Shown here: positions 1 through 58,231 of the stretch, piece after piece
How positions within the stretch are numbered: position 1 is the first letter of the stretch
Layout of the letters: every line of letters starts with the position of its first letter
Source: an uncultured Anaerolineae bacterium
GTDB taxonomy: Bacteria; Chloroflexota; Anaerolineae; VGOG01
Length of the DNA: 58,231 bases
Direction: 5' to 3'
NCBI GenBank assembly: GCA_964461615.1
Contig: CAYWWC010000001.1
Span: forward strand, 1-58,231
The notes under the pieces: model-generated
Database searches by the model: none
What the model saw: only the letters and a program-made list of their open reading frames with translations
Told to the model about the DNA's origin: nothing
Program-made: the position numbers and the translations under genes

Positions 1-56
1 GGCTCAGGGAGCGGGTCAGTTCAAGGTCGAGAGCGAGACGCCGGCGCGCGTCGACG

Positions 57-3000
57 ATGCGTTTCGCCAGGGCGTCCACGCCTACCCACTCAACCACTCC
101 CACGTCCACGCCTACCCGCTCACCCACTCCCACCATGACCCCGCTCAGTCCCTTTACCTGGATGGTGGACACTACGAGTGACGAACTGGAAAAGATCAGC
201 CTGCGCTATGCGCTGACCTATGCCCGCGACGGCGACACGATCCAGTTCGACCTGGACGTCTTCCCGCCGGGCGCGCCTGCCACGATCCAACTCGCGGCCG
301 AGCTGCCTCAGATCGACCAGGGCAATCTGATCATAGATGGCAGCAATGCCGGCGTCATTCTGGACGGCTCGCTCCTGCCCGCCGGCACGGATGGGCTGGC
401 GGTGGCCTCCGACAGCAACACAGTCACCGGGCTGTGGATTCAAGACATGCCTAACAACGGCATCTCTGTCCTGGGCAAGAACAACGTCATCGGTGGCAGT
501 ATCGGCGTCACGGGTGAGCGAGCTGCAGCAGTTGGCGTGTCCGGGCCGCCAGTTGTACCCGATATGGTCATCAGCGGCAATGCTGGTCATGGCATCGAAA
601 TTCAGGGCAACGGCAACATTGTGCAGGGTTGCTACATCGGCACGGATGCAACCGGTATGGCGGCAGTCGGTAACAGCTTGAACGGTATCCACATGAGCAA
701 TGGCGCCCAGGGCAACCGGGTGGGCGGCAGCGTGGCTGGGCAGGGAAACCTGATCAGTGGCAACCAGTTGGTAGGTATACAATTGAGAGACAACAAGACT
801 GAGCAGAACCGCATTGAGGGCAACTACATTGGCGCAAACATCACCGGCATCGTCCCCCTCGGCAACCAGGATCGGGGCGTGTCTATAATCAACCTGGCCC
901 AACACAATCACATCGGCGGGGAGGATAAGTTCGCAGGCAATCTAATTTCTGGCCACGGTCAGGCAGGGATTGAGATTCTGAATGCTTACTTCAACAGTGT
1001 AATCGGCAACATCATCGGCCCGAACATCACGGGCAGGATGCCTATGGGCAACGGCACCGGCGTGTCGCTCTCGTCAACTTATGAGAATCTGATCCATGGC
1101 AACCTGATCAGCGCCAACAACGGAAACGGCCTCTACATCTACAGCGGCAGTGAGAACACCATCACCGGAAACAAGATCGGCGCCGACTCAACTGGCGACA
1201 TGGCCCTGCCCAATCAGCAGAACGGTATCTACCTGACCAGTGGTACACATGACAACATCATTGGCGGAGAGACCGGTACGGATGGCAACCTGATCAGCGG
1301 CAACACCCTCAATGGCATCCGCATGGCCGCTGGCGCCGGTCCTCCCCCCCACCACAACACCATCCAGGGCAACAAAATTGGGACGAACCTTGCAGGTGAC
1401 GCAGCCCTGCCCAACGGCCGTGGTGGCAATGCCGGTGGCATCTACCTGATGGAGGGTTCCCACGAGAACCTCATTGGCGGCATCTCCAGCGACAGCGGTA
1501 GTTGTACTGGCCCTTGCAACCTCATCAGTGGCAACGGCCAGGATGGTGTGCGCGTGGACGGTGCTGGTTGGGGCAACACCATCTCCGGCAACTTCATCGG
1601 CGCCAACGTGGCCGGCGACGCGGCCCTGGGCAATGCAGCCGTCGGCATCGGGCTGGTGCGCGGCGCCCATGAGAATCTAGTGGGCGGCGGGGCAGGCGCC
1701 GGCAACCTCATCAGTGGCAACGGCGCCACAGGCGTGAGCATATTCGACGGCAGCTCGAGCAACACCATCGCCGGAAACTTCATCGGCGCCAACGCGACCG
1801 GCAACGCGGCCATGGGCAACGGCGGTAATGGGGTCAGCATCAGCGATGCTGACCGCAACGTTATAGGTGGCGCGGCGGGCGCCAGTTGCAGCGCAACCTG
1901 CAATCTGATCAGCGGCAATGCCGGAAATGGGATCTCCATCACCGGTGCTGACTCCTACTCCAACTCAGTGTATGGCAACTTTGTCGGCGTCAACAAGGGC
2001 GGCGATGCTGCGATACCCAATGGCGACAGCGGTGTCCTGGTTGGCTTCGGCGCTCACGACAACCAGATAGGCCTCCCTGGCAACGGCAATGTACTCAGCG
2101 GCAACGAGTTGGCAGGCGTGCTGCTAACGGGCGCAGCTGCGAACAAGAACAATGTGATAGGCAACATCATCGGTTTGGACGCCAACATCAGCATTCCCTT
2201 GCCCAACTTCTACGGCGTGTACTTGTCAGACGGGCCACAGGAGAACCGGGTAGGCGGCTCAGGGATGGACGAGGCCAACACCATCGCTGGCAACAGCTCT
2301 CACGGCATCGTGTTGACCGAGGAGGACACGGCAAACAACATCATTGAGCGCAACTATATCGGCACCAACGAGTTCTCAGCCGGGTACCTGGGCAACAGTG
2401 GAGCGGGTGTGTTCCTCACCAGCGGCGCCCATCACAACGTGATCGGCCTGGAAGACCCCCGGCATGGTTTTGGCAACATCATCATTCACAACCTCGGCGA
2501 TGGGGTTGCGATTTCCCACTACGCCCACCACAATCAGGTAACCGGCAATTACATCGGAGGCACGGTCGGCGGTTGGGGAGCAGGCAACTTTGGCCATGGC
2601 GTGTACATTTATCTGGGTGCGAACAACAACCAGGTGGGCGGAACAAGCTCATTTGGCGACCAGGGCAACATCATTACCGCCAACCGTGGTGATGGCGTAC
2701 GGGTAGACGGAGGCGGTAGTATCGGCAACACCATCACCCGCAATAGCATCTACGACAATATCTGGATGGGCATTGAGCTCAGTGACGGTGGCAACATGGA
2801 GTTCCCCCCGCCCACCATCAGCGACTTCGGTTGGGACAATGCCGTCGCCTTGCACAAAATTGAGGGCTCTACCTGCGCCAATTGTACAGTTGAGATCTAT
2901 TCGGATGCCGAGGATGAAGGGAAGCTCTATGAGGACTCGGCGGTCGCTGCAGCGGATGGCGCCTTTATCGTGTGGGTCACGCGCCATGCTCGAAACTTCA

Positions 3001-5330
3001 CCCTGACCGCAACAGACCTGTCCGGCAACACCTCAGAGTTTGGCGAACCGCTCGAAAGGCTGTGGGCCAGGCTGGTGGCTACGCACCTGGAGGCGACCCA
3101 GGTCATCCAAACGTTGGACCCGAACGAAGACGAAGTACCCCTGGTGGCCGGTAAGAGGACCTACGTCCGCTTCCACGTCCGCTCCGACACAGGCCAATCC
3201 GAGCCAGACGTCACGGCTCGCCTCAACGCCTTCCGAGACGGAGTGCAACTCGAGCCGCACAATCTGCGCCCAGCGAATCCAGCACGCACTATCACTGTGC
3301 AGACCAACCCCGATCGGGGGCAGCTCCAACATAGTTTCTTTTTCCGAGTACCGGACGAGTGGGGATCAGGCACAGTCACATTCCAGGCAGAGGTCAACCC
3401 GGAGGTCGCCATTCCTGAAGGGAATCTTGACGACAACATCATTACCAAGAGAGTCACGTTCCAGTCCCAGGATCCCCTATGTGTGGGGATGGTCCGCGTT
3501 CGCACCAGCCCCCAGACGGCTTCTATGGATGATCCTGGTTTCTGGGATATTATCGGCTGGCTCAGAGCAGCCTACCCGGTCCCACGGGTTCGGGTATACA
3601 ACACGCGTCATACGGTAGAGGAGCTGCAGACGTGCTGGAAGGAGGTCTGTGCCCCCCTCGTCGGTTGGCCTTGCGCTGACGTCCCCTACCCCTGCTATGG
3701 CCCTTACGAGATGCCCGATGATAGCAAGAAGGTATTGAAATCGCTCTTTGTGTTCAACACTTTTACCGACGATCCCGATGAATGTGACAGTCAGCTCTAT
3801 TACTTTGGCATGGTTCACCCCCGTCACGGGGCGGGAGCTGGCGGTGCTGGCTATCTGGATGGGGACGAAGCCTGGGGGTTCATGAACCTCAATCGTCTCG
3901 GAACCGGTGCCGCGTGGTATGCACCCCATGGCGGCGCGACCATGGCCCACGAAATCGGCCACAATCTCAACCGCAGACACGTCGATTGCGGTGGTCCAGA
4001 CAATGTTGATGGCGACTATCCTTACAACGAGTGCGACCTCGGCCCTAATAACGCCACATCCTACTATGGCTTCAAGGCTGGCGATGAGGCCGTGATCCCG
4101 CCTACCGAGGCAGGGGACCTGATGTCCTATGCCCACAGTGTGGGAAAGCCACGCTGGCCCTCGGACTACACCTACCGGGCGCTGTACAATCGTCTCCCAG
4201 GCAGGAGCACTCTCAGGGCCTCAGCCACAATGCCTGAGCAACTGGCTCAGGCTCAGGAGTTGTTGATCGCTACGGGGACCATCATCCCTGCCGAGGGCAC
4301 TGCCACGCTGGATTCCTTCTACCGGATGCCACAGGGTACCTTGAGCGCTGCCAATGTGGCCCGCGCGGCGGAGCGCCAGGCGCTGGTCGCCAGTGATGAG
4401 ACCTACAAGTTACAGTTGCTCGACGATGCAGACGGCGTACTGGCCGATCAGCCCTTCCAATTGCCGACCGTTATGGACAGTGAAGGGCCAGATAACCCAT
4501 TCATGGTGATCATGCCCTATCATCCCGACACGGCGCGTATTGTCTTGCTCCAAGATAGCGTGGAACTTGCATCGCGCGCGGTCAGTCCCCATGCACCCAG
4601 CGTTCACCTGATCTCACCCAACGGAGGTGAGACGATCACAGATACTCTCACTATCCAGTGGGAAGCCGAGGACGAAGACGATGTGGAAGATGACGTAGAA
4701 CTAATTCTTTACACCGTTCAGTATAGCTCCGATCAAGGAGAGACCTGGAAGACACTTACCACCAATCAGGTGACGACTACGTTCACTCTGGAGACAGAGA
4801 CCCAGCCTACCACTACATTGACCCTACGCCGTCACATGACACTTACCCTGAAGACAGATGGCCTGCCAGGAAGTCAGGGACAGGCTCTGATCCGGGTCAT
4901 CGGTACCGATGGGGTCAACACTACCATTGACCAGTCAGACCACCCCTTCACACTGGAAGCTCACCCACCGTTGGTTTACATTGTGGAGCCGGCCGATGGC
5001 GCGCTAATAGAGCCCGATTCGATGATCTTCCTCTCGGCATCCTCAATAGACGCCGAAGATGGCCCCCTGGCCAACGACGCCTATGTCTGGACGTCGGACC
5101 GCGATGGCTACCTGGGGGCTGGCGACGAGATTCTGGTATCCGATCTGAGCCGTGGCTGGCATCAGATCAGCGTTATCGGCGCCGACAGCGACGGCAGCAG
5201 CGCAACCGACGCCATCCAGGTCTTCGTCGGATATCGGGTGCATCTGCCCTTGATCCTGAAGAGTTCCCCAAGTTCAAGGGACACTGGAGGATACCCGTGT
5301 TATCCCTGCCAATTCGTGTCCTATGAGTAA
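57..5330 (+). CDS. Giant surface/secreted protein: Thr/Pro linker, long right-handed parallel beta-helix (PbH1/NosD-like) repeat region, metzincin-like zinc metalloprotease module, Ig/Fn3-like domains, C-terminal HLPLILK motif
   Basis: 1757-aa ORF. Dozens of ~22-aa repeats (NLISGN, GI.I, IGGN patterns) are typical of a beta-helix. Zinc site HEIGHNLNRRH is followed by a Met-turn-like DLMSYAH. The frame stays open to the left window edge, and the first residues are a TP linker with no SD or signal peptide. The true start is therefore probably upstream of the window. Confidence 0.8.
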   Translation: MRFARASTPTHSTTPTSTPTRSPTPTMTPLSPFTWMVDTTSDELEKISLRYALTYARDGDTIQFDLDVFPPGAPATIQLAAELPQIDQGNLIIDGSNAGVILDGSLLPAGTDGLAVASDSNTVTGLWIQDMPNNGISVLGKNNVIGGSIGVTGERAAAVGVSGPPVVPDMVISGNAGHGIEIQGNGNIVQGCYIGTDATGMAAVGNSLNGIHMSNGAQGNRVGGSVAGQGNLISGNQLVGIQLRDNKTEQNRIEGNYIGANITGIVPLGNQDRGVSIINLAQHNHIGGEDKFAGNLISGHGQAGIEILNAYFNSVIGNIIGPNITGRMPMGNGTGVSLSSTYENLIHGNLISANNGNGLYIYSGSENTITGNKIGADSTGDMALPNQQNGIYLTSGTHDNIIGGETGTDGNLISGNTLNGIRMAAGAGPPPHHNTIQGNKIGTNLAGDAALPNGRGGNAGGIYLMEGSHENLIGGISSDSGSCTGPCNLISGNGQDGVRVDGAGWGNTISGNFIGANVAGDAALGNAAVGIGLVRGAHENLVGGGAGAGNLISGNGATGVSIFDGSSSNTIAGNFIGANATGNAAMGNGGNGVSISDADRNVIGGAAGASCSATCNLISGNAGNGISITGADSYSNSVYGNFVGVNKGGDAAIPNGDSGVLVGFGAHDNQIGLPGNGNVLSGNELAGVLLTGAAANKNNVIGNIIGLDANISIPLPNFYGVYLSDGPQENRVGGSGMDEANTIAGNSSHGIVLTEEDTANNIIERNYIGTNEFSAGYLGNSGAGVFLTSGAHHNVIGLEDPRHGFGNIIIHNLGDGVAISHYAHHNQVTGNYIGGTVGGWGAGNFGHGVYIYLGANNNQVGGTSSFGDQGNIITANRGDGVRVDGGGSIGNTITRNSIYDNIWMGIELSDGGNMEFPPPTISDFGWDNAVALHKIEGSTCANCTVEIYSDAEDEGKLYEDSAVAAADGAFIVWVTRHARNFTLTATDLSGNTSEFGEPLERLWARLVATHLEATQVIQTLDPNEDEVPLVAGKRTYVRFHVRSDTGQSEPDVTARLNAFRDGVQLEPHNLRPANPARTITVQTNPDRGQLQHSFFFRVPDEWGSGTVTFQAEVNPEVAIPEGNLDDNIITKRVTFQSQDPLCVGMVRVRTSPQTASMDDPGFWDIIGWLRAAYPVPRVRVYNTRHTVEELQTCWKEVCAPLVGWPCADVPYPCYGPYEMPDDSKKVLKSLFVFNTFTDDPDECDSQLYYFGMVHPRHGAGAGGAGYLDGDEAWGFMNLNRLGTGAAWYAPHGGATMAHEIGHNLNRRHVDCGGPDNVDGDYPYNECDLGPNNATSYYGFKAGDEAVIPPTEAGDLMSYAHSVGKPRWPSDYTYRALYNRLPGRSTLRASATMPEQLAQAQELLIATGTIIPAEGTATLDSFYRMPQGTLSAANVARAAERQALVASDETYKLQLLDDADGVLADQPFQLPTVMDSEGPDNPFMVIMPYHPDTARIVLLQDSVELASRAVSPHAPSVHLISPNGGETITDTLTIQWEAEDEDDVEDDVELILYTVQYSSDQGETWKTLTTNQVTTTFTLETETQPTTTLTLRRHMTLTLKTDGLPGSQGQALIRVIGTDGVNTTIDQSDHPFTLEAHPPLVYIVEPADGALIEPDSMIFLSASSIDAEDGPLANDAYVWTSDRDGYLGAGDEILVSDLSRGWHQISVIGADSDGSSATDAIQVFVGYRVHLPLILKSSPSSRDTGGYPCYPCQFVSYE

Positions 5331-5394
5331 AGAGAGGGGTCATCTCCCGATCCGGAGGGGCGGCCCGTCCCCATAAACCCCAAAGGAGAGACCC

Positions 5395-8300
5395 ATGACC
5401 TTGCGCAAGTGGTTCGGCTCTATTATCTTAGTTATACTCCCCCTGTTGCTGATCCCCTCCCCCATCGCGGCAGATCCCTCATCGGAGCCGCCCTCCCTCC
5501 AGAAGATCCCCCTGGCCCTGCGGGTCAAGATCGAGCCGCTGGTTCTCAAAGAGCTGGACTCCGGGGAGAAGACCACCTACCTCGTCCACCTGACCCAGCA
5601 GGCCGACCTGGCCCCGGCGCAGCGCATCCAGGGGAAGCTGACCCGCCGCCAGGCGGTGGTCTCATCTCTCCAGGCCGTGGCCGAGAGGAGCCAGCGAGGC
5701 ATCCGGGCCTATCTGGACGGACAGCAGGCCTCAGGCCACGTCGAGGGATACATCCCCTTCTGGGTCTTCAACGGCCTGGCCGTGACCGGCGACCTGGAGA
5801 CCCTCCTGGCCCTGGCCGCCCGCCCCGAGGTAGATGCCATCCGCGCCAACCACACCCATCAACTGCCGAATCCCCCCTCCCCCTTCTTGTCCCCCCTCTG
5901 GGAGGGGGGAGAGGAAGAGGGGGGTGTCGAATGGAACATCGCCCAGGTGCGGGCCGATCAGGTGTGGAGCGATTTCGGCATCACTGGCCGCGGGGTGGTG
6001 GCGGCCAACATGGACACCGGCGCAGACTGGACCCACCCTGCCCTGCAGGGCAAATATCGTGGCGCCGACGGGAATCACGATTATAACTGGTTCGATTTCA
6101 CGGACACCTACCCTATCGCCCCTGATGATGGCTACGACCACGGCACCCACACCATGGGCACCATCGTGGGGGACGACGGGGGAGCGAATCAAATCGGCAT
6201 GGCTCCCGGCGCTCAATGGATCGCCGTCAAGGTCTTCGATGATTACGGCGTCACCGATGATGTGAAGATCCACCAGGGCTTTCAGTGGATGCTGGCCCCC
6301 ACCGACCTCAATGGAGAGAACCCGGATCCCAGCCAAGCCCCCGACGTGGTCAGCAACTCCTGGGGCAGCACGAACGGGGCCGATCCCACCTTCTGGCCCG
6401 ATGTGGCGGCCTGGCGGGCAGCGGGCATCTTCCCTGTTTTCGCCGCTGGCAACGAGGGAGAGATGGGCGATGGGTCGGTGGACTCACCGGGCAGCTTCCC
6501 CCACGCCGTGGCCGTGGGGGCCACGGACTCTGAGGACGCCATTGCCTACTTCAGTAGTCGGGGCCCCTCCTTCTGGGAGGAAACCAAGCCTGATGTCAGC
6601 GCGCCCGGCGTGGACATCCGCTCCAGCGTCCCCGGCGGTGGCTACGCAACCTCGGCCGGCACCTCCATGGCCACCCCCCACGTGGCGGGACTGGCGGCTC
6701 TGCTGCTGGAGGCCGCTTCGCTAACGGGGGCCGATCCCACTCTGACTTTGGACGACCTGGAGAACTTCATGAAGTACACCGCCCTCGATCTGGGCGAGTC
6801 CGGCCCCGACAACGACTACGGCGCCGGGCGGATTGACGCCTACGATGCCGTCCGTTGGGCCCTGGGGGCGGGGAAGCTCTACGGCACGGTGACCGCTTCA
6901 AACGCGATGGGCGAAGGTCTCCTGGGGTTGGGCGAAGGTCTCCCGACCGAGCCCCCTCGCGCTGGTATTCCTGGAGCCACGGTCAGCGGCGTCAGCCGGA
7001 CCGGCGACGTGCCAACGGAGTTGGCCTTTGTCGCTACCGCCGACGCCACGGGAACCTACGCCGTGAGCGTGCCGGGGGGCTTCTACGACGTCACAGCCAG
7101 CGCGTTCGGCTACCTCTCGGCCACGGTGCAGGGGGTGGAGGTGGTCACGGGCTACATGTCCATGCGGGACCTGGCCCTGAAGCCGGCCCCAACGGGAACC
7201 CTCAGCGGCCGGGTGACGGAGGGGGGGACGGGGGAGCCGCTGGCGGCCACGATCCGCGCCCTGGACACCCCAGCCTGGACGACGGCTGACGCCGCTTCAT
7301 CACATGTACGTAGCGGCGCCTTCGGTAACGGGTTCTACAGCCTGGCCTTGCCTGTGGGCAGCTACACGGTAGAGGCGAGCGTGAGGGGGCATCAGATCCA
7401 GCGGGCGGTGGTCAGCATCGCTGAGGGAACGGTGACCAGCCAGGACTTCGCCCTGCCCTTGGCCCCCTCCCTCCTGCTGGTGGACGCCGACGCCTGGCTG
7501 GGGGAGAATGTCACTCTTTACTATCAGTACGCTTTGGACGAGGCTGGCTACCTCTACGATACGCGCCTCATCACCGACACGATCTATATGCCCACCGCCG
7601 AGGAGCTGGGGGCCTACGACGTCGTCATCTGGGCCCACCCCTGGCGGTCGCCGGGCTACATCGGCGCCGACCAGGCCCTGATGGATTACCTGGACAGTGG
7701 GGGGCAGCTTCTCATCGCCGGGCAGGACATCGGCTACTGGGATGACTACCAGGAATACGCCTTGTCCTTCTACACCAATTATCTGCACGCCAACTTCGTC
7801 GGAGAGTCACAGACCCTGGAGCCGCTGATTGGGGCCGACATCTTAGAAGGATTGACCCTCACCCTCAACGATACCTACACCTACAAGAACACGGGCTTCT
7901 GTACCTTGTTCGGCTGCTTCTATCCCGACGAGATCGAGCCTGCCGACGATGCTGTGGGGGGAGGACTTCCCGCGCCCATCTTGGCCTATCCCGATGGGAG
8001 CATCCGGGGGATCAAGGCCGAATCACCCCCTTACCGCGTGATCTACTTCGGGTTCGGCCTGGAGAGCGTCGGCCCCCGCGATGCACTGGCCCAAACGATG
8101 GAGCGGGCTATCACCTGGCTCACCCTACCTTCCCTGACCAAGACGGTGGACAGGGAAGAGGTCGTTCCGGGCGAGGTACTGACCTACACCCTGACCCTGA
8201 ACAACATCGGCGCAACCGACCTGCCCGGCGTCAGCCTGACCGACCCGATCCCGGAGCACACGACCTACGTCCCCAACAGCGCCACCGGCGGCGCGACCTA

Positions 8301-11300
8301 CAATCCAGATCTCGACCACATTCAGTGGAGCGGCGCCCTGCCGGCCACGACCCAGATGACCTTCACCTTCCAGGCGGTGGTCGAGGAGCCCCTGGCCGGG
8401 GGGACGGTCATCACCAACACAGCCACCCTGGACGACGGGCAGGCCCACACCCTCCAGGCCAGCGCAACCACAACGGTGATGGGTCCCGACCTGACGAGCT
8501 CGACCAAGACGACGGACAAGGCTCTGGCCCTGGCTGGCGACACCCTGACCTACGCCATAACCCTGATGAACACAGGCTCTCTCAGCGCCACCGGAGTCAG
8601 CCTGGTGGATCCTATTCCTGAGAACACGATCTACGTGCCCGGCAGCGTCACCGGCGGGGCGGTCTACAACGCGGCCCTTGATCGGATCGAGTGGACGGGG
8701 GATGTGTCGGCGAGGAGCCAGCAGGAGGAAGGGAGCTACATCTGGACTGACAGCGACACGCCCGGCGGCCCAGTCTACGACTGGATGGACATCACGGGGA
8801 CAGGTGCCCCCATCACGGGCCTGGGGGACGACACCAACGCCGGCCCCTTCCCCATCGGGTTCTCCTTCCCCTTCTACGGAAATGAGTTCACCCAGTTCTA
8901 CTTGAGCACCAATGGCTTCCTGAGCCTGTCGCCCATCTCCGGCCGCAACTTCAGCAACCTGGCTCTGCCTGCCCCCTTGGCTCCGGGCAACCTGCTGGCT
9001 CCCTTCTGGGATGACCTCAACTTCTCCACAAGTGGGGAGGCCTACTATTGGAGCGGCGTCCTGAGCGACTCGACTGAGCTCGCCGAAGTCCTGTCGAAGG
9101 GCAACAGCGCGGACGCCCTGGTGATCTCCTACGTGGAGGCTCCCCGCTACGGCGACGGTGGCCCCTACACCTTCCAGGTCATCCTGCGGGCCGACGGCTC
9201 CATCACTTACCAGTACCAGTCCATGACTGAGCTGCTGGATAACGCCACCATCGGCGTTCAGAACGCCGACGGCGCCCAGGGGCTGACCATCGCCCACAAT
9301 CAGACCTACGTCCACGACGAGCTGGCGGTGCTCATCTCCCCCCCTCCCCCTCCTGTTCCACCGCCCTCCATCACTTTCCAGGTGAAGATTGACGAGTCTC
9401 TGCCCGCCAACACGGTTATCACCAACACAGCCTTCATCATTGTTACTATTGAGGACACAGGGCTCAGCCACCAGCGCAAGGCCACGACCATCGTCAACGC
9501 CGTGGACCTGACCGGCTCGACCAAGACGGCGGACCCTGCTGTGGTCGCCTCCGGCGATGTTTTGACCTACACCGTCGTCCTGCGCAACACGGGGAGCGGC
9601 GATGCCCAGGTCAGTGTCACCGATCCCCTCCCCGAGCACACGACCTACGTGCCGGAGAGCGCCACGGGCGGGGCAATGTACAACCCGGCCCTGGATCAGA
9701 TCGAGTGGACAGGGGCCGTGTCTGCACAGGCGGAGAGGGCCTTCTCTTTCCAGGTCAGCTTGGAGAGCCCCCTGCCCACTGGGCTGGTCGTCACCAACAC
9801 AGCCGCCATTGATGATGGCCTGCATCGGCCCTTCACTCGGACCGTCGCCGCCACGGTGCAAAGCTCGGATCTGGGGACCTCGGTCAAGACGGTGGACAAG
9901 GCTATAGCCCTGGCTGGCGACACCCTGACCTACGCCATCGCCCTGAAGAACACAGGCTCTATCAACGCCACCGGTGTCAGCCTGGTGGACCCCATTCCAG
10001 CCCACACGGCCTACGTGCCCGGTAGCGTCACCGGCGGGGCGGTCTACAACGCGGCCCTGGCCCAGATCGAGTGGACGGGAGCTGTGCCAATAGAACGGGG
10101 CTATACTTGGACCGACAGCGATCAGCCCGCAGGCCCAACCTATGCCTGGGTGGACATCGCGGGAAGTCCTCCTCACGACATTGGCACGCCCATCACCAAC
10201 CTGGGCGACGACGCCAACGTCGGCCCCTTCTCCATTGGCTTTCCCTTTCCCTTCTACGGGAATAGCTTCACCACCTTCCGCGTATGCTCCAACGGCTTCC
10301 TGAGCCTGACCAGTTCTGCCACAAGCTACAGCAATTCGCCCTTGCCCAGCGGCGAGGAGCCCTTCAACCTCATAGCCCCCTTCTGGGATGACCTCACCCT
10401 CTCCTCAAGCGGAGAGGCATATTATTGGAGCAACAACCAGGACACCCTGGTGGTCTCCTACGTGGGGGTGCCCCGCTACGCCAGCGGCGGCCCCTACACC
10501 TTCCAGGTCATCCTGCGGGCCGATGGCTCCATCACCTACCAGTACCAGTCTATGGTTGCGCGTCTGGATGAGGCCACCATCGGCATCCAGAGCGCCGACG
10601 GCGCCCAGGGTCTGACCGTCGCTTACAACGAATCCTACGTGCACGACGGGTTAGCTGTTCTAATCTCACCTCCTTCCTCATCGCGCGCCATCGCCTTCCA
10701 GGTGAAGATCGCCGACCTGCTGCCGACGGAGACGATCATCACCAACGCGGCGATCATTGACGATGGGCGAGGCGCGACCTACGAGCGCCAGGCGACGACC
10801 TGGGTCAACACCATCGAGTTGGAAGGCTCGACCAAGAATGTGGATAAAAACGTGGCCGTCCCCGGCGAGGCGCTGACCTACACCCTGACCCTGCGCAACG
10901 TCGGGACCGCCGACGCTGCGGATGTGGCCGTCGTAGACCCCATCCCCGCCCACGCCGTCTACCAGCCGGGCAGCGCCACCGGTGGGGCGATCTACGATGA
11001 TGTCGCCAACCGGATTCTGTGGAGCGGTGCTGTGCCGAGCGGTAGCCAGGCCTCATTCTCCTTCGCCGTGCGGACCGTGCCCCCCCTGTCAAATGGCATA
11101 GTCGTCGTCAACACAGCCACCATTGACGATGGCGTGCACCTGCCCTTCACCCGGGTCGCCACTACGACGATAACGGCCCCAGATCTGAGCCCCTCGGAGA
11201 AGCGGGTCAGCTCGACTACCGTGAGTCCCGGTCAGGTGTTGACCTACACCATCCTGGTGAAGAACGGGGGCAGCGGCCCGGCAATGGTGGCCCTGACCGA

Positions 11301-11646
11301 CACTCTTCCCGCTGAGGTCGTTTACGTCCCCGGCTCGGCCTGGGCGGGCAGCGGCGGGCCAGCCGTCTACCATGCCGTGGAGGAGGGCTTCCCGCACCCA
11401 TCGCTCACCTGGAGCGGGCGAGTGCCCGTCAGCGCCATGGCCACCGTCCGCTTCGCAGTGCAGGCCACAGGCCGTGGAGGAGGACTTCCCGCGCCCATCA
11501 CCAACAGAGTGCTTCTCGACGACGGAGCGGGCAACGTGATTGAGAGGCGTGTGACGACGGGGGGCGAGGAGCACAGGCTCTTCTTGCCTCTCCTTATGCA
11601 TCCGTGGGAATTCAGCGTACAGCCCTTCGGCAAGCCATCGTGGTGA
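5395..11646 (+). CDS. Secreted S8 (subtilisin-family) serine protease fused to CarboxypepD_reg-like, DUF11-type and NIDO-like beta-sandwich modules; FLPLLMH motif near the C-terminus
   Basis: SD AAGGAG lies 6 nt before the ATG. Signal peptide is MTLRKWFGSIILVILPLLLIPSPIAA. Catalytic motifs NMDTGAD, HGTHTMGT and GTSMATPHVAG are present. Repeated modules follow the pattern LTYT..N.G....V.L.D.IP..T.YVPGS.TGG. Confidence 0.9.
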   Translation: MTLRKWFGSIILVILPLLLIPSPIAADPSSEPPSLQKIPLALRVKIEPLVLKELDSGEKTTYLVHLTQQADLAPAQRIQGKLTRRQAVVSSLQAVAERSQRGIRAYLDGQQASGHVEGYIPFWVFNGLAVTGDLETLLALAARPEVDAIRANHTHQLPNPPSPFLSPLWEGGEEEGGVEWNIAQVRADQVWSDFGITGRGVVAANMDTGADWTHPALQGKYRGADGNHDYNWFDFTDTYPIAPDDGYDHGTHTMGTIVGDDGGANQIGMAPGAQWIAVKVFDDYGVTDDVKIHQGFQWMLAPTDLNGENPDPSQAPDVVSNSWGSTNGADPTFWPDVAAWRAAGIFPVFAAGNEGEMGDGSVDSPGSFPHAVAVGATDSEDAIAYFSSRGPSFWEETKPDVSAPGVDIRSSVPGGGYATSAGTSMATPHVAGLAALLLEAASLTGADPTLTLDDLENFMKYTALDLGESGPDNDYGAGRIDAYDAVRWALGAGKLYGTVTASNAMGEGLLGLGEGLPTEPPRAGIPGATVSGVSRTGDVPTELAFVATADATGTYAVSVPGGFYDVTASAFGYLSATVQGVEVVTGYMSMRDLALKPAPTGTLSGRVTEGGTGEPLAATIRALDTPAWTTADAASSHVRSGAFGNGFYSLALPVGSYTVEASVRGHQIQRAVVSIAEGTVTSQDFALPLAPSLLLVDADAWLGENVTLYYQYALDEAGYLYDTRLITDTIYMPTAEELGAYDVVIWAHPWRSPGYIGADQALMDYLDSGGQLLIAGQDIGYWDDYQEYALSFYTNYLHANFVGESQTLEPLIGADILEGLTLTLNDTYTYKNTGFCTLFGCFYPDEIEPADDAVGGGLPAPILAYPDGSIRGIKAESPPYRVIYFGFGLESVGPRDALAQTMERAITWLTLPSLTKTVDREEVVPGEVLTYTLTLNNIGATDLPGVSLTDPIPEHTTYVPNSATGGATYNPDLDHIQWSGALPATTQMTFTFQAVVEEPLAGGTVITNTATLDDGQAHTLQASATTTVMGPDLTSSTKTTDKALALAGDTLTYAITLMNTGSLSATGVSLVDPIPENTIYVPGSVTGGAVYNAALDRIEWTGDVSARSQQEEGSYIWTDSDTPGGPVYDWMDITGTGAPITGLGDDTNAGPFPIGFSFPFYGNEFTQFYLSTNGFLSLSPISGRNFSNLALPAPLAPGNLLAPFWDDLNFSTSGEAYYWSGVLSDSTELAEVLSKGNSADALVISYVEAPRYGDGGPYTFQVILRADGSITYQYQSMTELLDNATIGVQNADGAQGLTIAHNQTYVHDELAVLISPPPPPVPPPSITFQVKIDESLPANTVITNTAFIIVTIEDTGLSHQRKATTIVNAVDLTGSTKTADPAVVASGDVLTYTVVLRNTGSGDAQVSVTDPLPEHTTYVPESATGGAMYNPALDQIEWTGAVSAQAERAFSFQVSLESPLPTGLVVTNTAAIDDGLHRPFTRTVAATVQSSDLGTSVKTVDKAIALAGDTLTYAIALKNTGSINATGVSLVDPIPAHTAYVPGSVTGGAVYNAALAQIEWTGAVPIERGYTWTDSDQPAGPTYAWVDIAGSPPHDIGTPITNLGDDANVGPFSIGFPFPFYGNSFTTFRVCSNGFLSLTSSATSYSNSPLPSGEEPFNLIAPFWDDLTLSSSGEAYYWSNNQDTLVVSYVGVPRYASGGPYTFQVILRADGSITYQYQSMVARLDEATIGIQSADGAQGLTVAYNESYVHDGLAVLISPPSSSRAIAFQVKIADLLPTETIITNAAIIDDGRGATYERQATTWVNTIELEGSTKNVDKNVAVPGEALTYTLTLRNVGTADAADVAVVDPIPAHAVYQPGSATGGAIYDDVANRILWSGAVPSGSQASFSFAVRTVPPLSNGIVVVNTATIDDGVHLPFTRVATTTITAPDLSPSEKRVSSTTVSPGQVLTYTILVKNGGSGPAMVALTDTLPAEVVYVPGSAWAGSGGPAVYHAVEEGFPHPSLTWSGRVPVSAMATVRFAVQATGRGGGLPAPITNRVLLDDGAGNVIERRVTTGGEEHRLFLPLLMHPWEFSVQPFGKPSW
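8488..11200 (+). repeat. Tandem intragenic duplication of a ~1380-bp (460-aa) module (DUF11 - NIDO-like - DUF11) inside the S8 protease gene
   Basis: 8488-8700 and 9868-10080 are near-identical at the DNA level (GACACCCTGACCTACGCC...GTCACCGGCGGGGCGGTCTACAACGCGGCCC). The rest aligns at the protein level (FPFYGN.FT.F..S.NGFLSL, PYTFQVILRADGSITYQYQSM in both copies). The end coordinate is approximate. Confidence 0.7.
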
Positions 11647-11883
11647 GCCTGTCGCTTGCCCTGAGCGCCGCTTCGCTTACGGCCGAAGTGAACCATCAGG
11701 ACGCAGCTTCCCGCACCGTGAGACCTTTGATCACAACCGAGCCGCTTTCTCCCACTCCGCCTCGGTCAGAGACCCTGCACTGTCCGCCCTGTACTGACCG
11801 TACAGGACAGGGTCCAAGACAAGCGCCTTCAGCAAATGAGAACGGGGGAACTTGAGTTAGTTTAGTTAGGAGGTAACAGACCC

Positions 11884-12177
11884 ATGAAGCTGATCCAGGC
11901 CATCGTTCATAACGACGATGCCGATGCTGTCGTCAAAACTCTGCTCGCCCAGGGTTTCAGAGCCACGCGCATGGGAAGCACCGGCGGCTTCCTGCGAGCG
12001 GGTAACACGACCATTGTGAGCGGCGTCGAGGAAGGGCAAGTTGATGAGGTGCTGAATATCATCAAACAGAATGTCAAGTCTCGCCTGTACACACCAGCAT
12101 ACCCCCAAGCGGAGAAAGTGGAGGTTAGCGGAGCCATCGTCTTCGTGATAGAGGTGGAGAAGCTGGAGAGGCTGTAA
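11884..12177 (+). CDS. darA: PII-like cyclic-di-AMP receptor (DarA/PstA, YaaQ/DUF970 family)
   Basis: 97 aa with SD GGAGG upstream. MKLIQAIVHNDDADAVVKTL..FRATRMGSTGGFLRAGNTTI matches my recollection of B. subtilis YaaQ/DarA (MKLIVAVVQD..FRVTKLATTGGFLKSGNTT). Confidence 0.75.
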   Translation: MKLIQAIVHNDDADAVVKTLLAQGFRATRMGSTGGFLRAGNTTIVSGVEEGQVDEVLNIIKQNVKSRLYTPAYPQAEKVEVSGAIVFVIEVEKLERL

Positions 12178-12245
12178 AGCAGCGGGGCTGCTCAGCCTGT
12201 CAGCTAACTGCGTTGGCATTGGACGGGACAACATTGGCTGGGTAC

Positions 12246-12380
12246 GGCCGCATCATCGCGATCGGCGCGTCTGGAGCGGCCGGCAGGTTAAGAGCATGGC
12301 TGCTGGGCAATGTGACCCGACAAGTCGTGGAACACGCCTTGTGCTCTGTACTGGTGGTCAGGCGAAGGAGCGCCCGCTAG
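12246..12380 (+). pseudogene. C-terminal remnant of a universal stress protein (UspA-family) gene
   Basis: The frame reads GRIIAIGASGAAGRLRAWLLGNVTRQVVEHALCSVLVVRRRSAR*. This is the characteristic USP C-terminal block (G..G......LGS.....V.....CPVLVV). No ATG, SD or N-terminal ~100 aa of the domain is present. Confidence 0.5.
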
Positions 12381-12384
12381 GTAG

Positions 12385-12529
12385 CTTGACAATGTCAGAT
12401 TTGCCCAAAAGAATGAGCTGATGTTCGTAGTCAGGCACGAAACGGAGTGGAGTGCCGTCAAATGCGGGGCGAACGCCACTCCGCTAACGCTTCGTCGCTG
12501 ACTACGAACGAAATGTGACATTGTCAAAG
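12385..12529. other. ~145-nt rod-like imperfect palindrome (structured leader RNA or MITE-like element)
   Basis: Outer arms are CTTGACAATGTCAGATTT (12385-12402) and AAATGTGACATTGTCAAAG (12511-12529). There is a perfect 12-bp pair GTTCGTAGTCAG (12423-12434) with CTGACTACGAAC (12498-12509). The inner pair is CGGAGTGG (12443-12450) with CCACTCCG (12476-12483). Confidence 0.6.
12386..12414 (+). promoter_or_regulatory. Sigma-70-like promoter candidate upstream of the SLC13/RCK_C transporter gene
   Basis: TTGACA (12386-12391), a 17-nt spacer, then AAGAAT (12409-12414). Confidence 0.35.
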
Positions 12530-12588
12530 TAGGAAGGAACGCGGCTCGCCCGAGGAACAGTGAGCGAGACTACTCGACAAGGGGACCG

Positions 12589-14937
12589 ATGACACCCGAA
12601 ATCACTCTCACACTGGCCATCCTGGCCGTTGCGGTTGTGCTCTTCATCACCGAGCGGCTGCGGATGGACACAGTGGCTCTGATGGTGCTGATCAGCCTGG
12701 CCCTGACGGGCCTGGTCACCCCATCCGAGGCATTATCAGGCTTCAGCAACCCGGCTGTGATTACTGTCTGGGCGATGTTTGTTCTCAGCGGGGGGCTGTC
12801 CAGAACCGGCGTGGCGAATCTGATCGGCCGCCAGGTGTTGCGTCTGGCTGGTCAGGGCGAGGGTCGGCTGGTAGTGGTGATTATGCTGACCGGCGGTGCA
12901 ATGTCGGCCTTCATGAACAACGTTGCCGTGACGGCGATGATGCTGCCAGTGGTCGTGGACATCGCCCGACGTACGGGCCGGCCACCCTCAAAGCTCCTGA
13001 TACCCCTCGCCTTTGGCTCGCTGCTGGGTGGGCTGAACACCCTCATCGGGACACCGCCCAATCTCTTGGTCAGTATGGCCCTGCGCGACTATGGTCTGCG
13101 CCCCTTCCAACTGTTCGATTACACTCCGGTCGGTCTAGCGGTTATGCTGGCCGGCGTGGCCTATATGGTCCTGGTGGGACGACACCTCTTACCGAAGCGA
13201 GAATTGGCCCGAGAGTCTCCGGGCCTGGACCTGGCGGACTTGAGACAATTCTACGACCTGCGCGAGCGGCTGTTTGTCATGCGTGTGCCGCGCGATTCAG
13301 TGCTGGCCGGCAAGACCCTGGTCGAGAGCCGACTTGGCGCAGCCTTGGGCCTGAACGTCATTGGCATCGTCCGCAACAGCCAAACCCTCCTGTCGCCAGG
13401 GCCGGATGAAGTGGTTCGCGCTGGCGACAGATTGCTGGTCGAGGGGCGCAGCTACAGTTTCACCGAACTTGGCAGGGGACAAAATCTGATCGTCGAAACC
13501 GACGGCCTGAGCGTCGAAAACCTGATTTCGGCAGAAATTGACATCGTTGAGGTCGGTCTCTCGTCCCGTTCAGAACTGCTGGGCCGGACGCTACGCCAGA
13601 TTGACTTTCGTCGCCGCTTTGGGGCCAACGTCTTAGCCGTCTGGCGCGACGGCGTGCTGAGGCGAACAAACTTGCAAGACATACGCCTACACCGAGGTGA
13701 CACGCTTCTGTGCCAGGGTCACCAGGTGCAGATTGACTTGATGAAGGCCGATCCTGGCCTTCTCGTATCCGACACTGAGGCATCCGAGGTCTACCGGTTA
13801 CACGAGCGGTTGTTCGCCGTGCGCGTGCCAGAAGATTCGGCGGTGGTTGGCAAGACGTTGACGGAGAGTCGGCTAGGGGATGCTTTTGGGCTGACGGTGC
13901 TGGGTATTAATCGCGAGGGCACGATCCAACTGGTACCTGGGCCGGAGGAGCGACTCGAAACCGGAGACACGCTACTGGTCGAGGGCAACATAGAAGACCT
14001 GCGTACGATGCGCGGCCTGCAGAATCTAGAAATAGAGCGCCAGTCACCGCCCGAACTCCGTGACCTGGAATCGGAGCGCGTCGGCTTGATGGAAGCTGTG
14101 CTCTCCCCTCACACGACCCTGGTCGGCAAGACACTGCGCCAACTCGGCTTCCGCGAAAAGTACGGCTTGAGCGTACTAGCCATCTGGCGTCAAGGTCGGG
14201 CCTATCGCTCTGACCTGCGCGACTGGGCCTTGCGTTTTGGCGATGCTCTTCTGCTCTACGGCCCGCGCGAGAAGCTGAAAATGCTGGGCCGCGAACAAGA
14301 TTTCCTGGTGCTGGCTGAGGAGGCGCAGGAAGCGCCACGGTTGAACAAAGCCCCGTTGGCCGTGCTGGTGATGGGAGCTATCTTGCTGTCGGTTGCTCTC
14401 GGCTGGCTACCTATCTCCATTGCCGCCGTTGCGGGGGCCACGCTAATGGTCCTGACCGGCTGCCTGAATATGGAGGAAGCCTATCGCTTCATCGAATGGA
14501 AGGCCGTCTTTCTCATCGCTGGCATGCTACCTCTGGGCATCGCTATGGAGCAGAGCGGCGCCGCGCGCTTCCTGGCTGAAAGCATGATGGCCGCGGTAGG
14601 CAGATTTGGGCCGATGGCAGTGCTGGCTGGTCTGTTTGCCGTGACCGCCCTGGCTGCCCAGGTTATCCCTACCCACGCCGTAGCTGTGCTGATGGCGCCC
14701 CTTGCTTTCAACATCGCCAGTGCCCAGGGCATTTCCCCGTACGCTTTGGCGATGGTGGTGGCTTTTTCTACCTCCGCCAGCTTTTTGCTACCGGTCGGTC
14801 ACCCGGCCAACGTGTTGATCATGGGGCCTGGCGGTTATCGCTTTGCCGACTACGCCAAAGTAGGGATTCCGCTGACCCTGGTGGTACTGCTGGTGGTGTT
14901 GTTGGTGATACCCCACTTTTGGCCCCTTTTCCCATAG
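12589..14937 (+). CDS. SLC13/DASS-type anion permease with four central TrkA-C (RCK_C) domains
   Basis: 782 aa with N- and C-terminal polytopic membrane halves. Four repeats follow the pattern ..GKTL.ES.LG..FGL.V.GI.R.G......P....L..GD.LLVEG, typical of RCK_C. Confidence 0.85.
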   Translation: MTPEITLTLAILAVAVVLFITERLRMDTVALMVLISLALTGLVTPSEALSGFSNPAVITVWAMFVLSGGLSRTGVANLIGRQVLRLAGQGEGRLVVVIMLTGGAMSAFMNNVAVTAMMLPVVVDIARRTGRPPSKLLIPLAFGSLLGGLNTLIGTPPNLLVSMALRDYGLRPFQLFDYTPVGLAVMLAGVAYMVLVGRHLLPKRELARESPGLDLADLRQFYDLRERLFVMRVPRDSVLAGKTLVESRLGAALGLNVIGIVRNSQTLLSPGPDEVVRAGDRLLVEGRSYSFTELGRGQNLIVETDGLSVENLISAEIDIVEVGLSSRSELLGRTLRQIDFRRRFGANVLAVWRDGVLRRTNLQDIRLHRGDTLLCQGHQVQIDLMKADPGLLVSDTEASEVYRLHERLFAVRVPEDSAVVGKTLTESRLGDAFGLTVLGINREGTIQLVPGPEERLETGDTLLVEGNIEDLRTMRGLQNLEIERQSPPELRDLESERVGLMEAVLSPHTTLVGKTLRQLGFREKYGLSVLAIWRQGRAYRSDLRDWALRFGDALLLYGPREKLKMLGREQDFLVLAEEAQEAPRLNKAPLAVLVMGAILLSVALGWLPISIAAVAGATLMVLTGCLNMEEAYRFIEWKAVFLIAGMLPLGIAMEQSGAARFLAESMMAAVGRFGPMAVLAGLFAVTALAAQVIPTHAVAVLMAPLAFNIASAQGISPYALAMVVAFSTSASFLLPVGHPANVLIMGPGGYRFADYAKVGIPLTLVVLLVVLLVIPHFWPLFP

Positions 14938-14993
14938 AATAGAGATGGCGTGCGTGCGAAATGCGCCGGGCGCCCGTTGTATCTTCTCAAAAA

Positions 14994-15048
14994 GTAGGGG
15001 CGAACCTGCGTGTTCGTCCCTGGGGCAGACACACGGGTCTGCCCCTAC
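14994..15048. repeat. REP-like double-hairpin element (GTAGGGGCGAAC..GTTCG / GGGGCAGAC..GTCTGCCCCTAC)
   Basis: Outer stem is GTAGGGG (14994-15000) with CCCCTAC (15042-15048). Inner hairpins are CGAAC-ctgcgt-GTTCG and GGGGCAGAC-acac-GGGTCTGCCCC. It lies between two genes and produces the spurious peptides VGANLRVRPWGRHTGLPLP. Confidence 0.7.
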
Positions 15049-15106
15049 CCCGGAATATTGAGAAGATACGTCCGTTCAAGTGCGTGAAACGAGGAGGTTT
15101 ACCCCA

Positions 15107-17368
15107 ATGGCAAAAAAACAACTGGTTCGCACCCTGGGCCTTCCCCAGATCCTGATGCTGGGCATCGGCGGCACGATGGGCGCTGGCGTGTTCGTGCTCA
15201 CCGGCCACGCAGCGGGGATGGTTGGCCCAGCGGTAATCCTGGTGTTCTTGCTGGCCGGCCTGCAGTCTTTGCCCAATTCCCTGTCCTACGCCGAGCTGGC
15301 CTCCAGCTTCCCCATCGCTGGCGGCGGCTACGCCTACATCAGCAAGGCGACGAAGGGACTGCTGCCCTTCACCGTGGGATGGGTGAGCTGGTTCAGCAGC
15401 ATGGTCTACGCCGCCCTGTCAGCGGTGGGGGCCGCGTATTCCCTCAAGATCTTTCTGCCCGCTCTGCCTGTTCCTCCGACAGCCATGGCCTTCATCGCCA
15501 TCTTCGTCCTCATCAGCCTGCGGGGCAGCGAGGAGGCCGGGCGCACCCAGGTCATCCTGGCCGGCGTCCTGCTGACATCTCTGGCTCTCTTCGTGATCCT
15601 GGGGCTGGTGCTGCCCGGTGGCTTCTCTTGGACCACGTTCTACGGCGACGGCGGCTTCTTCATCCACGAAGGGATGCTCGAAAACATGGCCAGGGTCTTC
15701 CAGGCTATCACGCTGGTCAACGTCCTGTTCGTAGGCTACGAGGTGATCGCCACCACTGCCGAGGAAGCCAAGGATCCGGGCCGCAATATCCCTATCGCAG
15801 TGGTGGGTACGATCTTTATCTGCGCCGCTGTTTACTGCACGGTCGCCTTCGTCGCCCTGGGCACTGCCTCGGCCGGAGCGCTGGGGGCCTCCTCCACCCC
15901 ATTGTCCGTGTCCGCCTCTCGCTTCCTGGGCAGTTGGGGCGCGCCGCTGCTGGGCCTGGCCGGGATGATCGCCACCATCACCTCGCTGAACACGGCGCTG
16001 CTCAGTTCGGCAAGGGTGGCTCTGGCTCTGAGCCGCGACGGCTACCTGCCAGCTTTCCTCTCGCGCGTCCATCCTCGCCTCAAAACGCCCCTGCCCGCTA
16101 TCCTGGCCAGTGGGGCGCTCATCGCCCTGGCCGCCATCTCAGGCGACGAGGTGTTCCTGAGTTACGTCTCCAACTTCGGCTACATGTTCGTGGTCTTCTT
16201 TACCAACGTCTCGGTGATCTTGCTGCGGCGCAAGTTCCCCGACCACCATCGTCCCTTCCGCACCCCCTGGTACCCCGTGACGCCGATCCTGGGCTGTGTG
16301 GGCATCATCATCGTGGAGGTATTCACAGAGCTCCACGCGCTGGTGGTGGGAATCGGTTTGATCGCTGTGGGGCTGGTTGTCTATCAGTTGCGCCGGCCGG
16401 TGGGACGGGTGGTGGAGGTCGCGGCCCAAACGGTGGAAGCGGCTCACCACGAGATTCTGGTGTCGGTGGCCAACCCCCTGACGGCCAGGAGCCTGATCAA
16501 CATGGCCGTCATCCTGGGCCGGGTGCGACAGGAATCAACCCTCGCCGCTCTGTCTGTGGTCAAGATGCCAGGAGCGACTCCGTTGGAGTTGGCTCAGGAA
16601 GTTCTGGATAGGCAGGAGAACGCGCGTAAGGCGCTGCTCAAACGAGTGGCGGACTATGCCCACGAACAGGGTGTGCCCGTGCGCACCCTGCTGCGGGCGG
16701 CGCGAGGCATCTCGTCTGGCATCCTGGGCGTGGCCGAGGCTCGCGGCGGCGTGGGGCTGATCCTGATGGGCTGGCGCGGTCAGTTGACAACGCAGCGGGT
16801 GGCGGGGAGCGTGGTCAAGGATGTGGTGTACGGCGCGGGGTGCGACGTTGCCGTGCTACGCGACCGGGGAGTGGGAGAGCGAGACATCAAGCGCGTGCTC
16901 GTCCCGGTCGGCGGCGGCCCCCACGCCCGTCTGGCCTTGCAATTGGCCTGGGACATCGCCAAAGCCGGGGGAGGCTCCCTGACGGCGCTACGCATTATTT
17001 CGGAAACGGGCGAGGTGGACATGGAAGTGGAAATGGACGTGCTACACCAGGCGGCGGAGGATGAGCTAGGAGGGGTTCCAGAAGAGGTCACCTTCCGTTT
17101 GAAGCGCAGCGATTCTGTTGTAGAAGGTATCTTGGCGGAGGCGTCTGCCCAGATAGCAGAACATCCGGACGCGGATAGAAAACATCCGTACGATTTGATC
17201 GCCATCGGGGCCTCGGAGGAATGGTTCCTGAAGAACCGGCTCTTTGGCTCCATCCCTGATCGAATAGCAGATGGAGCGCCCTGCTCGGTGCTCATGGTGC
17301 GCAAGCACGAGCCATCGGCGGTCTCCTGGCTGCGCCGGACCCTGAAGCGCGTAGGCGAGCGATTCTAG
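15107..17368 (+). CDS. APC-superfamily amino acid/polyamine permease fused to two C-terminal universal stress protein domains
   Basis: ATG at 15107 sits 9 nt after SD GAGGAGG, so it is preferred over the track start at 15080. About 12 TM helices begin GIGGTMGAGVFVLTG. The C-terminal half contains two USP-like blocks (ILVSVANP.., VLVPVGGGPHA.., CSVLMVR). Confidence 0.85.
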   Translation: MAKKQLVRTLGLPQILMLGIGGTMGAGVFVLTGHAAGMVGPAVILVFLLAGLQSLPNSLSYAELASSFPIAGGGYAYISKATKGLLPFTVGWVSWFSSMVYAALSAVGAAYSLKIFLPALPVPPTAMAFIAIFVLISLRGSEEAGRTQVILAGVLLTSLALFVILGLVLPGGFSWTTFYGDGGFFIHEGMLENMARVFQAITLVNVLFVGYEVIATTAEEAKDPGRNIPIAVVGTIFICAAVYCTVAFVALGTASAGALGASSTPLSVSASRFLGSWGAPLLGLAGMIATITSLNTALLSSARVALALSRDGYLPAFLSRVHPRLKTPLPAILASGALIALAAISGDEVFLSYVSNFGYMFVVFFTNVSVILLRRKFPDHHRPFRTPWYPVTPILGCVGIIIVEVFTELHALVVGIGLIAVGLVVYQLRRPVGRVVEVAAQTVEAAHHEILVSVANPLTARSLINMAVILGRVRQESTLAALSVVKMPGATPLELAQEVLDRQENARKALLKRVADYAHEQGVPVRTLLRAARGISSGILGVAEARGGVGLILMGWRGQLTTQRVAGSVVKDVVYGAGCDVAVLRDRGVGERDIKRVLVPVGGGPHARLALQLAWDIAKAGGGSLTALRIISETGEVDMEVEMDVLHQAAEDELGGVPEEVTFRLKRSDSVVEGILAEASAQIAEHPDADRKHPYDLIAIGASEEWFLKNRLFGSIPDRIADGAPCSVLMVRKHEPSAVSWLRRTLKRVGERF

Positions 17369-17373
17369 AGTGG

Positions 17374-17412
17374 AACACAGATTTCCGCAGATTTAATCCA
17401 CTGATCTGTGTT
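17374..17412. repeat. Hairpin / REP-like element immediately after the permease stop codon
   Basis: AACACAGAT (17374-17382) pairs with ATCTGTGTT (17404-17412). The neighbouring ATCTGTGAAAATCCGCG resembles the ATCCGTT-type repeats at 56330-56370. Confidence 0.5.
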
Positions 17413-17454
17413 TATCTGTGAAAATCCGCGTCCTAAATTCGGAGGCAGTTACTT

Positions 17455-18750
17455 TTGAGTGAGCTGTTAACACGGTTGCTCAACAGAAAAAACACAGCGG
17501 TCATCCTGGCAGTTCTGTTGATTCTGCTGGCGTTATCCGCCGCTTCGCTAACAACCCAATATTCAATATCCCGTACCCTGCTGAACTGGACGGGAGAGGA
17601 GGACCTCCTGCCCCAAATAAGGGGGGTGTTCCAACTTACCTCCAACCTGACCCGACCGCAGCCAGTGACCAAACCTCACGTCCCCGTGTCCCACGCCGGC
17701 GTTTGTCCCTTCGGCATCAACGTGTTTCTGGAGCAGGAAGTAGAGCCAGAGAAGCGAGAGCGCGCCTTGCAGATGATCAGCGAGGCTGGCTTCAAGTGGA
17801 TCCGCCAGGAGTTCCCCTGGGAGGACATCGAAATCCACGGCCAGGGCGATTTCGAGGACCGTCGCCACGAGCCCTACCGCTCGGCCTGGGCCAAGTATGA
17901 CAACATCGTGGAACTGGCCGAGAAGTACGATGTTTCGATCATCGCCCGTCTGAGTAACCCTCCGGCCTGGTCGCGGGCAGCGGGCGACGAGATCGGCGCC
18001 TACGCCCCGCCCGACGACTACGCTGATTTCGGCGACTTCGTCCACGCCGTGGCAAGCCGCTACCAAGGCCGCATCAAGTATTACCAGATATGGAACGAGC
18101 CTAACATCTACCCTGAGTGGGGCGAGCAGCCGGTTGATCCCAAAGCCTACACCGAGCTGCTCAAGATCGGTTACACCCGAGCCAAGGGAGCCGACCCCGA
18201 TTGCGTGATCATCAGCGGGGCGCTGGCCTCCACCATTGAACTAGGCCCCCGCAATCTGAACGATTTCATCTTCCTGCAGCGGATGTACGATGCCGGGGCC
18301 GGGGACTACTTCGACATCCTGGCCATGCAGGGCTATGGCCTGTGGTCGGGCCCCTACGACCGGCGGATGCGGCCTCGGGTCATAAACTTCTCCCGCCCCC
18401 TCTACATCCGCGACATCATGGTCAAAAATGGCGACGAGAACAAGTCCATCTGGATCTCCGAGATGAACTGGAACGCCGTCCCCGCCGACTTCCCCGCCAA
18501 ACCCTACGGCTACGTTACCGAGGAGCAGCAGGCCCGCTACGTCGTTGAGGCATACAAGCGGGCCCAGGCAGAGTGGCCCTGGGTGGGCGTGGTCAACTCC
18601 TGGTTCTTCAAGCGCCCCTCCGATGCTGAGAAAGACCAGCCCTGGTACTACTTCCGCATGGTCGAGCCTGATTTCACGCCGCTGCCTGTCTACGACGCCG
18701 TGAAGGAGTATGCACGCCAATCGCCGGTACCAGGGACAAATTGCGAGTGA
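17455..18750 (+). CDS. Membrane-anchored clan GH-A (GH5/GH39-like) glycoside hydrolase
   Basis: TTG start lies 9 nt after GGAGG, followed by an N-terminal TM helix. QIWNEPN (acid/base Glu) and WISEMNW (nucleophile Glu) are the hallmark motifs of TIM-barrel GH-A enzymes. Confidence 0.75.
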   Translation: MSELLTRLLNRKNTAVILAVLLILLALSAASLTTQYSISRTLLNWTGEEDLLPQIRGVFQLTSNLTRPQPVTKPHVPVSHAGVCPFGINVFLEQEVEPEKRERALQMISEAGFKWIRQEFPWEDIEIHGQGDFEDRRHEPYRSAWAKYDNIVELAEKYDVSIIARLSNPPAWSRAAGDEIGAYAPPDDYADFGDFVHAVASRYQGRIKYYQIWNEPNIYPEWGEQPVDPKAYTELLKIGYTRAKGADPDCVIISGALASTIELGPRNLNDFIFLQRMYDAGAGDYFDILAMQGYGLWSGPYDRRMRPRVINFSRPLYIRDIMVKNGDENKSIWISEMNWNAVPADFPAKPYGYVTEEQQARYVVEAYKRAQAEWPWVGVVNSWFFKRPSDAEKDQPWYYFRMVEPDFTPLPVYDAVKEYARQSPVPGTNCE

Positions 18751-18800
18751 TCACGGTGAGCGTCGGGAGCAGATCACTGAGAATCGGCCGGCCAAAGCAC

Positions 18801-18829
18801 TTGACGGCGCTGGTCTCCTGTGGTATACT
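18801..18829 (+). promoter_or_regulatory. Near-consensus sigma-70 promoter
   Basis: TTGACG (18801-18806), a 17-nt spacer, then TATACT (18824-18829). Confidence 0.5.
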
Positions 18830-19052
18830 CTTGGCAGAAGTCAGCCGCCTGAGGTAGAATCAAGTCTCTGAATCGGAGGGGATCATGAGACTTGGCAGGG
18901 AACCGAGTAGTATACCTAGTTCAATTGACGAGGCCAATGTGGAGGGCCTCGGTATCTGTACGCCAGCGCACGGGTAACGCTTTGCCCCTGCCCTGGCGTT
19001 TCTTGTTCTGGCAGGCTGACCTAAGAGCAGAGTCACCAGAGGAGGAAGGGAT

Positions 19053-19292
19053 ATGAAAAACCATAGAATCATTGCCAAGACCTGGTTCAGAATCGGGGGT
19101 ATCGCCCTGGTTTTGGGTTTGCTGCTCGGAGTGGTCTCGCTCCTGCCCGGAGCCGTTTCGTCGAGCCCTCTTGCCCAGGATGAGGTTCTCAACCTGGGCT
19201 GCGACGACGAGGTCACGAAGGTGATCGTCGCCGAGGATTATGGGGAGGCGGATGATCCCTACACCTACCTGTCGTCCATCAAGACATCGTAG
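19053..19292 (+). CDS. Small secreted hypothetical protein
   Basis: 79 aa with SD GGAGGAAGGG upstream and an N-terminal signal/TM segment WFRIGGIALVLGLLLGVVSLLPGAVS. Confidence 0.6.
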   Translation: MKNHRIIAKTWFRIGGIALVLGLLLGVVSLLPGAVSSSPLAQDEVLNLGCDDEVTKVIVAEDYGEADDPYTYLSSIKTS

Positions 19293-19417
19293 AGAATCAG
19301 ATAGCACTAACAGCATGTTGAACCATCATAACATCGTGGAATCTATTTTGCCGCCCACCTACTGCATCTAGTGGTCGGGGCCCTGATTCACGGCTCTTAC
19401 CACTACCGTTGGGATAG

Positions 19418-19507
19418 CTCCCTACGATGCTCTGATGGTTATCAAGTTAATCCCCTCCACGATGTCCTGACGTTTAGCCTGTTAGTCTCTCCACGATGTG
19501 CTGATGG
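19418..19507 (+). repeat. Three direct repeats CYCC(Y)ACGATGNNCTGA(Y)G spaced 34-35 bp, overlapping the annotated start of the next ORF
   Basis: The copies are CTCCCTACGATGCTCTGATGG (19418-19438), CCTCCACGATGTCCTGACG (19454-19472) and CTCTCCACGATGTGCTGATGG (19487-19507). Confidence 0.6.
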
Positions 19508-22500
19508 ACGACACCTACCAGGTTAACGTGCCGCCGGGCGCCGAACTCTCGGTCTGGATCGCCCTGGATTCAAACGGTGAATGCGAAATAAACGCTACCT
19601 TGTATATCGACGGCAATGGGGTAGATACCACCGACGTCCAAGAAGGCAACTACTGGTCTGACCCTATGGTAGCAACGATCCCCGGCGGGTCGGCCCAGGT
19701 CGAGGTCGGGGCAGTGTCTTGTGAGACCACACCGCTATACCCATTGTATCGGGCCGTTTTCTTCAGGGTCACCTGCCCGGATTGCGCGGCGCCAGAGATC
19801 TGGGTGGATCGGGACTGTGGTTCGGAGTACGACATCGGCGACCCGATAAGAGTTTATTGGCATCTCGATTGCCGCCAGTATGTGGAGATATACCTGACCA
19901 CCTCCGAGGGAACCAGTCTGATCTACAGTGGCACTCTGGATGCGGAAACCTGGTATATAGACGGCACCGTTGGCGAGCCACCGGGAGCTCACACCTGGTT
20001 GATACAAACGGCCAGTGGTGAAGATGAGTGTACGTTCTATGTCCGTGGCGCCGCAACCCCCACGCCAACCAGAACCCGGACGCGAACCCCAACCCGCACG
20101 CCTAGTACCCCTACGGTAACTCGCACCCCGACTAGAACACGGACTCCCACGCGCACGCCGACCCGCACGCCGACGCCCACACCAACTCGCACACCGACGC
20201 CCACGCCAACTCGCACACCGACCCGCACCCCGACTCCCACACCGACTTACGCACCATTTGTGTTCCAGGGAAACACCGATTGCCCGTGGGGTAGCAGTTA
20301 CTGCAACACCTGTGTTCACTTCGTGGAGAATGCGTTCAACCGCCTCCGGAAGAACCCAGACATCTTGGGTTTCCACCTGGGCGACCATCCTGATCCCGGA
20401 TGGGGGGCGGGTACGGGCTGGCACCAGCATTGGCAGGGGGTACAGCGGCTGGCGACAGGCCTGGGGCAGTACATGGTGGTCAGTCAGGACGATATCAATG
20501 GGTGGAGTGGATTCGCCGTCGTCAAGATGGGCTCACGAAATGCCACGGGTGAGCGCTTTCGCTCCAACCGCCTCTGGCCGCACTTGGATGTGGAGGACAC
20601 GGCCCCGCCGCTAATAGATACGATCATCAAGACAGAGCCCATCACAGCCGACAGCAACCATTCGGGCGGTATCCAGGCGATGGGCGAGTGGCTCGTGGTG
20701 CCCGTTGAAGGTGAACCTAGTGGGATCTACCTATACAACCTCGCCAATCCGGAAAATCCCGTACCGATGGGCAAGATCCTGGATGTCTATGTAAGCACCG
20801 CCACCGCGGCTGCTTTGGCCCAGTTGCAGGATTACCGCTTCCTGCTCATCGTCGTCAGCAGCAGCGATGGTGGTGGGATGGGCTTCTTCATCTCCGCAGC
20901 ACCGTGGGACTATTTAAACTGGGAGAAAATCGCCTCGTGGGGTCCGGCATTCTCACCCTGGGAGAATTACCAGAACCTCAATTTGGTGACAGAGTGCGAG
21001 ACCGGCGACCTCTTCTTGATCGCGATGCACAACAACGGCGGGCTCGAGCATGGTGAAGACTGGGCGGATCTGTTCCGGTTGCGTCTTTTTTTAAATTCCC
21101 TTGGCCCTCCCTTCTTCGATTATTCCGCTGAGGTCACCAAGGTCTCGAACTTGCACGTGGACTGCACCCCCCGTGATGAACCGCAGTGCAATTTCCACCC
21201 GGCTGCCGGGTCGTATGTTGATCCTCACGGACAACTATATCTCTATGCTACCTCGTGGCAGAACCAAGGATCGGAGGGTGATGCCCCCGCCGGAAGCATC
21301 AAGGCTGCCGAGTTCCGGCCGGTCCCCCATGCGAGCTGCACAAGTATCGAAAGCGCCTGGGTGGAGATCTATGAGCATCCCAACTTCAGTGGCCGTAGTC
21401 TTATGATTGACTGGGTAGACAGCCATCTGGAAGATTACACAAACTATGACGAAGTCGAAAACTTCGAGGCCAGAAGTTCTTCCGTGTATTGGTGTCTGCC
21501 GCCTGGTTGGTCCTACTACTTATATCGGGATAAGAAGCCGTGCAGGGGAGTTCTTCCTCTGCGTGGCACTGGATCGCCGTGGATCATCCCTGATCTCGGG
21601 CCTCTTGGTTGGGATAATATCTCCTGTTCGGGTTATGTGTACGATCCGCCTGTGACTAGTCAGCTTACTCCGAATGGTGGTTGGTTGCTATACAACCGCC
21701 CGCAACTGTCTGAATCGTCGGGAGCAGAGGTTTCTGCGAAAGCAGAAGGTGCATCTACAGAAGTTGATGTTCCGCCGGGCGCAGTTGATGAGCCAGTAAC
21801 ATTGACCTACGTACCAGCGTACCCGCCCTCCCACGACACTTCGCCGCTGGTTTCGCCAGGTTATGCTTTCACGCTCACGATTGAGAGTTACGACGGTCTT
21901 CAAGAAGATTTCACATTCGCTCAGCCAGTGAATGTGACGATTACCTACGAGGACGCCGATATCGAAGTGATGGACGAAGAGACATTTATGCTCAGTATCT
22001 GGGATCCCGACAATGAGCAATGGGTGGACGCGGCCACCACCTGCAGCCCAACCTCAACCTACCACCACAATCTTGAGGAGAACAGCCTGTCAGTTGCGAT
22101 CTGCCGGGTCGGGGAGTTCGCGATGGTGGGTGAGCGGGTGTATGAGATCTATCTGCCTTTGGTGCTACGTGGATGGGAATCTGTAGAGCCTGTGATAGTC
22201 CACCTCTCGCAGGGTGAGGAATGGGCCCCCGCCGGCACTCCCATCATCCTGGCAACCAACTGGGTAGCAGACACATCGGAGCAGGTAGCCGACTATCTGG
22301 CCTCGCTGGATCTCACGGTCACCTTGGATGGTGAACCGTTGTCCGATGTGATGGATCACTGGGGCGAGACATCGGAGTACGGAGACTACGATGAAGACGG
22401 GGACACCGACTACATATCGAGATGGCGCTATCCCGTGGGGGTGCTCAGTGCGGGAGAGCACCAGGTTGAAGCCGAATTCCAGCTTCAGTGGCCCATCACG

Positions 22501-22704
22501 GATGGATTCGATTTGGACGAGGATGGTATCCCAGATGTATACAGTGGCTCATGGGAGTACTTCCTGCAGATCACAGTGGGTGGACCAACTATCTTCCGTG
22601 ACGATTTCAGCGAGCCGACGCTCGACCCTGCGTGGTCATGGTTGAACGAAGACCCCGCTGACTGGAGCCTTACCGCTACAGGGCATGCCCGTAGGCGACT
22701 TTGA
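19498..22704 (+). CDS. Large multidomain protein: N-terminal Cys-rich beta domains, TPTR linker, unknown central domain, beta/gamma-crystallin-like domain, internal YLPLVLR motif, start of a ConA-like (DUF1349-type) domain; 5' and 3' ends look damaged
   Basis: 1068-aa ORF with no SD and no signal peptide at the GTG/ATG start. The Greek-key-like block is WVEIYEHPNFSGRSL..SSVYW. The ORF ends by frameshift inside a domain that continues in 22685-23116. Confidence 0.7.
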   Translation: MLMDDTYQVNVPPGAELSVWIALDSNGECEINATLYIDGNGVDTTDVQEGNYWSDPMVATIPGGSAQVEVGAVSCETTPLYPLYRAVFFRVTCPDCAAPEIWVDRDCGSEYDIGDPIRVYWHLDCRQYVEIYLTTSEGTSLIYSGTLDAETWYIDGTVGEPPGAHTWLIQTASGEDECTFYVRGAATPTPTRTRTRTPTRTPSTPTVTRTPTRTRTPTRTPTRTPTPTPTRTPTPTPTRTPTRTPTPTPTYAPFVFQGNTDCPWGSSYCNTCVHFVENAFNRLRKNPDILGFHLGDHPDPGWGAGTGWHQHWQGVQRLATGLGQYMVVSQDDINGWSGFAVVKMGSRNATGERFRSNRLWPHLDVEDTAPPLIDTIIKTEPITADSNHSGGIQAMGEWLVVPVEGEPSGIYLYNLANPENPVPMGKILDVYVSTATAAALAQLQDYRFLLIVVSSSDGGGMGFFISAAPWDYLNWEKIASWGPAFSPWENYQNLNLVTECETGDLFLIAMHNNGGLEHGEDWADLFRLRLFLNSLGPPFFDYSAEVTKVSNLHVDCTPRDEPQCNFHPAAGSYVDPHGQLYLYATSWQNQGSEGDAPAGSIKAAEFRPVPHASCTSIESAWVEIYEHPNFSGRSLMIDWVDSHLEDYTNYDEVENFEARSSSVYWCLPPGWSYYLYRDKKPCRGVLPLRGTGSPWIIPDLGPLGWDNISCSGYVYDPPVTSQLTPNGGWLLYNRPQLSESSGAEVSAKAEGASTEVDVPPGAVDEPVTLTYVPAYPPSHDTSPLVSPGYAFTLTIESYDGLQEDFTFAQPVNVTITYEDADIEVMDEETFMLSIWDPDNEQWVDAATTCSPTSTYHHNLEENSLSVAICRVGEFAMVGERVYEIYLPLVLRGWESVEPVIVHLSQGEEWAPAGTPIILATNWVADTSEQVADYLASLDLTVTLDGEPLSDVMDHWGETSEYGDYDEDGDTDYISRWRYPVGVLSAGEHQVEAEFQLQWPITDGFDLDEDGIPDVYSGSWEYFLQITVGGPTIFRDDFSEPTLDPAWSWLNEDPADWSLTATGHARRRL
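20056..20247 (+). repeat. Low-complexity (ACN-CCN-ACN-CGN)n DNA encoding a 64-aa TPTPTRTPTR linker
   Basis: It reads TPTPTRTRTRTPTRTPSTPTVTRTPTRTRTPTRTPTRTPTPTPTRTPTPTPTRTPTRTPTPTPT. Confidence 0.9.
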
Positions 22705-23116
22705 GGTGCGCACGCGCGTCCTCTTCGAGCCCACACTTAACTATCAGTCAGCCGGCCTCGTCTTCTGGCAGGATGCCGACCACTACCTGTCGTTCGACCG
22801 TGCCTACTGCGACGCCGAACCTCCGGCTTGCGTGGGCAACGGCATCTACTTCGACCTCATCGAAGGCGGGAGCTCTGTCGGGGACAACTTCAGCACGACG
22901 ACATCCAGTCAGAACGAGGCATACCTGCGGATGGTTCGACAGGGCTTGACATACACGGGCTACTATAGCGAGGATGGCGTGAACTGGACCTTGATCGGAA
23001 GCCACACTCCAAGTGGGTCAGTGGCTCCGTGGGGGGTGGGCTTGACGGCTGGTGCCGACTTGCAGGACACGTGCATCCCAGCCGACTTCGATTTCTTCGA
23101 GCTCAGCCAGGACTAG
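22685..23116 (+). pseudogene. Out-of-frame 3' continuation (ConA-like lectin/glucanase, DUF1349-type domain) of ORF 19498-22704
   Basis: GDFEVRTRVLFEPTLNYQSAGLVFWQDADHYLSF is the core of the domain whose N-terminal strand (FRDDFSEPTLDPAWSWLNEDPADWSLT) ends the previous ORF. The frames differ by +1 and overlap by 20 nt. Confidence 0.6.
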
Positions 23117-23540
23117 CTCGGCTCCGGTGGCTTCACCGGCCCGCGCCTTGGACGTTGATTACTCTCTTCAGTTGAGATGAAGCCACAACGCCGTCCTGAG
23201 AACGGACGCAGGTCATAGATTCGTTGGGCATCCTGAATGAGGGTACTTCGGTGCACTGGCAAATGCAATCTCGGATGAGTTCACCAGAGAGCTCCCTTCG
23301 CTGCAGAAGCGAACGGGGCTTGCTTTTTGTGGAGAGGTAAGTATAATTCACACTGAGGAGAAACACTTCAGGTACGAGGATGCCAGGCGAACCACAGGCA
23401 GGGGGTCCCGAACGAGCCCATACCTGTACTCATCACCTGGTGCCGCAGAACTATGTTGCGCACAACAAGCGGATCCCTGAGCAGCGAGATATCTGCCGAT
23501 GGAACCTGGCGATCCGACTAAACAATAAGGAGAAACTACT

Positions 23541-24230
23541 ATGAACGTCAAAAAGGTTTTTATGAGCCACCTTCATTGGATTGGCGTGTTGCTCGTGTTG
23601 GCCCTCATCGGCGCGTGCAGCGGAGCACCGACAGAAGTGCCTCCCACAACAGCGCCGACTCCCATTCCCACGGAACCATCCGTTGCGCCAACCGATACAC
23701 CACTGCCAACTGACACGCCAGCGCCAACTGACACACCAGTACGACTCCCTACCCCTACCGCTGTCCCACCAGCAACGGCAGAAGCACAGGGCGACTTACA
23801 ACCATTGAGCCCCGCCGCGTGTAGCGAATTGGCGAGCGCTGTGGCGCAAACGCTGGGCGTCGAGGTTGCCACGGTAGAAGCGCCTTTCCAGGACTACCTC
23901 AGCGGGAAGGCTGGCGCCGGCTGCCAGACCACGGCCACGGGTACGGGCCTTGATTTCGAGGACTTTGTGGTCGTTGCCATATCCATGAAGGAGATGCTCG
24001 AAGCCCAAGGGTGGCTCGGAGATGGGATGTATGTAGCCGGCGGCCCTACCGGCGCCGCTGGTGGTTTCCGCAAAGCCAACGGGTTATGCCTGGTGAGCGT
24101 CGGTTGGGAGCCGTCGGAGGATGCCGATTGCTCCCCAGACCAGCCGATTTCGGCCTGCCAACTGACACCCGATCAGCAGCTGTACAGCATTGTCCTCAAT
24201 TGCGCTGAGGACGTATCAGCCAAAAAATAA
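23541..24230 (+). CDS. Lipoprotein with an N-terminal Thr/Pro stalk
   Basis: SD AAGGAG is present. Signal peptide plus lipobox is VLALIGAC, followed by a TP-rich linker (TAPTPIPTEPSVAPTDTPLPTDTPAPTDTP) and a ~130-aa globular domain. Confidence 0.8.
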   Translation: MNVKKVFMSHLHWIGVLLVLALIGACSGAPTEVPPTTAPTPIPTEPSVAPTDTPLPTDTPAPTDTPVRLPTPTAVPPATAEAQGDLQPLSPAACSELASAVAQTLGVEVATVEAPFQDYLSGKAGAGCQTTATGTGLDFEDFVVVAISMKEMLEAQGWLGDGMYVAGGPTGAAGGFRKANGLCLVSVGWEPSEDADCSPDQPISACQLTPDQQLYSIVLNCAEDVSAKK

Positions 24231-24265
24231 AGAGCCACACAAGGTTCTCATGGAGCACAGCGAAT

Positions 24266-26836
24266 ATGACTTTGTTGTCAAAGAAGCGAATTTGGGACGC
24301 ACTGAGAAGCTGGTGGAGACGTAACACCGAAAACTGGATCAAAATCGCCTTGCTTCTGATCCTCGTCTTGGCCGCTTTCCTGCGCTTCTACCGCCTCGAC
24401 GCGCAAAGCTTGTGGGCCGACGAGGGCAATAGCGTGTCCCTGTCCGGGCGCAGCCTGGACCTCATAACCACAGGCGCTGCTCACGACATCCATCCCCCTC
24501 TCTACTACTACCTGCTCCATTTCTGGATGCGCGTTTTCGGCAACAGCGAATTTGCCGTGCGTGGCCTCTCCGCCCTGCTGGGGACCGGGCTGGTGTACCT
24601 GACCTATCTCCTGGGCCGCTGCCTCTCACGCCCCCCCTCGGTCCCCCCCAAAGTTGGGGGGGAAGCTAGCCACAATCACTGGCTGGGTCTCATCGCCGCC
24701 TTCCTCTCCGCTATCTCCCCTTTTCAGATCTACTACTCCCAGGAAACCCGAATGTACATCCTGTTGGCCGCCCTCAGCGCCCTTTCTGTTTACTCCTTCT
24801 TAAGATTCCTGGAAGTGGAAGGCTCTAGCACCCGAAACCCGAAACCCAAAACCCGAAACCTGTACCTATGGGCTGGACTTTACATCGTAGCCACGACCCT
24901 CTCTCTCTACACTCACTACTCCTTCCCCATCGTCATTCTTATGCAGAACCTGCTTTACGTGATCTGGCTGGCCATAAGTTGGCGGCAGGGAAGGGGACGA
25001 GGGCGAGTCTTGCGCTGGGTCGTCATCCAGTTGGCAATCGTGGCTCTCTACTGGCCCTGGCTACCCACAGCCTTCCGACAGGTCTCGAACTGGCCCTCCA
25101 TCAGCCAAGCCCACGGGCTACTCTTCGTGGTGCAGGAGGCATTCCGCCTTTTCAGCCTGGGACCCACGGCAGGGGTACAGTACACCTCGCTCCTGCTCCT
25201 GGGCTTCGCCGCCATTTTCGTCGCTGGCGTATGGCCGAGAACCCTAATGATGGGCGAAGGTCTCCCGACCGAGCCCCCTTCGCCTCGGTCGGGAGACCTT
25301 CGGCGATCAGAAGAACAATCACCTTCCCTCATTCCTCATCGCCTCATTGCCTCATTGCCTCTACTCTACTGTCTCTTCCCCGTCCTGATGATGTACGTCC
25401 TTTCTTTGCTGCGACCTGCCTACCGCCCAAAGTTTTTTCTGGTTGGGATTCCGGCCTTCTGCCTCATACTCGCCCAGGGCATCATCTACCTGAGCAAAGT
25501 AGCAGGCAAGCGCATCACTACCCGCTACCTGCTACCTGCTATCGGCTTGATCTTCATCACTGTGGCTTCTAACAGATCACTCCAGAATTATTACTTCGAT
25601 CCCCAGTACGCGCGAGACGACTATCGCGGCATCGCCCAGTACATTTCCGCCCTGGAGAGAGAAGGCGATGCAGTGCTACTCAACGCCCCCAATCAGTGGG
25701 AGATCTTCACTTACTATTACGGGAGGGTTTCCCGCGGCGACTCGCCCGTCTACCCCTTGCCCCGCTCGCGCCCTTTGGACGAGGCTCAGACAGCCGAAGA
25801 ACTGACGGAAATCGCCGCCGAGCACGACCGTATCTTCGCTGTTCTGTGGGCCGTTGACGAAAGCGACTCTGGCCGCTTCGTCGAGGGTTGGTTGGCGGAA
25901 CGAGCTTACAAGGCCCTGGATACCTGGTACGGCAACGTGCGCCTGGCCATCTATGCCGTACCCACCGCCCCGCCGGAGGAGATCCAGAATCCCCTCGACG
26001 CCAAGCTGGGTGATGAGATAACTCTCTCAGGCTACAATCTACCCACCCGCGAGGTGGAGGCGGGCAACATTTTGCAACTCACCCTTTTTTGGCAGGCCCA
26101 GGCCCAACCCCAGGAGCGTTACAAGGTCTTTGTCCACGTCCTGGACGAAGCCGGTCACATTGTCGGTCAGCAGGACAGCGAGCCTGGCGATGGGCTGAAC
26201 ATCACTACCAGTTGGCAGCCCGAGGAAACTGTGGCTGATAACTACGGCGTGCTCATCCGACCGGGCACGCCGCCCGGCGAGCATCGGATCGAGGTGGGCA
26301 TGTACAGCGCGGTCTCGGGCCAGCGCCTGGCCGTCAGCGAGGCAGGGCAGGCCCGTGGCGATCACCTTGTTCTGGACTCGATTGAGGTGCTGCGTCCTTC
26401 TGAACCACCTTCCTCACTCGCTCTGAAGATGCAACACGAAGTGGGAATCAAATACGATGACTTGATTTTGGCAGGCTACAACTTGTACAAACTGGGCCAT
26501 GAACACCAACCAGCCGAGCCTCTTCGCCCCGGCGATGTCCTTCACCTGGACCTCTACTGGCGAGCCTTTCGCGCGCCGCAGGACGATTGGCAGTTGACAC
26601 TGCAATTGGTGGATGGCGCGGGGAACGTTTTGGTCACCCAACAGACCGGGCCGGCCAGCGTGGATTATCCGGTCACCAGTTGGAAAGTTGGAGAGATAGT
26701 GCGGGGTCAATACGACATCTTTATCCCACCGGATGCTCCCAGGGGAAGCTATCACCTGAAGGGGCGACTAGCCCGGCTGCCTGATGGGCACGCTCTCAGG
26801 TCGCCTTGGATCTCACAGCAGTTTTTGGTCCAGTGA
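24266..26836 (+). CDS. GT39/ArnT-PMT-like membrane glycosyltransferase with a C-terminal extracytoplasmic domain
   Basis: 856 aa. LRFYRLDAQSLWADEGNSV plus many TM helices are typical of family-39 glycosyltransferases. Two repeat-derived in-frame segments are present (24643-24662 and 25252-25308). Confidence 0.8.
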   Translation: MTLLSKKRIWDALRSWWRRNTENWIKIALLLILVLAAFLRFYRLDAQSLWADEGNSVSLSGRSLDLITTGAAHDIHPPLYYYLLHFWMRVFGNSEFAVRGLSALLGTGLVYLTYLLGRCLSRPPSVPPKVGGEASHNHWLGLIAAFLSAISPFQIYYSQETRMYILLAALSALSVYSFLRFLEVEGSSTRNPKPKTRNLYLWAGLYIVATTLSLYTHYSFPIVILMQNLLYVIWLAISWRQGRGRGRVLRWVVIQLAIVALYWPWLPTAFRQVSNWPSISQAHGLLFVVQEAFRLFSLGPTAGVQYTSLLLLGFAAIFVAGVWPRTLMMGEGLPTEPPSPRSGDLRRSEEQSPSLIPHRLIASLPLLYCLFPVLMMYVLSLLRPAYRPKFFLVGIPAFCLILAQGIIYLSKVAGKRITTRYLLPAIGLIFITVASNRSLQNYYFDPQYARDDYRGIAQYISALEREGDAVLLNAPNQWEIFTYYYGRVSRGDSPVYPLPRSRPLDEAQTAEELTEIAAEHDRIFAVLWAVDESDSGRFVEGWLAERAYKALDTWYGNVRLAIYAVPTAPPEEIQNPLDAKLGDEITLSGYNLPTREVEAGNILQLTLFWQAQAQPQERYKVFVHVLDEAGHIVGQQDSEPGDGLNITTSWQPEETVADNYGVLIRPGTPPGEHRIEVGMYSAVSGQRLAVSEAGQARGDHLVLDSIEVLRPSEPPSSLALKMQHEVGIKYDDLILAGYNLYKLGHEHQPAEPLRPGDVLHLDLYWRAFRAPQDDWQLTLQLVDGAGNVLVTQQTGPASVDYPVTSWKVGEIVRGQYDIFIPPDAPRGSYHLKGRLARLPDGHALRSPWISQQFLVQ
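25252..25308. repeat. 57-bp REP/MITE-like hairpin inserted in frame in the GT39 gene
   Basis: Perfect 19-bp arms CGAAGGTCTCCCGACCGAG (25255-25273) and CTCGGTCGGGAGACCTTCG (25284-25302) flank a 10-nt loop. Confidence 0.85.
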
Positions 26837-27873
26837 AGGAGCAGTCTTTGTTTCACGTTTCCGTGATAGCCACCGTCAAAAACGAAGCCCACGCGGTGCA
26901 CAGGTTACTGGACTCTCTGGCAGCCCAGACCCGCCCACCCGACGAAGTAATCATCGTGGACGGCGGCTCGACCGATGGCACTGTGGAGGTGTTGGAGGAA
27001 TACGCCGCTGGGAGGGGCTTGCCGTTGAAGGTGTTGGTGCGCCCAGGGACCAACATCTCCCAGGGGCGCAATGCAGCCATCGCCGTGGCCAGCGGAGAGA
27101 TCATCGCCAGCACCGACGCCGGGGTGAGGCTGTCGCCAAATTGGCTGGAGGAGTTGGGCAAGCCCTTTGAGAAGGAAAGGGAAGAGAAAAGAATTAGTGA
27201 AAGCTGTCCTGAGCCCAGTCGAAGGATTCGTGGCAAAGAAGAGCTGTACGTTGTATCCGGGTTTTTCCTGCCCGACCCGCAGACTGTCTTTGAGACCGCC
27301 ATGGGGGCTACTGTTCTGCCCACCCTGGCCGACGTCAAGCCTGAGAAGTTCCTGCCCTCCAGCCGCTCGGTGGCCTTTCGAAAAGTGGCCTGGGAACGAG
27401 TCGGCGGCTATCCTGAGTGGCTGGACTACTGCGAGGACCTCGTCTTCGATTTCAAGCTGAGGGAACTTGGCCCCTTCGCCTTCGCTTCCCAATCCCTGGC
27501 CTACTTTCGCCCTCGGACAAGCCTGACTGCCTTCTTCCAGCAGTATTATCGCTACGCCCGAGGCGACGGCAAGGCCGATCTCTGGCGGGTGCGCCACGCC
27601 ATCCGCTACTCCACTTACTTGATAGCCACTCCCGCCATTTTTCTGTTGGGCCTTTGGCGGACTCCCCTCTGGTGGCTGCTCTTGCTAGTCGGTGGGGCCA
27701 TCGTGCTCTGGACGCCATACAAGCGCCTCTGGCCGATGATCAAGAGCTACAGCTTCGCTGACAAGGTCAAAGCCATCCTCTGGGCGCCCATCATCCGTGT
27801 GACAGGCGACGTGGCCAAGATGACCGGCTACCCCGTCGGCGTCCTCTGGCGGCTGCGACACCGATACGGGTAA
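26806..27873 (+). CDS. GT2-family glycosyltransferase with a C-terminal membrane region
   Basis: VSVIATVKNEAHAVHRLLDSLAAQTRPPDEVIIVDGGSTDGT is a classic GT2 N-terminus. The start is uncertain: TTG at 26806, or GTG at 26833 overlapping the GT39 stop as GTGA. Confidence 0.8.
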   Translation: MDLTAVFGPVKEQSLFHVSVIATVKNEAHAVHRLLDSLAAQTRPPDEVIIVDGGSTDGTVEVLEEYAAGRGLPLKVLVRPGTNISQGRNAAIAVASGEIIASTDAGVRLSPNWLEELGKPFEKEREEKRISESCPEPSRRIRGKEELYVVSGFFLPDPQTVFETAMGATVLPTLADVKPEKFLPSSRSVAFRKVAWERVGGYPEWLDYCEDLVFDFKLRELGPFAFASQSLAYFRPRTSLTAFFQQYYRYARGDGKADLWRVRHAIRYSTYLIATPAIFLLGLWRTPLWWLLLLVGGAIVLWTPYKRLWPMIKSYSFADKVKAILWAPIIRVTGDVAKMTGYPVGVLWRLRHRYG

Positions 27874-27906
27874 CGAATCAGCACTTGCTGGGGCAAGAAG
27901 CTGAAT

Positions 27907-27935
27907 TTGACAAAAATGGTAAAGTATGCTATTGT
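27907..27935 (+). promoter_or_regulatory. Promoter candidate with a long 5' UTR for the cold-shock gene
   Basis: TTGACA (27907-27912), a 17-nt spacer, then TATTGT (27930-27935). The ~170-nt leader is usual for csp genes. Confidence 0.4.
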
Positions 27936-28108
27936 TACCGCGTAAGAACGGCAGGTTTCTGCGTTGGGGATCACTTAATTGGTGTGCCGCCAGAGCTTCT
28001 TGTCCGCTCTGGCGGTTTTTGGTTTAGCGCGCTCGTGGTGTTCGATGCCGCACAGGTGTCGAGCTTCGAGAATAATAAAGCAACAAAAGTAAGGAGGTAT
28101 CAAAGAAG

Positions 28109-28333
28109 ATGGAGAGGATCACTGGCACGGTCAAGTGGTTCAGTCGCGTGAAAGGCTACGGTTTCCTCCAGCCCGATGGCGAGAACCAAGAGGACGTCTT
28201 CGTGCACTTCTCGGCGCTCGAGGGCGAGGGGTTCCGCAACCTGGACGAGGGCGAGAGAGTGGAATTCTCTGTTGAGGACGATCCCAAGGGCCCTCAGGCT
28301 GTCAATGTAGTCAAGCTTGGCGGTGGGTTCTGA
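28109..28333 (+). CDS. Cold-shock protein (CspA family, CSD)
   Basis: 74 aa with [26 protein letters not shown] and DVFVHFSAL are the RNP1/RNP2 motifs. Confidence 0.95.
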
Positions 28334-28395
28334 TACCGACAACGCCAACTTCAATGGCCGGGCCTTCAAGGCTTGGTTTGGCGCGATGACCAAGT

Positions 28396-28433
28396 CCCCG
28401 ACGCAGGTTGTGCCTCGTCGGGGTCTTTCTTTA
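28396..28433 (+). terminator. Intrinsic terminator after csp
   Basis: Stem CCCCGACGCAGG pairs with CCTCGTCGGGG and is followed by TCTTTCTTTA. Confidence 0.65.
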
Positions 28434-28531
28434 ATTCATCGTTAAATCTGGAGCGTGAAACCACTTTGCTCCGGCTGGATCGCCAGATTTGGCAGTCCGT
28501 CGCGAGCGTGGATAAATTTGGAGGATAAAAT

Positions 28532-30178
28532 ATGACAAACAAGTTACGGATCATTCCCCTGGGAGGACTGGGGGAAGTAGGCAAAAACATGATGGTTTTG
28601 GAGTATGGCAAAAACATCATCATCATTGACTCGGGGATCATGTTCCCAGAGAACGACATGCTGGGCGTTGATTTCATCATCCCTGACTTCAACTATCTCA
28701 TGGACAAGAAGGACATGGTGCGGGGCATCATCATCACCCACGGCCACGAGGACCACGTGGGGGGGCTTCCCTACTTGCTTCAAGAGATCAAGGCTCCCAT
28801 CTACGCCACCAAGCTGACCCGTGGTCTGGCGGAGGTGAAGCTGAAAGAGCGTCACCTGCTGGACGAGGTGGAGCTGAATACCATCCAGGCTGGCGATTGT
28901 GTAACCCTGGGGCCTTTTCGCATCGAGTTCTTCCACGTCTGTCACAGCATCCCCGATGGGGTGGGGTTGGCTATCGAAACGCCGGTGGGCCTGGTGGTCC
29001 ACTCCGGCGACTTCAAGTTTGACTATACCCCGGTGGACGGCAAGCCCCCCGATTTTGCCAAGCTGGCAGAATTGGGAGGGCGAGGGGTGCTGGTGCTGAT
29101 GTCCGACAGCACCAACGCCGAACAGCCGGGGGCTACCGCCTCGGAGAGGGCCATTGACGAGGCCTTCGACAAGGTTTTCCAGAGTGCGGAAGGTCGCGTC
29201 ATCGTAGCCACCTTTGCTTCCCTCATCTCCCGCGTCCAACAGGTGGTCAACGCCGCCGTCCGCCACGAGCGCAAGGTGGCCATCGCTGGCTACAGCATGG
29301 TCAAGAACGTGGGTATGGCCCAGGAGTTGGGATACCTGTCCATTCCGCCAGGTGTCCTGATTGAGCTGAATAATGTTGACAAGCTGCCCCACCACAAGGT
29401 GGTCATCATAGCCACGGGTACGCAGGGTGAGCCCTCTTCGGCCCTGGCCCGCATGTCCTTTGGGCGGCACCGTCAGATCAGGGTCGTTCGCGGCGACACG
29501 GTCGTCATCTCGGCCCACGCTATCCCAGGCAACGAGGAGATGATCGGTCGCATCATCAATCGCCTTCTCCAACAGGGGGCCAACGTGATGTACGAGCAGA
29601 TCGCTCCGGTGCACGTCTCAGGCCACGCCAGCCAGGATGAACAGAGACTGCTTGTCCACCTGATCAAACCCAGGTACTTTGTGCCCATTCACGGCGAGCT
29701 ACGCCACCTGATCATGCATGCTCGGATCGCCCAGGAAATGGCCGTCCCCGCTGCCAACACCATGGTCGTGGAGAACGGCTACGTCCTGGAGTTCGACGAG
29801 GAGGGCGGCCGAATCGGCGAGCGGATACCCGGCGGTTACGTCTTCGTTGACGGGTCGGGGGTGGGCGATATTGGCCCGGTGGTGATGCGCGATCGGGAGA
29901 CCCTGGCCAGTGCAGGCTTCGTGGTAGCGGTGATCAAGCTGGACAAAGAGACAGGTCAGCCTGCTGGGCGGCCGGAGATCATCTCGCGGGGCTTCGTCTA
30001 CGTGCGGGACTCGGAGGAGCTAATCGAGCGGGCTCAGGACAAGATCCTGAAGGTTTTAGAGAGGAGCGATGGGGGGCGAGCGGGCATTAGCGATAGGGTG
30101 CGAAGCGAGTTGAGAAAGTTGTTCTACGACGAGACCAAACGCCGCCCCATGATTATGCCAGTGATCATGGAGGTGTAA
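28532..30178 (+). CDS. rnj: Ribonuclease J (metallo-beta-lactamase / beta-CASP)
   Basis: 548 aa with SD GGAGGA. LRIIPLGGLGEVGKNMMV, HGHEDHVGG and the beta-CASP and C-terminal domain layout are typical of RNase J. Confidence 0.9.
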   Translation: MTNKLRIIPLGGLGEVGKNMMVLEYGKNIIIIDSGIMFPENDMLGVDFIIPDFNYLMDKKDMVRGIIITHGHEDHVGGLPYLLQEIKAPIYATKLTRGLAEVKLKERHLLDEVELNTIQAGDCVTLGPFRIEFFHVCHSIPDGVGLAIETPVGLVVHSGDFKFDYTPVDGKPPDFAKLAELGGRGVLVLMSDSTNAEQPGATASERAIDEAFDKVFQSAEGRVIVATFASLISRVQQVVNAAVRHERKVAIAGYSMVKNVGMAQELGYLSIPPGVLIELNNVDKLPHHKVVIIATGTQGEPSSALARMSFGRHRQIRVVRGDTVVISAHAIPGNEEMIGRIINRLLQQGANVMYEQIAPVHVSGHASQDEQRLLVHLIKPRYFVPIHGELRHLIMHARIAQEMAVPAANTMVVENGYVLEFDEEGGRIGERIPGGYVFVDGSGVGDIGPVVMRDRETLASAGFVVAVIKLDKETGQPAGRPEIISRGFVYVRDSEELIERAQDKILKVLERSDGGRAGISDRVRSELRKLFYDETKRRPMIMPVIMEV

Positions 30179-30212
30179 CGAACCCGAAAACGTGTTGGGT
30201 GGTTATTACTCA

Positions 30213-30330
30213 GGCTGGCGGTTGAAACCGCGCCTGGAGAGCTGAAGCTGACTGTCCACCTACGTGGACAGCGACGTCCACGCAGGTGGACGCCCGGCTG
30301 AAAGCCCTGGAGAGGCGATTTCAATCGCGG
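30213..30330. repeat. Cluster of short GC-rich REP-like hairpins
   Basis: TGTCCAC-ctac-GTGGACA (30253-30270) and CGTCCAC-gcag-GTGGACG (30275-30292) lie in tandem, with GCGGTT..AACCGC and GCGATT..AATCGC minihairpins alongside. Confidence 0.6.
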
Positions 30331-30367
30331 TAAAGGATAGCCTGAGCAGTTACGTTGGGTGTGACAG

Positions 30368-30399
30368 AAGCGCGCTAGACAGTAGCGCGCTTTTGTGTT
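30368..30399 (+). terminator. Intrinsic terminator, overlapped by an extended -10 (TGTTATAAT, 30396-30404) for the next gene
   Basis: AAGCGCGCTA-gacag-TAGCGCGCTT is followed by TTTGTGTT. Confidence 0.65.
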
Positions 30400-30458
30400 A
30401 TAATCGGGTTGTCGGCTCAAAGTGCCCGGTAGCAGAAGGCAAGAAAGGCAGGTGCATC

Positions 30459-32201
30459 ATGAAAAAGATGATTCGTTTCGGCCTCTTGTTTCTCGTCATC
30501 CTCGTTTTCATCTCCCCGGTGGTCGGGGCTGAGGGGCCGCCCACCGCTCAAGGGCCGCCCACCATTACCGAGGTGGAGTCCCAGGTGACCGTCCTGGAGG
30601 ACTCTAGCCTCGATGTCAAGTACCGCTTGACCTTCTGGGAGAACGAGACGCGGGACAAGATCACCACTATGGGCCCCTTCGACGCCGGCCATCGCATTCT
30701 GGACGCCCACATTGAGCACGACGGAACGCAGACGACCGTGAGCCTGAGCAGCAAGGGCGGCGGCTTCTACACCGTTCCCTTCGGTCTGACCACTAAGGCT
30801 GATCGGGAGTACACCGTCCAGGTGCACTGCCGGGTAGAGCGTGCCCTGGACATAACAGAGATTGACGGGGTGGAGCATCGGGTGCTGGCCTGGGCGCCCA
30901 TCCAGTGGAGTCTGTCCATTGGCGAGCAGATCGTGACCTTCATTCTGCCCATCGAGCTGCCGGCCGACGTCACCCAGCCGGAGCAGGTGACCGATGGGCT
31001 GGTGGACCGGGCGGCTATCGTGGTTGACGACGCCAACGTCTCCTCTTTCGACCGCTGGGTCTACTATCCCACCCCCGATGAGGCCACTGGCAAGAACTGG
31101 CTCTCCATCTACATCTCTAAGAAGAGCGTTCCCCCAAACTACCACTTCACCCCCAAAGTCTATATCCCCGGCCGCTACTTCGCCGAGCTGCCGGTCGAGA
31201 CCGTCGCTCCCGTCGAGGAGTTCGCTCCCACCGAGGAGCCTGAGCCTGCACCCAGCCTTTCCCTCCTGCCCTTTCTATGTATCTTCGGACTTCTGGGGCT
31301 GTTCGTAGCCGGGTTCATCATCTTCATCATCTTCCGCCGGGTTTCGCCCAAGGCTGCGCCGGAGGAGTACGAGGCCCCGGAGATCGAGATCGAGACCTTT
31401 GCACAGCCGGGCATGGTGCCAGACCTGGAAGCCATCGAGGCGGCTCTCTACATCGGCGACACGGCCAAGGTAATCACCCTGGTGATCATGGCCCTCTCCC
31501 AGCGGGACGTGCTGACGGTGCTCAACAAGCGGCCTCTGCAACTGGAGGTGACCAACCCCGACTTGGAGATGGCTGACTACGAGCGGGCACTGGTGACGGG
31601 CATCGCCGACGACGGCACTTTGCCCCAGTCAACCATCGAGCGGGTGATGGCCTTGCTCTTGGCCCAGTTGCAGACCAAGATGTGGAACGCCGACCCTGAG
31701 GCCACCCGCGATACCTATCGGCGGCGGGCCGAGGATGCCTGGGACGACTACCGCCGACAGGATCCCGCCCGCCGCTGGGGCTGGGGTCACCCGACGTTCC
31801 CCTGGATCATCCTCGCCCCCAGCTACCGGCCCTACCGCCCTGTGCCCGTCGCCGTCCGTCGCGGCCCCGCGGCTCTGGACACGCTGCGCGAATCCCCGTT
31901 GGTCGGCGCCGCCGATCAGATGGCTGGCGTATTAGAGGGCGTGGCCGACAACATCACTACCCGTGCCGAGGGGCTGGCCACATCCGCCACTCACTTCCTG
32001 GACCGCGTGGCCGGGCGGGAGGATGCCGGCTACGACGCCTGCCACTCCGCGTGCCACAGCGCCTGTCACTCCGCCTGCGTCCACGATGCTTGCCACAGCG
32101 CCTGCGTCCACGACGCCTGTCACAGCGCCTGCCACAGCGCCTGCGTCTGCCACAGTGCCTGTCACTCCGCCTGTCACAGCGCCTGTGTGAGCAGCTTTTA
32201 G
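30459..32201 (+). CDS. Single-pass membrane protein (DUF2207-like layout) with a C-terminal (CHSA)n Cys/His-repeat tail
   Basis: ATG at 30459 gives signal peptide MKKMIRFGLLFLVILVFISPVVGA. A TM helix LLPFLCIFGLLGLFVAGFIIFIIF is followed by RRVSPK, which by positive-inside places the C-terminus in the cytoplasm. The tail reads ACHSACHSACHSACVHDACHSACVHDACHSACHSACVCHSACHSACHSACVSSF. Confidence 0.75.
   Translation: MKKMIRFGLLFLVILVFISPVVGAEGPPTAQGPPTITEVESQVTVLEDSSLDVKYRLTFWENETRDKITTMGPFDAGHRILDAHIEHDGTQTTVSLSSKGGGFYTVPFGLTTKADREYTVQVHCRVERALDITEIDGVEHRVLAWAPIQWSLSIGEQIVTFILPIELPADVTQPEQVTDGLVDRAAIVVDDANVSSFDRWVYYPTPDEATGKNWLSIYISKKSVPPNYHFTPKVYIPGRYFAELPVETVAPVEEFAPTEEPEPAPSLSLLPFLCIFGLLGLFVAGFIIFIIFRRVSPKAAPEEYEAPEIEIETFAQPGMVPDLEAIEAALYIGDTAKVITLVIMALSQRDVLTVLNKRPLQLEVTNPDLEMADYERALVTGIADDGTLPQSTIERVMALLLAQLQTKMWNADPEATRDTYRRRAEDAWDDYRRQDPARRWGWGHPTFPWIILAPSYRPYRPVPVAVRRGPAALDTLRESPLVGAADQMAGVLEGVADNITTRAEGLATSATHFLDRVAGREDAGYDACHSACHSACHSACVHDACHSACVHDACHSACHSACVCHSACHSACHSACVSSF
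32040..32186 (+). repeat. 12-bp-period TGY-CAC-(TCC/AGY)-GCN coding repeat (CHSA units)
   Basis: There are 11 CHSA units interrupted by CVHDA and CV variants. Ser is encoded by both TCC and AGC/AGT. Confidence 0.9.
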
Positions 32202-32234
32202 GGCATTGATGCACTGGACGGAACGGCAGCACGT

Positions 32235-33326
32235 ATGTTGGGTGAAATAGAAATGCGAATAGCCACAGCCTACCAACAATCACTTTTCCCAGACCTGACT
32301 GCCGAGTTCCCTTCCACCCGCTATCAAGGCAGCAAAGCGAAGCTCGTTGATTGGATCTGGGAGCAAATCGCCGATTTAGATTTCACGACCTGCCTGGACG
32401 CCTTTGGCGGCACGGGTGCGGTGGCCTACCGCTTGAAGCAGGCGGGTAAGCGGGTTACGTATAACGACTTGCTCCGTTTCAACTATTACATTGGTCTGGC
32501 GCTGATTGAGAACAACCAGGTACGCCTCAGCCCTGAGGAAGTGGACTGGCTTCTCATGAGGCATCCAGAGATCGCGTATCCGCGTTTCGTCCAGGACAGT
32601 TTCCCTGACATCTATTTCACTGATGAGGAGAATGCCTGGATTGACCAGACGATCACCAACATTCGCCAACTCACCGATCCATACAAGTCTGCTTTGGCGT
32701 TCTTCGCCCTGTGTCAAGCCTGCATCATCAAGCGGCCCTATAATCTGTTTCATCGAAAAAACCTCTATATTCGCCTCGCAGAAGTGGAGCGCTCGTTTGG
32801 AAACAAGACCACCTGGGATAGGCCCTTCGAGGAGTGGTTTCACATTTTCGCCATAGAGGCCAATCGAGCCGTCTTTGACAATGGCCAGGTGAATCGTGCC
32901 CTTAATTGCGGGGCTGTTGATGTGCCGGGTGAGTATGATCTGGTTTATATAGACACACCTTACATCTCCAAAAAGGGCACGCCTGTTGACTACTTTGCGT
33001 TCTATCACTTCTTAGAGGGTTTGACAATGTACGATGAGTGGGGCAAACATATAGACCTCAAATCAAAGCATCGCCGTTTGAAGCTGCAACCAAGTGAGTG
33101 GACAGATAAGAGACGAATTCGCGCGGCTTTTGACCAGTTGTTTCGCAGATATCAGGAGAGTATTCTGGTCGTCTCTTATCGCAGCGATGGCATACCTTCT
33201 GAGTCAAAGCTGGTGTCTTTGCTCAAGCGATACAAGCGCCACGTGCGCGCTGAGCATTTTGGCCCATACAAATACGTCCTGTCCACCAACACCAAGTCTA
33301 AAGAAATTCTTCTGATCGGCACATAA
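32235..33326 (+). CDS. N6-adenine DNA methyltransferase (Dam/D12 class), partner of the adjacent EcoRV-family endonuclease
   Basis: STRYQGSKAKLVDWI, CLDAFGGTGAV (AdoMet motif) and LVYIDTPY (DPPY-type catalytic motif) are present. Confidence 0.85.
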   Translation: MLGEIEMRIATAYQQSLFPDLTAEFPSTRYQGSKAKLVDWIWEQIADLDFTTCLDAFGGTGAVAYRLKQAGKRVTYNDLLRFNYYIGLALIENNQVRLSPEEVDWLLMRHPEIAYPRFVQDSFPDIYFTDEENAWIDQTITNIRQLTDPYKSALAFFALCQACIIKRPYNLFHRKNLYIRLAEVERSFGNKTTWDRPFEEWFHIFAIEANRAVFDNGQVNRALNCGAVDVPGEYDLVYIDTPYISKKGTPVDYFAFYHFLEGLTMYDEWGKHIDLKSKHRRLKLQPSEWTDKRRIRAAFDQLFRRYQESILVVSYRSDGIPSESKLVSLLKRYKRHVRAEHFGPYKYVLSTNTKSKEILLIGT

Positions 33327-33349
33327 CTCTACCGAGGAGTTGAGCAGAG

Positions 33350-34138
33350 ATGATAGTAGATGATTTCAGAGAGAGCCTGTTGAGCCACCTGGACGAGTTC
33401 GGACGCACCCTTGCCACGGATGCCGGGGATTGGGTCGTCAAAGGGTTCATAGATGTCTACCGGAATATCTACACCATCTCGGTAGATACGAAGGTTGTAT
33501 CCAAGATCATCGAGTTGATGCTCTTTCCGGTCATCTCCCAGTTTGCAGCCGAACACGATTACAAAATGGTGCTCAGCGAATACCAGAATCACTATCCAGA
33601 CATCAGTTTCATGGCACCAGATGGGACGAAGATCGCCTTCGACCTCAAGAGTACATATCGCAGGAGTGCAAATACAGTGAGTGGTTTCACGCTTGGTGCA
33701 TTCACAGGCTATTTCCGCCGGCGGCAATCAACCAAGAATATCACCTTCCCGTACGAACAGTACGCCGCGCACTTTGTCCTGGGCATCATCTACAGCCGCA
33801 GCGACGAGGCTGTGGATGAGCGCCGGGTCTATACACTGGAGGACCTCCGGGACATTGTGTCGGTGGTCAAGGACTTCACTCTTCTGCTTCAGGAGAAGTG
33901 GCGAATTGCCAATGACCGGCCTGGGAGTGGAAACACGAAAAACATCGGTTCGGCGAGAAATATCGAGGCACTCGTTGAGGGTAAGGGGCCATTTGCCCGA
34001 TACGGAGAAGAAGTGTTCGACGACTACTGGATGAATTACTTGACAAATGATATGGCACTAGCCATTGATTCGGCTATCCCTTATCGAAACCTTGAGGATT
34101 ATTGGGAGTGGCGTGATCGTGTCGGGCGGCGAAGATAG
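33350..34138 (+). CDS. Type IIP restriction endonuclease, EcoRV family (probable GATATC specificity)
   Basis: 262 aa with SD GAGGAG. It aligns along its length with my recollection of R.EcoRV: VDTKVVSKIIELMLFPVISQFAAEHDY vs SDTKVLSTIFELFSRPIINKIAEKHGY; QNHYPDISF vs QNHYPDFTL; KIAFDLKSTY vs KIAIDIKTTY (PD..D-x-K catalytic site); GSGNTKNIGS vs GSGNTTNIGS. Confidence 0.85.
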   Translation: MIVDDFRESLLSHLDEFGRTLATDAGDWVVKGFIDVYRNIYTISVDTKVVSKIIELMLFPVISQFAAEHDYKMVLSEYQNHYPDISFMAPDGTKIAFDLKSTYRRSANTVSGFTLGAFTGYFRRRQSTKNITFPYEQYAAHFVLGIIYSRSDEAVDERRVYTLEDLRDIVSVVKDFTLLLQEKWRIANDRPGSGNTKNIGSARNIEALVEGKGPFARYGEEVFDDYWMNYLTNDMALAIDSAIPYRNLEDYWEWRDRVGRRR

Positions 34139-34164
34139 AATGCGCCGCGGTAAGGATCGCTTAA

Positions 34165-34404
34165 ATGGACTACAGTGGCAATGCCATCCACGCCAACGAC
34201 CGCAGCGGTGATCCAGCCTTCGCCCTCGATGACTACTACCTGACCTCCAGCTCGGCGGCCATTGACGCCGGAGTGGATGCTGGCGTCACGACGGACATTG
34301 ACGGCGACGCCCGTCCCTGGGGTGAAGGCTATGACATCGGCGCTGACGAGCTCAGGCAGCGGTACGTCTACCTTCCTCTCGTGATGAAGAACCTCGCTCA
34401 CTGA
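34165..34404 (+). pseudogene. 3' fragment of a beta-helix (pectate-lyase-fold) surface protein gene retaining the YLPLVMK C-terminal motif
   Basis: DPAFALDDYYLTSSSAAIDAGVDAGVTTDIDGDARPWGEGYDIGADE is the usual C-terminal cap of large beta-helix proteins. Only 79 aa remain, there is no SD, and an in-frame TAA lies directly before the ATG. Confidence 0.6.
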
Positions 34405-34461
34405 CACGCAATGGCACGCGTTCTATGGATGGTGGCAACTTCGATAATAAGGAGGCATTCG

Positions 34462-35994
34462 ATGAAGATCAGGTATCTTCTGTTTGCACTGGCTGTGGGT
34501 GTAGGGACAGCTCTTGCTTTGATGGGGATGCTGGCCGCTGCCGGCTGGCTCTATGATCTGGCGAGGGGCGAGCAGCACGTGAGCATCCGCGGTCAGAACG
34601 CCGCTGACTGGATGGGGGGCAGCCTCGCCAGCGCCGACATCAACGGCGACGGTTACGACGACCTGATCCTGGGCGCAACCGGTGTTGAAGCCGGCTCCAT
34701 CTCTAATGCGGGCGCTGCCTACGTCCTCTTTGGGCGTCCCGAAATTCCGGCCGGTATGGACATAGGCGACGCGGCGGACGTCACTTTCCTGGGAGCGGCG
34801 ACAAACGACTACACCGGGCAGATTGTCGCCAGCGGCAACTTCAACGGGGATGGATATGCCGATTTGCTCATCGCTTCTCGATGGGCCGACGTGGTCTCCG
34901 GAAGTGGCGTGATCACGGACGCTGGAAAGGTGTATCTGGTTTTGGGGCGTCCTGCCTTTTCTCCCACGGTACACCTCTCCACAGTCGCCGATGTGATTTT
35001 CAATGGAGCTGAGGTGAACGATTTCACCGGCCAGGGGTTGGGCACCGGCGACATCAACAACGATGGTTACGATGACTTCATCATCGGGGCATATCACTGG
35101 CACGACTCGAGAGGGATAATCTACGTCCTCTTGGGCCCTCCGCCCCTCACCGCGACTGTTGACATCAGCGGCATCGCCGATGCGACTTTCCAGGGTATAT
35201 CAGAGAATGACAGCCTGGGCTATTCCCCAGCCAGCGGCGACTTCAACGGCGATGGCTGTGATGACCTGTTCCTGGGCGCAATGAACGCCAGCTCGGCGGG
35301 GCGGCAACGGGCCGGAATCGTCTATGTGGTGTTAGGTTGCGAAATACCTTACGGCGCCCACACTATCAGCGACGCAGCTGACCTGACCCTCCAGGGGGGT
35401 GAGGAAGACCGGACTGGCTGGAGCCTGGCCAGCGGGGACGTCAACAACGACGGCTACGACGATCTCCTCGTTGCGGCTCCCTTTGCCGACCTGGGCGGAG
35501 ACGATTCAGGGGCTGTTTACGTGGTCTTGGGCGGACAGGACCTGGCCGGGACTTTGGGTATCAGGACTGCTGCCAGTATCACCATCACAGGTGAGGCGGC
35601 CGGGGATAACCTGGGACGTTGGGGGTTGAGTAGTGGGGATGTCAATGGCGACGGCTACGACGACGTGATCATTGGTGCTCTCTACGCTGACCCTTCTCCT
35701 TCACGCCCTGATGCTGGCAAAGCCTACGTGGTATTGGGAAGGCCAGACTTTCCTCAGACGATCCCGTTGAGCACCGCTGCCGATGTGACTATCCTTGGGG
35801 CAGCGGCCGGCGACAGACTTGGGGATGGCGTGGGCAGCGGTGATCTCAACCACGATGGCCGCAAAGAAATCATTGTCGCGGCGCCTGCTGCCGACCCTGT
35901 CAGCGGTCGGGAGGATGCCGGCCAGGCTTATGTTTTCTACTACGGACTTTCGAAGACATATCTATACCTTCCGCTGGTGCTGAAGGGCCAGTGA
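34462..35994 (+). CDS. FG-GAP/VCBS (integrin-alpha-like) repeat protein with a C-terminal YLPLVLK motif
   Basis: ATG at 34462 lies 6 nt after AAGGAGG and is followed by an N-terminal TM/signal segment. Eight or more repeats follow the pattern G.AGD..G.S.ASGD.NGDGYDDL.IGA. Confidence 0.9.
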   Translation: MKIRYLLFALAVGVGTALALMGMLAAAGWLYDLARGEQHVSIRGQNAADWMGGSLASADINGDGYDDLILGATGVEAGSISNAGAAYVLFGRPEIPAGMDIGDAADVTFLGAATNDYTGQIVASGNFNGDGYADLLIASRWADVVSGSGVITDAGKVYLVLGRPAFSPTVHLSTVADVIFNGAEVNDFTGQGLGTGDINNDGYDDFIIGAYHWHDSRGIIYVLLGPPPLTATVDISGIADATFQGISENDSLGYSPASGDFNGDGCDDLFLGAMNASSAGRQRAGIVYVVLGCEIPYGAHTISDAADLTLQGGEEDRTGWSLASGDVNNDGYDDLLVAAPFADLGGDDSGAVYVVLGGQDLAGTLGIRTAASITITGEAAGDNLGRWGLSSGDVNGDGYDDVIIGALYADPSPSRPDAGKAYVVLGRPDFPQTIPLSTAADVTILGAAAGDRLGDGVGSGDLNHDGRKEIIVAAPAADPVSGREDAGQAYVFYYGLSKTYLYLPLVLKGQ

Positions 35995-36077
35995 GATAGG
36001 CGCGGTAGTAAAATATCAGTCAGACGCCACTTGCCACAAGCTGGCGGGATGATAGACAGGGGGTAAAGATCCTGAAA

Positions 36078-36698
36078 TTGCAACGTTCAACCATAAAACA
36101 CTTGATATCTATTGCTCTTGTTCTCTGCCTGAGCGCACTGCTGGCAAGTGTCGTCTATGCAGGTATTACCAGCAACGAGCACATGAGCGACACCCACCAC
36201 GGGCCGTCAGTGACCCAATTCCCCTCGGGGATATCTGCCGTCTACGTGGTCTTCGATTACAGCGATATGCATAACGAGGAGATCACTATAAAGGTTTGGA
36301 GCCCGATCGGGGAGCTTCTCTTCGAGCATATTCAGGTTTACTCAGACTCGGGCACGAAGTCCATCGAGGCCCCAGGGCCGGAAGGCGGAGCTTTCCCCGA
36401 TGGCCTGTATGCCACCAACTTTTACAGAGGCATGCTTTCCTACAAAACTCTCATCTGGGCCGTGGGCGAAGTGACACTCCCTACCCCCACGGCGACGGGT
36501 ACAGCTACGCCCACCGCGACTCCGACAACTACGCCGACTAGCACACCCACACCCACGCCCACACCAACTGCCACCGCTACTCCGACCGACACACCCATTC
36601 CGACACCAACTGCCACCGCCACAACAACTCCAACCGATACAATAACTCCAATTCCCAGTTACGAAGTTTGCCTGCCGATCATCGTGAAGAACTATTGA
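36078..36698 (+). CDS. Secreted small beta-domain protein with a ~60-aa Thr/Pro stalk and a C-terminal CLPIIVKNY motif
   Basis: TTG start gives signal peptide IKHLISIALVLCLSALLASVVYAG. The stop lies 5 nt before the radical SAM start codon. Confidence 0.7.
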   Translation: MQRSTIKHLISIALVLCLSALLASVVYAGITSNEHMSDTHHGPSVTQFPSGISAVYVVFDYSDMHNEEITIKVWSPIGELLFEHIQVYSDSGTKSIEAPGPEGGAFPDGLYATNFYRGMLSYKTLIWAVGEVTLPTPTATGTATPTATPTTTPTSTPTPTPTPTATATPTDTPIPTPTATATTTPTDTITPIPSYEVCLPIIVKNY

Positions 36699-36703
36699 GA
36701 ATC

Positions 36704-38092
36704 ATGAACGATAGACTGCAACAATTCGCCAGCAGTTTCATAGAAAGCACCCGCGACTACATCTTCGTCCGTCCCGAGGACAATCTGCTCATCCTGCGGC
36801 CCAACCGGGTGCACAACCTGAACGCCACCGCCACGGTGATGCTCAAGGCCCTCTACGAGCGTCAGCCGCTGGATGTCGAGGCCATCGTAGCCGAGCTCGC
36901 GGAGCGCTACGGTACACCTCCGGAGCGGATCGAGGAGGACATGGAGAAGCTACTCCAGAGCCTCTCGTTGGTGCTCCAGGATAGGTCGGGCTGCGCTCCG
37001 GCGGTGAAAACCACTCCCTTCGGCAGCCACGAGAGGAAATACCCCGTCCTGTCCGAGATTGCCGTGACCTACCGCTGCCAGAACCGCTGTTTCTTCTGCT
37101 ACGCCAGCTCCCCCGACCGGGGCCGCCAGGTACCGGAGATGACCACCGACGAGGTTAAGCTGGTGCTGGATAAGATCATGACTCAGGCCAGAGTGCCCAC
37201 CGTCTCCTTCACAGGCGGCGAACCTACTCTCCGTAAAGACCTGCCGGAGCTGATAGCCCACGCGAAGAGTTTGGGAATGAGGGCCAATCTTATCAGCAAC
37301 GGCATCAAGTGTGGCGACGCGGATTACGTGGCCACATTGGTCGAGGCGGGGCTGGACTCGGCCCAGATCAGCCTGGAGGCGGGGGAGGCTGCCATCCACG
37401 ATGAGGTGGTGGCCCACCCAGGGGCCTTCAAGCGCACGATGCAGGGAGTGCGCAACCTGCGGGCGGCCGACATTCACACCCACACCAACACCACCATCAA
37501 CCAAAAGAACCGGCAGGCCCTGCCAGACCTCATTGATCTTCTGGCCGAGATGGGCATGGCGTACCTCTCCATGAACATGGTCATTCGCACCGGCGGAGCG
37601 GTGGGTGTGCCCGACATCAATTATCAGGCTATCGGCGATCTGGTGCTCTCCTTCAAGGCCAGGGCCGAGGAGCGGGGGATGCGCTTCGTGTGGTACTCGC
37701 CCGTGCCCTACTGCCTCTTCAATCCTGCCCAGCACGGCCTGAGCTCCCCGTCCTGTTCAGCGGCCGAGGGGCTGTTGTCCATCGCCCCCGACGGGGCGGT
37801 GCTGCCCTGCTCCAGCTTCGAGGAGGGCATCGGCAACCTGCTCACCGAGGACTTCGCCACCCTCTGGAATCGGCGGTCGGCTCGCTACTGGCGGGACAAG
37901 GAGTTCCTGCCCCCAGGTTGTCAGGAGTGCGAGCTGGCCCACATCTGCTGCGGAGCCTGCCCCCTCTACTGGGATGAGCAGGGCACCTTCGCTGAGATAG
38001 CTCCCCACATGACCAAGACCTCGGCCTGGGACCGACTGACCTGGAGGTTGAAAAGGCGTTACCTGGGGAAGGTGAAGGGGGTGGGGATATAA
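36704..38092 (+). CDS. Radical SAM / SPASM-domain peptide-modifying enzyme with a fused N-terminal PqqD-like RiPP recognition element
   Basis: CQNRCFFC (CxxxCxxC) with GGEPTL. The SPASM region reads CSAAEGLLSIAPDGAVLPC ... CQECELAHICCGAC. The N-terminal ~95 aa (FVRPEDNLLILRPNRVHNLNATATVMLKAL...VEAIVAELAERYGTPPERIEEDMEKLLQSL) have the PqqD pattern. An alternative TTG start at 36668 would overlap the upstream gene. Confidence 0.85.
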   Translation: MNDRLQQFASSFIESTRDYIFVRPEDNLLILRPNRVHNLNATATVMLKALYERQPLDVEAIVAELAERYGTPPERIEEDMEKLLQSLSLVLQDRSGCAPAVKTTPFGSHERKYPVLSEIAVTYRCQNRCFFCYASSPDRGRQVPEMTTDEVKLVLDKIMTQARVPTVSFTGGEPTLRKDLPELIAHAKSLGMRANLISNGIKCGDADYVATLVEAGLDSAQISLEAGEAAIHDEVVAHPGAFKRTMQGVRNLRAADIHTHTNTTINQKNRQALPDLIDLLAEMGMAYLSMNMVIRTGGAVGVPDINYQAIGDLVLSFKARAEERGMRFVWYSPVPYCLFNPAQHGLSSPSCSAAEGLLSIAPDGAVLPCSSFEEGIGNLLTEDFATLWNRRSARYWRDKEFLPPGCQECELAHICCGACPLYWDEQGTFAEIAPHMTKTSAWDRLTWRLKRRYLGKVKGVGI

Positions 38093-38095
38093 CCA

Positions 38096-38126
38096 GGTGC
38101 AACGCACTTCTGAAGTGCGTTGCACC
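38096..38126. other. Perfect 14-bp-stem hairpin between the rSAM gene and the next gene
   Basis: The sequence is GGTGCAACGCACTT-ctg-AAGTGCGTTGCACC. No U-tract follows, so it is an intercistronic stem or REP rather than a canonical terminator. Confidence 0.7.
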
Positions 38127-38147
38127 TTAATCGCGAGGAGGTTCTGT

Positions 38148-39329
38148 ATGCCCCGAACAGTCTCTTTGGATCAACTCAACGATTTTCTGCTAGATAACAG
38201 GCGCAAGATTGACGCGGTGGGGCGGGAGGTGGAGGAGATCCAGGTAGGCTTCAACAGCGCCTACGTGGAGTTCAAGGCCGACCACGACGCCCAACTGGCA
38301 AGCTTGACTGTGTCGCTGTTCGAGAAGCTGGATAGCATCGGTTCAGAACTGCGAGCCCAGATAGACGAGCGGGTCGTCGAGGAGCGTCGCCTTCTGGCCG
38401 AGCGCAGGACGGAGCTGCGGGAGAAGCTGATCCCCCAGACCCAGGCGGAGGCCGACGCTGTGCTGACCCAGGCTCAAGAACAGACAAAGGCTCTGCGCCA
38501 ACTCAACCCCCGGCTGGATGAGCGCGAGGAGGCATACAAGGCTCAACTGGCCGCGTTGGAGACGAAGCTGGCCCAACTCAACGCGGAGATTTCCCAACGC
38601 TCCCGAGGTCTGGGCTTTATCATCCACTTCATCTCCGTCGCCAAACTGGACCGCCAGCGCCACCGCATCCTCGGCCAACTGGAGACCCTGGCCCGAAACC
38701 TGAAGGAAGTACGCGACGACTGGCAGACCAGCCAGCAGGAGTTCCAGACTGAACAAGAGGGCCTGCAGGGCCAGTGGCGCGAACTCAGCCTCAAGGTTGC
38801 TGAACTGAACCGGGAGCTGGCCTACCTTGACGACGAGACGCAACGAGAGGATCTGGCGATGAAACGGGCAGGCCGCCATATTCTGGACAACCTGAAGGAT
38901 CCCGTACCCTGTCCTGCTGATCTGAGGCCCGCGTTGAAAGCCATGATCGAGCTCAACGTCAAGACCGACGCCTACCAGGAGGGATTAGGGACAGTGGGAG
39001 GGCTCATCGCCCTCCTGGATAGCGTGGGGAAAGGGATGGACAGCTTCCAGGAGAGCGTAGGGGGGCTCATCGGGGAGCAGCGCATGCATAGCGAATTCCT
39101 CCCGGGGCTCAAGCTGAGACTGCCTGATTCAGCAATCGCCTTTCACAACCAATGGGATGGCTTGAGAGCTAAGATGCGTGACGATGCCCGACTATGCGCC
39201 CACCCCACGGAGTTTCTGGAAGCAGCGCGGCCGGTCATTCAGCGCGACCTGAGCAATGAGGCCGTCACCAGCATGTTCAACAGTCTCGGCCAGGCCCTGA
39301 CCGAGGCAACCGAGAAATGGAGGGGATGA
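38148..39329 (+). CDS. Coiled-coil protein of unknown function
   Basis: ATG at 38148 lies 7 nt after GAGGAGG. 393 aa, rich in heptad-like E/Q/L/R segments (LAALETKLAQLNAEISQ, LETLARNLKEVRDDWQTSQQEFQTEQEGLQGQW). Confidence 0.7.
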   Translation: MPRTVSLDQLNDFLLDNRRKIDAVGREVEEIQVGFNSAYVEFKADHDAQLASLTVSLFEKLDSIGSELRAQIDERVVEERRLLAERRTELREKLIPQTQAEADAVLTQAQEQTKALRQLNPRLDEREEAYKAQLAALETKLAQLNAEISQRSRGLGFIIHFISVAKLDRQRHRILGQLETLARNLKEVRDDWQTSQQEFQTEQEGLQGQWRELSLKVAELNRELAYLDDETQREDLAMKRAGRHILDNLKDPVPCPADLRPALKAMIELNVKTDAYQEGLGTVGGLIALLDSVGKGMDSFQESVGGLIGEQRMHSEFLPGLKLRLPDSAIAFHNQWDGLRAKMRDDARLCAHPTEFLEAARPVIQRDLSNEAVTSMFNSLGQALTEATEKWRG

Positions 39330-39330
39330 G

Positions 39331-39825
39331 ATGAAACGAACGATTTTAATGGCCGCTTTTGGGATCTCAGGAGTTCTTTTGGCCCTGGGGTTGATTTTCC
39401 TGTGCGCGGCTACCACCAATCCGGGTCGGCTGCCTCTGTCGGTGCTTCTGCTTGTCATTGGCGGAGGCGTGACCGCCTGGGCTGCCCTCACCTGGCGGCG
39501 GAATCAGCAGTTAGAGCCAGAGCGTCTGGCCGACAGCATAATTGATCTGGCACGGGCTGGCGGTGGCGCCGAGGTCAGCCTGGCCCAGATCGTAGCCGAG
39601 CTCAATGTGCCCACCGAGGCCGCCCAGCGGGCCCTCGGCGTGCTGGAGCGGAGGGGCGAGTGCCGGAGGGAGCGCAGGGCCGACAAAGATCTCTACGTTT
39701 TCCCCGGCCTGGTGGAGGTAAAGGTTGTGCGACGCTGCGCCTACTGCGGCAGCGAGTTCAGCGTCAAGACTCCTCTGCGCAAGTGTCCCAACTGCGGCGG
39801 CGAGTTGGAACTGCTGAGAGAGTAG
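39331..39825 (+). CDS. Two-TM membrane protein with a cytoplasmic wHTH-like segment and a C-terminal CxxC..CxxC zinc ribbon
   Basis: The start lies 1 nt after the previous stop (TGAGATG). TM helices are ILMAAFGISGVLLALGLIFLCAA and LSVLLLVIGGGVTAWAAL. The zinc ribbon is CAYCGSEFSVKTPLRKCPNCGG. Confidence 0.7.
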   Translation: MKRTILMAAFGISGVLLALGLIFLCAATTNPGRLPLSVLLLVIGGGVTAWAALTWRRNQQLEPERLADSIIDLARAGGGAEVSLAQIVAELNVPTEAAQRALGVLERRGECRRERRADKDLYVFPGLVEVKVVRRCAYCGSEFSVKTPLRKCPNCGGELELLRE

Positions 39826-40053
39826 AGCGGCTGATCGCTGGAACTACCTGATGTATCGCTCAGGAGGCTTCTGCCACTCAGACCCAACCGAAACTGGATC
39901 CCATATTTTAAGATTCAGGCCGTATCTAAAACAGCGTTTCTACGTTATAATAAGTAGGAAACCCTAGGCCATTGATCGACTTGCAGTAGCAAGGTATGAA
40001 TCACGATCCTTATTGCCTTGCTTTTCACCCCCGTCGGCCCGAGGAGGGCAGTG

Positions 40054-43000
40054 ATGCCGGCTTTGAAAGTATGCCTTTTTGGCTCTCCCAATATTACTTA
40101 TGATGAGGCTCCGCTCCTTATTACCTCCCAGAAAGCCCAGGCCCTATTCTACTACCTCATCTCCAATCGCCAGGCTCATTCCCGCGAGAAGTTGGCCACG
40201 CTGTTCTGGGGAGAGACCAGCGAACGCCAGGCCAAAGGTAGCCTGCGCAACACCCTCTATGAGTTGCGGCGCGACCTGACGCCAGGCAACAAGCCCGCCC
40301 AGCGACACATTTTGGCTGAAAGCAATACCCTCTGCCTTAACCCTGAGACTGATTACTGGCTGGACACCGAGGAATTCGAATCGCTGCTAGATAAAAAAGG
40401 CGAGGGTGAACGGGTCAGGATGGACAACTGGAGCAAGGCGGCGGAGCTGTATCGGGGCGATTTCCTTGAGGGTTTCATTGTCAAAGACAGCTTCGACTTT
40501 GAAGACTGGTCCTTTTTTGAGCGGGAGAGGTTGCAGAGAAGATATCTGGAGGCTCTCACTGAACTGAGCGATTATTGCGGCGGGCAGGGCGAGTACGAGA
40601 GAGCCATTACCTACGCCACTCAGATACTCAGTCGCGATAACCTTCAGGAAAACATACACCGCCAGTTGATGCGCCTCTACTACGCGGCTGGCAATCGCAG
40701 CGCGGCTCTGCGCCAGTACGAAATATGCAAGGAGGTCACAGAGCGGGAATTAGGCGCTGCTCTATTGGCCGAGACCACCACCCTCCATGAGCAGATACTC
40801 CGTCAGGAATTGGTGGAACCCCAGGCCAGGGAAATAGAAGCGTCGAGTATTGAAATCCAGTGGCAACCCCGTCCATCGCCGCTTCTCCCCTGGCCGAAGC
40901 CGGAGTATTTGAGCTCCAACCTCGTTGGTAGAGACAAGGAATACGCCCAGTTGACCCGCTATCTGGAGACCGCCAGCCAGGGAAGGAGCCAACTGGTCAT
41001 CATTGATGGCGAGGTTGGCATTGGCAAGACGCGGTTGGTACAGGAGTTGCTCGATCAGATAGAACCCGATTTTCACCTGTTGATAGGCCGGTGCTACGAG
41101 TCCGAAATGACGCTGCCATATCAGCCCTTGGTCGAGGCTCTGCGAGGCTATCTGCCAACACTGGATCTAAGCAAGCTTCAGGTATCCCGCCTTTGGCTCA
41201 GAGAAGTGAGCAAGCTGGTCCCCGAGTTGAGCGAGGCCCTGCCAGATCTCCCCAACAGTATTCCCCTAAACACCGACACGGAACGCAGCCGCTTGTTCGA
41301 GGGAGTTGTCCAGTTTTTTGTTGCTCTCTCTCGCCATCGCCCCCTGATCATCTTTATTGATGACCTCCATTGGGCCGATCAAGCGACGCTGGCCCTTCTC
41401 CAGTACCTGGCTCGCCACGTCACCAGGGAGAGGGTTCTGCTCATAGGCGCTTATCGCACTGAAGATCTGAGCGAGCCGCTGACGAATACCATGCGCAGCC
41501 TCAAGCAGGATGGCCTTCTTGCCAGGATCACCCTGCGCCGCCTCACTCTTGAGGATGTGACTACTCTGATCAGAGAGATGGCGGGCATGGAGAGCGGAGG
41601 CGAGAAATTCAGCCACAGACTGTATCAAGACACGGAGGGCAACCCCTTCTTCATCTCCGAGGTCATCCGCTCCCTCTTCGAGGAGGGCATCTTGTACCGT
41701 GACAAGCATGGCTGGACCACGGACCTCAAGGATTTCGACACCAGTTATGCTCAAATTCCGATTCCTCCCAGTGTCCGCGAGGTCGTTCAAGCCCGCCTCA
41801 ATCGTTTAGAGGACGTGAGCTACCAGGTGTTGGAGACGGCCGCAGTGTTCCGCCAGCAGTTCTACTTTGTCACCGTCAAGAGGGCTTGTGACAAAGACGA
41901 GGATGAGGCCCTGGATGCTTTCGACAAGTTGCTGCGGGCCCAGTTGATCAAAGAAGTCGAGGTAGGTATAAAGGGCAGTAGCTACGACTTCAACCATGAC
42001 AAGGTCAGGGAAGTGGCTTACCAGCAGATGAGCGGTGCCAGGTGTCAGCAAGTGCATCGGCGAGTGGGCGAAGCTCTGGAGATAGAATACCGCGATCGTC
42101 TTGATGAAGTGGTCAGCCGATTGGCCCATCACTTCACAGCGGGAGGGGACAGGGAAAGAGCTCTGAGATACTCCATCAGGGCTGGTGACAAGGCCAGAGA
42201 ACTCTATGCTAACGAGGAAGCCATCGCTTATTATCAGAGGACGCTGGAACTCGCGGAGAGTGCGGAGGAGTTGGCAACCATATACGAGGGATTGGGCGAC
42301 GTTTTTGCCCTGGTGGGAAAACACCACAACGCGATAGAGAGCTACGAATCTGTGCTGGACAGCGCGGCTGCAGGGCCGGACAAAAGGCGGGTAGCCGAGA
42401 TCCACCGCAAAATAGGCAGAGTACATGAGAGGAACGGGGGGCGCGATCTGGCCCTGGAGTGTTTTAGAACCGGCAGGCGGATCCTTGAATCCGACGGTCC
42501 CTCGCTAGAGATGGTCAGGCTGGATAGCGGCATGGCGTTCTTGAGCATTCGCCAAGGGCAATATGAGGAGGCCATTAGACTCTGCCAACAGAGCTTGGAT
42601 ATGGTAGAGAAGCTACCTGAGAACGCGGACAGCCGTAGGGAGCGGGCGAGGATATATAATAACCTGGGGTCTATTTATCTTAACTGGAGCGATTATCCCC
42701 GCGCCACCGAGCACTTCGAGAAGAGCCTGGCCATAAGAATCGAAAACGGGGACACCCACGGCACTGCCGTTCTTTACAATAACCTTGGAGTAGTCTGTGA
42801 GCACCAAGGCCACTATGATAAAGCTCTCGAATACCACCGCCAAAGTTGCGAGCTGAAGAAAGAAATCGGGGACATTTATGGACTGGCCATATCCCACACC
42901 AATCTGGGGCTGATTCTCTCCCGAAGGCAAGATTATCCTCAGGCCCTTGATCATCTGGAAGAAGCGGTGAGTATTTGTGGAGATATCGAGTGCGAATGGC

Positions 43001-43401
43001 TCTTGCCAGAAACCTATAGGATCATAGCTGAGGTTCGCCTGGATATCGGCGAAGTAACGGAAGCTCTGGAATATGGCTACGCTTCCCTTGAAAAGGCCCG
43101 CCAGACCGGCGACAAGGCCTTCGAAGGAGTGGCTCACCGGGTGTTGGGAAAGATAAAGGCCCTCGGACGCCAGCAGTGGGAAGAAGGAGAAAGGCATTTC
43201 TCAGAGAGCATAGACATGTTAAAAGCCCTGGGAAACGAACATGAACTCGGCAAGAGCTGCTATGAATTCGGACTGGTGTTGAGAGACAAAGGAGAGGTAG
43301 ACCGGGCCCGGGAACTCTTCTCCCAAGCTATTGAAATCTTCGAGAGAACAGGGGCCACCGAGAGACTCGAAAGAGCCCAAGCAGCGCGCCATCAGCTTTG
43401 A
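40054..43401 (+). CDS. SARP/AfsR-type regulator: OmpR-like wHTH + BTAD + P-loop NTPase (STAND-like) + TPR array
   Basis: ATG at 40054 lies 5 nt after GAGGAGGG. Motifs include LFWGETSERQAKGSLRNTLYELRRDL, YRGDFLEGF, Walker A GEVGIGKT and Walker B LIIFIDDLHWAD. The C-terminal ~400 aa contain TPR-like A..Y...L repeats. Confidence 0.85.
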   Translation: MPALKVCLFGSPNITYDEAPLLITSQKAQALFYYLISNRQAHSREKLATLFWGETSERQAKGSLRNTLYELRRDLTPGNKPAQRHILAESNTLCLNPETDYWLDTEEFESLLDKKGEGERVRMDNWSKAAELYRGDFLEGFIVKDSFDFEDWSFFERERLQRRYLEALTELSDYCGGQGEYERAITYATQILSRDNLQENIHRQLMRLYYAAGNRSAALRQYEICKEVTERELGAALLAETTTLHEQILRQELVEPQAREIEASSIEIQWQPRPSPLLPWPKPEYLSSNLVGRDKEYAQLTRYLETASQGRSQLVIIDGEVGIGKTRLVQELLDQIEPDFHLLIGRCYESEMTLPYQPLVEALRGYLPTLDLSKLQVSRLWLREVSKLVPELSEALPDLPNSIPLNTDTERSRLFEGVVQFFVALSRHRPLIIFIDDLHWADQATLALLQYLARHVTRERVLLIGAYRTEDLSEPLTNTMRSLKQDGLLARITLRRLTLEDVTTLIREMAGMESGGEKFSHRLYQDTEGNPFFISEVIRSLFEEGILYRDKHGWTTDLKDFDTSYAQIPIPPSVREVVQARLNRLEDVSYQVLETAAVFRQQFYFVTVKRACDKDEDEALDAFDKLLRAQLIKEVEVGIKGSSYDFNHDKVREVAYQQMSGARCQQVHRRVGEALEIEYRDRLDEVVSRLAHHFTAGGDRERALRYSIRAGDKARELYANEEAIAYYQRTLELAESAEELATIYEGLGDVFALVGKHHNAIESYESVLDSAAAGPDKRRVAEIHRKIGRVHERNGGRDLALECFRTGRRILESDGPSLEMVRLDSGMAFLSIRQGQYEEAIRLCQQSLDMVEKLPENADSRRERARIYNNLGSIYLNWSDYPRATEHFEKSLAIRIENGDTHGTAVLYNNLGVVCEHQGHYDKALEYHRQSCELKKEIGDIYGLAISHTNLGLILSRRQDYPQALDHLEEAVSICGDIECEWLLPETYRIIAEVRLDIGEVTEALEYGYASLEKARQTGDKAFEGVAHRVLGKIKALGRQQWEEGERHFSESIDMLKALGNEHELGKSCYEFGLVLRDKGEVDRARELFSQAIEIFERTGATERLERAQAARHQL

Positions 43402-43502
43402 CGGTCTCCCCATTGAACCTACCCCCTTAGCATTGATCCTCCCCATAATCCTCAAAGCCCTAACCCACCCCTAACTTGGACAAGCCAGAACCAAGTTCCC
43501 CG

Positions 43503-43558
43503 TTGGGCGAAGGTCTCTGACCGAGCCCCGATTACAACTGCGGTCAGGAGACCTTGCC
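43503..43558. repeat. Intergenic copy of the GAAGGTCTC(C)YGACCG hairpin family
   Basis: AAGGTCTCTGACCG (43510-43523) pairs with CGGTCAGGAGACCTT (43541-43555) with one bulge. The 5' flank TTGGGCGAAGG is shared with the copies at 25252 and 6930. Confidence 0.75.
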
Positions 43559-43660
43559 GAACAGTTAGAGTACAGGGCCGCCTCTGCTGGAAGTCTTGGA
43601 TCTACTGAGACTGAACGAACCGAGGCGATTCAGCACGAATTCGCCCAATCCTTGAAACCT

Positions 43661-43709
43661 GTCCTGAGCCCTGTTGCTTGTACTGAGCTTGTCGAAGTGA
43701 AGGATTCGC
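43661..43709. repeat. Intergenic copy of the GTCCTGAGC..ACTGAGCTYGYCGAAG repeat family
   Basis: The sequence is GTCCTGAGCCCTGTTGCTTGTACTGAGCTTGTCGAAGTGAAGGATTCGC. Related copies lie inside CDS at 9055-9117 and 27206-27230. Confidence 0.7.
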
Positions 43710-43787
43710 TGTCAGATGACGGGGCCTTAAGGAACTTTGACGTTTCCCTGACGCTCTTCTAACGGATAATTGACGCCTATTTGGTAT

Positions 43788-43817
43788 ACTGCTGTTGAAA
43801 GTTAACAGCAGTTTTTT
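43788..43817 (+). terminator. Intrinsic terminator-like hairpin plus T-tract
   Basis: ACTGCTGTT-gaaagtt-AACAGCAGT is followed by TTTTT. It overlaps a TGgTATACT extended -10-like sequence (43782-43790), so the terminator and promoter readings are mutually exclusive. Confidence 0.5.
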
Positions 43818-43842
43818 ATTAACTGTGGAAAGGAGAGAAAGT

Positions 43843-44061
43843 ATGTCGCTTCAGCAACGAAAGTATGTGTCCTTCTTTATCCGCATTTGGGAGGAGCCAC
43901 GGGAGATGGAGGACGAGAATCCTGAATGGCGCGGCAGTGTCGAAAACGTCCAAACAGGGCAGAAGAATTACTTCAAGGGTATGGAGAATCTGGTTGGTTT
44001 TATCCGCAAACAGTGTAACGGTTTTGGCGTATCCTGGAACAAACGGAAATACATTGCCTGA
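43843..44061 (+). CDS. Small (72-aa) cytoplasmic protein of unknown function
   Basis: ATG lies 6 nt after AAGGAGAG. The sequence FFIRIWEEPRE..PEWRGSVENVQTGQKNYFKGMENLVGFIRKQ has no TM segment. Confidence 0.6.
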   Translation: MSLQQRKYVSFFIRIWEEPREMEDENPEWRGSVENVQTGQKNYFKGMENLVGFIRKQCNGFGVSWNKRKYIA

Positions 44062-44129
44062 GATCATGAGAAATGCCAGGCAAGTTGGGGATACTTACAA
44101 ACCAGTAAAAACGAAGGAGGTAATGGAAA

Positions 44130-44171
44130 ATGGGCGATCAAGTAGGCATAATCGAGGGCGACCTTTCTTAA
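44130..44171 (+). CDS. 13-aa micro-ORF MGDQVGIIEGDLS (a single copy of the downstream repeat unit)
   Basis: ATG lies 9 nt after GAAGGAGG. The 5' region AAGGAGGTAATGGAAAATG duplicates that of the next gene (AAGGAGGTAATGAAGAATG). Its stop TAA abuts the next SD. Confidence 0.55.
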   Translation: MGDQVGIIEGDLS

Positions 44172-44186
44172 AGGAGGTAATGAAGA

Positions 44187-44510
44187 ATGAAAAAGACACT
44201 TTGGTACATCTTTAGTTTGGCGCTGATTCTCGGTCTCTTGTTAAGCGTTAATCTGGCCGAGGGCCTTGCTTTGTTCGAGAACGTCGGGATCATTGAGGGC
44301 GATTTCTCCGCTGGGATCATCGAGGGCGACTTCTCCGCGGGAATCATCGAGGGCGACTTCTCTGCAGGGATCATCGAGGGCGACTTCTCCGCAGGGATCA
44401 TCGAGGGTGACTTCTCCGCGGGAATCATCGAGGGCGACTTCTCTGCCGGGATCATCGAGGGCGACTTCTCTGCAGGAATCATCGAGGGCGACCTGGCAAC
44501 TTCTGCATAG
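44187..44510 (+). CDS. Exported acidic repeat protein/propeptide: signal peptide + 7 x GIIEGDFSA + GIIEGDLATSA
   Basis: ATG lies 9 nt after AAGGAGG. The Sec-type signal is MKKTLWYIFSLALILGLLLSVNLA. It is followed by eight tandem 27-bp units that differ only at synonymous third positions. Confidence 0.75.
   Translation: MKKTLWYIFSLALILGLLLSVNLAEGLALFENVGIIEGDFSAGIIEGDFSAGIIEGDFSAGIIEGDFSAGIIEGDFSAGIIEGDFSAGIIEGDFSAGIIEGDLATSA
44286..44495 (+). repeat. Tandem 27-bp coding repeat, 7.8 copies
   Basis: Units start at 44286, 44313, 44340, 44367, 44394, 44421, 44448 and 44475. Variants are GGG/GGA, ATT/ATC, GGC/GGT, GAT/GAC, TCC/TCT and GCT/GCG/GCA/GCC. Confidence 0.95.
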
Positions 44511-44717
44511 AATTGCAGTAACTTGGTCACTTGATACGCCAGGGCACTCCAGCGGTCTGAATGGTCATACTCTCTAATGACCGAAAACAAGGCCGCTTAG
44601 GGCTACATCCTCAGGGGTTCCTGGCCTATTGCGTGAGTAATTACGAATTGCGGCTAGAATCAAGCCGCTGATCATCAAAAAAACATATCAAGCAAAAAAA
44701 CAAAAGGAGGCTCGAAA

Positions 44718-47462
44718 ATGAATAAGAAGCATTGGACGACGTTAGGTCTGGCACTGGGAGTTTTGGTGCTGGGAGTTTTGGTGGGCCTGATGACGGTCGG
44801 CACTGTAGCAGCCGACCCGACGCCCGGAGTGAAGATCCAGATCCCTCGCCTAGACGTGGGAGATATGGGAAATGGTGACTGGGAGACCTGGATTCACGTG
44901 CAGAACGTGAGCCTGCCGGACCCAGTTACCGGGGTAGAGCCGAACACCGGGGCGGTCTTCTTGGGATGGGGCGCATACTCTGGACTTTGTCCCACCAACG
45001 ATCCAGGGGTTATTGCCCACTACTGCCAATTGATCCAAGGAAACGCCCTCTGGACTTTGAGAACCCAGATCGACGAGGCAGTCAAGTCGGCCATAGTCTA
45101 CACGGTCAGAGAGGATTTGCTCCAGGAGGCTTGCTTCGCCTCAGAATTGACCGAGGGTGATAAGGTTGCGTGGGCATGCTGGGTGGAGGAATGGGAGTTT
45201 GGCACGTGTGAGGGCGACGGAGGGGGCTGGAATGATGGCCCCGGGGATGCTTTCGGAGAAGACGTAGCCGTCACGGTGACCCGTTATGGGCCTAATGACT
45301 ACGGCACTTTTGTCTCCAGCACCTACACTGGAATCTCCAGGGAGATGGATGGCGAGGGTGCTCCGTGGGAGTACTATGCCCCCTACGTTATGAAAGGTTA
45401 CAACGGCCTGGACACAGAGTTGACTATCCAGAACTCAGGCGATTTGTGCACCTCGGTATGGATAGACTACATACCGGAAGGAACCTGCGGCATTCAATAT
45501 AAGCAGCACATTGAGCAGTTAGCGCCGGGTGAGTCCGTGCGGGTGCCGAGTGACATCGCGCGTGTGTTCCCTGAGGAGTATGATGGCCGGGGTGATCCCC
45601 TTGAGTGTTTCTGGCTGGGATCGGCCCACATCGCGGCCGAGCAGCCCCTGGGCATCATCGTGGACCAAACGAGCTCTGATGCACCTTGCTTCGGCCAGGA
45701 TCAGGGTACTTTACTGACCCATCGCGCTCGGCCCAAAATGGAGAAGAGAGGCGAGGAATTCATTGAGGACTATAGAGTCTACGCCGACCTCATCTTCCGC
45801 GAGTGGAGCGGTTGGAGCTCCAGCATTCAGGTGCAGAACCTGAGTCGAGAAGGACTGAATACTTTCGTGACCGTGGACTTCTTGGACAACAGTGGCGACG
45901 AGGTACTCTTCCTCGCCGACTGGGTATGCCCTGGCGATTCCACCACCTTCTACCTGCCGATAGTCAACAACCTGGGCTTCGACTACGTAGGGGCAGCCGA
46001 GATCGAATCGCACGATCAAGTGAACTACCCAGGTGGAGTGACAGAAGGACAGCCCATCTTCGCCGTGGTAGACCTGAAGAAGCCGGTTGATCCGCCCCTT
46101 AACAATTACGCGCAGGGAGGGAGCTACAATGCTCATCCTTACTCCCAAAAGGAGTGGGTAAGCGAGATCGCCCTTCCCTTCGTTTCCAAAGCCACAGGGG
46201 GTTTCCCTCCCCCCTCAGGCGAGGCGTGGACCTCCCTGATCGCCATCCGCAACAACTCCAACTGCAACAAGATCAAGCCTGAGATCCACTTCAAAGACGA
46301 AACCGGGACGATTGTGTGCACGATCCAGAGTTTCTGGCTCAGGCCTAAGCACGTCAAGATGTTTGACCTTACCGAGATCGGCTGCTTGTGGCCAGGCTAT
46401 ATCGGCGCGGCCAGGGTGTATGTCGAACAGTTCGAGCAACTCTGCGATGTGGACAACGATGGCCACGTGGACAACGAGCCCCTCATGCCTTCCGTGATAG
46501 TAGTGCAGGAGGGTATTCACGACGGCGGCGGCGATATCACCAACATCTACGAGGGCATCCCCTATCGCAAAAACATAACTACCTGCGACGGCAACCTCTT
46601 CGGCGATGTTACCGTTCGGCAGGCAGACCACGGGTATGACCGCGAAGAGATCCGATACGTTGCGGTGACCGCCACGGACGAGGAGGGACTCCTCATCGAC
46701 ACCACTGACTCCACCGGTGGCTACCAGATCACGGGTGTGACGGTGGAGGGATCCAGTGGCGCTGTCACGATGGCGTTCACCAAAACAGACTTCTTCGACG
46801 GCGCAGCGACACCTACTGTCAACTGCGGCGGTGAGACCCAGCAGAACTTCGAGCTCATCTGCTCCAACCCGCTGACCGTTACGACGAGGTACTCCACAGT
46901 GCTTGGCTCTGGGGTCCTCCCCAATGTCTTGGTGGATGGACTAGCGACATACCGAAACGGGAATGGGGACAACGAGGTCCTGGCGTACACTGTCACGACC
47001 GACAACGACGGTATCTCGACGGTTCCTGTGGCTGGTGGTCAGACGATCACCGGTACAGCAACACTGTTTGGTTATGACGACGCCACAGACATCTATACGA
47101 CGACGGCAACCACTGTCTGCAGCTTATCCCCGTCCCTAACCTTCACGATGTGCCAGTGGAACAGCATCGTGGGCACGGTCACCATCGGCGGCTCGGCGGC
47201 TGAGGGCTACAGGGTTGATGCTGTCCGGACGGATACGTGGGCCGTGGTTGATACCGACACTACCACCTCCCTGGGCGTGTTCATGCTGCACAACTTCAGC
47301 AAGGCGGTCTATGAGGCGGGGACGGGCTATCCGTATGACATCAGGCTCTACAACCCCAGCGATTCGCTCATCTCCACGAAGACCGGCATCACTGTCACCA
47401 CGTGCGGTGCTACCGGGGTGCTTACTTACACTACCAATGTTTGGGATGGGCCAACTTGGTAG
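44718..47462 (+). CDS. Large secreted/anchored protein of unknown function with four internal beta-sandwich-like modules and CarboxypepD_reg-like C-terminal domains
   Basis: SD AAAGGAGG and an A-rich leader precede the start. An N-terminal TM/signal segment is present. A signature recurs four times: WETWIHVQNVS, ELTIQNSGDLCTSVWIDY, WSSSIQVQNLSREGLNTFVTVDF and WTSLIAIRNNSNCNKIKPEIHF. Confidence 0.8.
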   Translation: MNKKHWTTLGLALGVLVLGVLVGLMTVGTVAADPTPGVKIQIPRLDVGDMGNGDWETWIHVQNVSLPDPVTGVEPNTGAVFLGWGAYSGLCPTNDPGVIAHYCQLIQGNALWTLRTQIDEAVKSAIVYTVREDLLQEACFASELTEGDKVAWACWVEEWEFGTCEGDGGGWNDGPGDAFGEDVAVTVTRYGPNDYGTFVSSTYTGISREMDGEGAPWEYYAPYVMKGYNGLDTELTIQNSGDLCTSVWIDYIPEGTCGIQYKQHIEQLAPGESVRVPSDIARVFPEEYDGRGDPLECFWLGSAHIAAEQPLGIIVDQTSSDAPCFGQDQGTLLTHRARPKMEKRGEEFIEDYRVYADLIFREWSGWSSSIQVQNLSREGLNTFVTVDFLDNSGDEVLFLADWVCPGDSTTFYLPIVNNLGFDYVGAAEIESHDQVNYPGGVTEGQPIFAVVDLKKPVDPPLNNYAQGGSYNAHPYSQKEWVSEIALPFVSKATGGFPPPSGEAWTSLIAIRNNSNCNKIKPEIHFKDETGTIVCTIQSFWLRPKHVKMFDLTEIGCLWPGYIGAARVYVEQFEQLCDVDNDGHVDNEPLMPSVIVVQEGIHDGGGDITNIYEGIPYRKNITTCDGNLFGDVTVRQADHGYDREEIRYVAVTATDEEGLLIDTTDSTGGYQITGVTVEGSSGAVTMAFTKTDFFDGAATPTVNCGGETQQNFELICSNPLTVTTRYSTVLGSGVLPNVLVDGLATYRNGNGDNEVLAYTVTTDNDGISTVPVAGGQTITGTATLFGYDDATDIYTTTATTVCSLSPSLTFTMCQWNSIVGTVTIGGSAAEGYRVDAVRTDTWAVVDTDTTTSLGVFMLHNFSKAVYEAGTGYPYDIRLYNPSDSLISTKTGITVTTCGATGVLTYTTNVWDGPTW

Positions 47463-47495
47463 TAACGCCAGCGGTTTTTGCAGGCTGAGAAGTTC

Positions 47496-47530
47496 AAAAG
47501 CCACCAGGGGGAAACCCCTGGTGGCTTTTT
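47496..47530. terminator. Bidirectional intrinsic terminator between convergent genes
   Basis: The sequence is AAAAGCCACCAGGGG-gaaa-CCCCTGGTGGCTTTTT. Confidence 0.85.
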
Positions 47531-47562
47531 GTTGTACCTCAAGCGTAGTATTCAAGCCGGTG

Positions 47563-48855
47563 TCAGCGTGGATCCCGTTCACCCAAAACTCGCCGCAGAT
47601 CCTCGTGGCTGCTCATGGCAGCCACGGTGTCAACGAACTCTCTGAGAGAAGCGCTCTCCCATCGCAGCCTCTGCAACGCCTCCCCGATGGGGTCCACGGA
47701 GGTGGGGCTGGTGGCGTAGGAACCATGAAAGGCGAAGTAGGCCTGGTTCAGCTTCCTGATGTAGTAACCCTGGGATACGAGGAAGCGGCGTCGCTCCTCC
47801 ATGTACTCCTCAGCCCTCTCTACATTGCCCTGGGCCAGCATTTCATCAACCGTCAGTCGGATGCGCCTCATCTCGCGATTGAACTCAGACTCGACTGGCT
47901 CCGACTGAGGCTGTTCTTCATCATTATTATTATCATTGTTACTGTTATCATCCTTCTGTTCGACGGGGGGAGGGGGTGCTACTGTGTAGCCTAGCTCAGG
48001 ATAGAAGCGGGCGATGACCAGGCCGCCGATCTCGTCACCGACGATAGAAGCCACCGTCTCGTTGATGGTTCTCATCTGACGGCTGTCATCGTAGCGCCAG
48101 CCCAGCGGCCTGAAGAACAAAAGGCCGTGAACCCACTCGTGGGCAGCGGTATTGACAATGAAGCTCAGCGAGGCCACTTCCATTATCATGGTTGGATAGA
48201 CCGATAGTCCCCCGACGCCTACGGTTAGCGACGACACGTCAAAAGTCTCGTCAATTTCCTCCTCGATAGCCTCTCGTACGTCTAAGCCCAAACCGTGTTC
48301 GAGATAGACCCCTTTCCTAACCCGTATCTCCTGACGGGGTGAGATCACCAGGTAGATGGGCAATTGCTCGAACTGGAACTTGACTGGAGGCCAAATGATC
48401 CCTAGAGTCTCCAGATCTTGAGAGAGCAGAACTTCGGTTATTTGCTCTTCCAGAATAGCCTCTACTTGACCCTGCGTTTTCGCCTGTCGCTGTCTCAATT
48501 CCGCCAACTCCTGGCGCAAGGGCAATGCAACTGCGGACGGATTCTTCTCCTCGGCGCTGTAGGTTTGCTGGATGCTCCGTTCCAATTGACCGATCTGCTG
48601 GATGAGGGAGATGTAATCGAGGACGATGGCTTTTTTCCCCTCCTCGCTCAAGCCCCCCGCTGCGCCCGTCAACATCTGATCAAGCTTCCGAGTGATGGCG
48701 CCAGCTTCCCACCTGGCAAAACTGAACTCGTGGCCGGCCACCACCGCGCCCATTCGATAGTCGAAGATTCGGTAGGTAGGGATGACACTGCCATTTAGGA
48801 AGACCAAGAGGAAAAGAAGGATTCCTAAGGCTACTCTTACCACTTTTTTGAACAT
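47563..48855 (-). CDS. Membrane-anchored putative zinc metallopeptidase (HEXXH)
   Basis: 430 aa with N-terminal TM helix VALGILLFLLVFL. The motif AAHEWVHG is present, with a low-complexity acidic insert DDNSNNDNNNDEEQPQSEP. Confidence 0.65.
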   Translation of the reverse strand: MFKKVVRVALGILLFLLVFLNGSVIPTYRIFDYRMGAVVAGHEFSFARWEAGAITRKLDQMLTGAAGGLSEEGKKAIVLDYISLIQQIGQLERSIQQTYSAEEKNPSAVALPLRQELAELRQRQAKTQGQVEAILEEQITEVLLSQDLETLGIIWPPVKFQFEQLPIYLVISPRQEIRVRKGVYLEHGLGLDVREAIEEEIDETFDVSSLTVGVGGLSVYPTMIMEVASLSFIVNTAAHEWVHGLLFFRPLGWRYDDSRQMRTINETVASIVGDEIGGLVIARFYPELGYTVAPPPPVEQKDDNSNNDNNNDEEQPQSEPVESEFNREMRRIRLTVDEMLAQGNVERAEEYMEERRRFLVSQGYYIRKLNQAYFAFHGSYATSPTSVDPIGEALQRLRWESASLREFVDTVAAMSSHEDLRRVLGERDPR

Positions 48856-48925
48856 CGTCAGTACCTTTCGCTATTCATTTTTACCTTTGATGATACAACA
48901 TGTTCGCCAATTGTCAAGTAAACCA

Positions 48926-49027
48926 CCCCCCAGCAAGCTGGGGGGCATTCCCATAGGAATGATTGTATTGGGGGCTTGCCGCCCCCAAACCCCCGCTGGC
49001 CATTCCTCCCCCCAGCAAGCTGGGGGG
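48926..49027. repeat. Cluster of C-run/G-run minihairpins
   Basis: CCCCCCAGCAAGCTGGGGGG occurs twice (48926-48945 and 49008-49027), with TGGGGGC-ttgcc-GCCCCCA (48969-48987) between them. Confidence 0.8.
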
Positions 49028-49227
49028 CATCTTGGCTACCTTAGTGAACGGCCCAAACAAAAGAGCTCTCTCAAAGGTTGAGGGCTCTTTCGCTGTAGGC
49101 TGGTATGGTTATTCAGCGTGCCTAGCCTGCCCAGGCCAACGCCCGTCGCTCCTGCTCCTGGGCTACCGCCTTCTCCTCCGCCTCGGAACGACGACGGATG
49201 TCGAACAGCAGAGAGTAATCCTTCTCG

Positions 49228-49638
49228 TCATCGGCTAGTAGGCTTCGCCGTGAGATCAGCCGAAAGCGGGTCATCTTGCAGGACACGAATGATCTCCCCC
49301 TGCAAGGCTCGATAGGTGACCGGCTCAGTGCGCTTCAGGAGGCGGCGCAGGGACTTATCATTCAGCCCGTCCAGCACCGGCAGCAATTCCTGCAACAAGA
49401 CGTCTTCGACTGCCAGTTCGATCAAGTGTTGGATTGAGCGAGCACTGACCACACCGAACAGGGCATGAACGAACAGCAGGGCATCGGCCGGCAATCCACT
49501 GTATTTGCTGATGCCCAATTGGTCCACCAAGTCTGGTATGCCCAACCCTTCCCACAGCCGTCGCAGTAGACCACTCCGGGCGCGCGGTTGCTCTGGGATC
49601 TTACCTGCTGCTTCCTGGTAGATGACAACCTGTGACAT
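49228..49638 (-). CDS. Hypothetical protein; possibly a truncated N-terminal fragment of an IS-family transposase
   Basis: ATG at 49638 follows GGGAGGG. SGLLRRLWEGLGIPDLVDQLGI...ALLFVHALFGVVSARSIQHL...LNDKSLRRLLKR resembles transposase N-terminal regions from memory. The ORF stops early and a second frame continues to 49122. Confidence 0.35.
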   Translation of the reverse strand: MSQVVIYQEAAGKIPEQPRARSGLLRRLWEGLGIPDLVDQLGISKYSGLPADALLFVHALFGVVSARSIQHLIELAVEDVLLQELLPVLDGLNDKSLRRLLKRTEPVTYRALQGEIIRVLQDDPLSADLTAKPTSR

Positions 49639-49717
49639 GATACACCCTCCCATCTCTCATAAAGGTGACATATAGGATGCCACAAGTAGGATGCCACAAG
49701 GGAACGGATTCCGGTTC

Positions 49718-52393
49718 TCAATCTGCTTCCTTCCCAATCCGCTGTAGTCTTTCGCCAACAACCAGCGGATAGATTACCACCAGTGCTGCCAAGTACGCCA
49801 CACTCCCCCCTACCAGCACCCGCGAGAAGCCGAAGGAGATGGCCAGCATGGCCGATAGGATGGAGGCCAGCACCGAGGTGCAGCCGTTGATGCCCCAGGC
49901 CCAGGGGACGAGGTCAGGGGCCAGGCGGCCTATGATTTCAATGCCCTTGGGGAAGGGCACGCCCATCAGGAAACCCAGTGGGGCCAGACTCAAGATGGAG
50001 ACCAGGAGGCGCAGGCCCAGGCTCTGGCCCAACAGCAATTGGAAGACAACAGGGAGGATGAGGGGATAGAGGATGATGGCGACGATCAAGGCCAGCAGGG
50101 TTTTGGGCAAAGATAACCTGGCCGAGATCATGCTGCCCAGCCCTGAGAACAGGAGGATGGCGAAGAGTACGGCGGCGAAGGCGTAGACTGGGTGGCCCAA
50201 GAAAAGGATGAATTGCTGCATCAGCGGTATCTCGACGAAGAGATAGCCCAGACCCAGCGCGGCGAAGTAAGCGAAAATGCGCCACCTGTTCGGCCGCCGG
50301 ATCGCCAGATCCGGCGGGAGCAGGGGGGTAGTGGGCCTCCGGCGGAACAGCAAAGGCAGCAGGATGAGGATGGCCGAGGCCAGAACGGCCAAGATCAGGA
50401 GAGCCACCAGCACGAAGTAGCCGCTTCCGCCGAAGGGCTGCCAGATCTTGCCGAAGGTCTGCAGGATCTCTGGCGTCTGGCTCCACTTGAAGAAGTGGAA
50501 GAAGAAGGGGCGATCATCACTGGTGGGAGAGACATCGTAGGCGTAGTCAGCGTAGAAACTAGCTCGGTCGCCGAACAGGAGGGACTGGAAGGCTCGGTAG
50601 TAAAGCGGCTCCTGGTAGGCGTTGTAACGATTGGCCTCGTTCTCCTGGATGCCTGGATAGTACACCAGGTCGAATTGCTGTTCTCGACAGAAGCTTTTCA
50701 CCGCCTTGATCTCCTCAGCCGTGAACTCCCCGTTTTTGATCAGCAGCAGTAGGGTTGACCAACTGCGGATAGCGACCAGACGCAGCTCCGGTTGGTGGAG
50801 GCCCGCTTTCTCCAAAGCCGTCACCGCCAGTGCCCCGACCCGCAGGTTCTCGCTGGGCGGCGTTTGCAGCCAGCGGCTCACCACCAGCAAGCCGCCCTCG
50901 CTCAGGTGGGCAAGGTAGTCAACAAAAGCCTCCACGGTGTAAAGATAGCTCTCCGATAGGCTGTAAGCTCCGGAGGTCACGGGTCTGTAGGTGTCGGCCA
51001 ACGACACCTGGACGACGTCGAAGAATGTCTCCCCCACTCGCCTCACATAGCTGCGCCCGTTCTCCACCACTACTGTCACTCGCGGGTCCTGATACGGGCT
51101 CAAATCTCCCCCCCCTTGATCCCCCCCCAACGGGGGGGGAAAGGCGTCTTTGGCGACTTCGATCACTAGCGGATTGCTCTCTACGGCTACGATCGACGAG
51201 GCCCCTCCGTGTAAGGCCGCCAGGACGTCGAGGCCGCCTCTAGGCTCAATGATCAGGGCTTTCGCCTGGGGACGGAGGCGGTAGGGCAAGGAGACGGGCA
51301 GGTAGTCAATGAAATCCAGCTTTTCGGGTTTGGTTATGGGGGAGAGATTGTCACCGTCGGTGAAGAGGCCCTTTTGAAGCGGCAGAGAGCCAGGATAGGC
51401 CAGGCTCAGGCCCGGCGCCGACTTCACTCCCTGGCTCTTAATCACATCAACCCGGGAGAAAGCGTTCCAGCGGCTGAAGACGACCTCCGCTCCCGGATAG
51501 AGCAACGCCTGGCTGAGACCTTTGTAGGGGGAGAGGCGAACCTCCAGGAAAGATGGGGGGCGGAGGGTAAGGAAGAGCAGGACTAAAGCAATGATGCTGG
51601 GTATTAGAGATTGGAGATTGGAGAACCTACCCCCACCCAGCCTCCCCCTGGCAGGGGGAGGAGTCTGAGTTCCCCTCCCTGCGAGGGAGGGGCTAGGGGA
51701 GGGTGAGCCTTCCGTTGAGAACCCACTCCCACCCAGCCTACCCCTGCCAGGGGGAGGAGTCTGACTTCCCCGCCCTGCGAGGGAGGGGCTAGGGGAGGGT
51801 GAGCCTTCTGAAGCAAAGGCTATCGCCGCCAGCGCCCCCAACAACGCGCTGAGCATCACTGTCCCTGCCCCACCCAGGAGAGGCAAAGCTACTACTGCAA
51901 CCACACAGCCAACGGCTGAACCAGCCAAGTTGAAGGAATAGATACTACCCGCTCGTTCAGGCCGCGCCGCCAGCAGGACGCCTACGGCCAGGCCGCTGAA
52001 GAAAAAAGGCAGCGCCAGGAACAGATAGTAGACAGCCAGGAAGAGGATCTGCTCTCGATCCCAGGCGATACGATAGGAGTCGAAGGGGATGTAGTTGATG
52101 TTCAGATAGCTGGCTACAATGCCAAGAGCCTGAAGTGTTGAGAGGTTAGCGAGAAGCCTGGTCGGATTTTTCTTGACCAGGTTGGGGAAAAGGGAGAGGA
52201 AGGAGCCACTGACTCCGAAGCCCAGGAGGGCGATGCTGACCGCCATGAAAGCGAAGTGATACCATTGGGCCAGGGAAAAAATCCGCGTGAGGGTGATCTC
52301 CAGGCACAAGCCGGCCATGGAGAGCAAAAAAACGCCCAGGTTGGTCAGGTGGTCGTTGGTCGGGTGGTCATTCGCGAGGGTTTCCGCCGTCAT
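49718..52393 (-). CDS. Polytopic membrane protein with a central spermidine-synthase-like (class I MTase fold) domain (fused MFS/spermidine synthase type)
   Basis: 891 aa. The N-terminal TM bundle begins FLLSMAGLCLEITLTRIFSLAQWYHF. The central soluble block is ALIIEPRGGLDVLAALHGGASSIVAVESNP, followed by C-terminal TM helices. Repeat-derived inserts are present. Confidence 0.8.
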   Translation of the reverse strand: MTAETLANDHPTNDHLTNLGVFLLSMAGLCLEITLTRIFSLAQWYHFAFMAVSIALLGFGVSGSFLSLFPNLVKKNPTRLLANLSTLQALGIVASYLNINYIPFDSYRIAWDREQILFLAVYYLFLALPFFFSGLAVGVLLAARPERAGSIYSFNLAGSAVGCVVAVVALPLLGGAGTVMLSALLGALAAIAFASEGSPSPSPSLAGRGSQTPPPGRGRLGGSGFSTEGSPSPSPSLAGRGTQTPPPARGRLGGGRFSNLQSLIPSIIALVLLFLTLRPPSFLEVRLSPYKGLSQALLYPGAEVVFSRWNAFSRVDVIKSQGVKSAPGLSLAYPGSLPLQKGLFTDGDNLSPITKPEKLDFIDYLPVSLPYRLRPQAKALIIEPRGGLDVLAALHGGASSIVAVESNPLVIEVAKDAFPPPLGGDQGGGDLSPYQDPRVTVVVENGRSYVRRVGETFFDVVQVSLADTYRPVTSGAYSLSESYLYTVEAFVDYLAHLSEGGLLVVSRWLQTPPSENLRVGALAVTALEKAGLHQPELRLVAIRSWSTLLLLIKNGEFTAEEIKAVKSFCREQQFDLVYYPGIQENEANRYNAYQEPLYYRAFQSLLFGDRASFYADYAYDVSPTSDDRPFFFHFFKWSQTPEILQTFGKIWQPFGGSGYFVLVALLILAVLASAILILLPLLFRRRPTTPLLPPDLAIRRPNRWRIFAYFAALGLGYLFVEIPLMQQFILFLGHPVYAFAAVLFAILLFSGLGSMISARLSLPKTLLALIVAIILYPLILPVVFQLLLGQSLGLRLLVSILSLAPLGFLMGVPFPKGIEIIGRLAPDLVPWAWGINGCTSVLASILSAMLAISFGFSRVLVGGSVAYLAALVVIYPLVVGERLQRIGKEAD
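51621..51809. repeat. Two tandem 96-bp GC-palindrome-rich units, in frame inside the membrane protein gene
   Basis: Units lie at 51621-51716 and 51717-51809. Each contains CCCCTGSCAGGGGG and CCCTCCCTGCGAGGGAGGG palindromes. On the coding strand they read EGSPSPSPSLAGRG(S/T)QTPPP(G/A)RGRLGG twice. Confidence 0.85.
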
Positions 52394-53328
52394 CGGTCAA
52401 CTGCCACTCGAAATTGGGGATCCGAGGTCAGCATCCGTTTTAGGCCTTCATCCAGGTCAACCTTGGGGCTGTAACCCAGCATCCGTCGGGCCAGGTCGAT
52501 GTCGGCTACCAGACGGGGGACGCCGCCGTTATCGGCCTGGCTGTAAAGGGAGCTGACTTCGCGGCCGGTGGCCCGAGCTACTTTCTCCACCAACTGGTTG
52601 ATGCTTACCTCCTGGCCGCTCCCCACGTTGATGATGCGGCGGTCCACGTCGGAGGCCGTGGCTGCTGCGAACAGGGCGTCCACAACGTCATCAATGTACA
52701 CGAAATCCCTGGTCTTGTTCCCGTCGCCAAAGACGATCAGCGAGCCGCCTCCCAGGGCTTGTTTGAGGAACTGAGGAATGACCGGGGCGTGGGAAGCGGG
52801 CACGAATTGCCCTGGCCCATAAGCATTGAATATCCTGAGCGCAACCGTCTCTATACCGCAGAGGGCGCCGATAGTGGAGACGTAGTGCTCCGAGGCGATC
52901 TTGCTCACCGCGTAGGGCGAGCGAGGGTTGGGGATGGTTTTCTCGCTGATGGGCTGCTTGTGCTTTCCGCCGTAAACAGCTCCAGACGAGGCCAGGACCA
53001 CCCTTTTCACCCCCGCGTCCCGCACGGCCTCCATGACGGCCACCGTGCCGCCTACGTTCACGTCGTTGTAGTCACGGGGATACAGCATGGACTCCGGAAC
53101 GGAAACCCGCGCCGCCAGGTGATAGACACAGTCCACGTGCTGCAGCAGCGTCCAGAGCTTGGGGATATCTCTTACGTCGCCGCGGGTGAAGAGCACCTGG
53201 GAATTGAGGCGCGAGAGATCGCCGGCACTGAGGTCGTCCAGGACCCGCACGTGATGCCCTTTCCCAATCAAACGATTTGCCAGGGCGGCGCCGATGAAAC
53301 CAGCCCCGCCAGTGATGAGACAACGCAC
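52390..53328 (-). CDS. NAD-dependent sugar-nucleotide epimerase/dehydratase (GalE-like SDR)
   Basis: ITGGAGFIGAAL Rossmann motif and YAVSK catalytic motif are present. GTG start follows GGAAGGG. There is a 4-nt overlap with the downstream membrane protein gene. Confidence 0.85.
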   Translation of the reverse strand: MRCLITGGAGFIGAALANRLIGKGHHVRVLDDLSAGDLSRLNSQVLFTRGDVRDIPKLWTLLQHVDCVYHLAARVSVPESMLYPRDYNDVNVGGTVAVMEAVRDAGVKRVVLASSGAVYGGKHKQPISEKTIPNPRSPYAVSKIASEHYVSTIGALCGIETVALRIFNAYGPGQFVPASHAPVIPQFLKQALGGGSLIVFGDGNKTRDFVYIDDVVDALFAAATASDVDRRIINVGSGQEVSINQLVEKVARATGREVSSLYSQADNGGVPRLVADIDLARRMLGYSPKVDLDEGLKRMLTSDPQFRVAVDR

Positions 53329-53355
53329 TTTTCACCCTTCCATGACCCCAATACT

Positions 53356-53381
53356 CCCGCCGGATTTGACAATCCGGCGGG
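53356..53381. other. 11-bp-stem hairpin between pmbA and the epimerase gene
   Basis: The sequence is CCCGCCGGATT-tgac-AATCCGGCGGG, with no U-tract. Confidence 0.6.
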
Positions 53382-53405
53382 GAAAGCCTGGATGCTGAGC
53401 TAAGG

Positions 53406-54743
53406 TTAGAACTCTGTCGCGCCGGTGAACTCGAATTCGGCCAGCTTCAGGGCCGGAGTGCGGGCGCCGCCGAACCAGCTCTGTTGCAGCCTGGTCTCGC
53501 GGCTCACTGCCTCCACGTTGGCCAGCGCCTCCAAATAGCTCTGGGTGAAGCGGAGGTTCTTGATGGGATAGGCAATCTCGCCCTTCTCGACCAGGAAGGT
53601 TCCATCGCGGGTCATGCCGGTGATAATGACCAGTTTGGGATGGACAGGGCGAGTATAGTGGAAGCGAGTCACCCAGACGCCCCGATCCAGCGAAGCCAGC
53701 ATCTCCTCTTTGCTCGTCTCACCAGGCGCCATGAAGGTATGGGCGGGAATGGGGCCGAAGGTGTTGGGTGAAGGCAGTCCGTGCCCGGTGGAAGCCTTCC
53801 CCTCTTTGCCAGCGGTGTAGGAATCGTACACCACTGCTTCGGCCACGCCTTCTTTGATCAGATCAACTCGCTGCCTCGGTACGCCCTCGAAGTCGAAGGG
53901 CATGGGCAAGCCCGTGGGGTCAAGGCCGTCATCCCAAATGGAGATGGCCTCGCTCACGATCTTTTTCCCGAAATTGTCTATCATGAAGCTGCGCCCCTCC
54001 TGCACGGACAAAGCGCCGAAGCCCAGGTAGGCAAACATGCTCATGAAGTCAGCTACGGCGTATTCTTCCAACACAACCGGGTAACGGCCCGGCGGCAGCT
54101 CTCTGGGGTTGCGACTCCGAAGAGCCTTCTCCACCGCCTCGCGGCTCATCGCCTCAGTGTTGATGTCCCCCACTTTCCAGGCTGTGGCCTCAGCAAAGCC
54201 AGAGCTATCGTCGCTCATGATCACAGTGTTGATGTCGGCCGAGGTGGTGGCGTGGTAAGCGAAGACGCCCAGGGAGTTGGCCACCACCAACTCGCTAGCG
54301 CCAGTGGTGAAGGCTCCCGAAGCGATCAGCCCGTTGTCTACAGCCTGCCGGCAGATCACGCCCACGGCCTTGGCCCGAGCCTCTGGGCTGAAGGCTGCCG
54401 TGGCTTCGTCGAAAGCCTCGACCTCTGCAATGGGCGCCGGACTGGGCAGCGATATGAAGTCGGGGTTATCGGGCTGGAGCTTGGCTATAGTCACGGACCT
54501 CTCCACCACCCTTTCTAAAGCCTCCTGGCTCAGGTCGTTGATGGAAGCCACCCCGATCTTCTTGCCCACCACGGTCCGCACCCTGAGACCCACATCTCGC
54601 TCGGCTACATTCTGGTGGATATAAGAACTCGCAAATCGCGTCAGTCCGCTGTCCTCGCTCATGATAATCACTTCCGTCTGGTCAGCAGTGGACAGGGACA
54701 GGACTCGCTTGGCAATCTCGTGCATCTTCTTTCTACCTAACAT
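53406..54743 (-). CDS. pmbA: PmbA/TldE-family metalloprotease subunit
   Basis: 445 aa with ATG after AAAGGAG. It shows the TldD/PmbA fold pattern (SSYIHQNV, GVASINDL) and is adjacent to tldD. Confidence 0.85.
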   Translation of the reverse strand: MLGRKKMHEIAKRVLSLSTADQTEVIIMSEDSGLTRFASSYIHQNVAERDVGLRVRTVVGKKIGVASINDLSQEALERVVERSVTIAKLQPDNPDFISLPSPAPIAEVEAFDEATAAFSPEARAKAVGVICRQAVDNGLIASGAFTTGASELVVANSLGVFAYHATTSADINTVIMSDDSSGFAEATAWKVGDINTEAMSREAVEKALRSRNPRELPPGRYPVVLEEYAVADFMSMFAYLGFGALSVQEGRSFMIDNFGKKIVSEAISIWDDGLDPTGLPMPFDFEGVPRQRVDLIKEGVAEAVVYDSYTAGKEGKASTGHGLPSPNTFGPIPAHTFMAPGETSKEEMLASLDRGVWVTRFHYTRPVHPKLVIITGMTRDGTFLVEKGEIAYPIKNLRFTQSYLEALANVEAVSRETRLQQSWFGGARTPALKLAEFEFTGATEF

Positions 54744-54806
54744 TGTTGCTCCTTTCGTTGGAAGTTGGAGGTTAGAAGTTAGAGCTTTAAGATTTGAGCT
54801 TTGCCC

Positions 54807-56249
54807 CTACCTCATCACTCCCACCTGCACGTTCCTGAAGCGGGCGGGAGCAGTGCCGTGGCCCACGTGCGCGCTCTGTGAGGGCTGGCCTTTGCCGCAG
54901 TTGGGCGTACCCCACACGTTCCAATGCTTCTCGTTGCAGATGGCATCGCAAGCGGCCCAGAATCGCGGGGTGATGTCGGTATAGGTGGCGTTCTTGTACA
55001 GTTGCCCCAGCTTGCCGTTTGTGATCTGGTAGGCTATCTCGGTACCGAACTGGAAGTTGAGGCGCTTGTCGTCAATGCTCCAGCTCTTGTTCATCTCCAT
55101 GTAGATGCCATCATCGGTGTCGGCGATGAGGTCGTCGAAGTCCCATTTCCCTGGCTCCAGATTGATGTTGGTCATGCGGATGATGGGGATGCGGTTCCAG
55201 CCATCGGCCCGCATGCAGCCATTGCTCTCCTGCCCAATCATGGCCGCTGTCTCCCGCGAGGTTAGGTAGCCGACAAACATGCCGTCCTGCACGATGGACA
55301 CTCGTTGGGCCGGCACCCCCTCATCGTCGTAAGCGAAGGTGCCCAGCCCGCCGGGGATGGTAGCGTCGGCGTTGATGTTGACGATCTCCGAGCCGTAGCG
55401 GAACGCCCCCAGCTTCTCCGTGGTCAGGAAGCTGGTGCCGGCATAGCTGGCCTCGGTGCCGAAGACCCGATCCAGCTCGATGGGATGGCCACAGGACTCG
55501 TGCACCTGCAGGGCCAACTGGGTAGCTCCCAGGATGATGGTGGTCACCAGGCTCGGACACTGGGGAGCCGTGAGCAGCGCCACCGCCTCCTCACCCACTC
55601 GCCGAGCGTTGCCTGCGAGGTCCATCTCCTCGATGAGCTCGTAGCCAGCCGTACCCTGGTGGCGGCCGAAGGAGTTGGGATAGCTTCTCTTCTGGACATC
55701 ACCCTCGCCGACAGCCGTAGCCTCCAGGCCGCCCCCGCTCTCGATGATCTCCTGCTCGATGAAAGAGCCTTCGGAGCTGGCGAAAACCTTGCGCTCGCGT
55801 ATAAATCGGAGATTGGACTGCGCCACCGCTACCCCTTTGGCCAGCCTCATCTCAGCATCGGCAGCCATGAGCAAACCGATTTTCTTTTCCATGGACACCT
55901 GAAAGGGATCAATCTGGACGGGCGTGCGGTAGGTGTCCGTGTGGACGATGGGAGGGCCAATGTCTACCTCCTGGGTTTTGACCAGAGCGCTGGCCCTGGC
56001 TATCTCAGCGGCGAGGGCAGTGACCCGCTCAACTTCTTCCAGTGAAAGAAGAGAGCTAGAAGCAAAACCCCAGGCTCCGTTGAGAATGACCCGCACACCA
56101 AAGCCCTGGTTCTCGTCCTGGGAGAGGCCCTCCACCTTCCCGTTCTTGACCACGATGCCTTGGTTCTCTCGGCGCACGATACGGATGTCGGCGTAAGTAG
56201 CGCCTTTGACCTCGGCCACGTTCAAAGCCCGATCAGTGAGTTCTCGCAA
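54807..56249 (-). CDS. tldD: TldD metalloprotease
   Basis: 480 aa with TTG start 6 nt after AAGGAGG. The HESCGHPIELD (HExxxH) active-site motif is present. Confidence 0.9.
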   Translation of the reverse strand: MRELTDRALNVAEVKGATYADIRIVRRENQGIVVKNGKVEGLSQDENQGFGVRVILNGAWGFASSSLLSLEEVERVTALAAEIARASALVKTQEVDIGPPIVHTDTYRTPVQIDPFQVSMEKKIGLLMAADAEMRLAKGVAVAQSNLRFIRERKVFASSEGSFIEQEIIESGGGLEATAVGEGDVQKRSYPNSFGRHQGTAGYELIEEMDLAGNARRVGEEAVALLTAPQCPSLVTTIILGATQLALQVHESCGHPIELDRVFGTEASYAGTSFLTTEKLGAFRYGSEIVNINADATIPGGLGTFAYDDEGVPAQRVSIVQDGMFVGYLTSRETAAMIGQESNGCMRADGWNRIPIIRMTNINLEPGKWDFDDLIADTDDGIYMEMNKSWSIDDKRLNFQFGTEIAYQITNGKLGQLYKNATYTDITPRFWAACDAICNEKHWNVWGTPNCGKGQPSQSAHVGHGTAPARFRNVQVGVMR

Positions 56250-56375
56250 TGCAATCCTCCTTTGATTGAATTATCGTTATAGAACACGGATGGGCAGGAT
56301 CAGCGAATTCGCCTTTAGTCCAGGTCACTTGATCCGTTAATCCCCCTGTCCGTTAAATCCTTCCGTCCGTTGTTC

Positions 56376-56404
56376 TTGACCAAATCCTGAAACAGGAGTA
56401 CAAT
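56376..56404 (+). promoter_or_regulatory. Sigma-70-like promoter for the FmdB-family gene
   Basis: TTGACC (56376-56381), a 17-nt spacer, then TACAAT (56399-56404). Confidence 0.5.
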
Positions 56405-56438
56405 ACCCTTGAGAGCAATTCTGAGAAGGTGAACAGCC

Positions 56439-56678
56439 ATGCCACTGTATGAATATTACTGTACCGATTGTGAGATCAAATTTGAGGCCCTGCGAGGGAT
56501 GAGCCAGGCCGACAGCGCCATTGCCTGTGCGCGCTGCGAGGGAATGAGTACCTCTCGCGCCATCTCCTTATTTGCCGCCATCAGCAAGGGGAACGGCGGC
56601 GAAAGTCGGTCTCTTGGCGGCGCCAGCGGTTGCGCCAGTTGCAGCGCAACCAGTTGCGCAACCTGTAGCGGGGGGTGA
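56439..56678 (+). CDS. FmdB-family zinc-ribbon protein
   Basis: MPLYEYYCTDCEIKFE....CARCEG shows the canonical FmdB CxxC..CxxC pattern, with a Cys/Ser/Gly-rich tail. Confidence 0.85.
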   Translation: MPLYEYYCTDCEIKFEALRGMSQADSAIACARCEGMSTSRAISLFAAISKGNGGESRSLGGASGCASCSATSCATCSGG

Positions 56679-56783
56679 GTTTGGCCCTGCCTTCAGCCAA
56701 GGTCAGGCGGCTGCTGATGACTCCGGTGAGCGCCGTTTCGACAGGCGGTTGGTGAGCCCGTCGAAACACAACACAGGCTTTCC

Positions 56784-57458
56784 TTATTCTGCCGGGGAAG
56801 CGTAAACAAATTCGATATCCCCTCTGTACACGGGCAAGGTCATTCTCTCGCGCTTGATCACGCTCGCGGCCAAGCCATCGTAGCTGCGCTCCAGAGTATC
56901 AATGAGCCCCCCGCTCCTGAGCACGGCCGTCTCCATGGTCCCAGGTTGACCAATAGCCTGCAAGACATAGGGCCGCGAAAGCTTCACCCCATTGATGGTC
57001 ATCCCTCTATCTTCAGCGCCGGCAATTGCCGAGTAGAGGGTCAGCCGCTCCTCGTTGATGGTCAAAGCCTCCGCTCCGGCATTCCGCAGTTCGTTGATCA
57101 GGTCCTGCACATCCAGGACGCCGATAGGCCCATCAAGGCTTACCTCGATCCCCGCCCCTGAGACTTCCACCAGCCCATTGATGATCCTGACCTTGTTCAG
57201 TTCCTCCACTAAAGTTTCCAGCACCGCCCCTCCGGTGGCCCGTTGATATTCGTTGAGTTGTTCTTCCAGCGTCTCCATCTCTTCACGCAGGTGGGTGTTG
57301 TTCTCCACCAGGTTGCTGATGATAACCAACTGATCGGCACTCGAACCGGACAGGAGAGAGCTATCGGTCATCCGCTGAATACGAAATTGGGCCACCAGCA
57401 ACAGGCCCAAGATGAAACAGATTATGGTCAACGATAACTGTGCGGAACGACTCTTCAT
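56784..57458 (-). CDS. DUF881-family membrane protein (cell-division cluster type)
   Basis: An N-terminal TM helix and coiled coil are followed by GAGIEVSLDG...VQDLINELRNAGAEALTINEERL...INGVKLSRPYVLQAIG. Confidence 0.8.
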   Translation of the reverse strand: MKSRSAQLSLTIICFILGLLLVAQFRIQRMTDSSLLSGSSADQLVIISNLVENNTHLREEMETLEEQLNEYQRATGGAVLETLVEELNKVRIINGLVEVSGAGIEVSLDGPIGVLDVQDLINELRNAGAEALTINEERLTLYSAIAGAEDRGMTINGVKLSRPYVLQAIGQPGTMETAVLRSGGLIDTLERSYDGLAASVIKRERMTLPVYRGDIEFVYASPAE

Positions 57459-57485
57459 AGCCCTAATCTTCTCGTTACTTGTCCT

Positions 57486-58217
57486 TCAATCTCCCAACTG
57501 AGCATAGTGGGTGGGGAAGCCCCCCTTGTAAGCGGGAAGGGTGAGCGTCCCTATCCTATTCACATCGAACTGCACGCCGTAGAGATCAACTCTTTGCTTG
57601 ATCCCTTCCATGTAAGCAGGATTGCGCAAAACATCCTCCTGCGTGATGGAGTTGCCGATGGCTTGGATCAGATAGGGGGGAGAAAGGCGGGTATCGTTTA
57701 CCATGACCGTGCTACCTACGCAATAGATAGAACTGGTAGCTACGATTCGCTCATCGTTGACGGCGATGGCCTCAGAGCCGGCCAGCCACAGGAGGTTAAC
57801 CACATCGCGCAGGTCGTACTCGTGGATGAGGTACTCATTGGAGTCCGCCGCCCCCGACCGGATGCCGCTATCATCGAGAATCACCTGGACGCCGGGCCCC
57901 TCGACAACCAGCAGCCCGGCCATCATTTTCTGCCGTTCCAGCTTGGTGTTTATCTCTTTCAACATCTCTGTGTTAGCGGCCAACTCCCGGCGATACTCGT
58001 CCAATGCCTCCCGCATCCGCCCGATGTTTTCCTTGAGCTCTCCCTGCTCTGCTTCCAGGCGAGTGATAGCTAGAAGCCCTGACTTGTGCTCAAAGCCTGG
58101 TACTGCCGTAGACCTCGCTGGAGGCGATTTCCATTGCAGGCCCAATAAGACGCCGAAGATCAGGGCGATCATTATGGTGGGGATGTAGCGGGCGATACCG
58201 TCGAGCTTGAATTTCAT
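57486..58217 (-). CDS. DUF881-family membrane protein (paralogue of the previous gene)
   Basis: Same architecture: GPGVQVILDD...LRDVVNLLWLAGSEAIAVNDERI...VNDTRLSPPYLIQAIG. Confidence 0.8.
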   Translation of the reverse strand: MKFKLDGIARYIPTIMIALIFGVLLGLQWKSPPARSTAVPGFEHKSGLLAITRLEAEQGELKENIGRMREALDEYRRELAANTEMLKEINTKLERQKMMAGLLVVEGPGVQVILDDSGIRSGAADSNEYLIHEYDLRDVVNLLWLAGSEAIAVNDERIVATSSIYCVGSTVMVNDTRLSPPYLIQAIGNSITQEDVLRNPAYMEGIKQRVDLYGVQFDVNRIGTLTLPAYKGGFPTHYAQLGD

Positions 58218-58231
58218 GGATAGTACCTAGA

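Follow-up and report, generated by a model that had tools for sequence, protein, structure and literature searches.

The YLP box, a short and mostly C-terminal motif on unrelated exported proteins of an Anaerolineae bacterium

The six sites analysed here are genuine copies of the YLP box, a short tail on otherwise unrelated exported surface proteins of Chloroflexota. They lie in a window of 58,231 nucleotides from an uncultured Anaerolineae bacterium, and all six peptides were found in plus-strand open reading frames (ORFs), at the coordinates at which they were first reported. The YLP box is a linear motif of approximately 10-13 residues with the consensus Y-[RK]-V-Y-L-P-L-V-L-[RK]-N-[YH], in which Leu-Pro is invariant-like, Tyr is favoured at -1 and -3, Asn at +1 and Tyr or His at +2; the basic residue and the Asn at +1 are preferred but not obligatory. 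The original prediction regarded the tag as unnamed, which did not hold, as NCBIfam release 20 contains two models for the motif, NF050076 (sort_motif_YLP; cutoff 15 bits) and NF053834 (ultrashort_CTERM; cutoff 10 bits), both bearing the description "YLP-box putative sorting motif-containing protein". Canonical copies (e.g. VYLPLVLRNY, VYLPLVLK) score above both cutoffs, with 18-19 bits on NF050076. The window boxes, named here after their carriers A to F, represent the same motif as these models: D passes both, C passes NF053834 alone, A and E fall slightly under the cutoff, and B and F were unreported in the profile search. Judged by homologues that have canonical boxes in the same position, A, B, E and F appear to be divergent versions, with His, Phe or Cys for Tyr, Ile or Met for Leu/Val and His as the basic residue, and with longer tails than usual after the box in A and B. 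In the literature searched, no paper mentioning the motif was found. The YLP box is thus real and had been catalogued by NCBI beforehand.

The six copies greatly exceed the number expected by chance. Among 30 plausible gene products of the window, the pattern [LIVMFYWHC]LP[LIVM]3[KRH] matched six times, compared with 0.069 expected from within-protein shuffles, and five of the matches lay within 25 residues of the C-terminus, where 0.003 were expected; neither count was attained in any of 5000 shuffles. The copies use different synonymous codons (CTG, TTG, CTT or CTC; CCC, CCT or CCG), and the conservation is therefore at the level of the protein and not that of a DNA repeat. Pfam and NCBIfam searches revealed no domain common to the carriers, which bears out the idea that the motif is portable and sits on exported proteins that are otherwise unrelated, and a signal peptide is predicted in carriers B, E and F. 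As originally proposed, the window tails are without the transmembrane (TM) helix and basic tail of LPXTG, PEP-CTERM and GlyGly-CTERM signals; neither a hydrophobic stretch of TM length nor an Arg cluster follows the box in any of the six copies.

Carrier A (57..5330, + strand) encodes at least 1757 residues, with a beta-helix and an Ig-like domain (Pfam Beta_helix, NosD and Big_7) as well as a zincin-like HExxH motif, HEIGHNLNRRH; its frame is open upstream of base 57 to the window start, and the N-terminus may lie outside the window. Its box, YRVHLPLILK (5232..5261, +; GYRVHLPLILK with the preceding Gly), scores 13.1-13.5 bits on NF050076, and an atypical 22-residue tail separates it from the stop codon. 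Proteins homologous to A over its last Ig-like domain finish with canonical boxes such as VGQSQLYLPLVLRNR and VGYRMYLPLIFK, and one member of the family has a TM segment plus RRKR in place of the box. Carrier B (5395..11646, +) is a 2083-residue S8 subtilase (Pfam Peptidase_S8) with DUF11-type repeats (six DUF11 matches) and a hydrophobic N-terminal segment corresponding to the signal peptide. The degenerate box of B, HRLFLPLLMH (11572..11601, +), has no NCBIfam match and is separated from the stop by the 14-residue tail PWEFSVQPFGKPSW; colinear homologues of B terminate in QRLFLPFIMKAY (79% identical), LLLLPIMKDWEF (66%), YNVYLPLLMKGAE and RIYLPLTVKQGAP.

Carrier C (19498..22704, +) has 1068 residues, a Thr/Pro/Arg linker and an internal box, YEIYLPLVLR (22141..22170, +), with 177 residues after it; the box scores 14.0 bits on NF053834 and 14.2 bits on NF050076. 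There is no Pfam match in C, the earlier "crystallin" label was not reproduced, and the sequence from the first start codon shows no signal peptide. The gene structure is identical in two independent JGI contigs, and an ORF with a DUF1349 match (DUF1349/ConA-like; 22685-23116) overlaps the end of C in a different frame. Carrier D (34165..34404, +) is a remnant of 79 codons from the 3' end of a choice-of-anchor Q gene (beta-helix of the CSLREA family); it scores 38.1 bits on NF041518 (choice_anch_Q; cutoff 25) and ends with YVYLPLVMK (34363..34389, +) followed by NLAH; the box scores 15.5 bits on NF050076 and 13.9 bits on NF053834. The reading frame upstream of this box is open for just 70 codons. 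Immediately 5' of the remnant, and outside the motif system, lies an EcoRV-type restriction-modification cassette (32235..34138, +; Pfam MethyltransfD12 and Endonuc-EcoRV), which is the likely cause of the truncation of D. The GC content of the cassette is 0.53, compared with approximately 0.59 in the flanking DNA, and a relative has other mobile genes at its position.

Carrier E (34462..35994, +) is a 510-residue protein, listed at the same length in the sequence collection, in which a signal peptide precedes an FG-GAP beta-propeller of seven blades (seven Pfam FG-GAP matches). Its box, YLYLPLVLK followed by GQ (35959..35985, +), scores 12.0 bits on NF050076 and is kept in all full-length orthologues (79-86% identity). 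In the AlphaFold2 model of E the mean pLDDT is 91, whilst residues 497-510, which include the box, have a pLDDT below 50; the box is therefore predicted to be an unstructured tail outside the propeller fold. Carrier F (36078..36698, +; approximately 200 residues, no Pfam match) consists of a signal peptide, a domain of about 100 residues and a Thr/Pro stalk of about 60 residues, at the end of which, in agreement with the original description, stands the box YEVCLPIIVK followed by NY (36660..36689, +; no NCBIfam match), with Cys instead of the usual Tyr. Homologues of F occur at loci L057 (42% identical, finishing in YKIYLPLVLKKQESSKP) and L254, whose orthologue reads SYEVYLPIILKNY at the box and has Tyr at the position of the Cys of F. 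A Thr/Pro stalk lies between the box and any domain in F and at loci L057, L108, L137 and L176.

Public data place the motif in a single lineage. In a scan of genome contigs (genome_contigs) for YLPLVLK, the box stood in a long ORF no more than 7 residues from the stop codon at 24 of 32 loci in Chloroflexota compared with 2 of 88 in other taxa (Fisher p = 3e-16); the YLP box is specific to Chloroflexota, classes Anaerolineae and Chloroflexia. A viral-contig control gave ten matches, one with the C-terminal layout. The enrichment at C-termini anticipated by the original prediction was evident, as 89 of 107 copies in long ORFs of the public-data scans lay 0-7 residues from the stop codon; VYLPLVLR in metagenomes had tails of 0-3 residues in 82 of 117 non-redundant copies, and of 37 looser-pattern copies in the same loci, for which the scan had not selected, 26 lay no more than 5 residues from the stop (4% expected; p = 5e-28). 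The anticipated association with export was likewise found, with a signal-peptide-like N-terminus in 59 of 71 complete carriers versus 95 of the 575 remaining ORFs with 250 or more residues in the same loci (p = 1e-29); carriers without a signal peptide at the first start codon include C and those at L065 and L075. The motif is not strictly C-terminal: approximately 15-20% of copies are internal, at least three (L012, L134, L156) stand directly after the N-terminal signal peptide, and inter-domain boxes are followed by CARDB, vWA, CBM-like, LamG-like, PPC or LTD domains.

The YLP box shares its C-terminal slot with known anchoring signals of homologues from other phyla. In choice-of-anchor Q proteins the conserved DIGAYE end is followed by a YLP box in Chloroflexota-type members and, in the others, by LPETG or LPLTG with a TM segment and Arg, by IPTL-CTERM-like or other TM/Arg tails, or by dockerin repeats; in the FG-GAP family of E the same slot holds a YLP box, TM/basic tails, a T9SS Por_Secre_tail or a dockerin. 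Tripartite sorting domains consist of a motif, a TM helix and an Arg cluster, in that order (bioRxiv 10.1101/2023.06.07.544157). The LPXTG/sortase, PEP-CTERM/exosortase, GlyGly-CTERM/rhombosortase, MYXO-CTERM/myxosortase and IPTL-CTERM systems resemble the YLP box in that a short sequence signature lies close to the C-terminus. Like the box, tripartite domains occur on many unrelated signal-peptide-bearing surface proteins of a single lineage and in the same slot of homologues, often preceded by a Pro/Thr-rich stalk. The YLP box differs in lacking the TM helix and Arg cluster, in having just 0-5 residues after it and in its possible N-terminal or inter-domain placement. Dockerins are also portable modules of diverse exported proteins, and dockerin-type docking would allow the N-terminal and internal placement seen for the box. 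However, dockerins are folded calcium-binding domains of approximately 60-70 residues with a known cohesin partner, whereas the YLP box has about 10 residues, is unstructured in the E model and is without a known receptor. By analogy only, a short hydrophobic terminal or linker strand could complete the beta-sheet of another protein, as do the donor strands of chaperone-usher pili and of the Pam pili of CPR, a donor-strand peptide system (bioRxiv 10.64898/2026.03.03.709456). Small YLP proteins of approximately 95 residues match the PamT model weakly (33 bits versus a cutoff of 240), partly over the signal peptide, and no acceptor domain or chaperone for a YLP donor strand was found. A central Pro is unusual in a donor strand.

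We give even credence to the proposal that the YLP box is a cell-surface retention or sorting tag, bound outside the membrane as a linear, exposed peptide; we infer both the retention function and the docking mode. Once the protein has been exported by Sec, the box would remain an accessible, unstructured stretch of hydrophobic residues, in many cases at that end of a Thr/Pro stalk which is nearer to the cell. A putative partner outside the cytoplasmic membrane would bind its linear sequence, with beta-strand docking as the simplest mode. A membrane-embedded enzyme of the sortase, exosortase or rhombosortase type would not process the box, because the substrates of such enzymes must be held in the membrane by a TM helix together with a basic cluster. 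The missing TM helix and Arg cluster, together with boxes after signal peptides or between domains, therefore favour peptide recognition, and the tolerance of N-terminal and internal positions fits a bound peptide better than a cleaved-off tail.

A less probable, though still serious, explanation is a processed signal, in which a dedicated protease or transpeptidase would cleave at or after the box, e.g. after Lys/Arg or the following Asn, link a wall or lipid component covalently to the C-terminus so formed and discard the 0 to 400 residues downstream. The tight spacing to the stop, mostly 0-3 residues, and the non-random choice of Asn at +1 and of Tyr or His at +2 suggest that the free C-terminus matters, which a processing enzyme would explain at least as well as simple docking. 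The LPXTG, T9SS CTD and TM/Arg signals that share the slot are all cleaved, internal boxes often precede accessory domains (PPC, CARDB) of a kind removed after secretion elsewhere, and in one protein, P0102, AYLPVVIK precedes a TM helix and RWKRRG. P0102 is, however, the sole such case among 421 proteins, and the six window tails have no TM helix or Arg cluster by which a membrane enzyme could keep hold of its substrate; cleavage at boxes that follow signal peptides would anchor a short peptide and lose the enzyme domain, and the basic residue and Asn are mere preferences. No recurrent enzyme or receptor gene adjoins YLP genes in approximately 150 loci, and no sorting enzyme was matched within the window. 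Of the curated model and known partner enzyme that would have spoken against the original prediction, the model exists; the enzyme was found neither in our searches nor in the window.

That the box acts with no specific partner, inserting into the outer face of the membrane or driving surface proteins to self-associate into a matrix or sheath, is improbable. Seven to eight consecutive hydrophobic residues between Tyr and Lys/Arg, typical interface residues, and the tolerance of various positions would suit it, but conservation extends beyond plain hydrophobicity (Leu-Pro, Tyr at -1/-3, Asn at +1), a 7-residue segment with a central Pro would by our estimate partition weakly into membranes, and the strong bias towards the extreme C-terminus would be left unexplained. 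We assign a very low probability to the box being the substrate or recognition site, within a peptide-modification system, of the radical SAM/SPASM-PqqD enzyme encoded right after F, whose gene starts 5 nt from the F stop codon in an order retained in a relative. Such a neighbour is absent at the other five carriers and approximately 150 YLP loci elsewhere, as well as at L057, the more distant F homologue; the Cys of F is replaced by Tyr in the orthologue, and radical SAM enzymes act in the cytoplasm, whereas the carriers are large and exported. Chance, composition bias or a translated DNA repeat has the shortness of the motif as the one point in its favour, and is refuted by the shuffles, the codon differences, the C-terminal layout limited to one lineage, the viral-contig control and the retention of the box in orthologues.

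A seventh match to the regular expression, LALILPIILKALTHP at 43439, lies in the +1 frame at the end of a gene for a cytoplasmic BTAD/AAA/TPR regulator; it lacks the aromatic residues and was treated as a chance match.

The motif shared by the six proteins is the YLP box, which has already been catalogued as a putative sorting motif and to which the window contributes six divergent members. Whereas the original prediction had regarded the motif as unnamed, comparison with NCBIfam (release 20) gave two models titled 'YLP-box putative sorting motif-containing protein': NF050076 (sort_motif_YLP), which has 11 positions and a cutoff of 15 bits, and NF053834 (ultrashort_CTERM), with 10 positions and a cutoff of 10 bits. 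No other NCBIfam sorting-domain model matches the window tails. In the literature, we found no paper with 'YLP-box' or the peptide in a bacterial context. The six predicted peptides all lie in forward-strand reading frames, here called carriers A to F. Carrier A (57-5330), with a beta-helix, a Big_7 domain and an HExxH-type motif, has the box GYRVHLPLILK 22 residues before its stop, and carrier B (5395-11646), an S8 subtilase with DUF11 repeats, has HRLFLPLLMH 14 residues before its stop. In carrier C (19498-22704), which has no Pfam match, the box YEIYLPLVLR is internal, with 177 residues downstream. Carrier D (34165-34404), with a choice-of-anchor Q domain, ends in YVYLPLVMKNLAH (tail of 4 residues), carrier E (34462-35994), a seven-blade FG-GAP propeller, ends in YLYLPLVLKGQ (tail of 2 residues) and carrier F (36078-36698), also lacking a Pfam match, ends in YEVCLPIIVKNY (tail of 2 residues). 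The occurrence of the box in six carriers with different domains within 37 kb agrees with its description as a portable module on unrelated exported proteins. The window is a metagenome contig, and it probably belongs to the Chloroflexota lineage, since Anaerolineae or other Chloroflexota are its closest named relatives.

Copy D scores above both cutoffs (15.5 bits with NF050076, 13.9 with NF053834) and copy C above that of NF053834 alone (14.2 and 14.0 bits, respectively). Copies A (13.1-13.5 bits) and E (12.0 bits) fall below the NF050076 cutoff and are not reported by NF053834, and copies B and F are reported by neither model; HMMER filters often remove weak short matches. Canonical positive controls from other genomes reach 18.1-18.8 bits with NF050076 and 15.4-15.6 with NF053834. 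The window scores are mostly under the cutoffs, indicating that the window copies are divergent versions of the catalogued motif, and the sub-cutoff copies are tied to the family by canonical boxes in the homologues of A, B, E and F. Homologues of the last Ig-like domain of A end in VG-x(3-6)-YLPLVLR-x(0-5), e.g. LYLPLVLRNR, colinear homologues of B end in QRLFLPFIMKAY, LLLLPIMKDWEF and YNVYLPLLMKGAE, and all full-length orthologues of E (79-86% identity) retain a terminal YL[YHF]LPLVLKG[QH]. The orthologue of F reads SYEVYLPIILKNY at its end, and a 42%-identical homologue ends in YKIYLPLVLKKQESSKP; since the orthologue has Tyr, the Cys in the box of F is a substitution of Tyr. In A and B, the long tails represent extensions that are atypical of the motif. 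Downstream of the box, a Trp-Glu pattern is common to the family of B and to C (PWEF and GWES, and DWEF, DHEW and NYEW at the stop), seen at 11602-11643 and 22171-22185 and in the comparison proteins P0276, P0279, P0366 and P0370, which suggests a sub-type of tail distinct from the common N-[YH] tail.

A chance origin of the window boxes is excluded, as six regex matches were observed against 0.069 expected from residue shuffling within 30 plausible gene products; within 25 residues of the C-terminus, the same within-protein shuffling gave 0.003 expected against five observed, and none of 5000 shuffles equalled the observed number, overall or near the C-terminus. Synonymous codons vary between the six copies, so that conservation is at the protein level and a DNA-level repeat as the source of the motif is ruled out. 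A seventh regex match at 43439 (LALILPIILKALTHP at the stop, reading frame 43298-43474) overlaps, in the +1 frame, the 3' end of the gene for a cytoplasmic BTAD/AAA/TPR regulator; being out of frame and without aromatic residues, it was rejected as a motif copy and is probably a chance match. Homologues of this regulator adjoin YLP genes in two comparison loci, L038 and L060. Signal-peptide-like N-termini are present in carriers B, E and F, and no signal peptide was seen at the first start codon of C; the reading frame of A extends past the window start and D is truncated, hence neither of these N-termini is present. As foreseen in the original prediction, no transmembrane (TM) helix with a basic tail follows the box: in all window carriers, a TM-length hydrophobic stretch is absent after the box (C-terminal tails of 2-22 residues), as is an Arg/Lys cluster at the extreme C-terminus, the boxes ending in a single K, R or H.

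The distribution of the motif was surveyed with an exact YLPLVLK scan of species-representative genomes, which matched at least 120 loci. Among the 120 loci listed, 32 are from Chloroflexota, namely Anaerolineae (including Caldilineaceae and Thermoflexales) and Chloroflexia (including Herpetosiphonaceae), and 88 are from other taxa. Cultured carriers include Caldilinea aerophila, Kallotenue papyrolyticum and Herpetosiphon, and the class Dehalococcoidia apparently lacks the box. A long reading frame with the box at most 7 residues from the stop was found in 24 of these 32 Chloroflexota loci, whereas only 2 of the 88 others had one (Fisher p = 3e-16); among the matches listed, both of these C-terminal cases are MAG contigs and the remaining non-Chloroflexota loci are chance matches in short or wrong-frame reading frames. 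Viral contigs, scanned as a control, gave 10 exact matches, with the C-terminal layout in only one, which looks genuine, and had no use beyond that control. A metagenome scan with VYLPLVLR gave 117 non-redundant copies, and the predicted C-terminal enrichment is evident in the tails after the Arg, 82 of which are of 0-3 residues (0, n = 9; 1, n = 12; 2, n = 34; 3, n = 27), with 11 of 4-9 residues and 22 of 11 or more. At the positions left free in the scan, Tyr is preferred at -2, Arg/Lys at -1, Asn at +1 and Tyr/His at +2, giving a consensus of approximately Y-[RK]-V-Y-L-P-L-V-L-[RK]-N-[YH]. Copies matching a looser regex in the same loci, outside the scan pattern, also lie close to the stop (26/37 within 5 residues vs 4% expected, p = 5e-28). 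Scored with a simple hydrophobicity rule in place of SignalP, a signal-peptide-like N-terminus is present in 59 of 71 complete carriers, against 95 of 575 other long reading frames of the same loci (p = 1e-29), consistent with the anticipated co-occurrence with signal peptides. The original prediction is partly supported: the box is a genuine tag, it is portable, it marks exported proteins and no TM tail follows it, but it already has a name.

The box is not confined to the C-terminus. About 15-20% of the copies precede further domains, often across a Pro-rich linker, and these are diverse (CARDB, vWA, CBM-like, LamG/DUF1349-like, PPC, LTD and caspase-like); a single common domain after the internal boxes was sought and none was found. 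In three independent proteins, the box stands 20-60 residues after the signal peptide and before a catalytic domain, with the order signal peptide, short or Pro-rich segment, YLPLVL[KR] and domain, the latter being CAP/SCP in loci L012 (~7110-7740 from the reverse end, complement strand) and L134 (7266-8380) and GHL10-like in L156 (715-2150). The NCBIfam name 'ultrashort_CTERM' gives no hint of this N-terminal, mirror-image placement. At 22141-23116 of the window, the box of C and the 177 residues after it are followed by an overlap, in another frame, with a 143-residue DUF1349/ConA-like reading frame, whose domain begins at the end of C (FRDDFSEPTLDPAWSW). The same break is found in two independent JGI contigs, so it is not an assembly error and reflects a frameshift/pseudogene or two genes.

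The strongest argument that the box is a retention or sorting tag is that it occupies the slot of established anchoring or sorting modules in homologous proteins. In the CSLREA/choice-of-anchor Q family, which includes the remnant D, a conserved terminal DIGAYE is followed by a varying element. Chloroflexota-type members (~55 of the best 120 matches) have a YLP-type box 6-10 residues later (DIGAYE-x(6-10)-YLPLVLK), and the alternatives are LPETG or LPLTG with a TM helix and Arg, an IPTL-CTERM-like IPT[VL]S.WGL with a TM helix and Arg, other TM/Arg tails and dockerin-like repeats. The FG-GAP family of E shows the same alternatives, including the Por_Secre_tail domains of the type IX secretion system (T9SS), which replace the box in some distant homologues (P0184 and P0234), and one homologue of A has a TM/RRKR tail. 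The T9SS signal itself (Por_Secre_tail/TIGR04183, a folded C-terminal domain of ~80-100 residues) is absent from all window carriers. Classical small sorting domains are defined by a TM helix and an Arg cluster (bioRxiv 10.1101/2023.06.07.544157). The tripartite domains LPXTG, PEP-CTERM, GlyGly-CTERM, MYXO-CTERM and IPTL-CTERM have both; the YLP box has neither. One choice-of-anchor Q protein, P0102 (329-2146 of locus L243), has AYLPVVIK followed by 12 residues, a TM helix and RWKRRG, so that the box stands where a complete tripartite signal has its 'signature motif'. As the sole such case among 421 proteins, on a 2.3-kb contig without context, it was rejected as an ancestral form.

The anatomy of the carriers places the box apart from their folded domains. 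In an AlphaFold2 model of E (32-sequence alignment), the propeller has a pLDDT of 91 and residues 497-510, which include the box, are below 50; the box in this model is predicted to lie outside the fold although it is conserved. F and several other carriers have a Thr/Pro stalk between the box and any domain. In F, this stalk gives the anchor-like layout originally described, mirrors the lipobox-plus-stalk protein at 23541 and resembles the wall-spanning regions that precede LPXTG signals.

We propose that the YLP box is a surface retention or sorting tag of Sec-exported Chloroflexota proteins, in which an exposed linear peptide would be read outside the cytoplasmic membrane by a putative partner. 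Binding would occur by non-covalent docking, e.g. beta-strand addition to an anchored receptor. Docking is the mode we favour, with evenly balanced confidence, because the box has no element that would retain it in a membrane, is accepted at N-terminal and internal sites and by itself is unstructured. Its main rival, classical processing of the box by a dedicated protease or transpeptidase, we consider less probable; the very tight spacing of box to stop, the Asn/aromatic preferences following the basic residue and the accessory domains downstream of internal boxes speak for it, and no sortase, exosortase, rhombosortase or CPBP protease is encoded in the 58-kb window or recurs beside YLP genes. 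Indeed, Pfam and NCBIfam scans of all neighbours found no sorting-related partner in the window, whose other genes encode transporters, RNase J, a PMT_2/GT2 pair, an EcoRV restriction-modification system, a radical SAM cluster, a BTAD/TPR regulator, TldD/PmbA and uncharacterised products without a sorting-enzyme signature. An all-vs-all BLAST of the reading frames of ~150 YLP loci likewise gave no recurrent enzyme, the sole recurring neighbours being other YLP proteins, BTAD/TPR regulators (3 loci) and large fibre-like proteins, which adjoin a family of small YLP proteins.

A link of the box to the radical SAM/SPASM gene after F, which is adjacent in the window, is still less likely, since that gene order is kept only in a close relative and is missing at other YLP loci; partner-free membrane insertion or self-association, which would dispense with a reader, is also less likely. 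More broadly than docking itself, we suggest, tentatively and at less than an even chance, that a Chloroflexota-specific anchoring machinery reads this TM-less, position-tolerant tag through a receptor or enzyme outside the cytoplasm that has no relation to T9SS or to the sortase, exosortase, rhombosortase and CPBP protease families, and that bacterial surface proteins would here be sorted by a system of a new class.

Sediments, hot springs and wastewater sludge harbour abundant Chloroflexota; these bacteria have an unusual cell envelope, and to our knowledge little is understood of how it retains proteins. The box looks like the mark of a large set of their surface proteins, including proteases, beta-helix proteins, propellers and adhesin-like repeats. 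We know of no characterised small C-terminal sorting signal that, like the YLP box, is devoid of a membrane-spanning part, and the discovery of its partner would therefore expose a different mode of retention for exported proteins and allow the surface proteome of Chloroflexota to be predicted from sequence by a simple rule. The gain as a scan finding is small, as the motif is already in NCBI annotation models; what is new beyond the catalogued motif is the slot shared with known anchors, the occurrence of the box at N-terminal and internal sites and the unstructured tail predicted for E by its model.

Several observations concern the surroundings of the YLP genes. About 20 of the 117 metagenome copies belong to a family of ~95-residue proteins with a signal peptide, a Gly-rich unit (Y.L..T.GQ...G...Y.L.GGFW.G), ~8 residues and VYLPLVLRN (loci L129, L131, L138, L145, L149, L150, L154, L162, L165, L183, L187, L190, L198, L200, L208, L210, L218, L223, L224 and L240), and their genes often adjoin those of large fibre-like proteins that combine YadA-like repeats with a chaperone-like S74 domain. 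Metagenome YLP proteins of this size match PamT, the CPR pilus tip among the donor-strand pilins (Pam), at 33 bits against a cutoff of 240. In such pilins (chaperone-usher and Pam), a donor strand fills in the incomplete Ig-like domain of its neighbour and a dedicated chaperone takes part; with a match so far under the threshold, this lead was set aside as an analogy only. In the window, a PqqD-radical SAM-SPASM gene (~36704-38092) begins 5 nt after F and is followed by genes for a ~400-residue coiled-coil protein, a 164-residue zinc-ribbon protein with two TM helices (36078-39825 from F onwards) and the BTAD/AAA/TPR regulator; the order from F to the regulator is entirely retained in the relative GCA_964390805.1 (locus L254, 8385-12493), and no small precursor peptide was seen near the F/radical SAM cluster. 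At 32235-34404, a restriction-modification pair of D12 methyltransferase and EcoRV endonuclease (GC 0.53) lies directly upstream of D, a 79-codon remnant. In the relative, the slot upstream of E has a ParE toxin, a PBECR2/DUF2283 pair and an N6_N4 methyltransferase without the D remnant, and the site appears to be an insertion hot spot for mobile cassettes of the defence or addiction type. At 24266-27873, a PMT_2-type membrane glycosyltransferase (856 residues) overlaps a GT2 gene; the pair resembles protein O-mannosylation systems and could glycosylate the Thr/Pro stalks of A, C, F and the lipoprotein at 23541. Finally, a membrane protein with a weak TIGR04222 match (30264-32201) ends in a run of ACHS/ACVH repeats (CHSACHSACHSACVHDACHSAC), which are retained in the relative (L254, 1550-3274) and may bind metal.

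Follow-up and report, generated by a model that had tools for sequence, protein, structure and literature searches.

A conserved four-gene locus of Anaerolineae coupling a radical SAM/SPASM enzyme to a membrane protein with a Cys/His-repeat tail: a putative protein-maturation system

The systems known in NCBIfam as 'Cys-Xaa-Xaa-Xaa repeat radical SAM target protein' (TIGR04117), together with the Cys-rich repeat model TIGR04114, are the closest known kind to the locus analyzed here. The locus resides in a 58,231-nucleotide stretch of DNA (the window) from an uncultured Anaerolineae bacterium, and all genes and sites given with coordinates lie on the + strand. As in those systems, a long run with Cys at every fourth residue is encoded by a gene adjoining, in most related loci, that of a radical SAM enzyme. 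Whereas the target there is a small peptide, the run found here forms the predicted cytoplasmic end of a membrane protein of 580 aa; the repeat consists of A-C-H-S units in which His is invariant, the window tail matches neither model, nor any other NCBIfam model, and the two conserved accessory proteins differ. TIGR04115, which we take to be the maturase model of the Cys-Xaa-Xaa-Xaa repeat system, is not among the NCBIfam families listed for the enzyme. To our knowledge the chemistry of the TIGR04114/TIGR04117 target systems is likewise uncharacterised; literature searches found no paper on them, and no published description of the four-gene system.

A four-residue Ala-Cys repeat is coupled to a radical SAM/SPASM enzyme also in the ACGX-repeat system. 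The enzyme of the window scores 106.8 bits (E=1.3e-30) with the maturase model TIGR04340, but the cut-off is 400 bits, and the repeat is ACHS/ACVHD and carried by a large membrane protein. PapB acts iteratively on repeated Cys-containing motifs. SkfB, AlbA, CteB and PapB form Cys thioethers, and QhpD installs several of them in a protein substrate (QhpC) kept in a larger assembly (PMC10114670). The sactipeptide and ranthipeptide maturases (SkfB, AlbA, CteB/SCIFF, PapB/freyrasin) share with the enzyme the RRE, radical SAM and SPASM combination and Cys-rich cores, and the nearest relatives of solved structure, SkfB (5.5e-23), PqqE (2.5e-21) and CteB (4.3e-10), are all peptide crosslinkers. Yet thioether-maturase models score far below their cut-offs (SkfB 86 vs. 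300, StsB 85 vs. 625, PapB 20.6 vs. 340 bits), a conserved short precursor, protease and exporter are missing, and the product would remain on a membrane protein. The Qhp system is similar in that a radical SAM/SPASM enzyme modifies a protein which stays in an assembly, and is not a secreted peptide; it differs because the QhpD score is 11.3 against a cut-off of 453 bits, qhpA, qhpB and qhpC genes are absent, and the substrate here would be membrane-anchored and repetitive. A PqqD-type recognition domain and a SPASM radical SAM enzyme are found also in the PqqE/PqqD/PqqA system, but the PqqE score is 113.7 vs. a cut-off of 381, there are no pqq genes, PqqD is fused to the enzyme, and the target has no Glu/Tyr pair.

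The enzyme gene (36704-38092) encodes 462 aa. Pfam domains were found at aa 30-87 (PqqD, nt 36791-36964; 43.2 bits, cut-off 23.4), aa 121-280 (Radical_SAM; 86.4 bits, cut-off 29.5) and aa 351-410 (SPASM; 32.7 bits, cut-off 21.5), and the NCBIfam SPASM model TIGR04085 scores 47 vs. a cut-off of 27. All pass curated thresholds, and are not chance matches. The CxxxCxxC motif is CQNRCFFC (aa 125-132, nt 37076-37099). Cys 337, 351, 369, 406, 409, 415, 416 and 419 in the SPASM region (nt 37712-37960) are invariant in 20 homologues, in a pattern compatible with CX12GX4C ... CX2CX5CX3C. The canonical last SPASM ligand may be replaced, as no further Cys was seen C-terminal to Cys 419. None of the curated full-length NCBIfam families was reached at its cut-off. 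The features point to an RRE-radical SAM-SPASM enzyme of the peptide- or protein-modifying type, the class already assigned in a preliminary description of this DNA, which had also correctly placed the open reading frames and reported that no short precursor gene adjoins the enzyme.

The candidate substrate (30459-32201) is a single-pass membrane protein made up of a signal peptide, a beta-sandwich ectodomain (aa 35-237, well modelled by AF2 with pLDDT 80-94), a TM helix, a cytoplasmic winged-helix-like and helical region, and the tail. The ATG at 30459 is supported as start by a promoter-like site (30376-30404; TAGACA-17-TATAAT, TG-extended, 11/12), a consensus match only, and the best found by a consensus scan within 30000-40200. 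Signal peptide, ectodomain, TM helix and cytoplasmic domain are arranged as in DUF2207/TIGR04222 membrane proteins, families which often have low-complexity Gly- or Cys-rich C-terminal tails. Matches to the DUF2207 N-terminal domain PF09972 (E=0.0057) and to TIGR04222 (E=0.015) are both below cut-off; homologues carry PF09972, and some are annotated as DUF2207. What sets the window protein apart is its tail, an invariant Cys/His repeat that goes with a radical SAM enzyme; LemA, the usual partner of DUF2207 proteins (PMC12631010), was not seen here. The TM segment (LSLLPFLCIFGLLGLFVAGFIIFIIF, 31257-31334; AF2 helix 270-294) precedes RR..K, and by the positive-inside rule the C-terminal part should therefore lie in the cytoplasm, the same compartment as the enzyme.

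The final 57 residues (32028-32198), proposed from sequence and conservation as the core or the modification sites, include 13 Cys and 11 His in an (Ala-Cys-His-Ser)-type repeat made up of ACHS or ACVHD units; Cys are spaced 4 or 5 residues, one pair being 2 apart. Among 129 distinct sequences, conservation is at least 95% at almost every position of the tail, while the 70 preceding residues are almost free to vary. An identical 48-aa core was found in 23 loci in which nucleotide identity averages 0.80, with a minimum of 0.67; all differences are synonymous, and include AGC/TCG serine switches. The tail is under extreme purifying selection. A classical leader is not evident, since only a sparse conserved pattern, A-x6-E-x10-E, lies ahead of the tail, which AF2 models with low confidence (pLDDT 31-42). 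Relatives retrieved by the tail query give matches to the TIGR04117/TIGR04114 models (P0278, 23.2 bits vs. a cut-off of 20; P0267, E=0.044).

Linkage of tail gene and enzyme was monitored in both directions. In 81 genome loci plus the window, with enzyme identity of 52-94%, 65 of the 73 assessable cases have the tail gene upstream in the same orientation, at a distance of 200 nt or less in 53, several with overlapping stop and start codons. The reverse search, anchored on ectodomain and juxtamembrane motifs without using the tail, covered 80 metagenome loci: each of the 75 genes whose 3' end is complete terminates in the tail, and the enzyme lies downstream in 50 of the 62 loci having at least 2 kb of downstream DNA, within 200 nt in 44. 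In most loci, a homologue of the ~580-aa protein is encoded immediately 5' of the enzyme. The association has exceptions: no tail gene lies in the 2-10 kb preceding the enzyme at six to eight loci, and at 12 others the tail gene has no enzyme within 3.3-6 kb.

The preliminary description had counted the two genes following the enzyme to the system, which the comparison of neighbourhoods upheld; its two substrate candidates were refuted by the same comparison. The third gene (38148-39329, AGGAGG ahead of the start) encodes a cytoplasmic, all-helical coiled-coil protein of 393 aa (AF2 pLDDT 91, long helices), with generic coiled-coil database matches only and two near-invariant residues, C255 and C350. 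It is conserved in 76 of the 81 distinct related loci. In most of them it is the next gene after the enzyme; in L002, L028, L035 and L039 it lies 1-3.5 kb downstream. The fourth (39331-39825) starts 1 nt past the preceding stop and encodes 164 aa, with two N-terminal hydrophobic (TM) segments, a weak MarR-like winged helix and an invariant CxYCG...CPxCG C4 zinc ribbon (C136, Y138, C139, G140, C152, P153, C155, G156). Zinc-ribbon families are matched by 24 of 25 members of the family. The gene was found in 62 of the 81 loci, most of the others being truncated contigs. Metatranscriptome contigs of relatives span the enzyme and both downstream genes.

The tail gene is parted from the enzyme in the window by a lineage-specific insertion of 4.5 kb, and the two are probably on separate transcripts. 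A restriction-modification pair (32235-34138) comes first, a D12-class N6-adenine methyltransferase (32235-33326; MethyltransfD12, E=2.4e-16) and an EcoRV-family endonuclease (33350-34138; Endonuc-EcoRV, E=3.6e-100). It had no tblastn match in related loci L001-L082, and does not belong to the maturation system. The rest (34165-36698) is formed by the remnant of a choice-of-anchor Q gene (34165-34404), an FG-GAP protein gene (34411-35994) and the gene of a 206-aa protein (36078-36698), none of which is a conserved partner. The latter two occur in one (L038) of the 81 related loci, and are missing in an RNA contig of a ~93% relative, in which 34382 is joined straight to 36703. Positions 35842-35993 and 37291-37441 of the window are each matched by an identical RNA contig.

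Provided that the tail is the substrate, Cys thioether formation, suggested by resemblance to known families, is the most plausible chemistry, to which we assign somewhat less than even odds. The His adjoining nearly every Cys could equally serve metal binding or His-centred chemistry. It is unlikely, yet deserves attention, that the tail is modified in another way, by an aromatic-residue C-C crosslink (triceptide-like, at H-S-A, H-D-A and H-S-N units), a Cys-His or Cys-aromatic link, Cys-derived heterocycles or epimerisation. His is as invariant as Cys, most of the tolerated variation being in the two residues next to it on the C-terminal side (S/D, A/N); Tyr replaces His in the (CYDS)n tail type of P0278; and SPASM enzymes also make cyclophanes and ethers (PMC10114670). 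Against this, matches to cyclophane maturase models are marginal (YhhB, 15 bits, in the SPASM part), and 13 invariant Cys are hard to account for as spacers.

Less probable still, the enzyme may act on the coiled-coil or zinc-ribbon protein, or on a small molecule or cofactor, the tail protein being a syntenic metal-binding neighbour. The enzyme stays with the coiled-coil and zinc-ribbon genes also in loci whose tail gene lies elsewhere or was not seen, the coiled-coil protein has its near-invariant Cys pair, and heme-pathway SPASM enzymes give, by a small margin, the top full-length NCBIfam scores (AhbD, 134 vs. a cut-off of 500). However, the fused PqqD-type RRE points to a peptide or protein substrate, no conserved cofactor-pathway genes were found near the enzyme in the neighbourhood comparison, the tail-enzyme junctions (overlapping or within 200 nt in 53 and 44 loci) are the tightest linkage in the neighbourhood, and Cys-repeat radical SAM targets are an established bioinformatic pattern.

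The preliminary description had favoured the 206-aa protein, which has a hydrophobic segment resembling a signal peptide at its N-terminus, carries a Thr/Pro stalk and ends in ...SYEVCLPIIVKNY, as a target crosslinked at the Cys of its C-terminal tag (..EVCLPIIVKNY). Its stop lies 5 nt ahead of the ATG at 36704, which suggests co-transcription, and no other copy of the C-terminal LP[LIV]3K motif found in the window contains Cys. The proposal is now very improbable: in L038, the one related locus with the gene, Cys is changed to Tyr (EVYLPIILKNY), the closest relative (L003), whose enzyme is 94% identical, has another gene in this place, and a single Cys fits poorly with an enzyme conserved at 52-94% identity over a whole class. 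Its second candidate, the (GIIEGDFSA)x8 repeat peptide (44187-44510), is small, secreted, and encoded 6 kb downstream on the same strand, but can be set aside, as it has a signal peptide and no Cys, occurs in four close relatives only, and is split from the enzyme by a SARP/AAA/TPR regulator gene itself confined to close relatives. The notion of a protein-sized target agrees with the 580-aa protein proposed here; this conserved Cys-rich candidate is encoded outside the region which that description covered.

We favour, with a probability of about 0.6, a conserved protein-maturation system of four genes in which the enzyme repeatedly modifies the Cys/His tail of the 30459-32201 protein. The PqqD-like domain of the cytoplasmic enzyme would bind the cytoplasmic C-terminal region of this protein, anchored below its extracellular DUF2207-like beta-sandwich. 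The radical SAM core would then take a hydrogen atom off a backbone or side-chain carbon in each four- or five-residue unit, and, assisted by the SPASM auxiliary clusters, the same carbon would be bonded to the sulfur of a neighbouring Cys. Iteration along the tail would build as many as 13 small thioether rings, arranged like a ladder, with His still free for metal. The coiled-coil and the membrane-anchored winged-helix/zinc-ribbon proteins, both predicted to face the cytoplasm, would most likely either hold the enzyme at the membrane as a scaffold or interact with the tail once matured. Such four-gene loci are widespread among the Anaerolineae.

The proposed substrate of the RRE-radical SAM-SPASM enzyme encoded at 36704-38092 (+ strand, 462 aa) is the 57-residue Cys/His tail of a single-pass membrane protein of 580 aa encoded at 30459-32201 (+ strand), outside the coordinates covered by the preliminary description. 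We place the probability of the system, with this protein as candidate substrate, at about 0.6. The four ORFs named in the preliminary description were all recovered, coordinates included. From it we retain the class of the enzyme, a target of protein size and the partners downstream, while both substrates it had suggested, a 206-aa secreted protein (36078-36698) and a repeat peptide (44187-44510), are given up on neighbourhood conservation and a Cys to Tyr change.

The enzyme is a member of the RRE, radical SAM and SPASM families. The N-terminal RRE/PqqD-like domain (PF05402, residues 30-87) scores 43.2 bits vs. 23.4, the Radical_SAM domain (PF04055, residues 121-280) 86.4 bits vs. a gathering score of 29.5, and the SPASM domain (PF13186, residues 351-410) 32.7 vs. 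21.5, or 47 vs. 27 with NCBIfam TIGR04085; NCBIfam models of the PqqD family also match, each short of its equivalog cut-off. The CxxxCxxC cluster motif (CQNRCFFC, residues 125-132) and eight Cys of the SPASM region are invariant across 20 homologues. The SPASM family pattern was taken as CX9-15GX4C ... CX2CX5CX3C ... C; the enzyme features an invariant C351-x12-G-x4-C369 and C406-x2-C409-x5-C415-x3-C419, no Cys is found beyond position 419, and the last canonical ligand is not evident. The enzyme homologue of one related locus (L038:9281-10720) has an insertion of about 17 aa, FVVSASRLSSTKSQPNG, directly after the conserved SSPDRG and near the radical SAM cluster loop, which may stem from misassembly or be tolerated by the protein.

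The enzyme falls far short of every NCBIfam equivalog cut-off, with AhbD (134.4 bits vs. 500), TIGR04053 (118 vs. 395) and PqqE (TIGR02109, 113.7 vs. 381) as the best, and is thus assigned to an uncurated family. The nearest solved structures, SkfB (5.5e-23), PqqE (2.5e-21) and CteB (4.3e-10), are remote. Sacti- and ranthipeptide maturases resemble it in working principle, yet the enzyme stays below the cut-offs of their models (SkfB TIGR04403, 86 vs. 300; StsB NF045574, 85 vs. 625; PapB NF047865, 20.6 vs. 340), and no short precursor came out of the clustering of ORFs of at least 25 aa. A heme-pathway SPASM enzyme was rejected on the AhbD score, on those of AhbC (114.7 vs. 650) and NirJ (106.9 vs. 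515), and on the fused PqqD domain; no siroheme or heme d1 pathway genes are conserved around the enzyme in related loci. The ACGX maturase model (TIGR04340) gives 106.8 bits vs. 400, the repeat being here ACHS or ACVHD, and an assignment to PqqE is rejected also on the absence of pqq genes from the window and from related loci. An anaerobic sulfatase maturase (TIGR03942, cut-off 349) is matched with 23 bits over the SPASM part only, in a protein endowed with an RRE, and no sulfatase gene is conserved near the enzyme in related loci. QhpD (TIGR03906) is dismissed with 11.3 vs. 453 bits and no qhp genes.

Homologues of the enzyme were searched among 5.8 billion proteins, and 2,362 matches were obtained at E≤1e-10. 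The best 120 of the 2,362 are all full-length, 67-91% identical and made up of the same three domains; their sources, where named, are labelled Anaerolineae or Chloroflexota, with one exception labelled Planctomycetes. In a locus scan restricted to one genome per species at least 550 relatives were confirmed, 80 of which, with enzymes 52-94% identical, were kept for comparison. Nearly all kept loci are from Anaerolineae or Chloroflexota, a few from Armatimonadota.

Window proteins were compared by tblastn with 81 distinct related loci. The gene of a 393-aa coiled-coil protein (38148-39329) lies downstream of the enzyme in 76 of the 81, adjacent in most and 1-3.5 kb away in four; that of a 164-aa zinc-ribbon protein (39331-39825) comes next in 62, the remainder being mostly truncated contigs. 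The 206-aa protein and the FG-GAP protein next to it were each found at one locus only (L038), where the 206-aa homologue has the tail EVYLPIILKNY, the key Cys being changed to Tyr; this disposes of the former as substrate. The repeat peptide is confined to four close relatives, and was rejected on this ground. A SARP/AAA/TPR regulator is similarly found in five close relatives, with an unrelated AAA/TPR protein weakly matched in one more locus. Small precursors were searched by all-against-all clustering of ORFs of at least 25 aa, from -5 to +7 kb of the enzyme, in 82 sources. No conserved short precursor was found in this set, the small ORF clusters being off-frame shadows of the four genes.

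The same clustering revealed a + strand protein of about 580-600 aa with a C-terminus nearly identical everywhere, which includes (D/S)(A/N)CHSACHSAC(V/D/H/N). Its gene lies upstream of the enzyme gene, 200 nt or less away in 53 of the 82 sources, several with stop/start overlap, at 0.2-1 kb in four, and at 1-9.5 kb in eight, including the window (4,502 nt). It was not seen within 2-10 kb in eight sources, and its position could not be assessed in nine; no alternative Cys-rich gene was found in the loci lacking it. For the reverse test, ectodomain and juxtamembrane motifs, and not the tail, served as anchors in 80 metagenome loci. Of the genes complete at the 3' end, all 75 terminate with the tail, and the enzyme lies downstream in 50 of the 62 loci featuring at least 2 kb of downstream DNA, at 200 nt or less in 44; the remaining 12 have no enzyme within 3.3-6 kb. 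One complete genome (L002, CP070818.1) has an ABC transporter operon between enzyme and coiled-coil genes, with no tail gene or zinc-ribbon gene found over 8 kb; the system there has apparently been rearranged or has degenerated. Glycosyltransferases, mevalonate kinase, SelA and TsaD were rejected as parts of the system, being limited to one subclade (L044-L081). There, a SelA-like (selenocysteine synthase) gene and tsaD lie about 5 kb downstream of the enzyme on the minus strand, syntenic in some 20 loci, an arrangement taken as probable clade synteny and not as a functional link.

Conservation of the tail reaches 95% or more at almost every position over 129 distinct C-terminal sequences; the 70 residues ahead of it share just one Ala and two Glu in a sparse pattern. 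An identical 48-aa core is found in 23 loci, whose DNAs are on average 80%, and at minimum 67%, identical; all the differences are synonymous, AGC/TCG serine switches among them. Every residue is under purifying selection at the protein level, and a DNA repeat artefact is excluded. Such near-absolute conservation of a 57-residue Cys/His repeat, in systems where the enzymes may be only 52% identical, is unusual in itself. In the window tail, Cys residues are spaced 4,4,4,5,4,5,4,4,2,4,4,4, as read directly. A search with the tail alone among 1.84 billion representative proteins retrieved 18 proteins, mostly of the same architecture, some with mixtures of ACHD and ACHS.

The ORF of the tail gene spans 30264-32201, and translation most likely starts at the ATG at 30459 (MKKMIRFGLLF...), which is preceded by a strong promoter-like site at 30376-30404. 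The product, hereafter the carrier, is made up of an N-terminal signal peptide, a confidently modelled beta-sandwich (residues 35-237), a transmembrane helix (residues 267-292) with RR..K behind it, a cytoplasmic region of winged-helix-like and helical character, and the tail, with 13 Cys and 11 His in the last 57 residues. At least 22 homologous proteins were found with the full-length sequence. The AF2 model of the ectodomain resembles ribophorin I/Ost1 and the N-terminal domains of M1 aminopeptidases. The match of the ectodomain to DUF2207 (PF09972) is weak and sub-threshold (17.3 bits vs. 24.4, E=0.0057); two homologues (P0132 and P0134) bear PF09972 in precomputed annotation. The transmembrane and cytoplasmic part weakly matches TIGR04222. 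To our knowledge, no function has been established for DUF2207 proteins; in Streptococcus mutans, one of them has been tied to stress tolerance in one study (PMC10457818). In a further homologue (P0141) the same ectodomain is fused to an N-terminal Ser/Thr kinase, and the Cys/His tail is missing.

Carrier and enzyme genes are separated in the window by the stretch 32235-36698. This includes a D12-class N6-adenine methyltransferase and an EcoRV-family endonuclease (32235-34138; endonuclease Pfam E=3.6e-100), a complete EcoRV-type restriction-modification pair absent from all related loci L001-L082, a 79-aa ORF (34165-34404), the FG-GAP protein (34411-35994) and the 206-aa protein (36078-36698), whose stop lies 5 nt ahead of the enzyme ATG. 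The 79-aa ORF preserves the 3' end of the gene for a secreted choice-of-anchor Q beta-helix protein of 561 aa, probably truncated on arrival of the restriction-modification cassette. The intact gene (L003:8319-10004) stands before the enzyme in the locus with a 94% identical enzyme, preceded at the junction by a RelE/ParE-like toxin-antitoxin pair (L003:7714-8182, 73 aa and 86 aa); yet another methyltransferase resides at the L038 junction. A lake-water metatranscriptome contig (run X21), from a relative about 93% identical, joins window position 34382 to 36703 with 14 other bases between; this relative has neither the FG-GAP nor the 206-aa gene, and its choice-of-anchor Q gene is directly ahead of the enzyme and co-transcribed with it. 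Because relatives carry different cargo there, the junction is regarded as an insertion hot spot in this clade, and the 206-aa gene as cargo. Choosing a precursor by adjacency can mislead where mobile insertions part substrate from enzyme.

Secreted proteins of the window share a C-terminal motif, ..Y(L/V)(Y/C)LP(L/I)(I/V)(L/V/M)K.., often behind a Thr/Pro stalk, which matches no NCBIfam or Pfam model and looks like a sorting or anchoring signal of the lineage. It is found in 34165-34404, 34411-35994, 36078-36698 and 43331-43474, and near the ends of 57-5330 and 5395-11646. The 47-aa ORF at 43331-43474, which overlaps the end of the regulator gene and terminates with LALILPIILKALTHP, may be the remnant of another motif-bearing gene, or be due to chance. 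Downstream of the regulator (40018-43401, 1127 aa, SARP/BTAD-AAA-TPR) are 44187-44510, a protein with a signal peptide and GIIEGDFSA repeated eight times in tandem, and 44718-47462, a secreted protein of 914 aa with no family match, both conserved in just 3-4 close relatives.

The coiled-coil gene is preceded by an AGGAGG ribosome-binding site, and the zinc-ribbon gene starts 1 nt past its stop. The coiled-coil protein is modelled as long helices (pLDDT 91), and no consistent Pfam family was found for it; a LemA-like or other known fold was rejected, matches being generic (Rad50, MukB, SMC, chemoreceptors; best E=3.8e-3). In the 164-aa protein, an invariant C4 zinc ribbon is combined with two transmembrane segments and a winged helix that weakly matches MarR. 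Profile comparison did not support this winged helix as a second RRE or as kin of the carrier cytoplasmic domain (hhalign probabilities 7% and 2%, respectively). Both partners, the enzyme and the tail are predicted to face the cytoplasm. Two RNA contigs identical to the window (35842-35993 and 37291-37441) were found in a metatranscriptome of the same study as the best-matching DNA run, and related lake-water RNA contigs span the enzyme and both downstream genes; these indicate the presence of RNA, not its level.

In the proposed mechanism, the RRE would dock onto the cytoplasmic C-terminal region of the carrier, and the enzyme would act repeatedly on C-H-x-x units along the tail. The likeliest reaction would be the formation of Cys thioethers, proposed from the enzyme architecture, by kinship with the closest solved structures and by precedent: SkfB, AlbA, CteB and PapB form Cys thioethers in peptides, QhpD in a protein (PMC10114670). 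Even granting that the tail is the substrate, this chemistry is tentative, its chances being somewhat short of even. Aromatic crosslinking, Cys-His chemistry or plain metal binding are the other options, suggested by the invariant His found beside every Cys and by the existence of a Tyr variant of the repeat.

Should the enzyme modify the tail, it may be speculated, as a rather improbable extension, that the Cys/His tail of this envelope-spanning protein is converted into a protein-derived cofactor, serving as redox or signal carrier at the cytoplasmic face, and forming with both partners a new, class-wide membrane machine of Anaerolineae. The tail is composed of overlapping CX3CH and CX4CH motifs, and for the cofactor one may imagine a rigid ladder of multiple thioethers or Cys-His crosslinks, binding metal, even heme. 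If so, an integral membrane protein would for the first time be seen to undergo RRE-dependent radical SAM modification.

The nearest kind of system described is the 'Cys-Xaa-Xaa-Xaa repeat radical SAM target' (TIGR04117, TIGR04114), defined by a target that has Cys at every fourth residue and lies next to its radical SAM maturase. In the present system, the tail gene adjoins the radical SAM enzyme gene in most loci. Relatives of the tail match these models: P0278, with a (C-Y-D-S)n tail, passes the Cys-rich repeat model TIGR04114 (23.2 bits vs. a cut-off of 20), and P0267, with a doubled ectodomain and an ACHS/ACHD tail, matches the CXXX-repeat model (TIGR04114/TIGR04117) at E=0.044. In contrast, the window tail alone has no NCBIfam match even at E≤10. 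The families listed for the enzyme do not include TIGR04115, which we take to be the maturase model of the CXXX-repeat system. Further differences are that the repeat resides on a large membrane protein and features an invariant His, that the enzyme carries a fused RRE and forms a separate family, and that two dedicated accessory proteins are present. Literature searches on the tail motif, DUF2207 with radical SAM, the CXXX repeat, the TIGR accessions, and SPASM with Anaerolineae returned nothing relevant, and no paper describing either the CXXX-repeat system or the present one was found.

A concrete candidate substrate is now at hand for an orphan RRE-radical SAM-SPASM family spread over several hundred species-level genomes, mostly of Anaerolineae, a class that abounds in sediments, in seawater and in wastewater reactors. 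The system might also offer a first way into the function of a DUF2207-like protein and, if the tail is modified, the RRE-guided radical chemistry typical of RiPPs would extend to a full-length membrane protein, at its cytoplasmic tail.

Follow-up and report, generated by a model that had tools for sequence, protein, structure and literature searches.

A small, probably exported protein with tandem GII(E/K)GD motifs, encoded behind a putative SARP-type promoter in Anaerolineae

Genes and putative promoter of the locus

The window, namely the whole stretch of 58,231 nucleotides from an uncultured Anaerolineae bacterium that was analyzed here, carries a tandem-repeat gene within an operon downstream of a large regulator gene. 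The features are as follows.

36704-38092: PqqD-rSAM-SPASM enzyme with a fused PqqD-like recognition domain, 6.5 kb upstream
40018-43401 (start codon approximate), + strand: AfsR-like "large SARP" STAND regulator with winged-helix/BTAD, AAA_16 ATPase, and TPR regions
43738-43775, + strand: putative SARP-binding box (TGACG, TGACG, TAACG, and TGACG, spaced exactly 11 nt)
43785-43790, + strand: TATACT, a -10-like hexamer, at a distance of 9 nt from the last TGACG (or of 8 nt when TTGACGC is taken as the repeat)
43788-43818, + strand: inverted repeat ACTGCTGTT-N7-AACAGCAGT with T6 behind it, in a stretch shared with the -10 and the predicted start site
43843-44061, + strand: p72, the first cistron, a cytoplasmic protein of 72 aa (MSLQQRKYVSFFIRIWEEP...EWRGSVENVQTGQ...)
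44114-44121, + strand: Shine-Dalgarno (SD) sequence of the micro-ORF, AAGGAGGT, in the first copy of a duplicated SD-spacer-ATG
44130 (ATG) to 44169-44171 (TAA), + strand: micro-ORF, MGDQVGIIEGDLS*, with one GIIEGD unit and no signal peptide
44171-44178, + strand: SD sequence of the main gene, AAGGAGGT, in the second copy of the duplication
44187-44510, + strand: repeat-protein gene (hydrophobic N-terminal helix, seven GIIEGDFSA, then GIIEGDLATSA)
44187-44285, + strand: predicted N-terminal export signal or membrane anchor (MKK, hydrophobic core of 17–20 aa, NLAEGLA, LFENV)
44286-44510, + strand: array of eight GIIEGD cores, with the linker FSA after seven and LATSA plus the stop codon after the last
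44518-44672, + strand: structured RNA with a long stem of ~28 bp and a 3' hairpin
44718-47462, + strand: "big", an exported or anchored all-beta protein of 914 aa (AlphaFold pLDDT 87)
47563-48855, - strand: m430, a convergent gene for a membrane-anchored protein with an invariant HEWxH

The operon is ordered as p72, the micro-ORF, the repeat-protein gene (i.e., the third cistron), the structured RNA, and big, and this gene order is common to 15 loci from 11 or more species-level MAGs. The regulator encoded upstream matches BTAD (6e-21), AAA_16 (2e-32), and TPR_12 (1e-49) in Pfam; its matches to AfsR/SARP entries in NCBIfam were weak and below the cut-off, and it is therefore not an orthologue of AfsR. 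Since no hydrophobic or transmembrane segment is found, the regulator is considered to be cytoplasmic. Its gene is placed directly upstream of the operon in most of the related loci and is missing from the adjacent position in the two loci L006 and L022.

The box of four repeats is unique in the window, with 0 expected in shuffled sequences, and is kept in 15 of 15 aligned loci including the regulator-less L006 and L022; in another locus, L024, a five-repeat box stands ahead of a distant p72 gene. In published SARP promoters, the repeats are 11 or 22 bp apart and the 3' repeat is 8 bp from the -10 element (PMC10936776), with which the geometry of the box agrees. The hexamer TATACT, invariant in the 15 loci and in L024, would thus be placed as the -10 of the promoter, and we infer from this arrangement that the AfsR-like regulator encoded just upstream would bind the four TGACG repeats and thereby activate the operon. 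The overlapping inverted repeat resembles a terminator and is conserved across the loci, with G-U-compatible changes in L006, and is absent in L024; it could be a terminator, an attenuator, or an operator. An earlier note on this DNA had picked up neither the operon context nor the SARP-type promoter.

Among the proteins of the locus, p72 is the most conserved (83–99% identity across the loci), and its distant homologues are again found behind 11-nt direct repeats or a BTAD gene. Indeed, L024 has the box, p72, and a big-like gene but no repeat gene. The RNA between the repeat gene and big has a minimum free energy of -63.3 kcal/mol (z = -5.25), no equally stable fold being obtained in 200 shuffles, and the consensus fold of eight loci contains seven pairs with double-sided changes; only a 65-nt spacer is found in its place in L006. 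When the region 43300-44800 was searched against Rfam, no family was hit except for one spurious IRES match. The RNA is a candidate for a processing or stability element that would set the ratio of the peptide to the surface protein.

In every locus, big is the next gene after the repeat gene, and paralogues are also present in other contexts without the peptide. Its N-terminal ~600 aa are conserved and form beta-sandwich domains, while the variable C-terminus has CarboxypepD_reg/Big-like domains. In Foldseek, the model hit adhesins, pilins, and S-layer proteins as generic tandem Ig-like matches with TM below 0.2, and no enzyme fold was found. The similarity between the signal sequence of the repeat protein and the 5' end of big is weakly above that of shuffles (p about 0.01-0.001), but such likeness is expected of any two signal peptides, and a derivation of the one from the other was set aside.

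The protein m430 is, as judged from its HEWxH motif, possibly a zinc protease, and its gene follows big in 9 of the 9 loci that reach far enough. The synteny further downstream is also partly conserved, however, so that the linkage of m430 to the module is weak, and a role as the dedicated protease of the module cannot be claimed. A sequence search of m430 against the PDB hit designed coiled coils only.

The repeat protein, its relatives, and the micro-ORF

The repeat-protein gene is translated into MKKTLWYIFSLALILGLLLSVNLAEGLALFENV, seven copies of GIIEGDFSA, and a final GIIEGDLATSA*. With TRF, the array was detected as 7.7 copies of a 27-nt unit at 44286-44492 (score 323) and also with a super-period of 81 nt (score 365), and it is by far the strongest tandem repeat of the window; GII(K/E)GD does not occur in the window beyond the repeat gene and the micro-ORF. 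The seven full units differ from each other at exactly six columns (3, 9, 15, 18, 24, and 27), all of which are codon position 3, and the synonymous-only variation described in the earlier note is hence real. Given that 23% of the possible single substitutions in the unit, or 33% of the transitions, are synonymous, the chance probability that six to eight independent changes are all silent is about 1e-4 to 1e-5. Purifying selection at the level of the peptide on a repeat coded by the + strand is supported.

In front of the array, the N-terminal region is strongly conserved in every homologue: namely, MKK or MKR is followed by a hydrophobic stretch of 17–20 aa and NLAE(G/S)LA. This is the one hydrophobic segment of the protein (residues 3-31), and AlphaFold models it as a helix (residues 2-29, pLDDT 83-89). 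The region could also be an uncleaved anchor, and the positive charge at the N-terminus suggests an orientation with the N-terminus inside and the repeats outside. As to the strand, an antisense ORF (44168-44590) with a TTG start and no SD reads PSMIPAEKS, and the caution raised earlier that this frame is just as invariant holds within the window. The ambiguity itself does not hold: stop codons break up the antisense frame of the array in the L005, L007, and L010 orthologues, but none of the loci has an interrupted + frame, and comparison now backs the assignment to the + strand in addition to the SD and the signal peptide. It is therefore well supported that the + strand encodes a small, probably exported protein composed of a Sec-type signal or anchor helix and a tandem GII(E/K)GD array.

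When 33 related arrays with 171 units in total were compared, only the hexapeptide GII(K/E)GD was conserved; the nonapeptide previously taken as the selected unit is thus not supported, FSA being a variable linker. The linkers between the cores have 0-6 residues in 43 variants, and the units are accordingly 6 to 12 residues long, with different lengths occurring together in one array (e.g., in L014). For example, the array of L020 is (GIIKGD)x11 with no linker at all, and L010 has units of GIIKGDASSA/ALSA, so that neither contains an aromatic residue. The copy number is 2 to 11 units per array, with two units only in L022, although these numbers rest on metagenome assemblies, which can collapse such arrays. 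Within-core differences in 13 arrays are silent only (conditioned on the core being matched), the Asp of the core (rarely Asn) is nearly invariant, and every change in unit length among the 33 arrays preserves the + frame. Copy-number differences between near-identical genomes also stay in frame. That the linkers evolve freely in sequence and length, the hexapeptide being the selected unit, is therefore well supported.

The net charge of -2 with no Lys or Arg, which had been ascribed to the unit, holds in this genome but not in the relatives: position 4 is Lys in 129 of the 171 units (75%), and these Lys-type units have a net charge of 0. Lys and Glu at this position have been switched at least three times, and in the alignments of the regulator, big, and m430, no column segregates with the switch. 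This would be unexpected for a tight pair of a peptide and its receptor.

The homologues fall into 29 + 6 clusters, have lengths of 36-102 aa throughout, and share the N-terminus and the GII(K/E)GD units, and the repeat proteins with 2-11 repeats have 63-142 aa; the homologues are thus all small stand-alone proteins and not linkers of larger ones, a possibility that had been considered before. An exhaustive profile search of 1.84 billion representatives revealed no distant relatives beyond the same clade, the other matches being unrelated low-complexity repeats. Also, no family in Pfam or NCBIfam matched the repeat protein, p72, big, or m430 even at E = 10, and no papers were found on GIIKGD, GIIEGD, IIKGDFSA, or IIEGDFSA. 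It is well supported, therefore, that the proteins constitute a narrow, unannotated, and previously undescribed family confined to a clade of few Anaerolineae.

The micro-ORF proposed in the earlier note is also real and conserved; it is intact in 8 of the 8 lineages that carry the segment and encodes a single unit with no signal, except for the version in L006 with 48 aa and three units. The duplication of SD-spacer-ATG was verified as AAGGAGGTAATGnAnAATG at 44114 and 44171, and the stop codon of the micro-ORF, which overlaps the second SD (i.e., that of the main gene) in the window, is situated in or next to this SD in all eight lineages. A codon-by-codon comparison of the core in six single-unit micro-ORFs showed four synonymous changes and the K/E switch, the replacements being found in the flanks. 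Furthermore, the micro-ORF and the main array have the same K/E state in every genome, and the codons of the micro-ORF core (GGC ATA ATC) are unlike those of the array. The segment is cleanly absent in eight other lineages, indicating that the micro-ORF is dispensable.

Possible functions of the hexapeptide motif

The best explanation overall would be a SARP-controlled operon that supplies multivalent hexapeptide motifs, with the TPR region of the regulator as their favored target, to which we assign a probability of roughly 0.4; the co-expressed surface protein, bound by the exported array, is nearly as probable a target as the TPR sensor. As our best guess, each hexapeptide would act as an independent short linear motif, and valency would count rather than a folded structure of the repeats. 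The micro-ORF would supply one copy of the motif inside the cell, and the main gene 2-11 copies that would be exported and then either remain tethered or be cut to short peptides. The TPR sensor is favored as the target by analogy with AfsR/AfsS, and positive feedback might ensue, in a cell-autonomous manner via the micro-ORF peptide and at the level of the community via the exported array after processing and re-uptake. A cytoplasmic role of the single unit is consistent with the intactness of the micro-ORF in 8 of 8 lineages, the silent-only changes of its core apart from K/E, and the match of its K/E state with that of the array.

Because the array is predicted to be outside of the cell and the regulator is cytoplasmic, such feedback by the exported protein needs processing and import, and neither a transporter nor a confirmed protease is encoded at the locus. 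The lack of the adjacent regulator in L006 and L022, which retain the box, counts against this explanation, as does the loss of the micro-ORF in eight lineages. Also, the circuit can run without the peptide, given the box, p72, and big-like gene of L024 with no repeat gene.

A more elaborate version of the preferred reading would be a peptide-signaling circuit of filamentous Chloroflexota, in which an AfsR-like NLR/STAND factor is switched on by GII(K/E)GD delivered in two ways from one mRNA: one intracellular copy from the micro-ORF, and up to eleven copies exported as a multi-copy pro-peptide that is processed and taken up by neighboring cells. We consider this complete circuit unlikely.

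Alternatively, the array might be a multivalent extracellular partner of big, which is possible but somewhat doubtful. The 2-11 identical strand-forming motifs of the exported or membrane-tethered array would dock on the beta-sandwich domains by strand addition, and the invariant Asp might make the docking covalent, in the manner of pilin-type isopeptide tags; big would then be tethered or cross-linked by the array into a surface layer, and the micro-ORF would be a device for translational coupling only. The repeat gene is indeed always directly upstream of big in one operon, both proteins have a single N-terminal hydrophobic helix, and big is an all-beta sandwich chain resembling adhesins, pilins, and S-layer proteins. 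The ratio of the two products could be set by the structured RNA that separates their genes, and Gly-Ile-Ile followed by Gly-Asp with its nearly invariant Asp (rarely Asn) looks like a strand followed by a turn. Nonetheless, homologues of big function without the peptide in L011, L012, and L024, no column of big co-varies with the K/E switch, and the locus has no assembly enzyme such as a sortase or transglutaminase. Docking on big, which is proposed by analogy, also leaves the retention of the micro-ORF core at the amino-acid level unexplained.

It is improbable that the repeat protein is a multi-core RiPP precursor, in which the rSAM enzyme at 36704-38092 would modify each unit by a cross-link or Ile-Ile epimerization, the N-terminus would serve as the leader, and the products would be released by proteolysis. 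No precursor gene that would obviously belong to this enzyme with its PqqD-like domain is seen nearby (in fact, no small ORF is conserved just upstream of it), and the enzyme neighbors the operon in seven lineages; also, the N-terminal region of the repeat protein is unusually conserved, and repetition of an identical core is a typical trait of some RiPP precursors. The tie between the enzyme and the peptide suggested in the earlier note does not hold, however, since the rSAM gene is absent beside intact arrays in 5 of 12 lineages (L014, L018, L020, L022, and L006), as far as the neighborhood is concerned. The genes for rSAM, p410, and p164 form a separable block, and RNase J abutting the regulator in L014 and L018 shows this block to be a unit of insertion or deletion. 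Moreover, the regulator and p72 lie between the rSAM enzyme and the peptide, which belongs to a separate transcription unit with its own putative SARP promoter and has a Sec-like N-terminus rather than a cytoplasmic leader. The F-S-A or D-F-S triad once suggested as a cyclophane site is also not tenable: the linker is absent in L020 and free of aromatic residues in L010, and none of Cys, Trp, Tyr, His, and Phe occurs in the conserved core, Phe being placed in the dispensable linker. In NCBIfam, the rSAM enzyme stays below every cut-off (85 bits vs 592 for the GDL motif peptide-associated maturase); its best matches are generic (heme b synthase, 134 bits vs 500), and XyeB/Fxs/Grr also fail. Nothing relevant was found in the literature on rSAM RiPP repeats of Anaerolineae. 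The cyclophane-RiPP idea is thus not supported, given in particular the missing rSAM gene in the neighborhood of 5 of the 12 lineages.

Even less probable is a folded repeat, either a beta-solenoid or left-handed beta-helix (18 residues per turn) or a Ca-binding acidic matrix or amyloid-like fiber subunit, which the earlier note had in part listed among the possible roles. The AlphaFold model does show alternating strands with an 18-residue period, the 9-, 6-, and 12-residue units fit multiples of 6 (with two 9-mers or three 6-mers per turn), and the Glu-type unit has a charge of -2. The repeats are nevertheless modeled at pLDDT 60-68 and pTM 0.38, which is too low for a fold search, and perfect repeats commonly yield such strand models in AlphaFold. 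Among 138 intervals, 38 are of 8, 10, or 11 residues, mixed inside single arrays such as that of L014, and L022 holds two units only; the neutral charge of the Lys-type units, which are the majority in the relatives, speaks against Ca binding. The units do not follow the RTX repeat GGxGxDxUx with its fixed 9-residue period, of which GIIEGDFSA shares only G1 and D6 and for which Pfam gave no match, and they do not keep the strict 6/18 period of the hexapeptide left-handed beta-helix ([LIV]-[GAED]-x2-[STAV]-x), either; the Glu-type core alone fits the latter consensus, loosely, with no match to Pfam Hexapep.

There is next to no chance, finally, that no protein is made from the + strand and that the antisense PSMIPAEKS ORF is real or the repeats are DNA or RNA elements: the antisense frame has its wobble positions in common with the + frame and shows neither interruption nor variation within the window, but it has the stop codons described above and no SD, whereas the + frame is kept through all changes in unit length behind a conserved export helix and SD, and the likely DNA sites of the regulator are elsewhere (43738-43775). 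The earlier interpretation as a whole is thus partly supported, and the striking neighborhood of a repeat and an rSAM gene can be a coincidence, as the comparative context removed the RiPP reading.

To our knowledge, the signals sensed by large SARP/STAND regulators, which are bacterial NLR-like proteins, are still unknown even for AfsR, and the mode of action of AfsS-type repeat proteins was clarified only recently. At this locus, the regulator, the DNA box, and a six-residue candidate ligand are all readable from sequence, the ligand motif occurring as a single copy in a cytoplasmic micro-peptide and in many copies in an exported protein. If the signaling reading is true, the TPR sensor of a large SARP would for the first time have a defined ligand; this ligand would also be the secreted equivalent of AfsS, and it would represent a quorum or positional signal from beyond Firmicutes and Actinobacteria. 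If the link to the regulator fails, what is left would be a surface-associated repeat protein restricted to one lineage, and its general interest would be modest.

Comparison with known systems

Short repeated motifs in a small precursor are known in the repeat RiPPs of rSAM/SPASM enzymes (triceptides, or three-residue cyclophanes, and epipeptides), and an rSAM/SPASM enzyme with a PqqD-like domain is indeed in the neighborhood. Triceptide cores, however, have an aromatic residue (Trp/Phe/Tyr/His) in each omega-X-X, whereas no aromatic residue is conserved here; the enzyme is also inconsistently co-located (seven lineages with and five without), the N-terminus of the peptide is Sec-like, and its gene has a putative promoter of its own. 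In filamentous cyanobacteria, PatS, PatX, and HetN share one short motif, which occurs in a very small ORF with no signal as well as in a larger protein whose N-terminus is hydrophobic, but the motif is RGSGR and not in tandem, the genes are not linked to each other, and the systems do not involve a SARP regulator. The yeast alpha-factor and the fungal dikaritin precursors (UstA) combine a signal peptide with tandem identical short units, spacers, and a variable copy number; these are eukaryotic with Kex2 sites, whereas no cleavage motif is conserved here and one array is free of spacers.

The pro-peptides of RRNPP systems (Phr, PapR, and NprX) are encoded by a small gene with a Sec signal beside a cytoplasmic TPR regulator, and their active part is a short linear peptide. 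The locus is alike in having a small Sec-signal gene beside a TPR-containing regulator. It differs in that the regulator is of the SARP/STAND type and no Opp genes are in the conserved block; also, pherotype switches in RRNPP co-vary with the receptor, but the K/E switch does not.

The closest precedent is AfsR/AfsS of Streptomyces. AfsS proteins have 2-5 tandem amino-acid repeats and are AfsR-activated, and their binding to AfsR is proportional to the number of intact repeats (PMC10832544). AfsS is a cytoplasmic and monocistronic protein with 12-aa repeats and no signal peptide, whereas the protein described here has an export helix and no sequence similarity to AfsS, and only the micro-ORF product would be cytoplasmic. 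Unlike the AfsS unit, furthermore, the operon has additional genes for p72 and a large surface protein, and it belongs to the phylum Chloroflexota. In Streptomyces, AfsR is bound through the repeats, and a corresponding binding may occur here. The two systems are nonetheless alike in the adjacent large regulator of the SARP-ATPase-TPR type (BTAD, AAA_16, and TPR_12), in a promoter whose 11-bp direct repeats end about 8 bp from the -10 as read from its sequence, and in a small tandem-repeat target, which has 2-5 repeats in AfsS and 2-11 here and is the third cistron rather than the sole one; in both, the repeat number varies between species.

Strand and selected core of the repeat gene

The ORF at 44187-44510 (+) encodes MKKTLWYIFSLALILGLLLSVNLAEGLALFENV followed by seven GIIEGDFSA units and a last unit, GIIEGDLATSA, before the stop codon. 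Tandem Repeats Finder placed the array at 44286-44492 with a period of 27 nt (7.7 copies, score 323) and a super-period of 81 nt (score 365), the strongest repeat of the 58-kb window. The earlier note had described this array and its micro-ORF from the sequence alone, and repeat finding and translation confirmed the description, including the silent-only variation among units; namely, six columns vary among the seven full units, all of them codon third positions. Silent changes account for 19 of the 81 single substitutions possible in a unit, and 6-8 independent, exclusively silent changes are very unlikely to arise by chance (P ~1e-4 to 1e-5), the events being counted conservatively because the super-period shows that block duplication copied some of the differences. 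The caveat of an equally invariant antisense frame is true of the ORF at 44168-44590 within the window, yet this wobble-sharing frame has stop codons in L005, L007, and L010 (L numbers denote related loci or contigs). All orthologous arrays keep the + frame open, so the earlier assignment of coding to this strand was right. Furthermore, a strong Shine-Dalgarno (SD) sequence and the same hydrophobic N-terminus precede every array, and the N-terminal codons show the switching of Leu codons typical for coding sequence. On these sequence features, we regard the + strand repeat gene as real.

Against 5.8 billion proteins, a word-indexed search gave 29 clusters, and the exhaustive HMM search, run on 1.84 billion representatives, contributed just a handful of further members. 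All members are 36-102 aa long and begin with MKRTLWxIFSLALILGLLLSxNLAE(S/G)LASFKN followed by repeats, and at least 11 species-level MAGs, each from the Anaerolineae/Chloroflexota, are represented among the loci. No Pfam or NCBIfam model matched the repeat motif, and the literature search found no paper mentioning it. Across 33 arrays (171 units), the nonapeptide that had been taken as the selected unit does not hold: what stays constant is the hexapeptide G-I-I-(K/E)-G-D, and the linker after it has 0-6 residues in 43 different sequences (e.g., FSA, LSA, ASSA, FAPSA, FSAPSA, FSPENA, RA, and LCPRSA). Units are 6-12 residues long, often mixed inside single arrays, with 2-11 copies; the L020 array is (GIIKGD)x11 with zero linker, and the L010 units have no aromatic residue. 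Because the hexapeptide is invariant and both linker and unit length vary, the element under selection is, as read from these sequences, the hexapeptide and not the nonapeptide. In 13 arrays, 42 of the 42 variable columns of matching cores were at third positions, a count conditioned on core matching, and a few degenerate units do occur (MSIEGD in L017 and GTLEGN in L007). The L027 contig has 5 units vs 8 in the window, an in-frame 81-nt difference with a flank 100% identical over 3.1 kb, which may reflect true variation or a collapsed assembly.

Position 4 of the hexapeptide takes three states, Lys (129 units), Glu (41), and Arg (1), and is uniform inside 31 of the 33 arrays. Genomes of the Glu type are polyphyletic (L001 and the window cluster with Lys-type L010 and L014, and L017 with Lys-type L005 and L020), so the K/E switch occurred at least about three times. 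No columns segregating with this switch were found in alignments of the surface protein, the regulator, and m430.

The micro-ORF extends from the ATG at 44130 to the TAA at 44169-44171 and encodes MGDQVGIIEGDLS. As had been noticed, the SD-spacer-ATG segment (AAGGAGGTAATGnAnAATG) is duplicated, and the micro-ORF stop overlaps the second SD. The micro-ORF is intact in the window, L001, L013, L005, L007, L010, and L022, and in L006 it is a 48-aa version with three units. In L014-L018, L020, L021, and L023, the segment of 57-60 nt between the two SD-spacer-ATG copies is cleanly missing, leaving a single SD-ATG. Since this clean absence is seen even in very close kin of carriers (the L010 and L014 regulators are 96% identical), the micro-ORF is probably ancestral, repeatedly lost, and dispensable. 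Its core codons show, besides K/E, silent changes only across lineages (ATA/ATC, ATC/ATT, GAG/GAA, and GAC/GAT), and replacements are found in the flanking codons. In every genome its K/E state is that of the main array, and its codons (GGC ATA ATC) are unlike the codon usage of the array, which speaks against wholesale gene conversion. As the carriers include about two independent switches, the K/E agreement is suggestive and not significant. The micro-ORF sequences hint at an independent function of a single signal-less unit.

A predicted SARP-type operon and its surroundings

The gene order is invariant: p72, the micro-ORF where present, the repeat gene, the surface-protein gene "big", and the convergent m430. 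The features are as follows.

40018-43401 (+), regulator directly upstream of the operon, with BTAD, AAA_16, and TPR domains
43738-43775, direct repeats TGACG, TGACG, TAACG, and TGACG at an exact 11-nt spacing, upstream of p72
43785-43790, TATACT, 9 nt past the last direct repeat
43788-43818, inverted repeat ACTGCTGTT-N7-AACAGCAGT with T6, overlapping the predicted -10 and start site
43843-44061, p72, a 72-aa protein, FFIRIWEEP...EWRGSVENVQTGQ
44518-44672, conserved, unannotated structured RNA between the repeat gene and "big"
44718-47462, "big", a 914-aa protein with one N-terminal hydrophobic helix
47563-48855 (minus), m430, a membrane-anchored protein of 430 aa with an invariant HEWxH motif

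In published SARP promoters, the direct repeats are spaced at 11 or 22 bp, and 8 bp separate the 3' repeat from the -10 (PMC10936776). The repeat-box pattern here is unique in the window (0 expected in shuffles), and the segment from the boxes to TATACT hardly varies among 15 loci, of which L006 and L022 have no adjacent regulator. L024 (L024:150-230) has five direct repeats with identical spacing to TATACT, and in L026 a BTAD gene is directly followed by a p72-like gene, with four GTGATG repeats at 11-nt spacing in between. By its sequence, 43738-43790 would be a textbook promoter of the SARP type, here in a member of the Chloroflexota. The regulator has the domain set of the "large SARP" architecture of AfsR, no hydrophobic segment was found in its sequence, and we infer that it activates the operon. 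The repeat protein is an unannotated family restricted to one clade and placed inside a SARP-type operon. The inverted repeat is conserved but absent in L024, and its L006 copy keeps pairing via G-U, which suggests an RNA hairpin (terminator/attenuator) rather than a DNA operator; it may serve as a terminator for upstream read-through, an attenuator, or an operator.

No family assignment was found for p72, the most conserved component of the locus (83-99% identity across loci) and always the first gene after the 11-nt boxes (also at L024:484-702 and L026:1020-1364); it is possibly a small, general partner of the SARP regulators of Chloroflexota. The structured RNA has an MFE of -63.3 kcal/mol vs -44.1 +/- 3.7 in shuffles (z = -5.25) and a long stem of ~28 bp, kept in 8 loci with double-sided changes at 7 pairs; it has no Rfam match. 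It may let the small protein and "big" accumulate to different levels, possibly as an RNase III-type processing or stability element.

The AlphaFold model of "big" is confident (pLDDT 87) and contains beta-sandwich domains only, and Foldseek matched it at low TM-score to adhesins, pilins, and S-layer proteins. Homologues with variable C-terminal Big/CarboxypepD_reg/LTD domains are widespread in Anaerolineae, and some exist without the peptide, e.g., in L011 behind an ECF sigma/DUF5667 pair. In the more distant L024, p72 is directly followed by a 606-aa "big"-like gene and the repeat gene is absent, and from this order we take the repeat gene to be a lineage-specific insertion between p72 and "big". 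The signal/anchor helix of "big" (LGVLVLGVLV) is unusually conserved between loci and contains a perfect 15-nt tandem duplication (44754-44783, CTGGGAGTTTTGGTG twice). m430, always convergent to "big" and matching nothing in Pfam, NCBIfam, or PDB, may be a novel zinc metalloprotease; its linkage to the module cannot be separated from general synteny on the present sequences.

Elsewhere in the window, the 206-aa secreted protein p206 (36078-36698) has a Thr/Pro-rich tail and is similar to the C-terminal end of a DUF5667 (anti-sigma-associated) protein in L011 (L011:9400-9696) that precedes a "big" paralogue, which hints at a wider link between such domains and the surface-protein family. A type II restriction-modification pair (32235-34138; a D12-class adenine methyltransferase beside an EcoRV-family endonuclease, Pfam 4e-100) separates RNase J from the rSAM block, an insertion that relatives such as L014 and L018 lack. 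The 891-aa minus-strand ORF 49718-52393 contains a 96-nt tandem duplication (51621-51808; 2.0 copies, 93% identity). Short Thr/Pro-coding tandem repeats (ACGCC/ACACC-type; 20149-20247, 32032-32186, and 36542-36651) lie within large secreted proteins upstream; they are low-complexity linkers of a typical kind and have no relation to the GIIEGD array.

Possible roles of the repeats

The invariant six-residue core, the free linkers and copy number, and the single-unit micro-ORF argue for independent short linear motifs, whose number would matter, and not a folded repeat. In the AlphaFold model, the N-terminal helix is confident and the repeats form low-confidence strands; from the positive N-terminus, we infer that the repeats face outward. 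With modest confidence, we favor the TPR domain of the regulator as the target of the motif, because AfsS repeats bind AfsR; the micro-ORF peptide would act inside the producing cell, and the exported array after processing and uptake. Against this proposal, the main array is predicted to be exported, no importer was found in the locus, the regulator shows no co-variation with the K/E switch, and operons run without the repeat gene. It is nearly as likely that the repeat protein is a multivalent partner of the co-expressed "big".

The earlier proposal of a RiPP precursor modified by the PqqD-rSAM-SPASM enzyme (36704-38092) is not supported. This gene forms a separable three-gene block with those of a 410-aa coiled-coil protein (p410) and a 164-aa TM/zinc-ribbon protein (p164), and it adjoins the operon in the window, L001/L013, L005/L019, L010, L016, L017, and L021. 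Beside the arrays of five loci it is absent: in L014 and L018, RNase J directly adjoins the regulator or a p206-like gene; L020 retains only p410-p164; and the other two are L022 and L006. The regulator gene separates it from the peptide gene, which lies in a separately promoted operon; it reached no family cut-off among curated rSAM families, and neither a conserved small ORF just ahead of it nor a recognisable adjoining precursor gene was found. A cyclophane loses its basis, since the core has no conserved aromatic or Cys residue; another rSAM modification such as epimerisation is conceivable, but nothing points to it. The beta-solenoid or Ca-binding reading is likewise not supported.

The GIIEGD repeat system lends itself, by its simplicity, to direct biochemical tests. 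For a large-SARP regulator with a small tandem-repeat protein, AfsR/AfsS is the closest precedent: AfsR is the activator of the neighbouring afsS gene, and AfsS proteins share little sequence, yet all have 2-5 tandem repeats and bind AfsR in proportion to the count of intact repeats (PMC10832544). By this analogy, the repeat protein fits best as a new and exported variation on the theme of an AfsR-like regulator with a small tandem-repeat protein.
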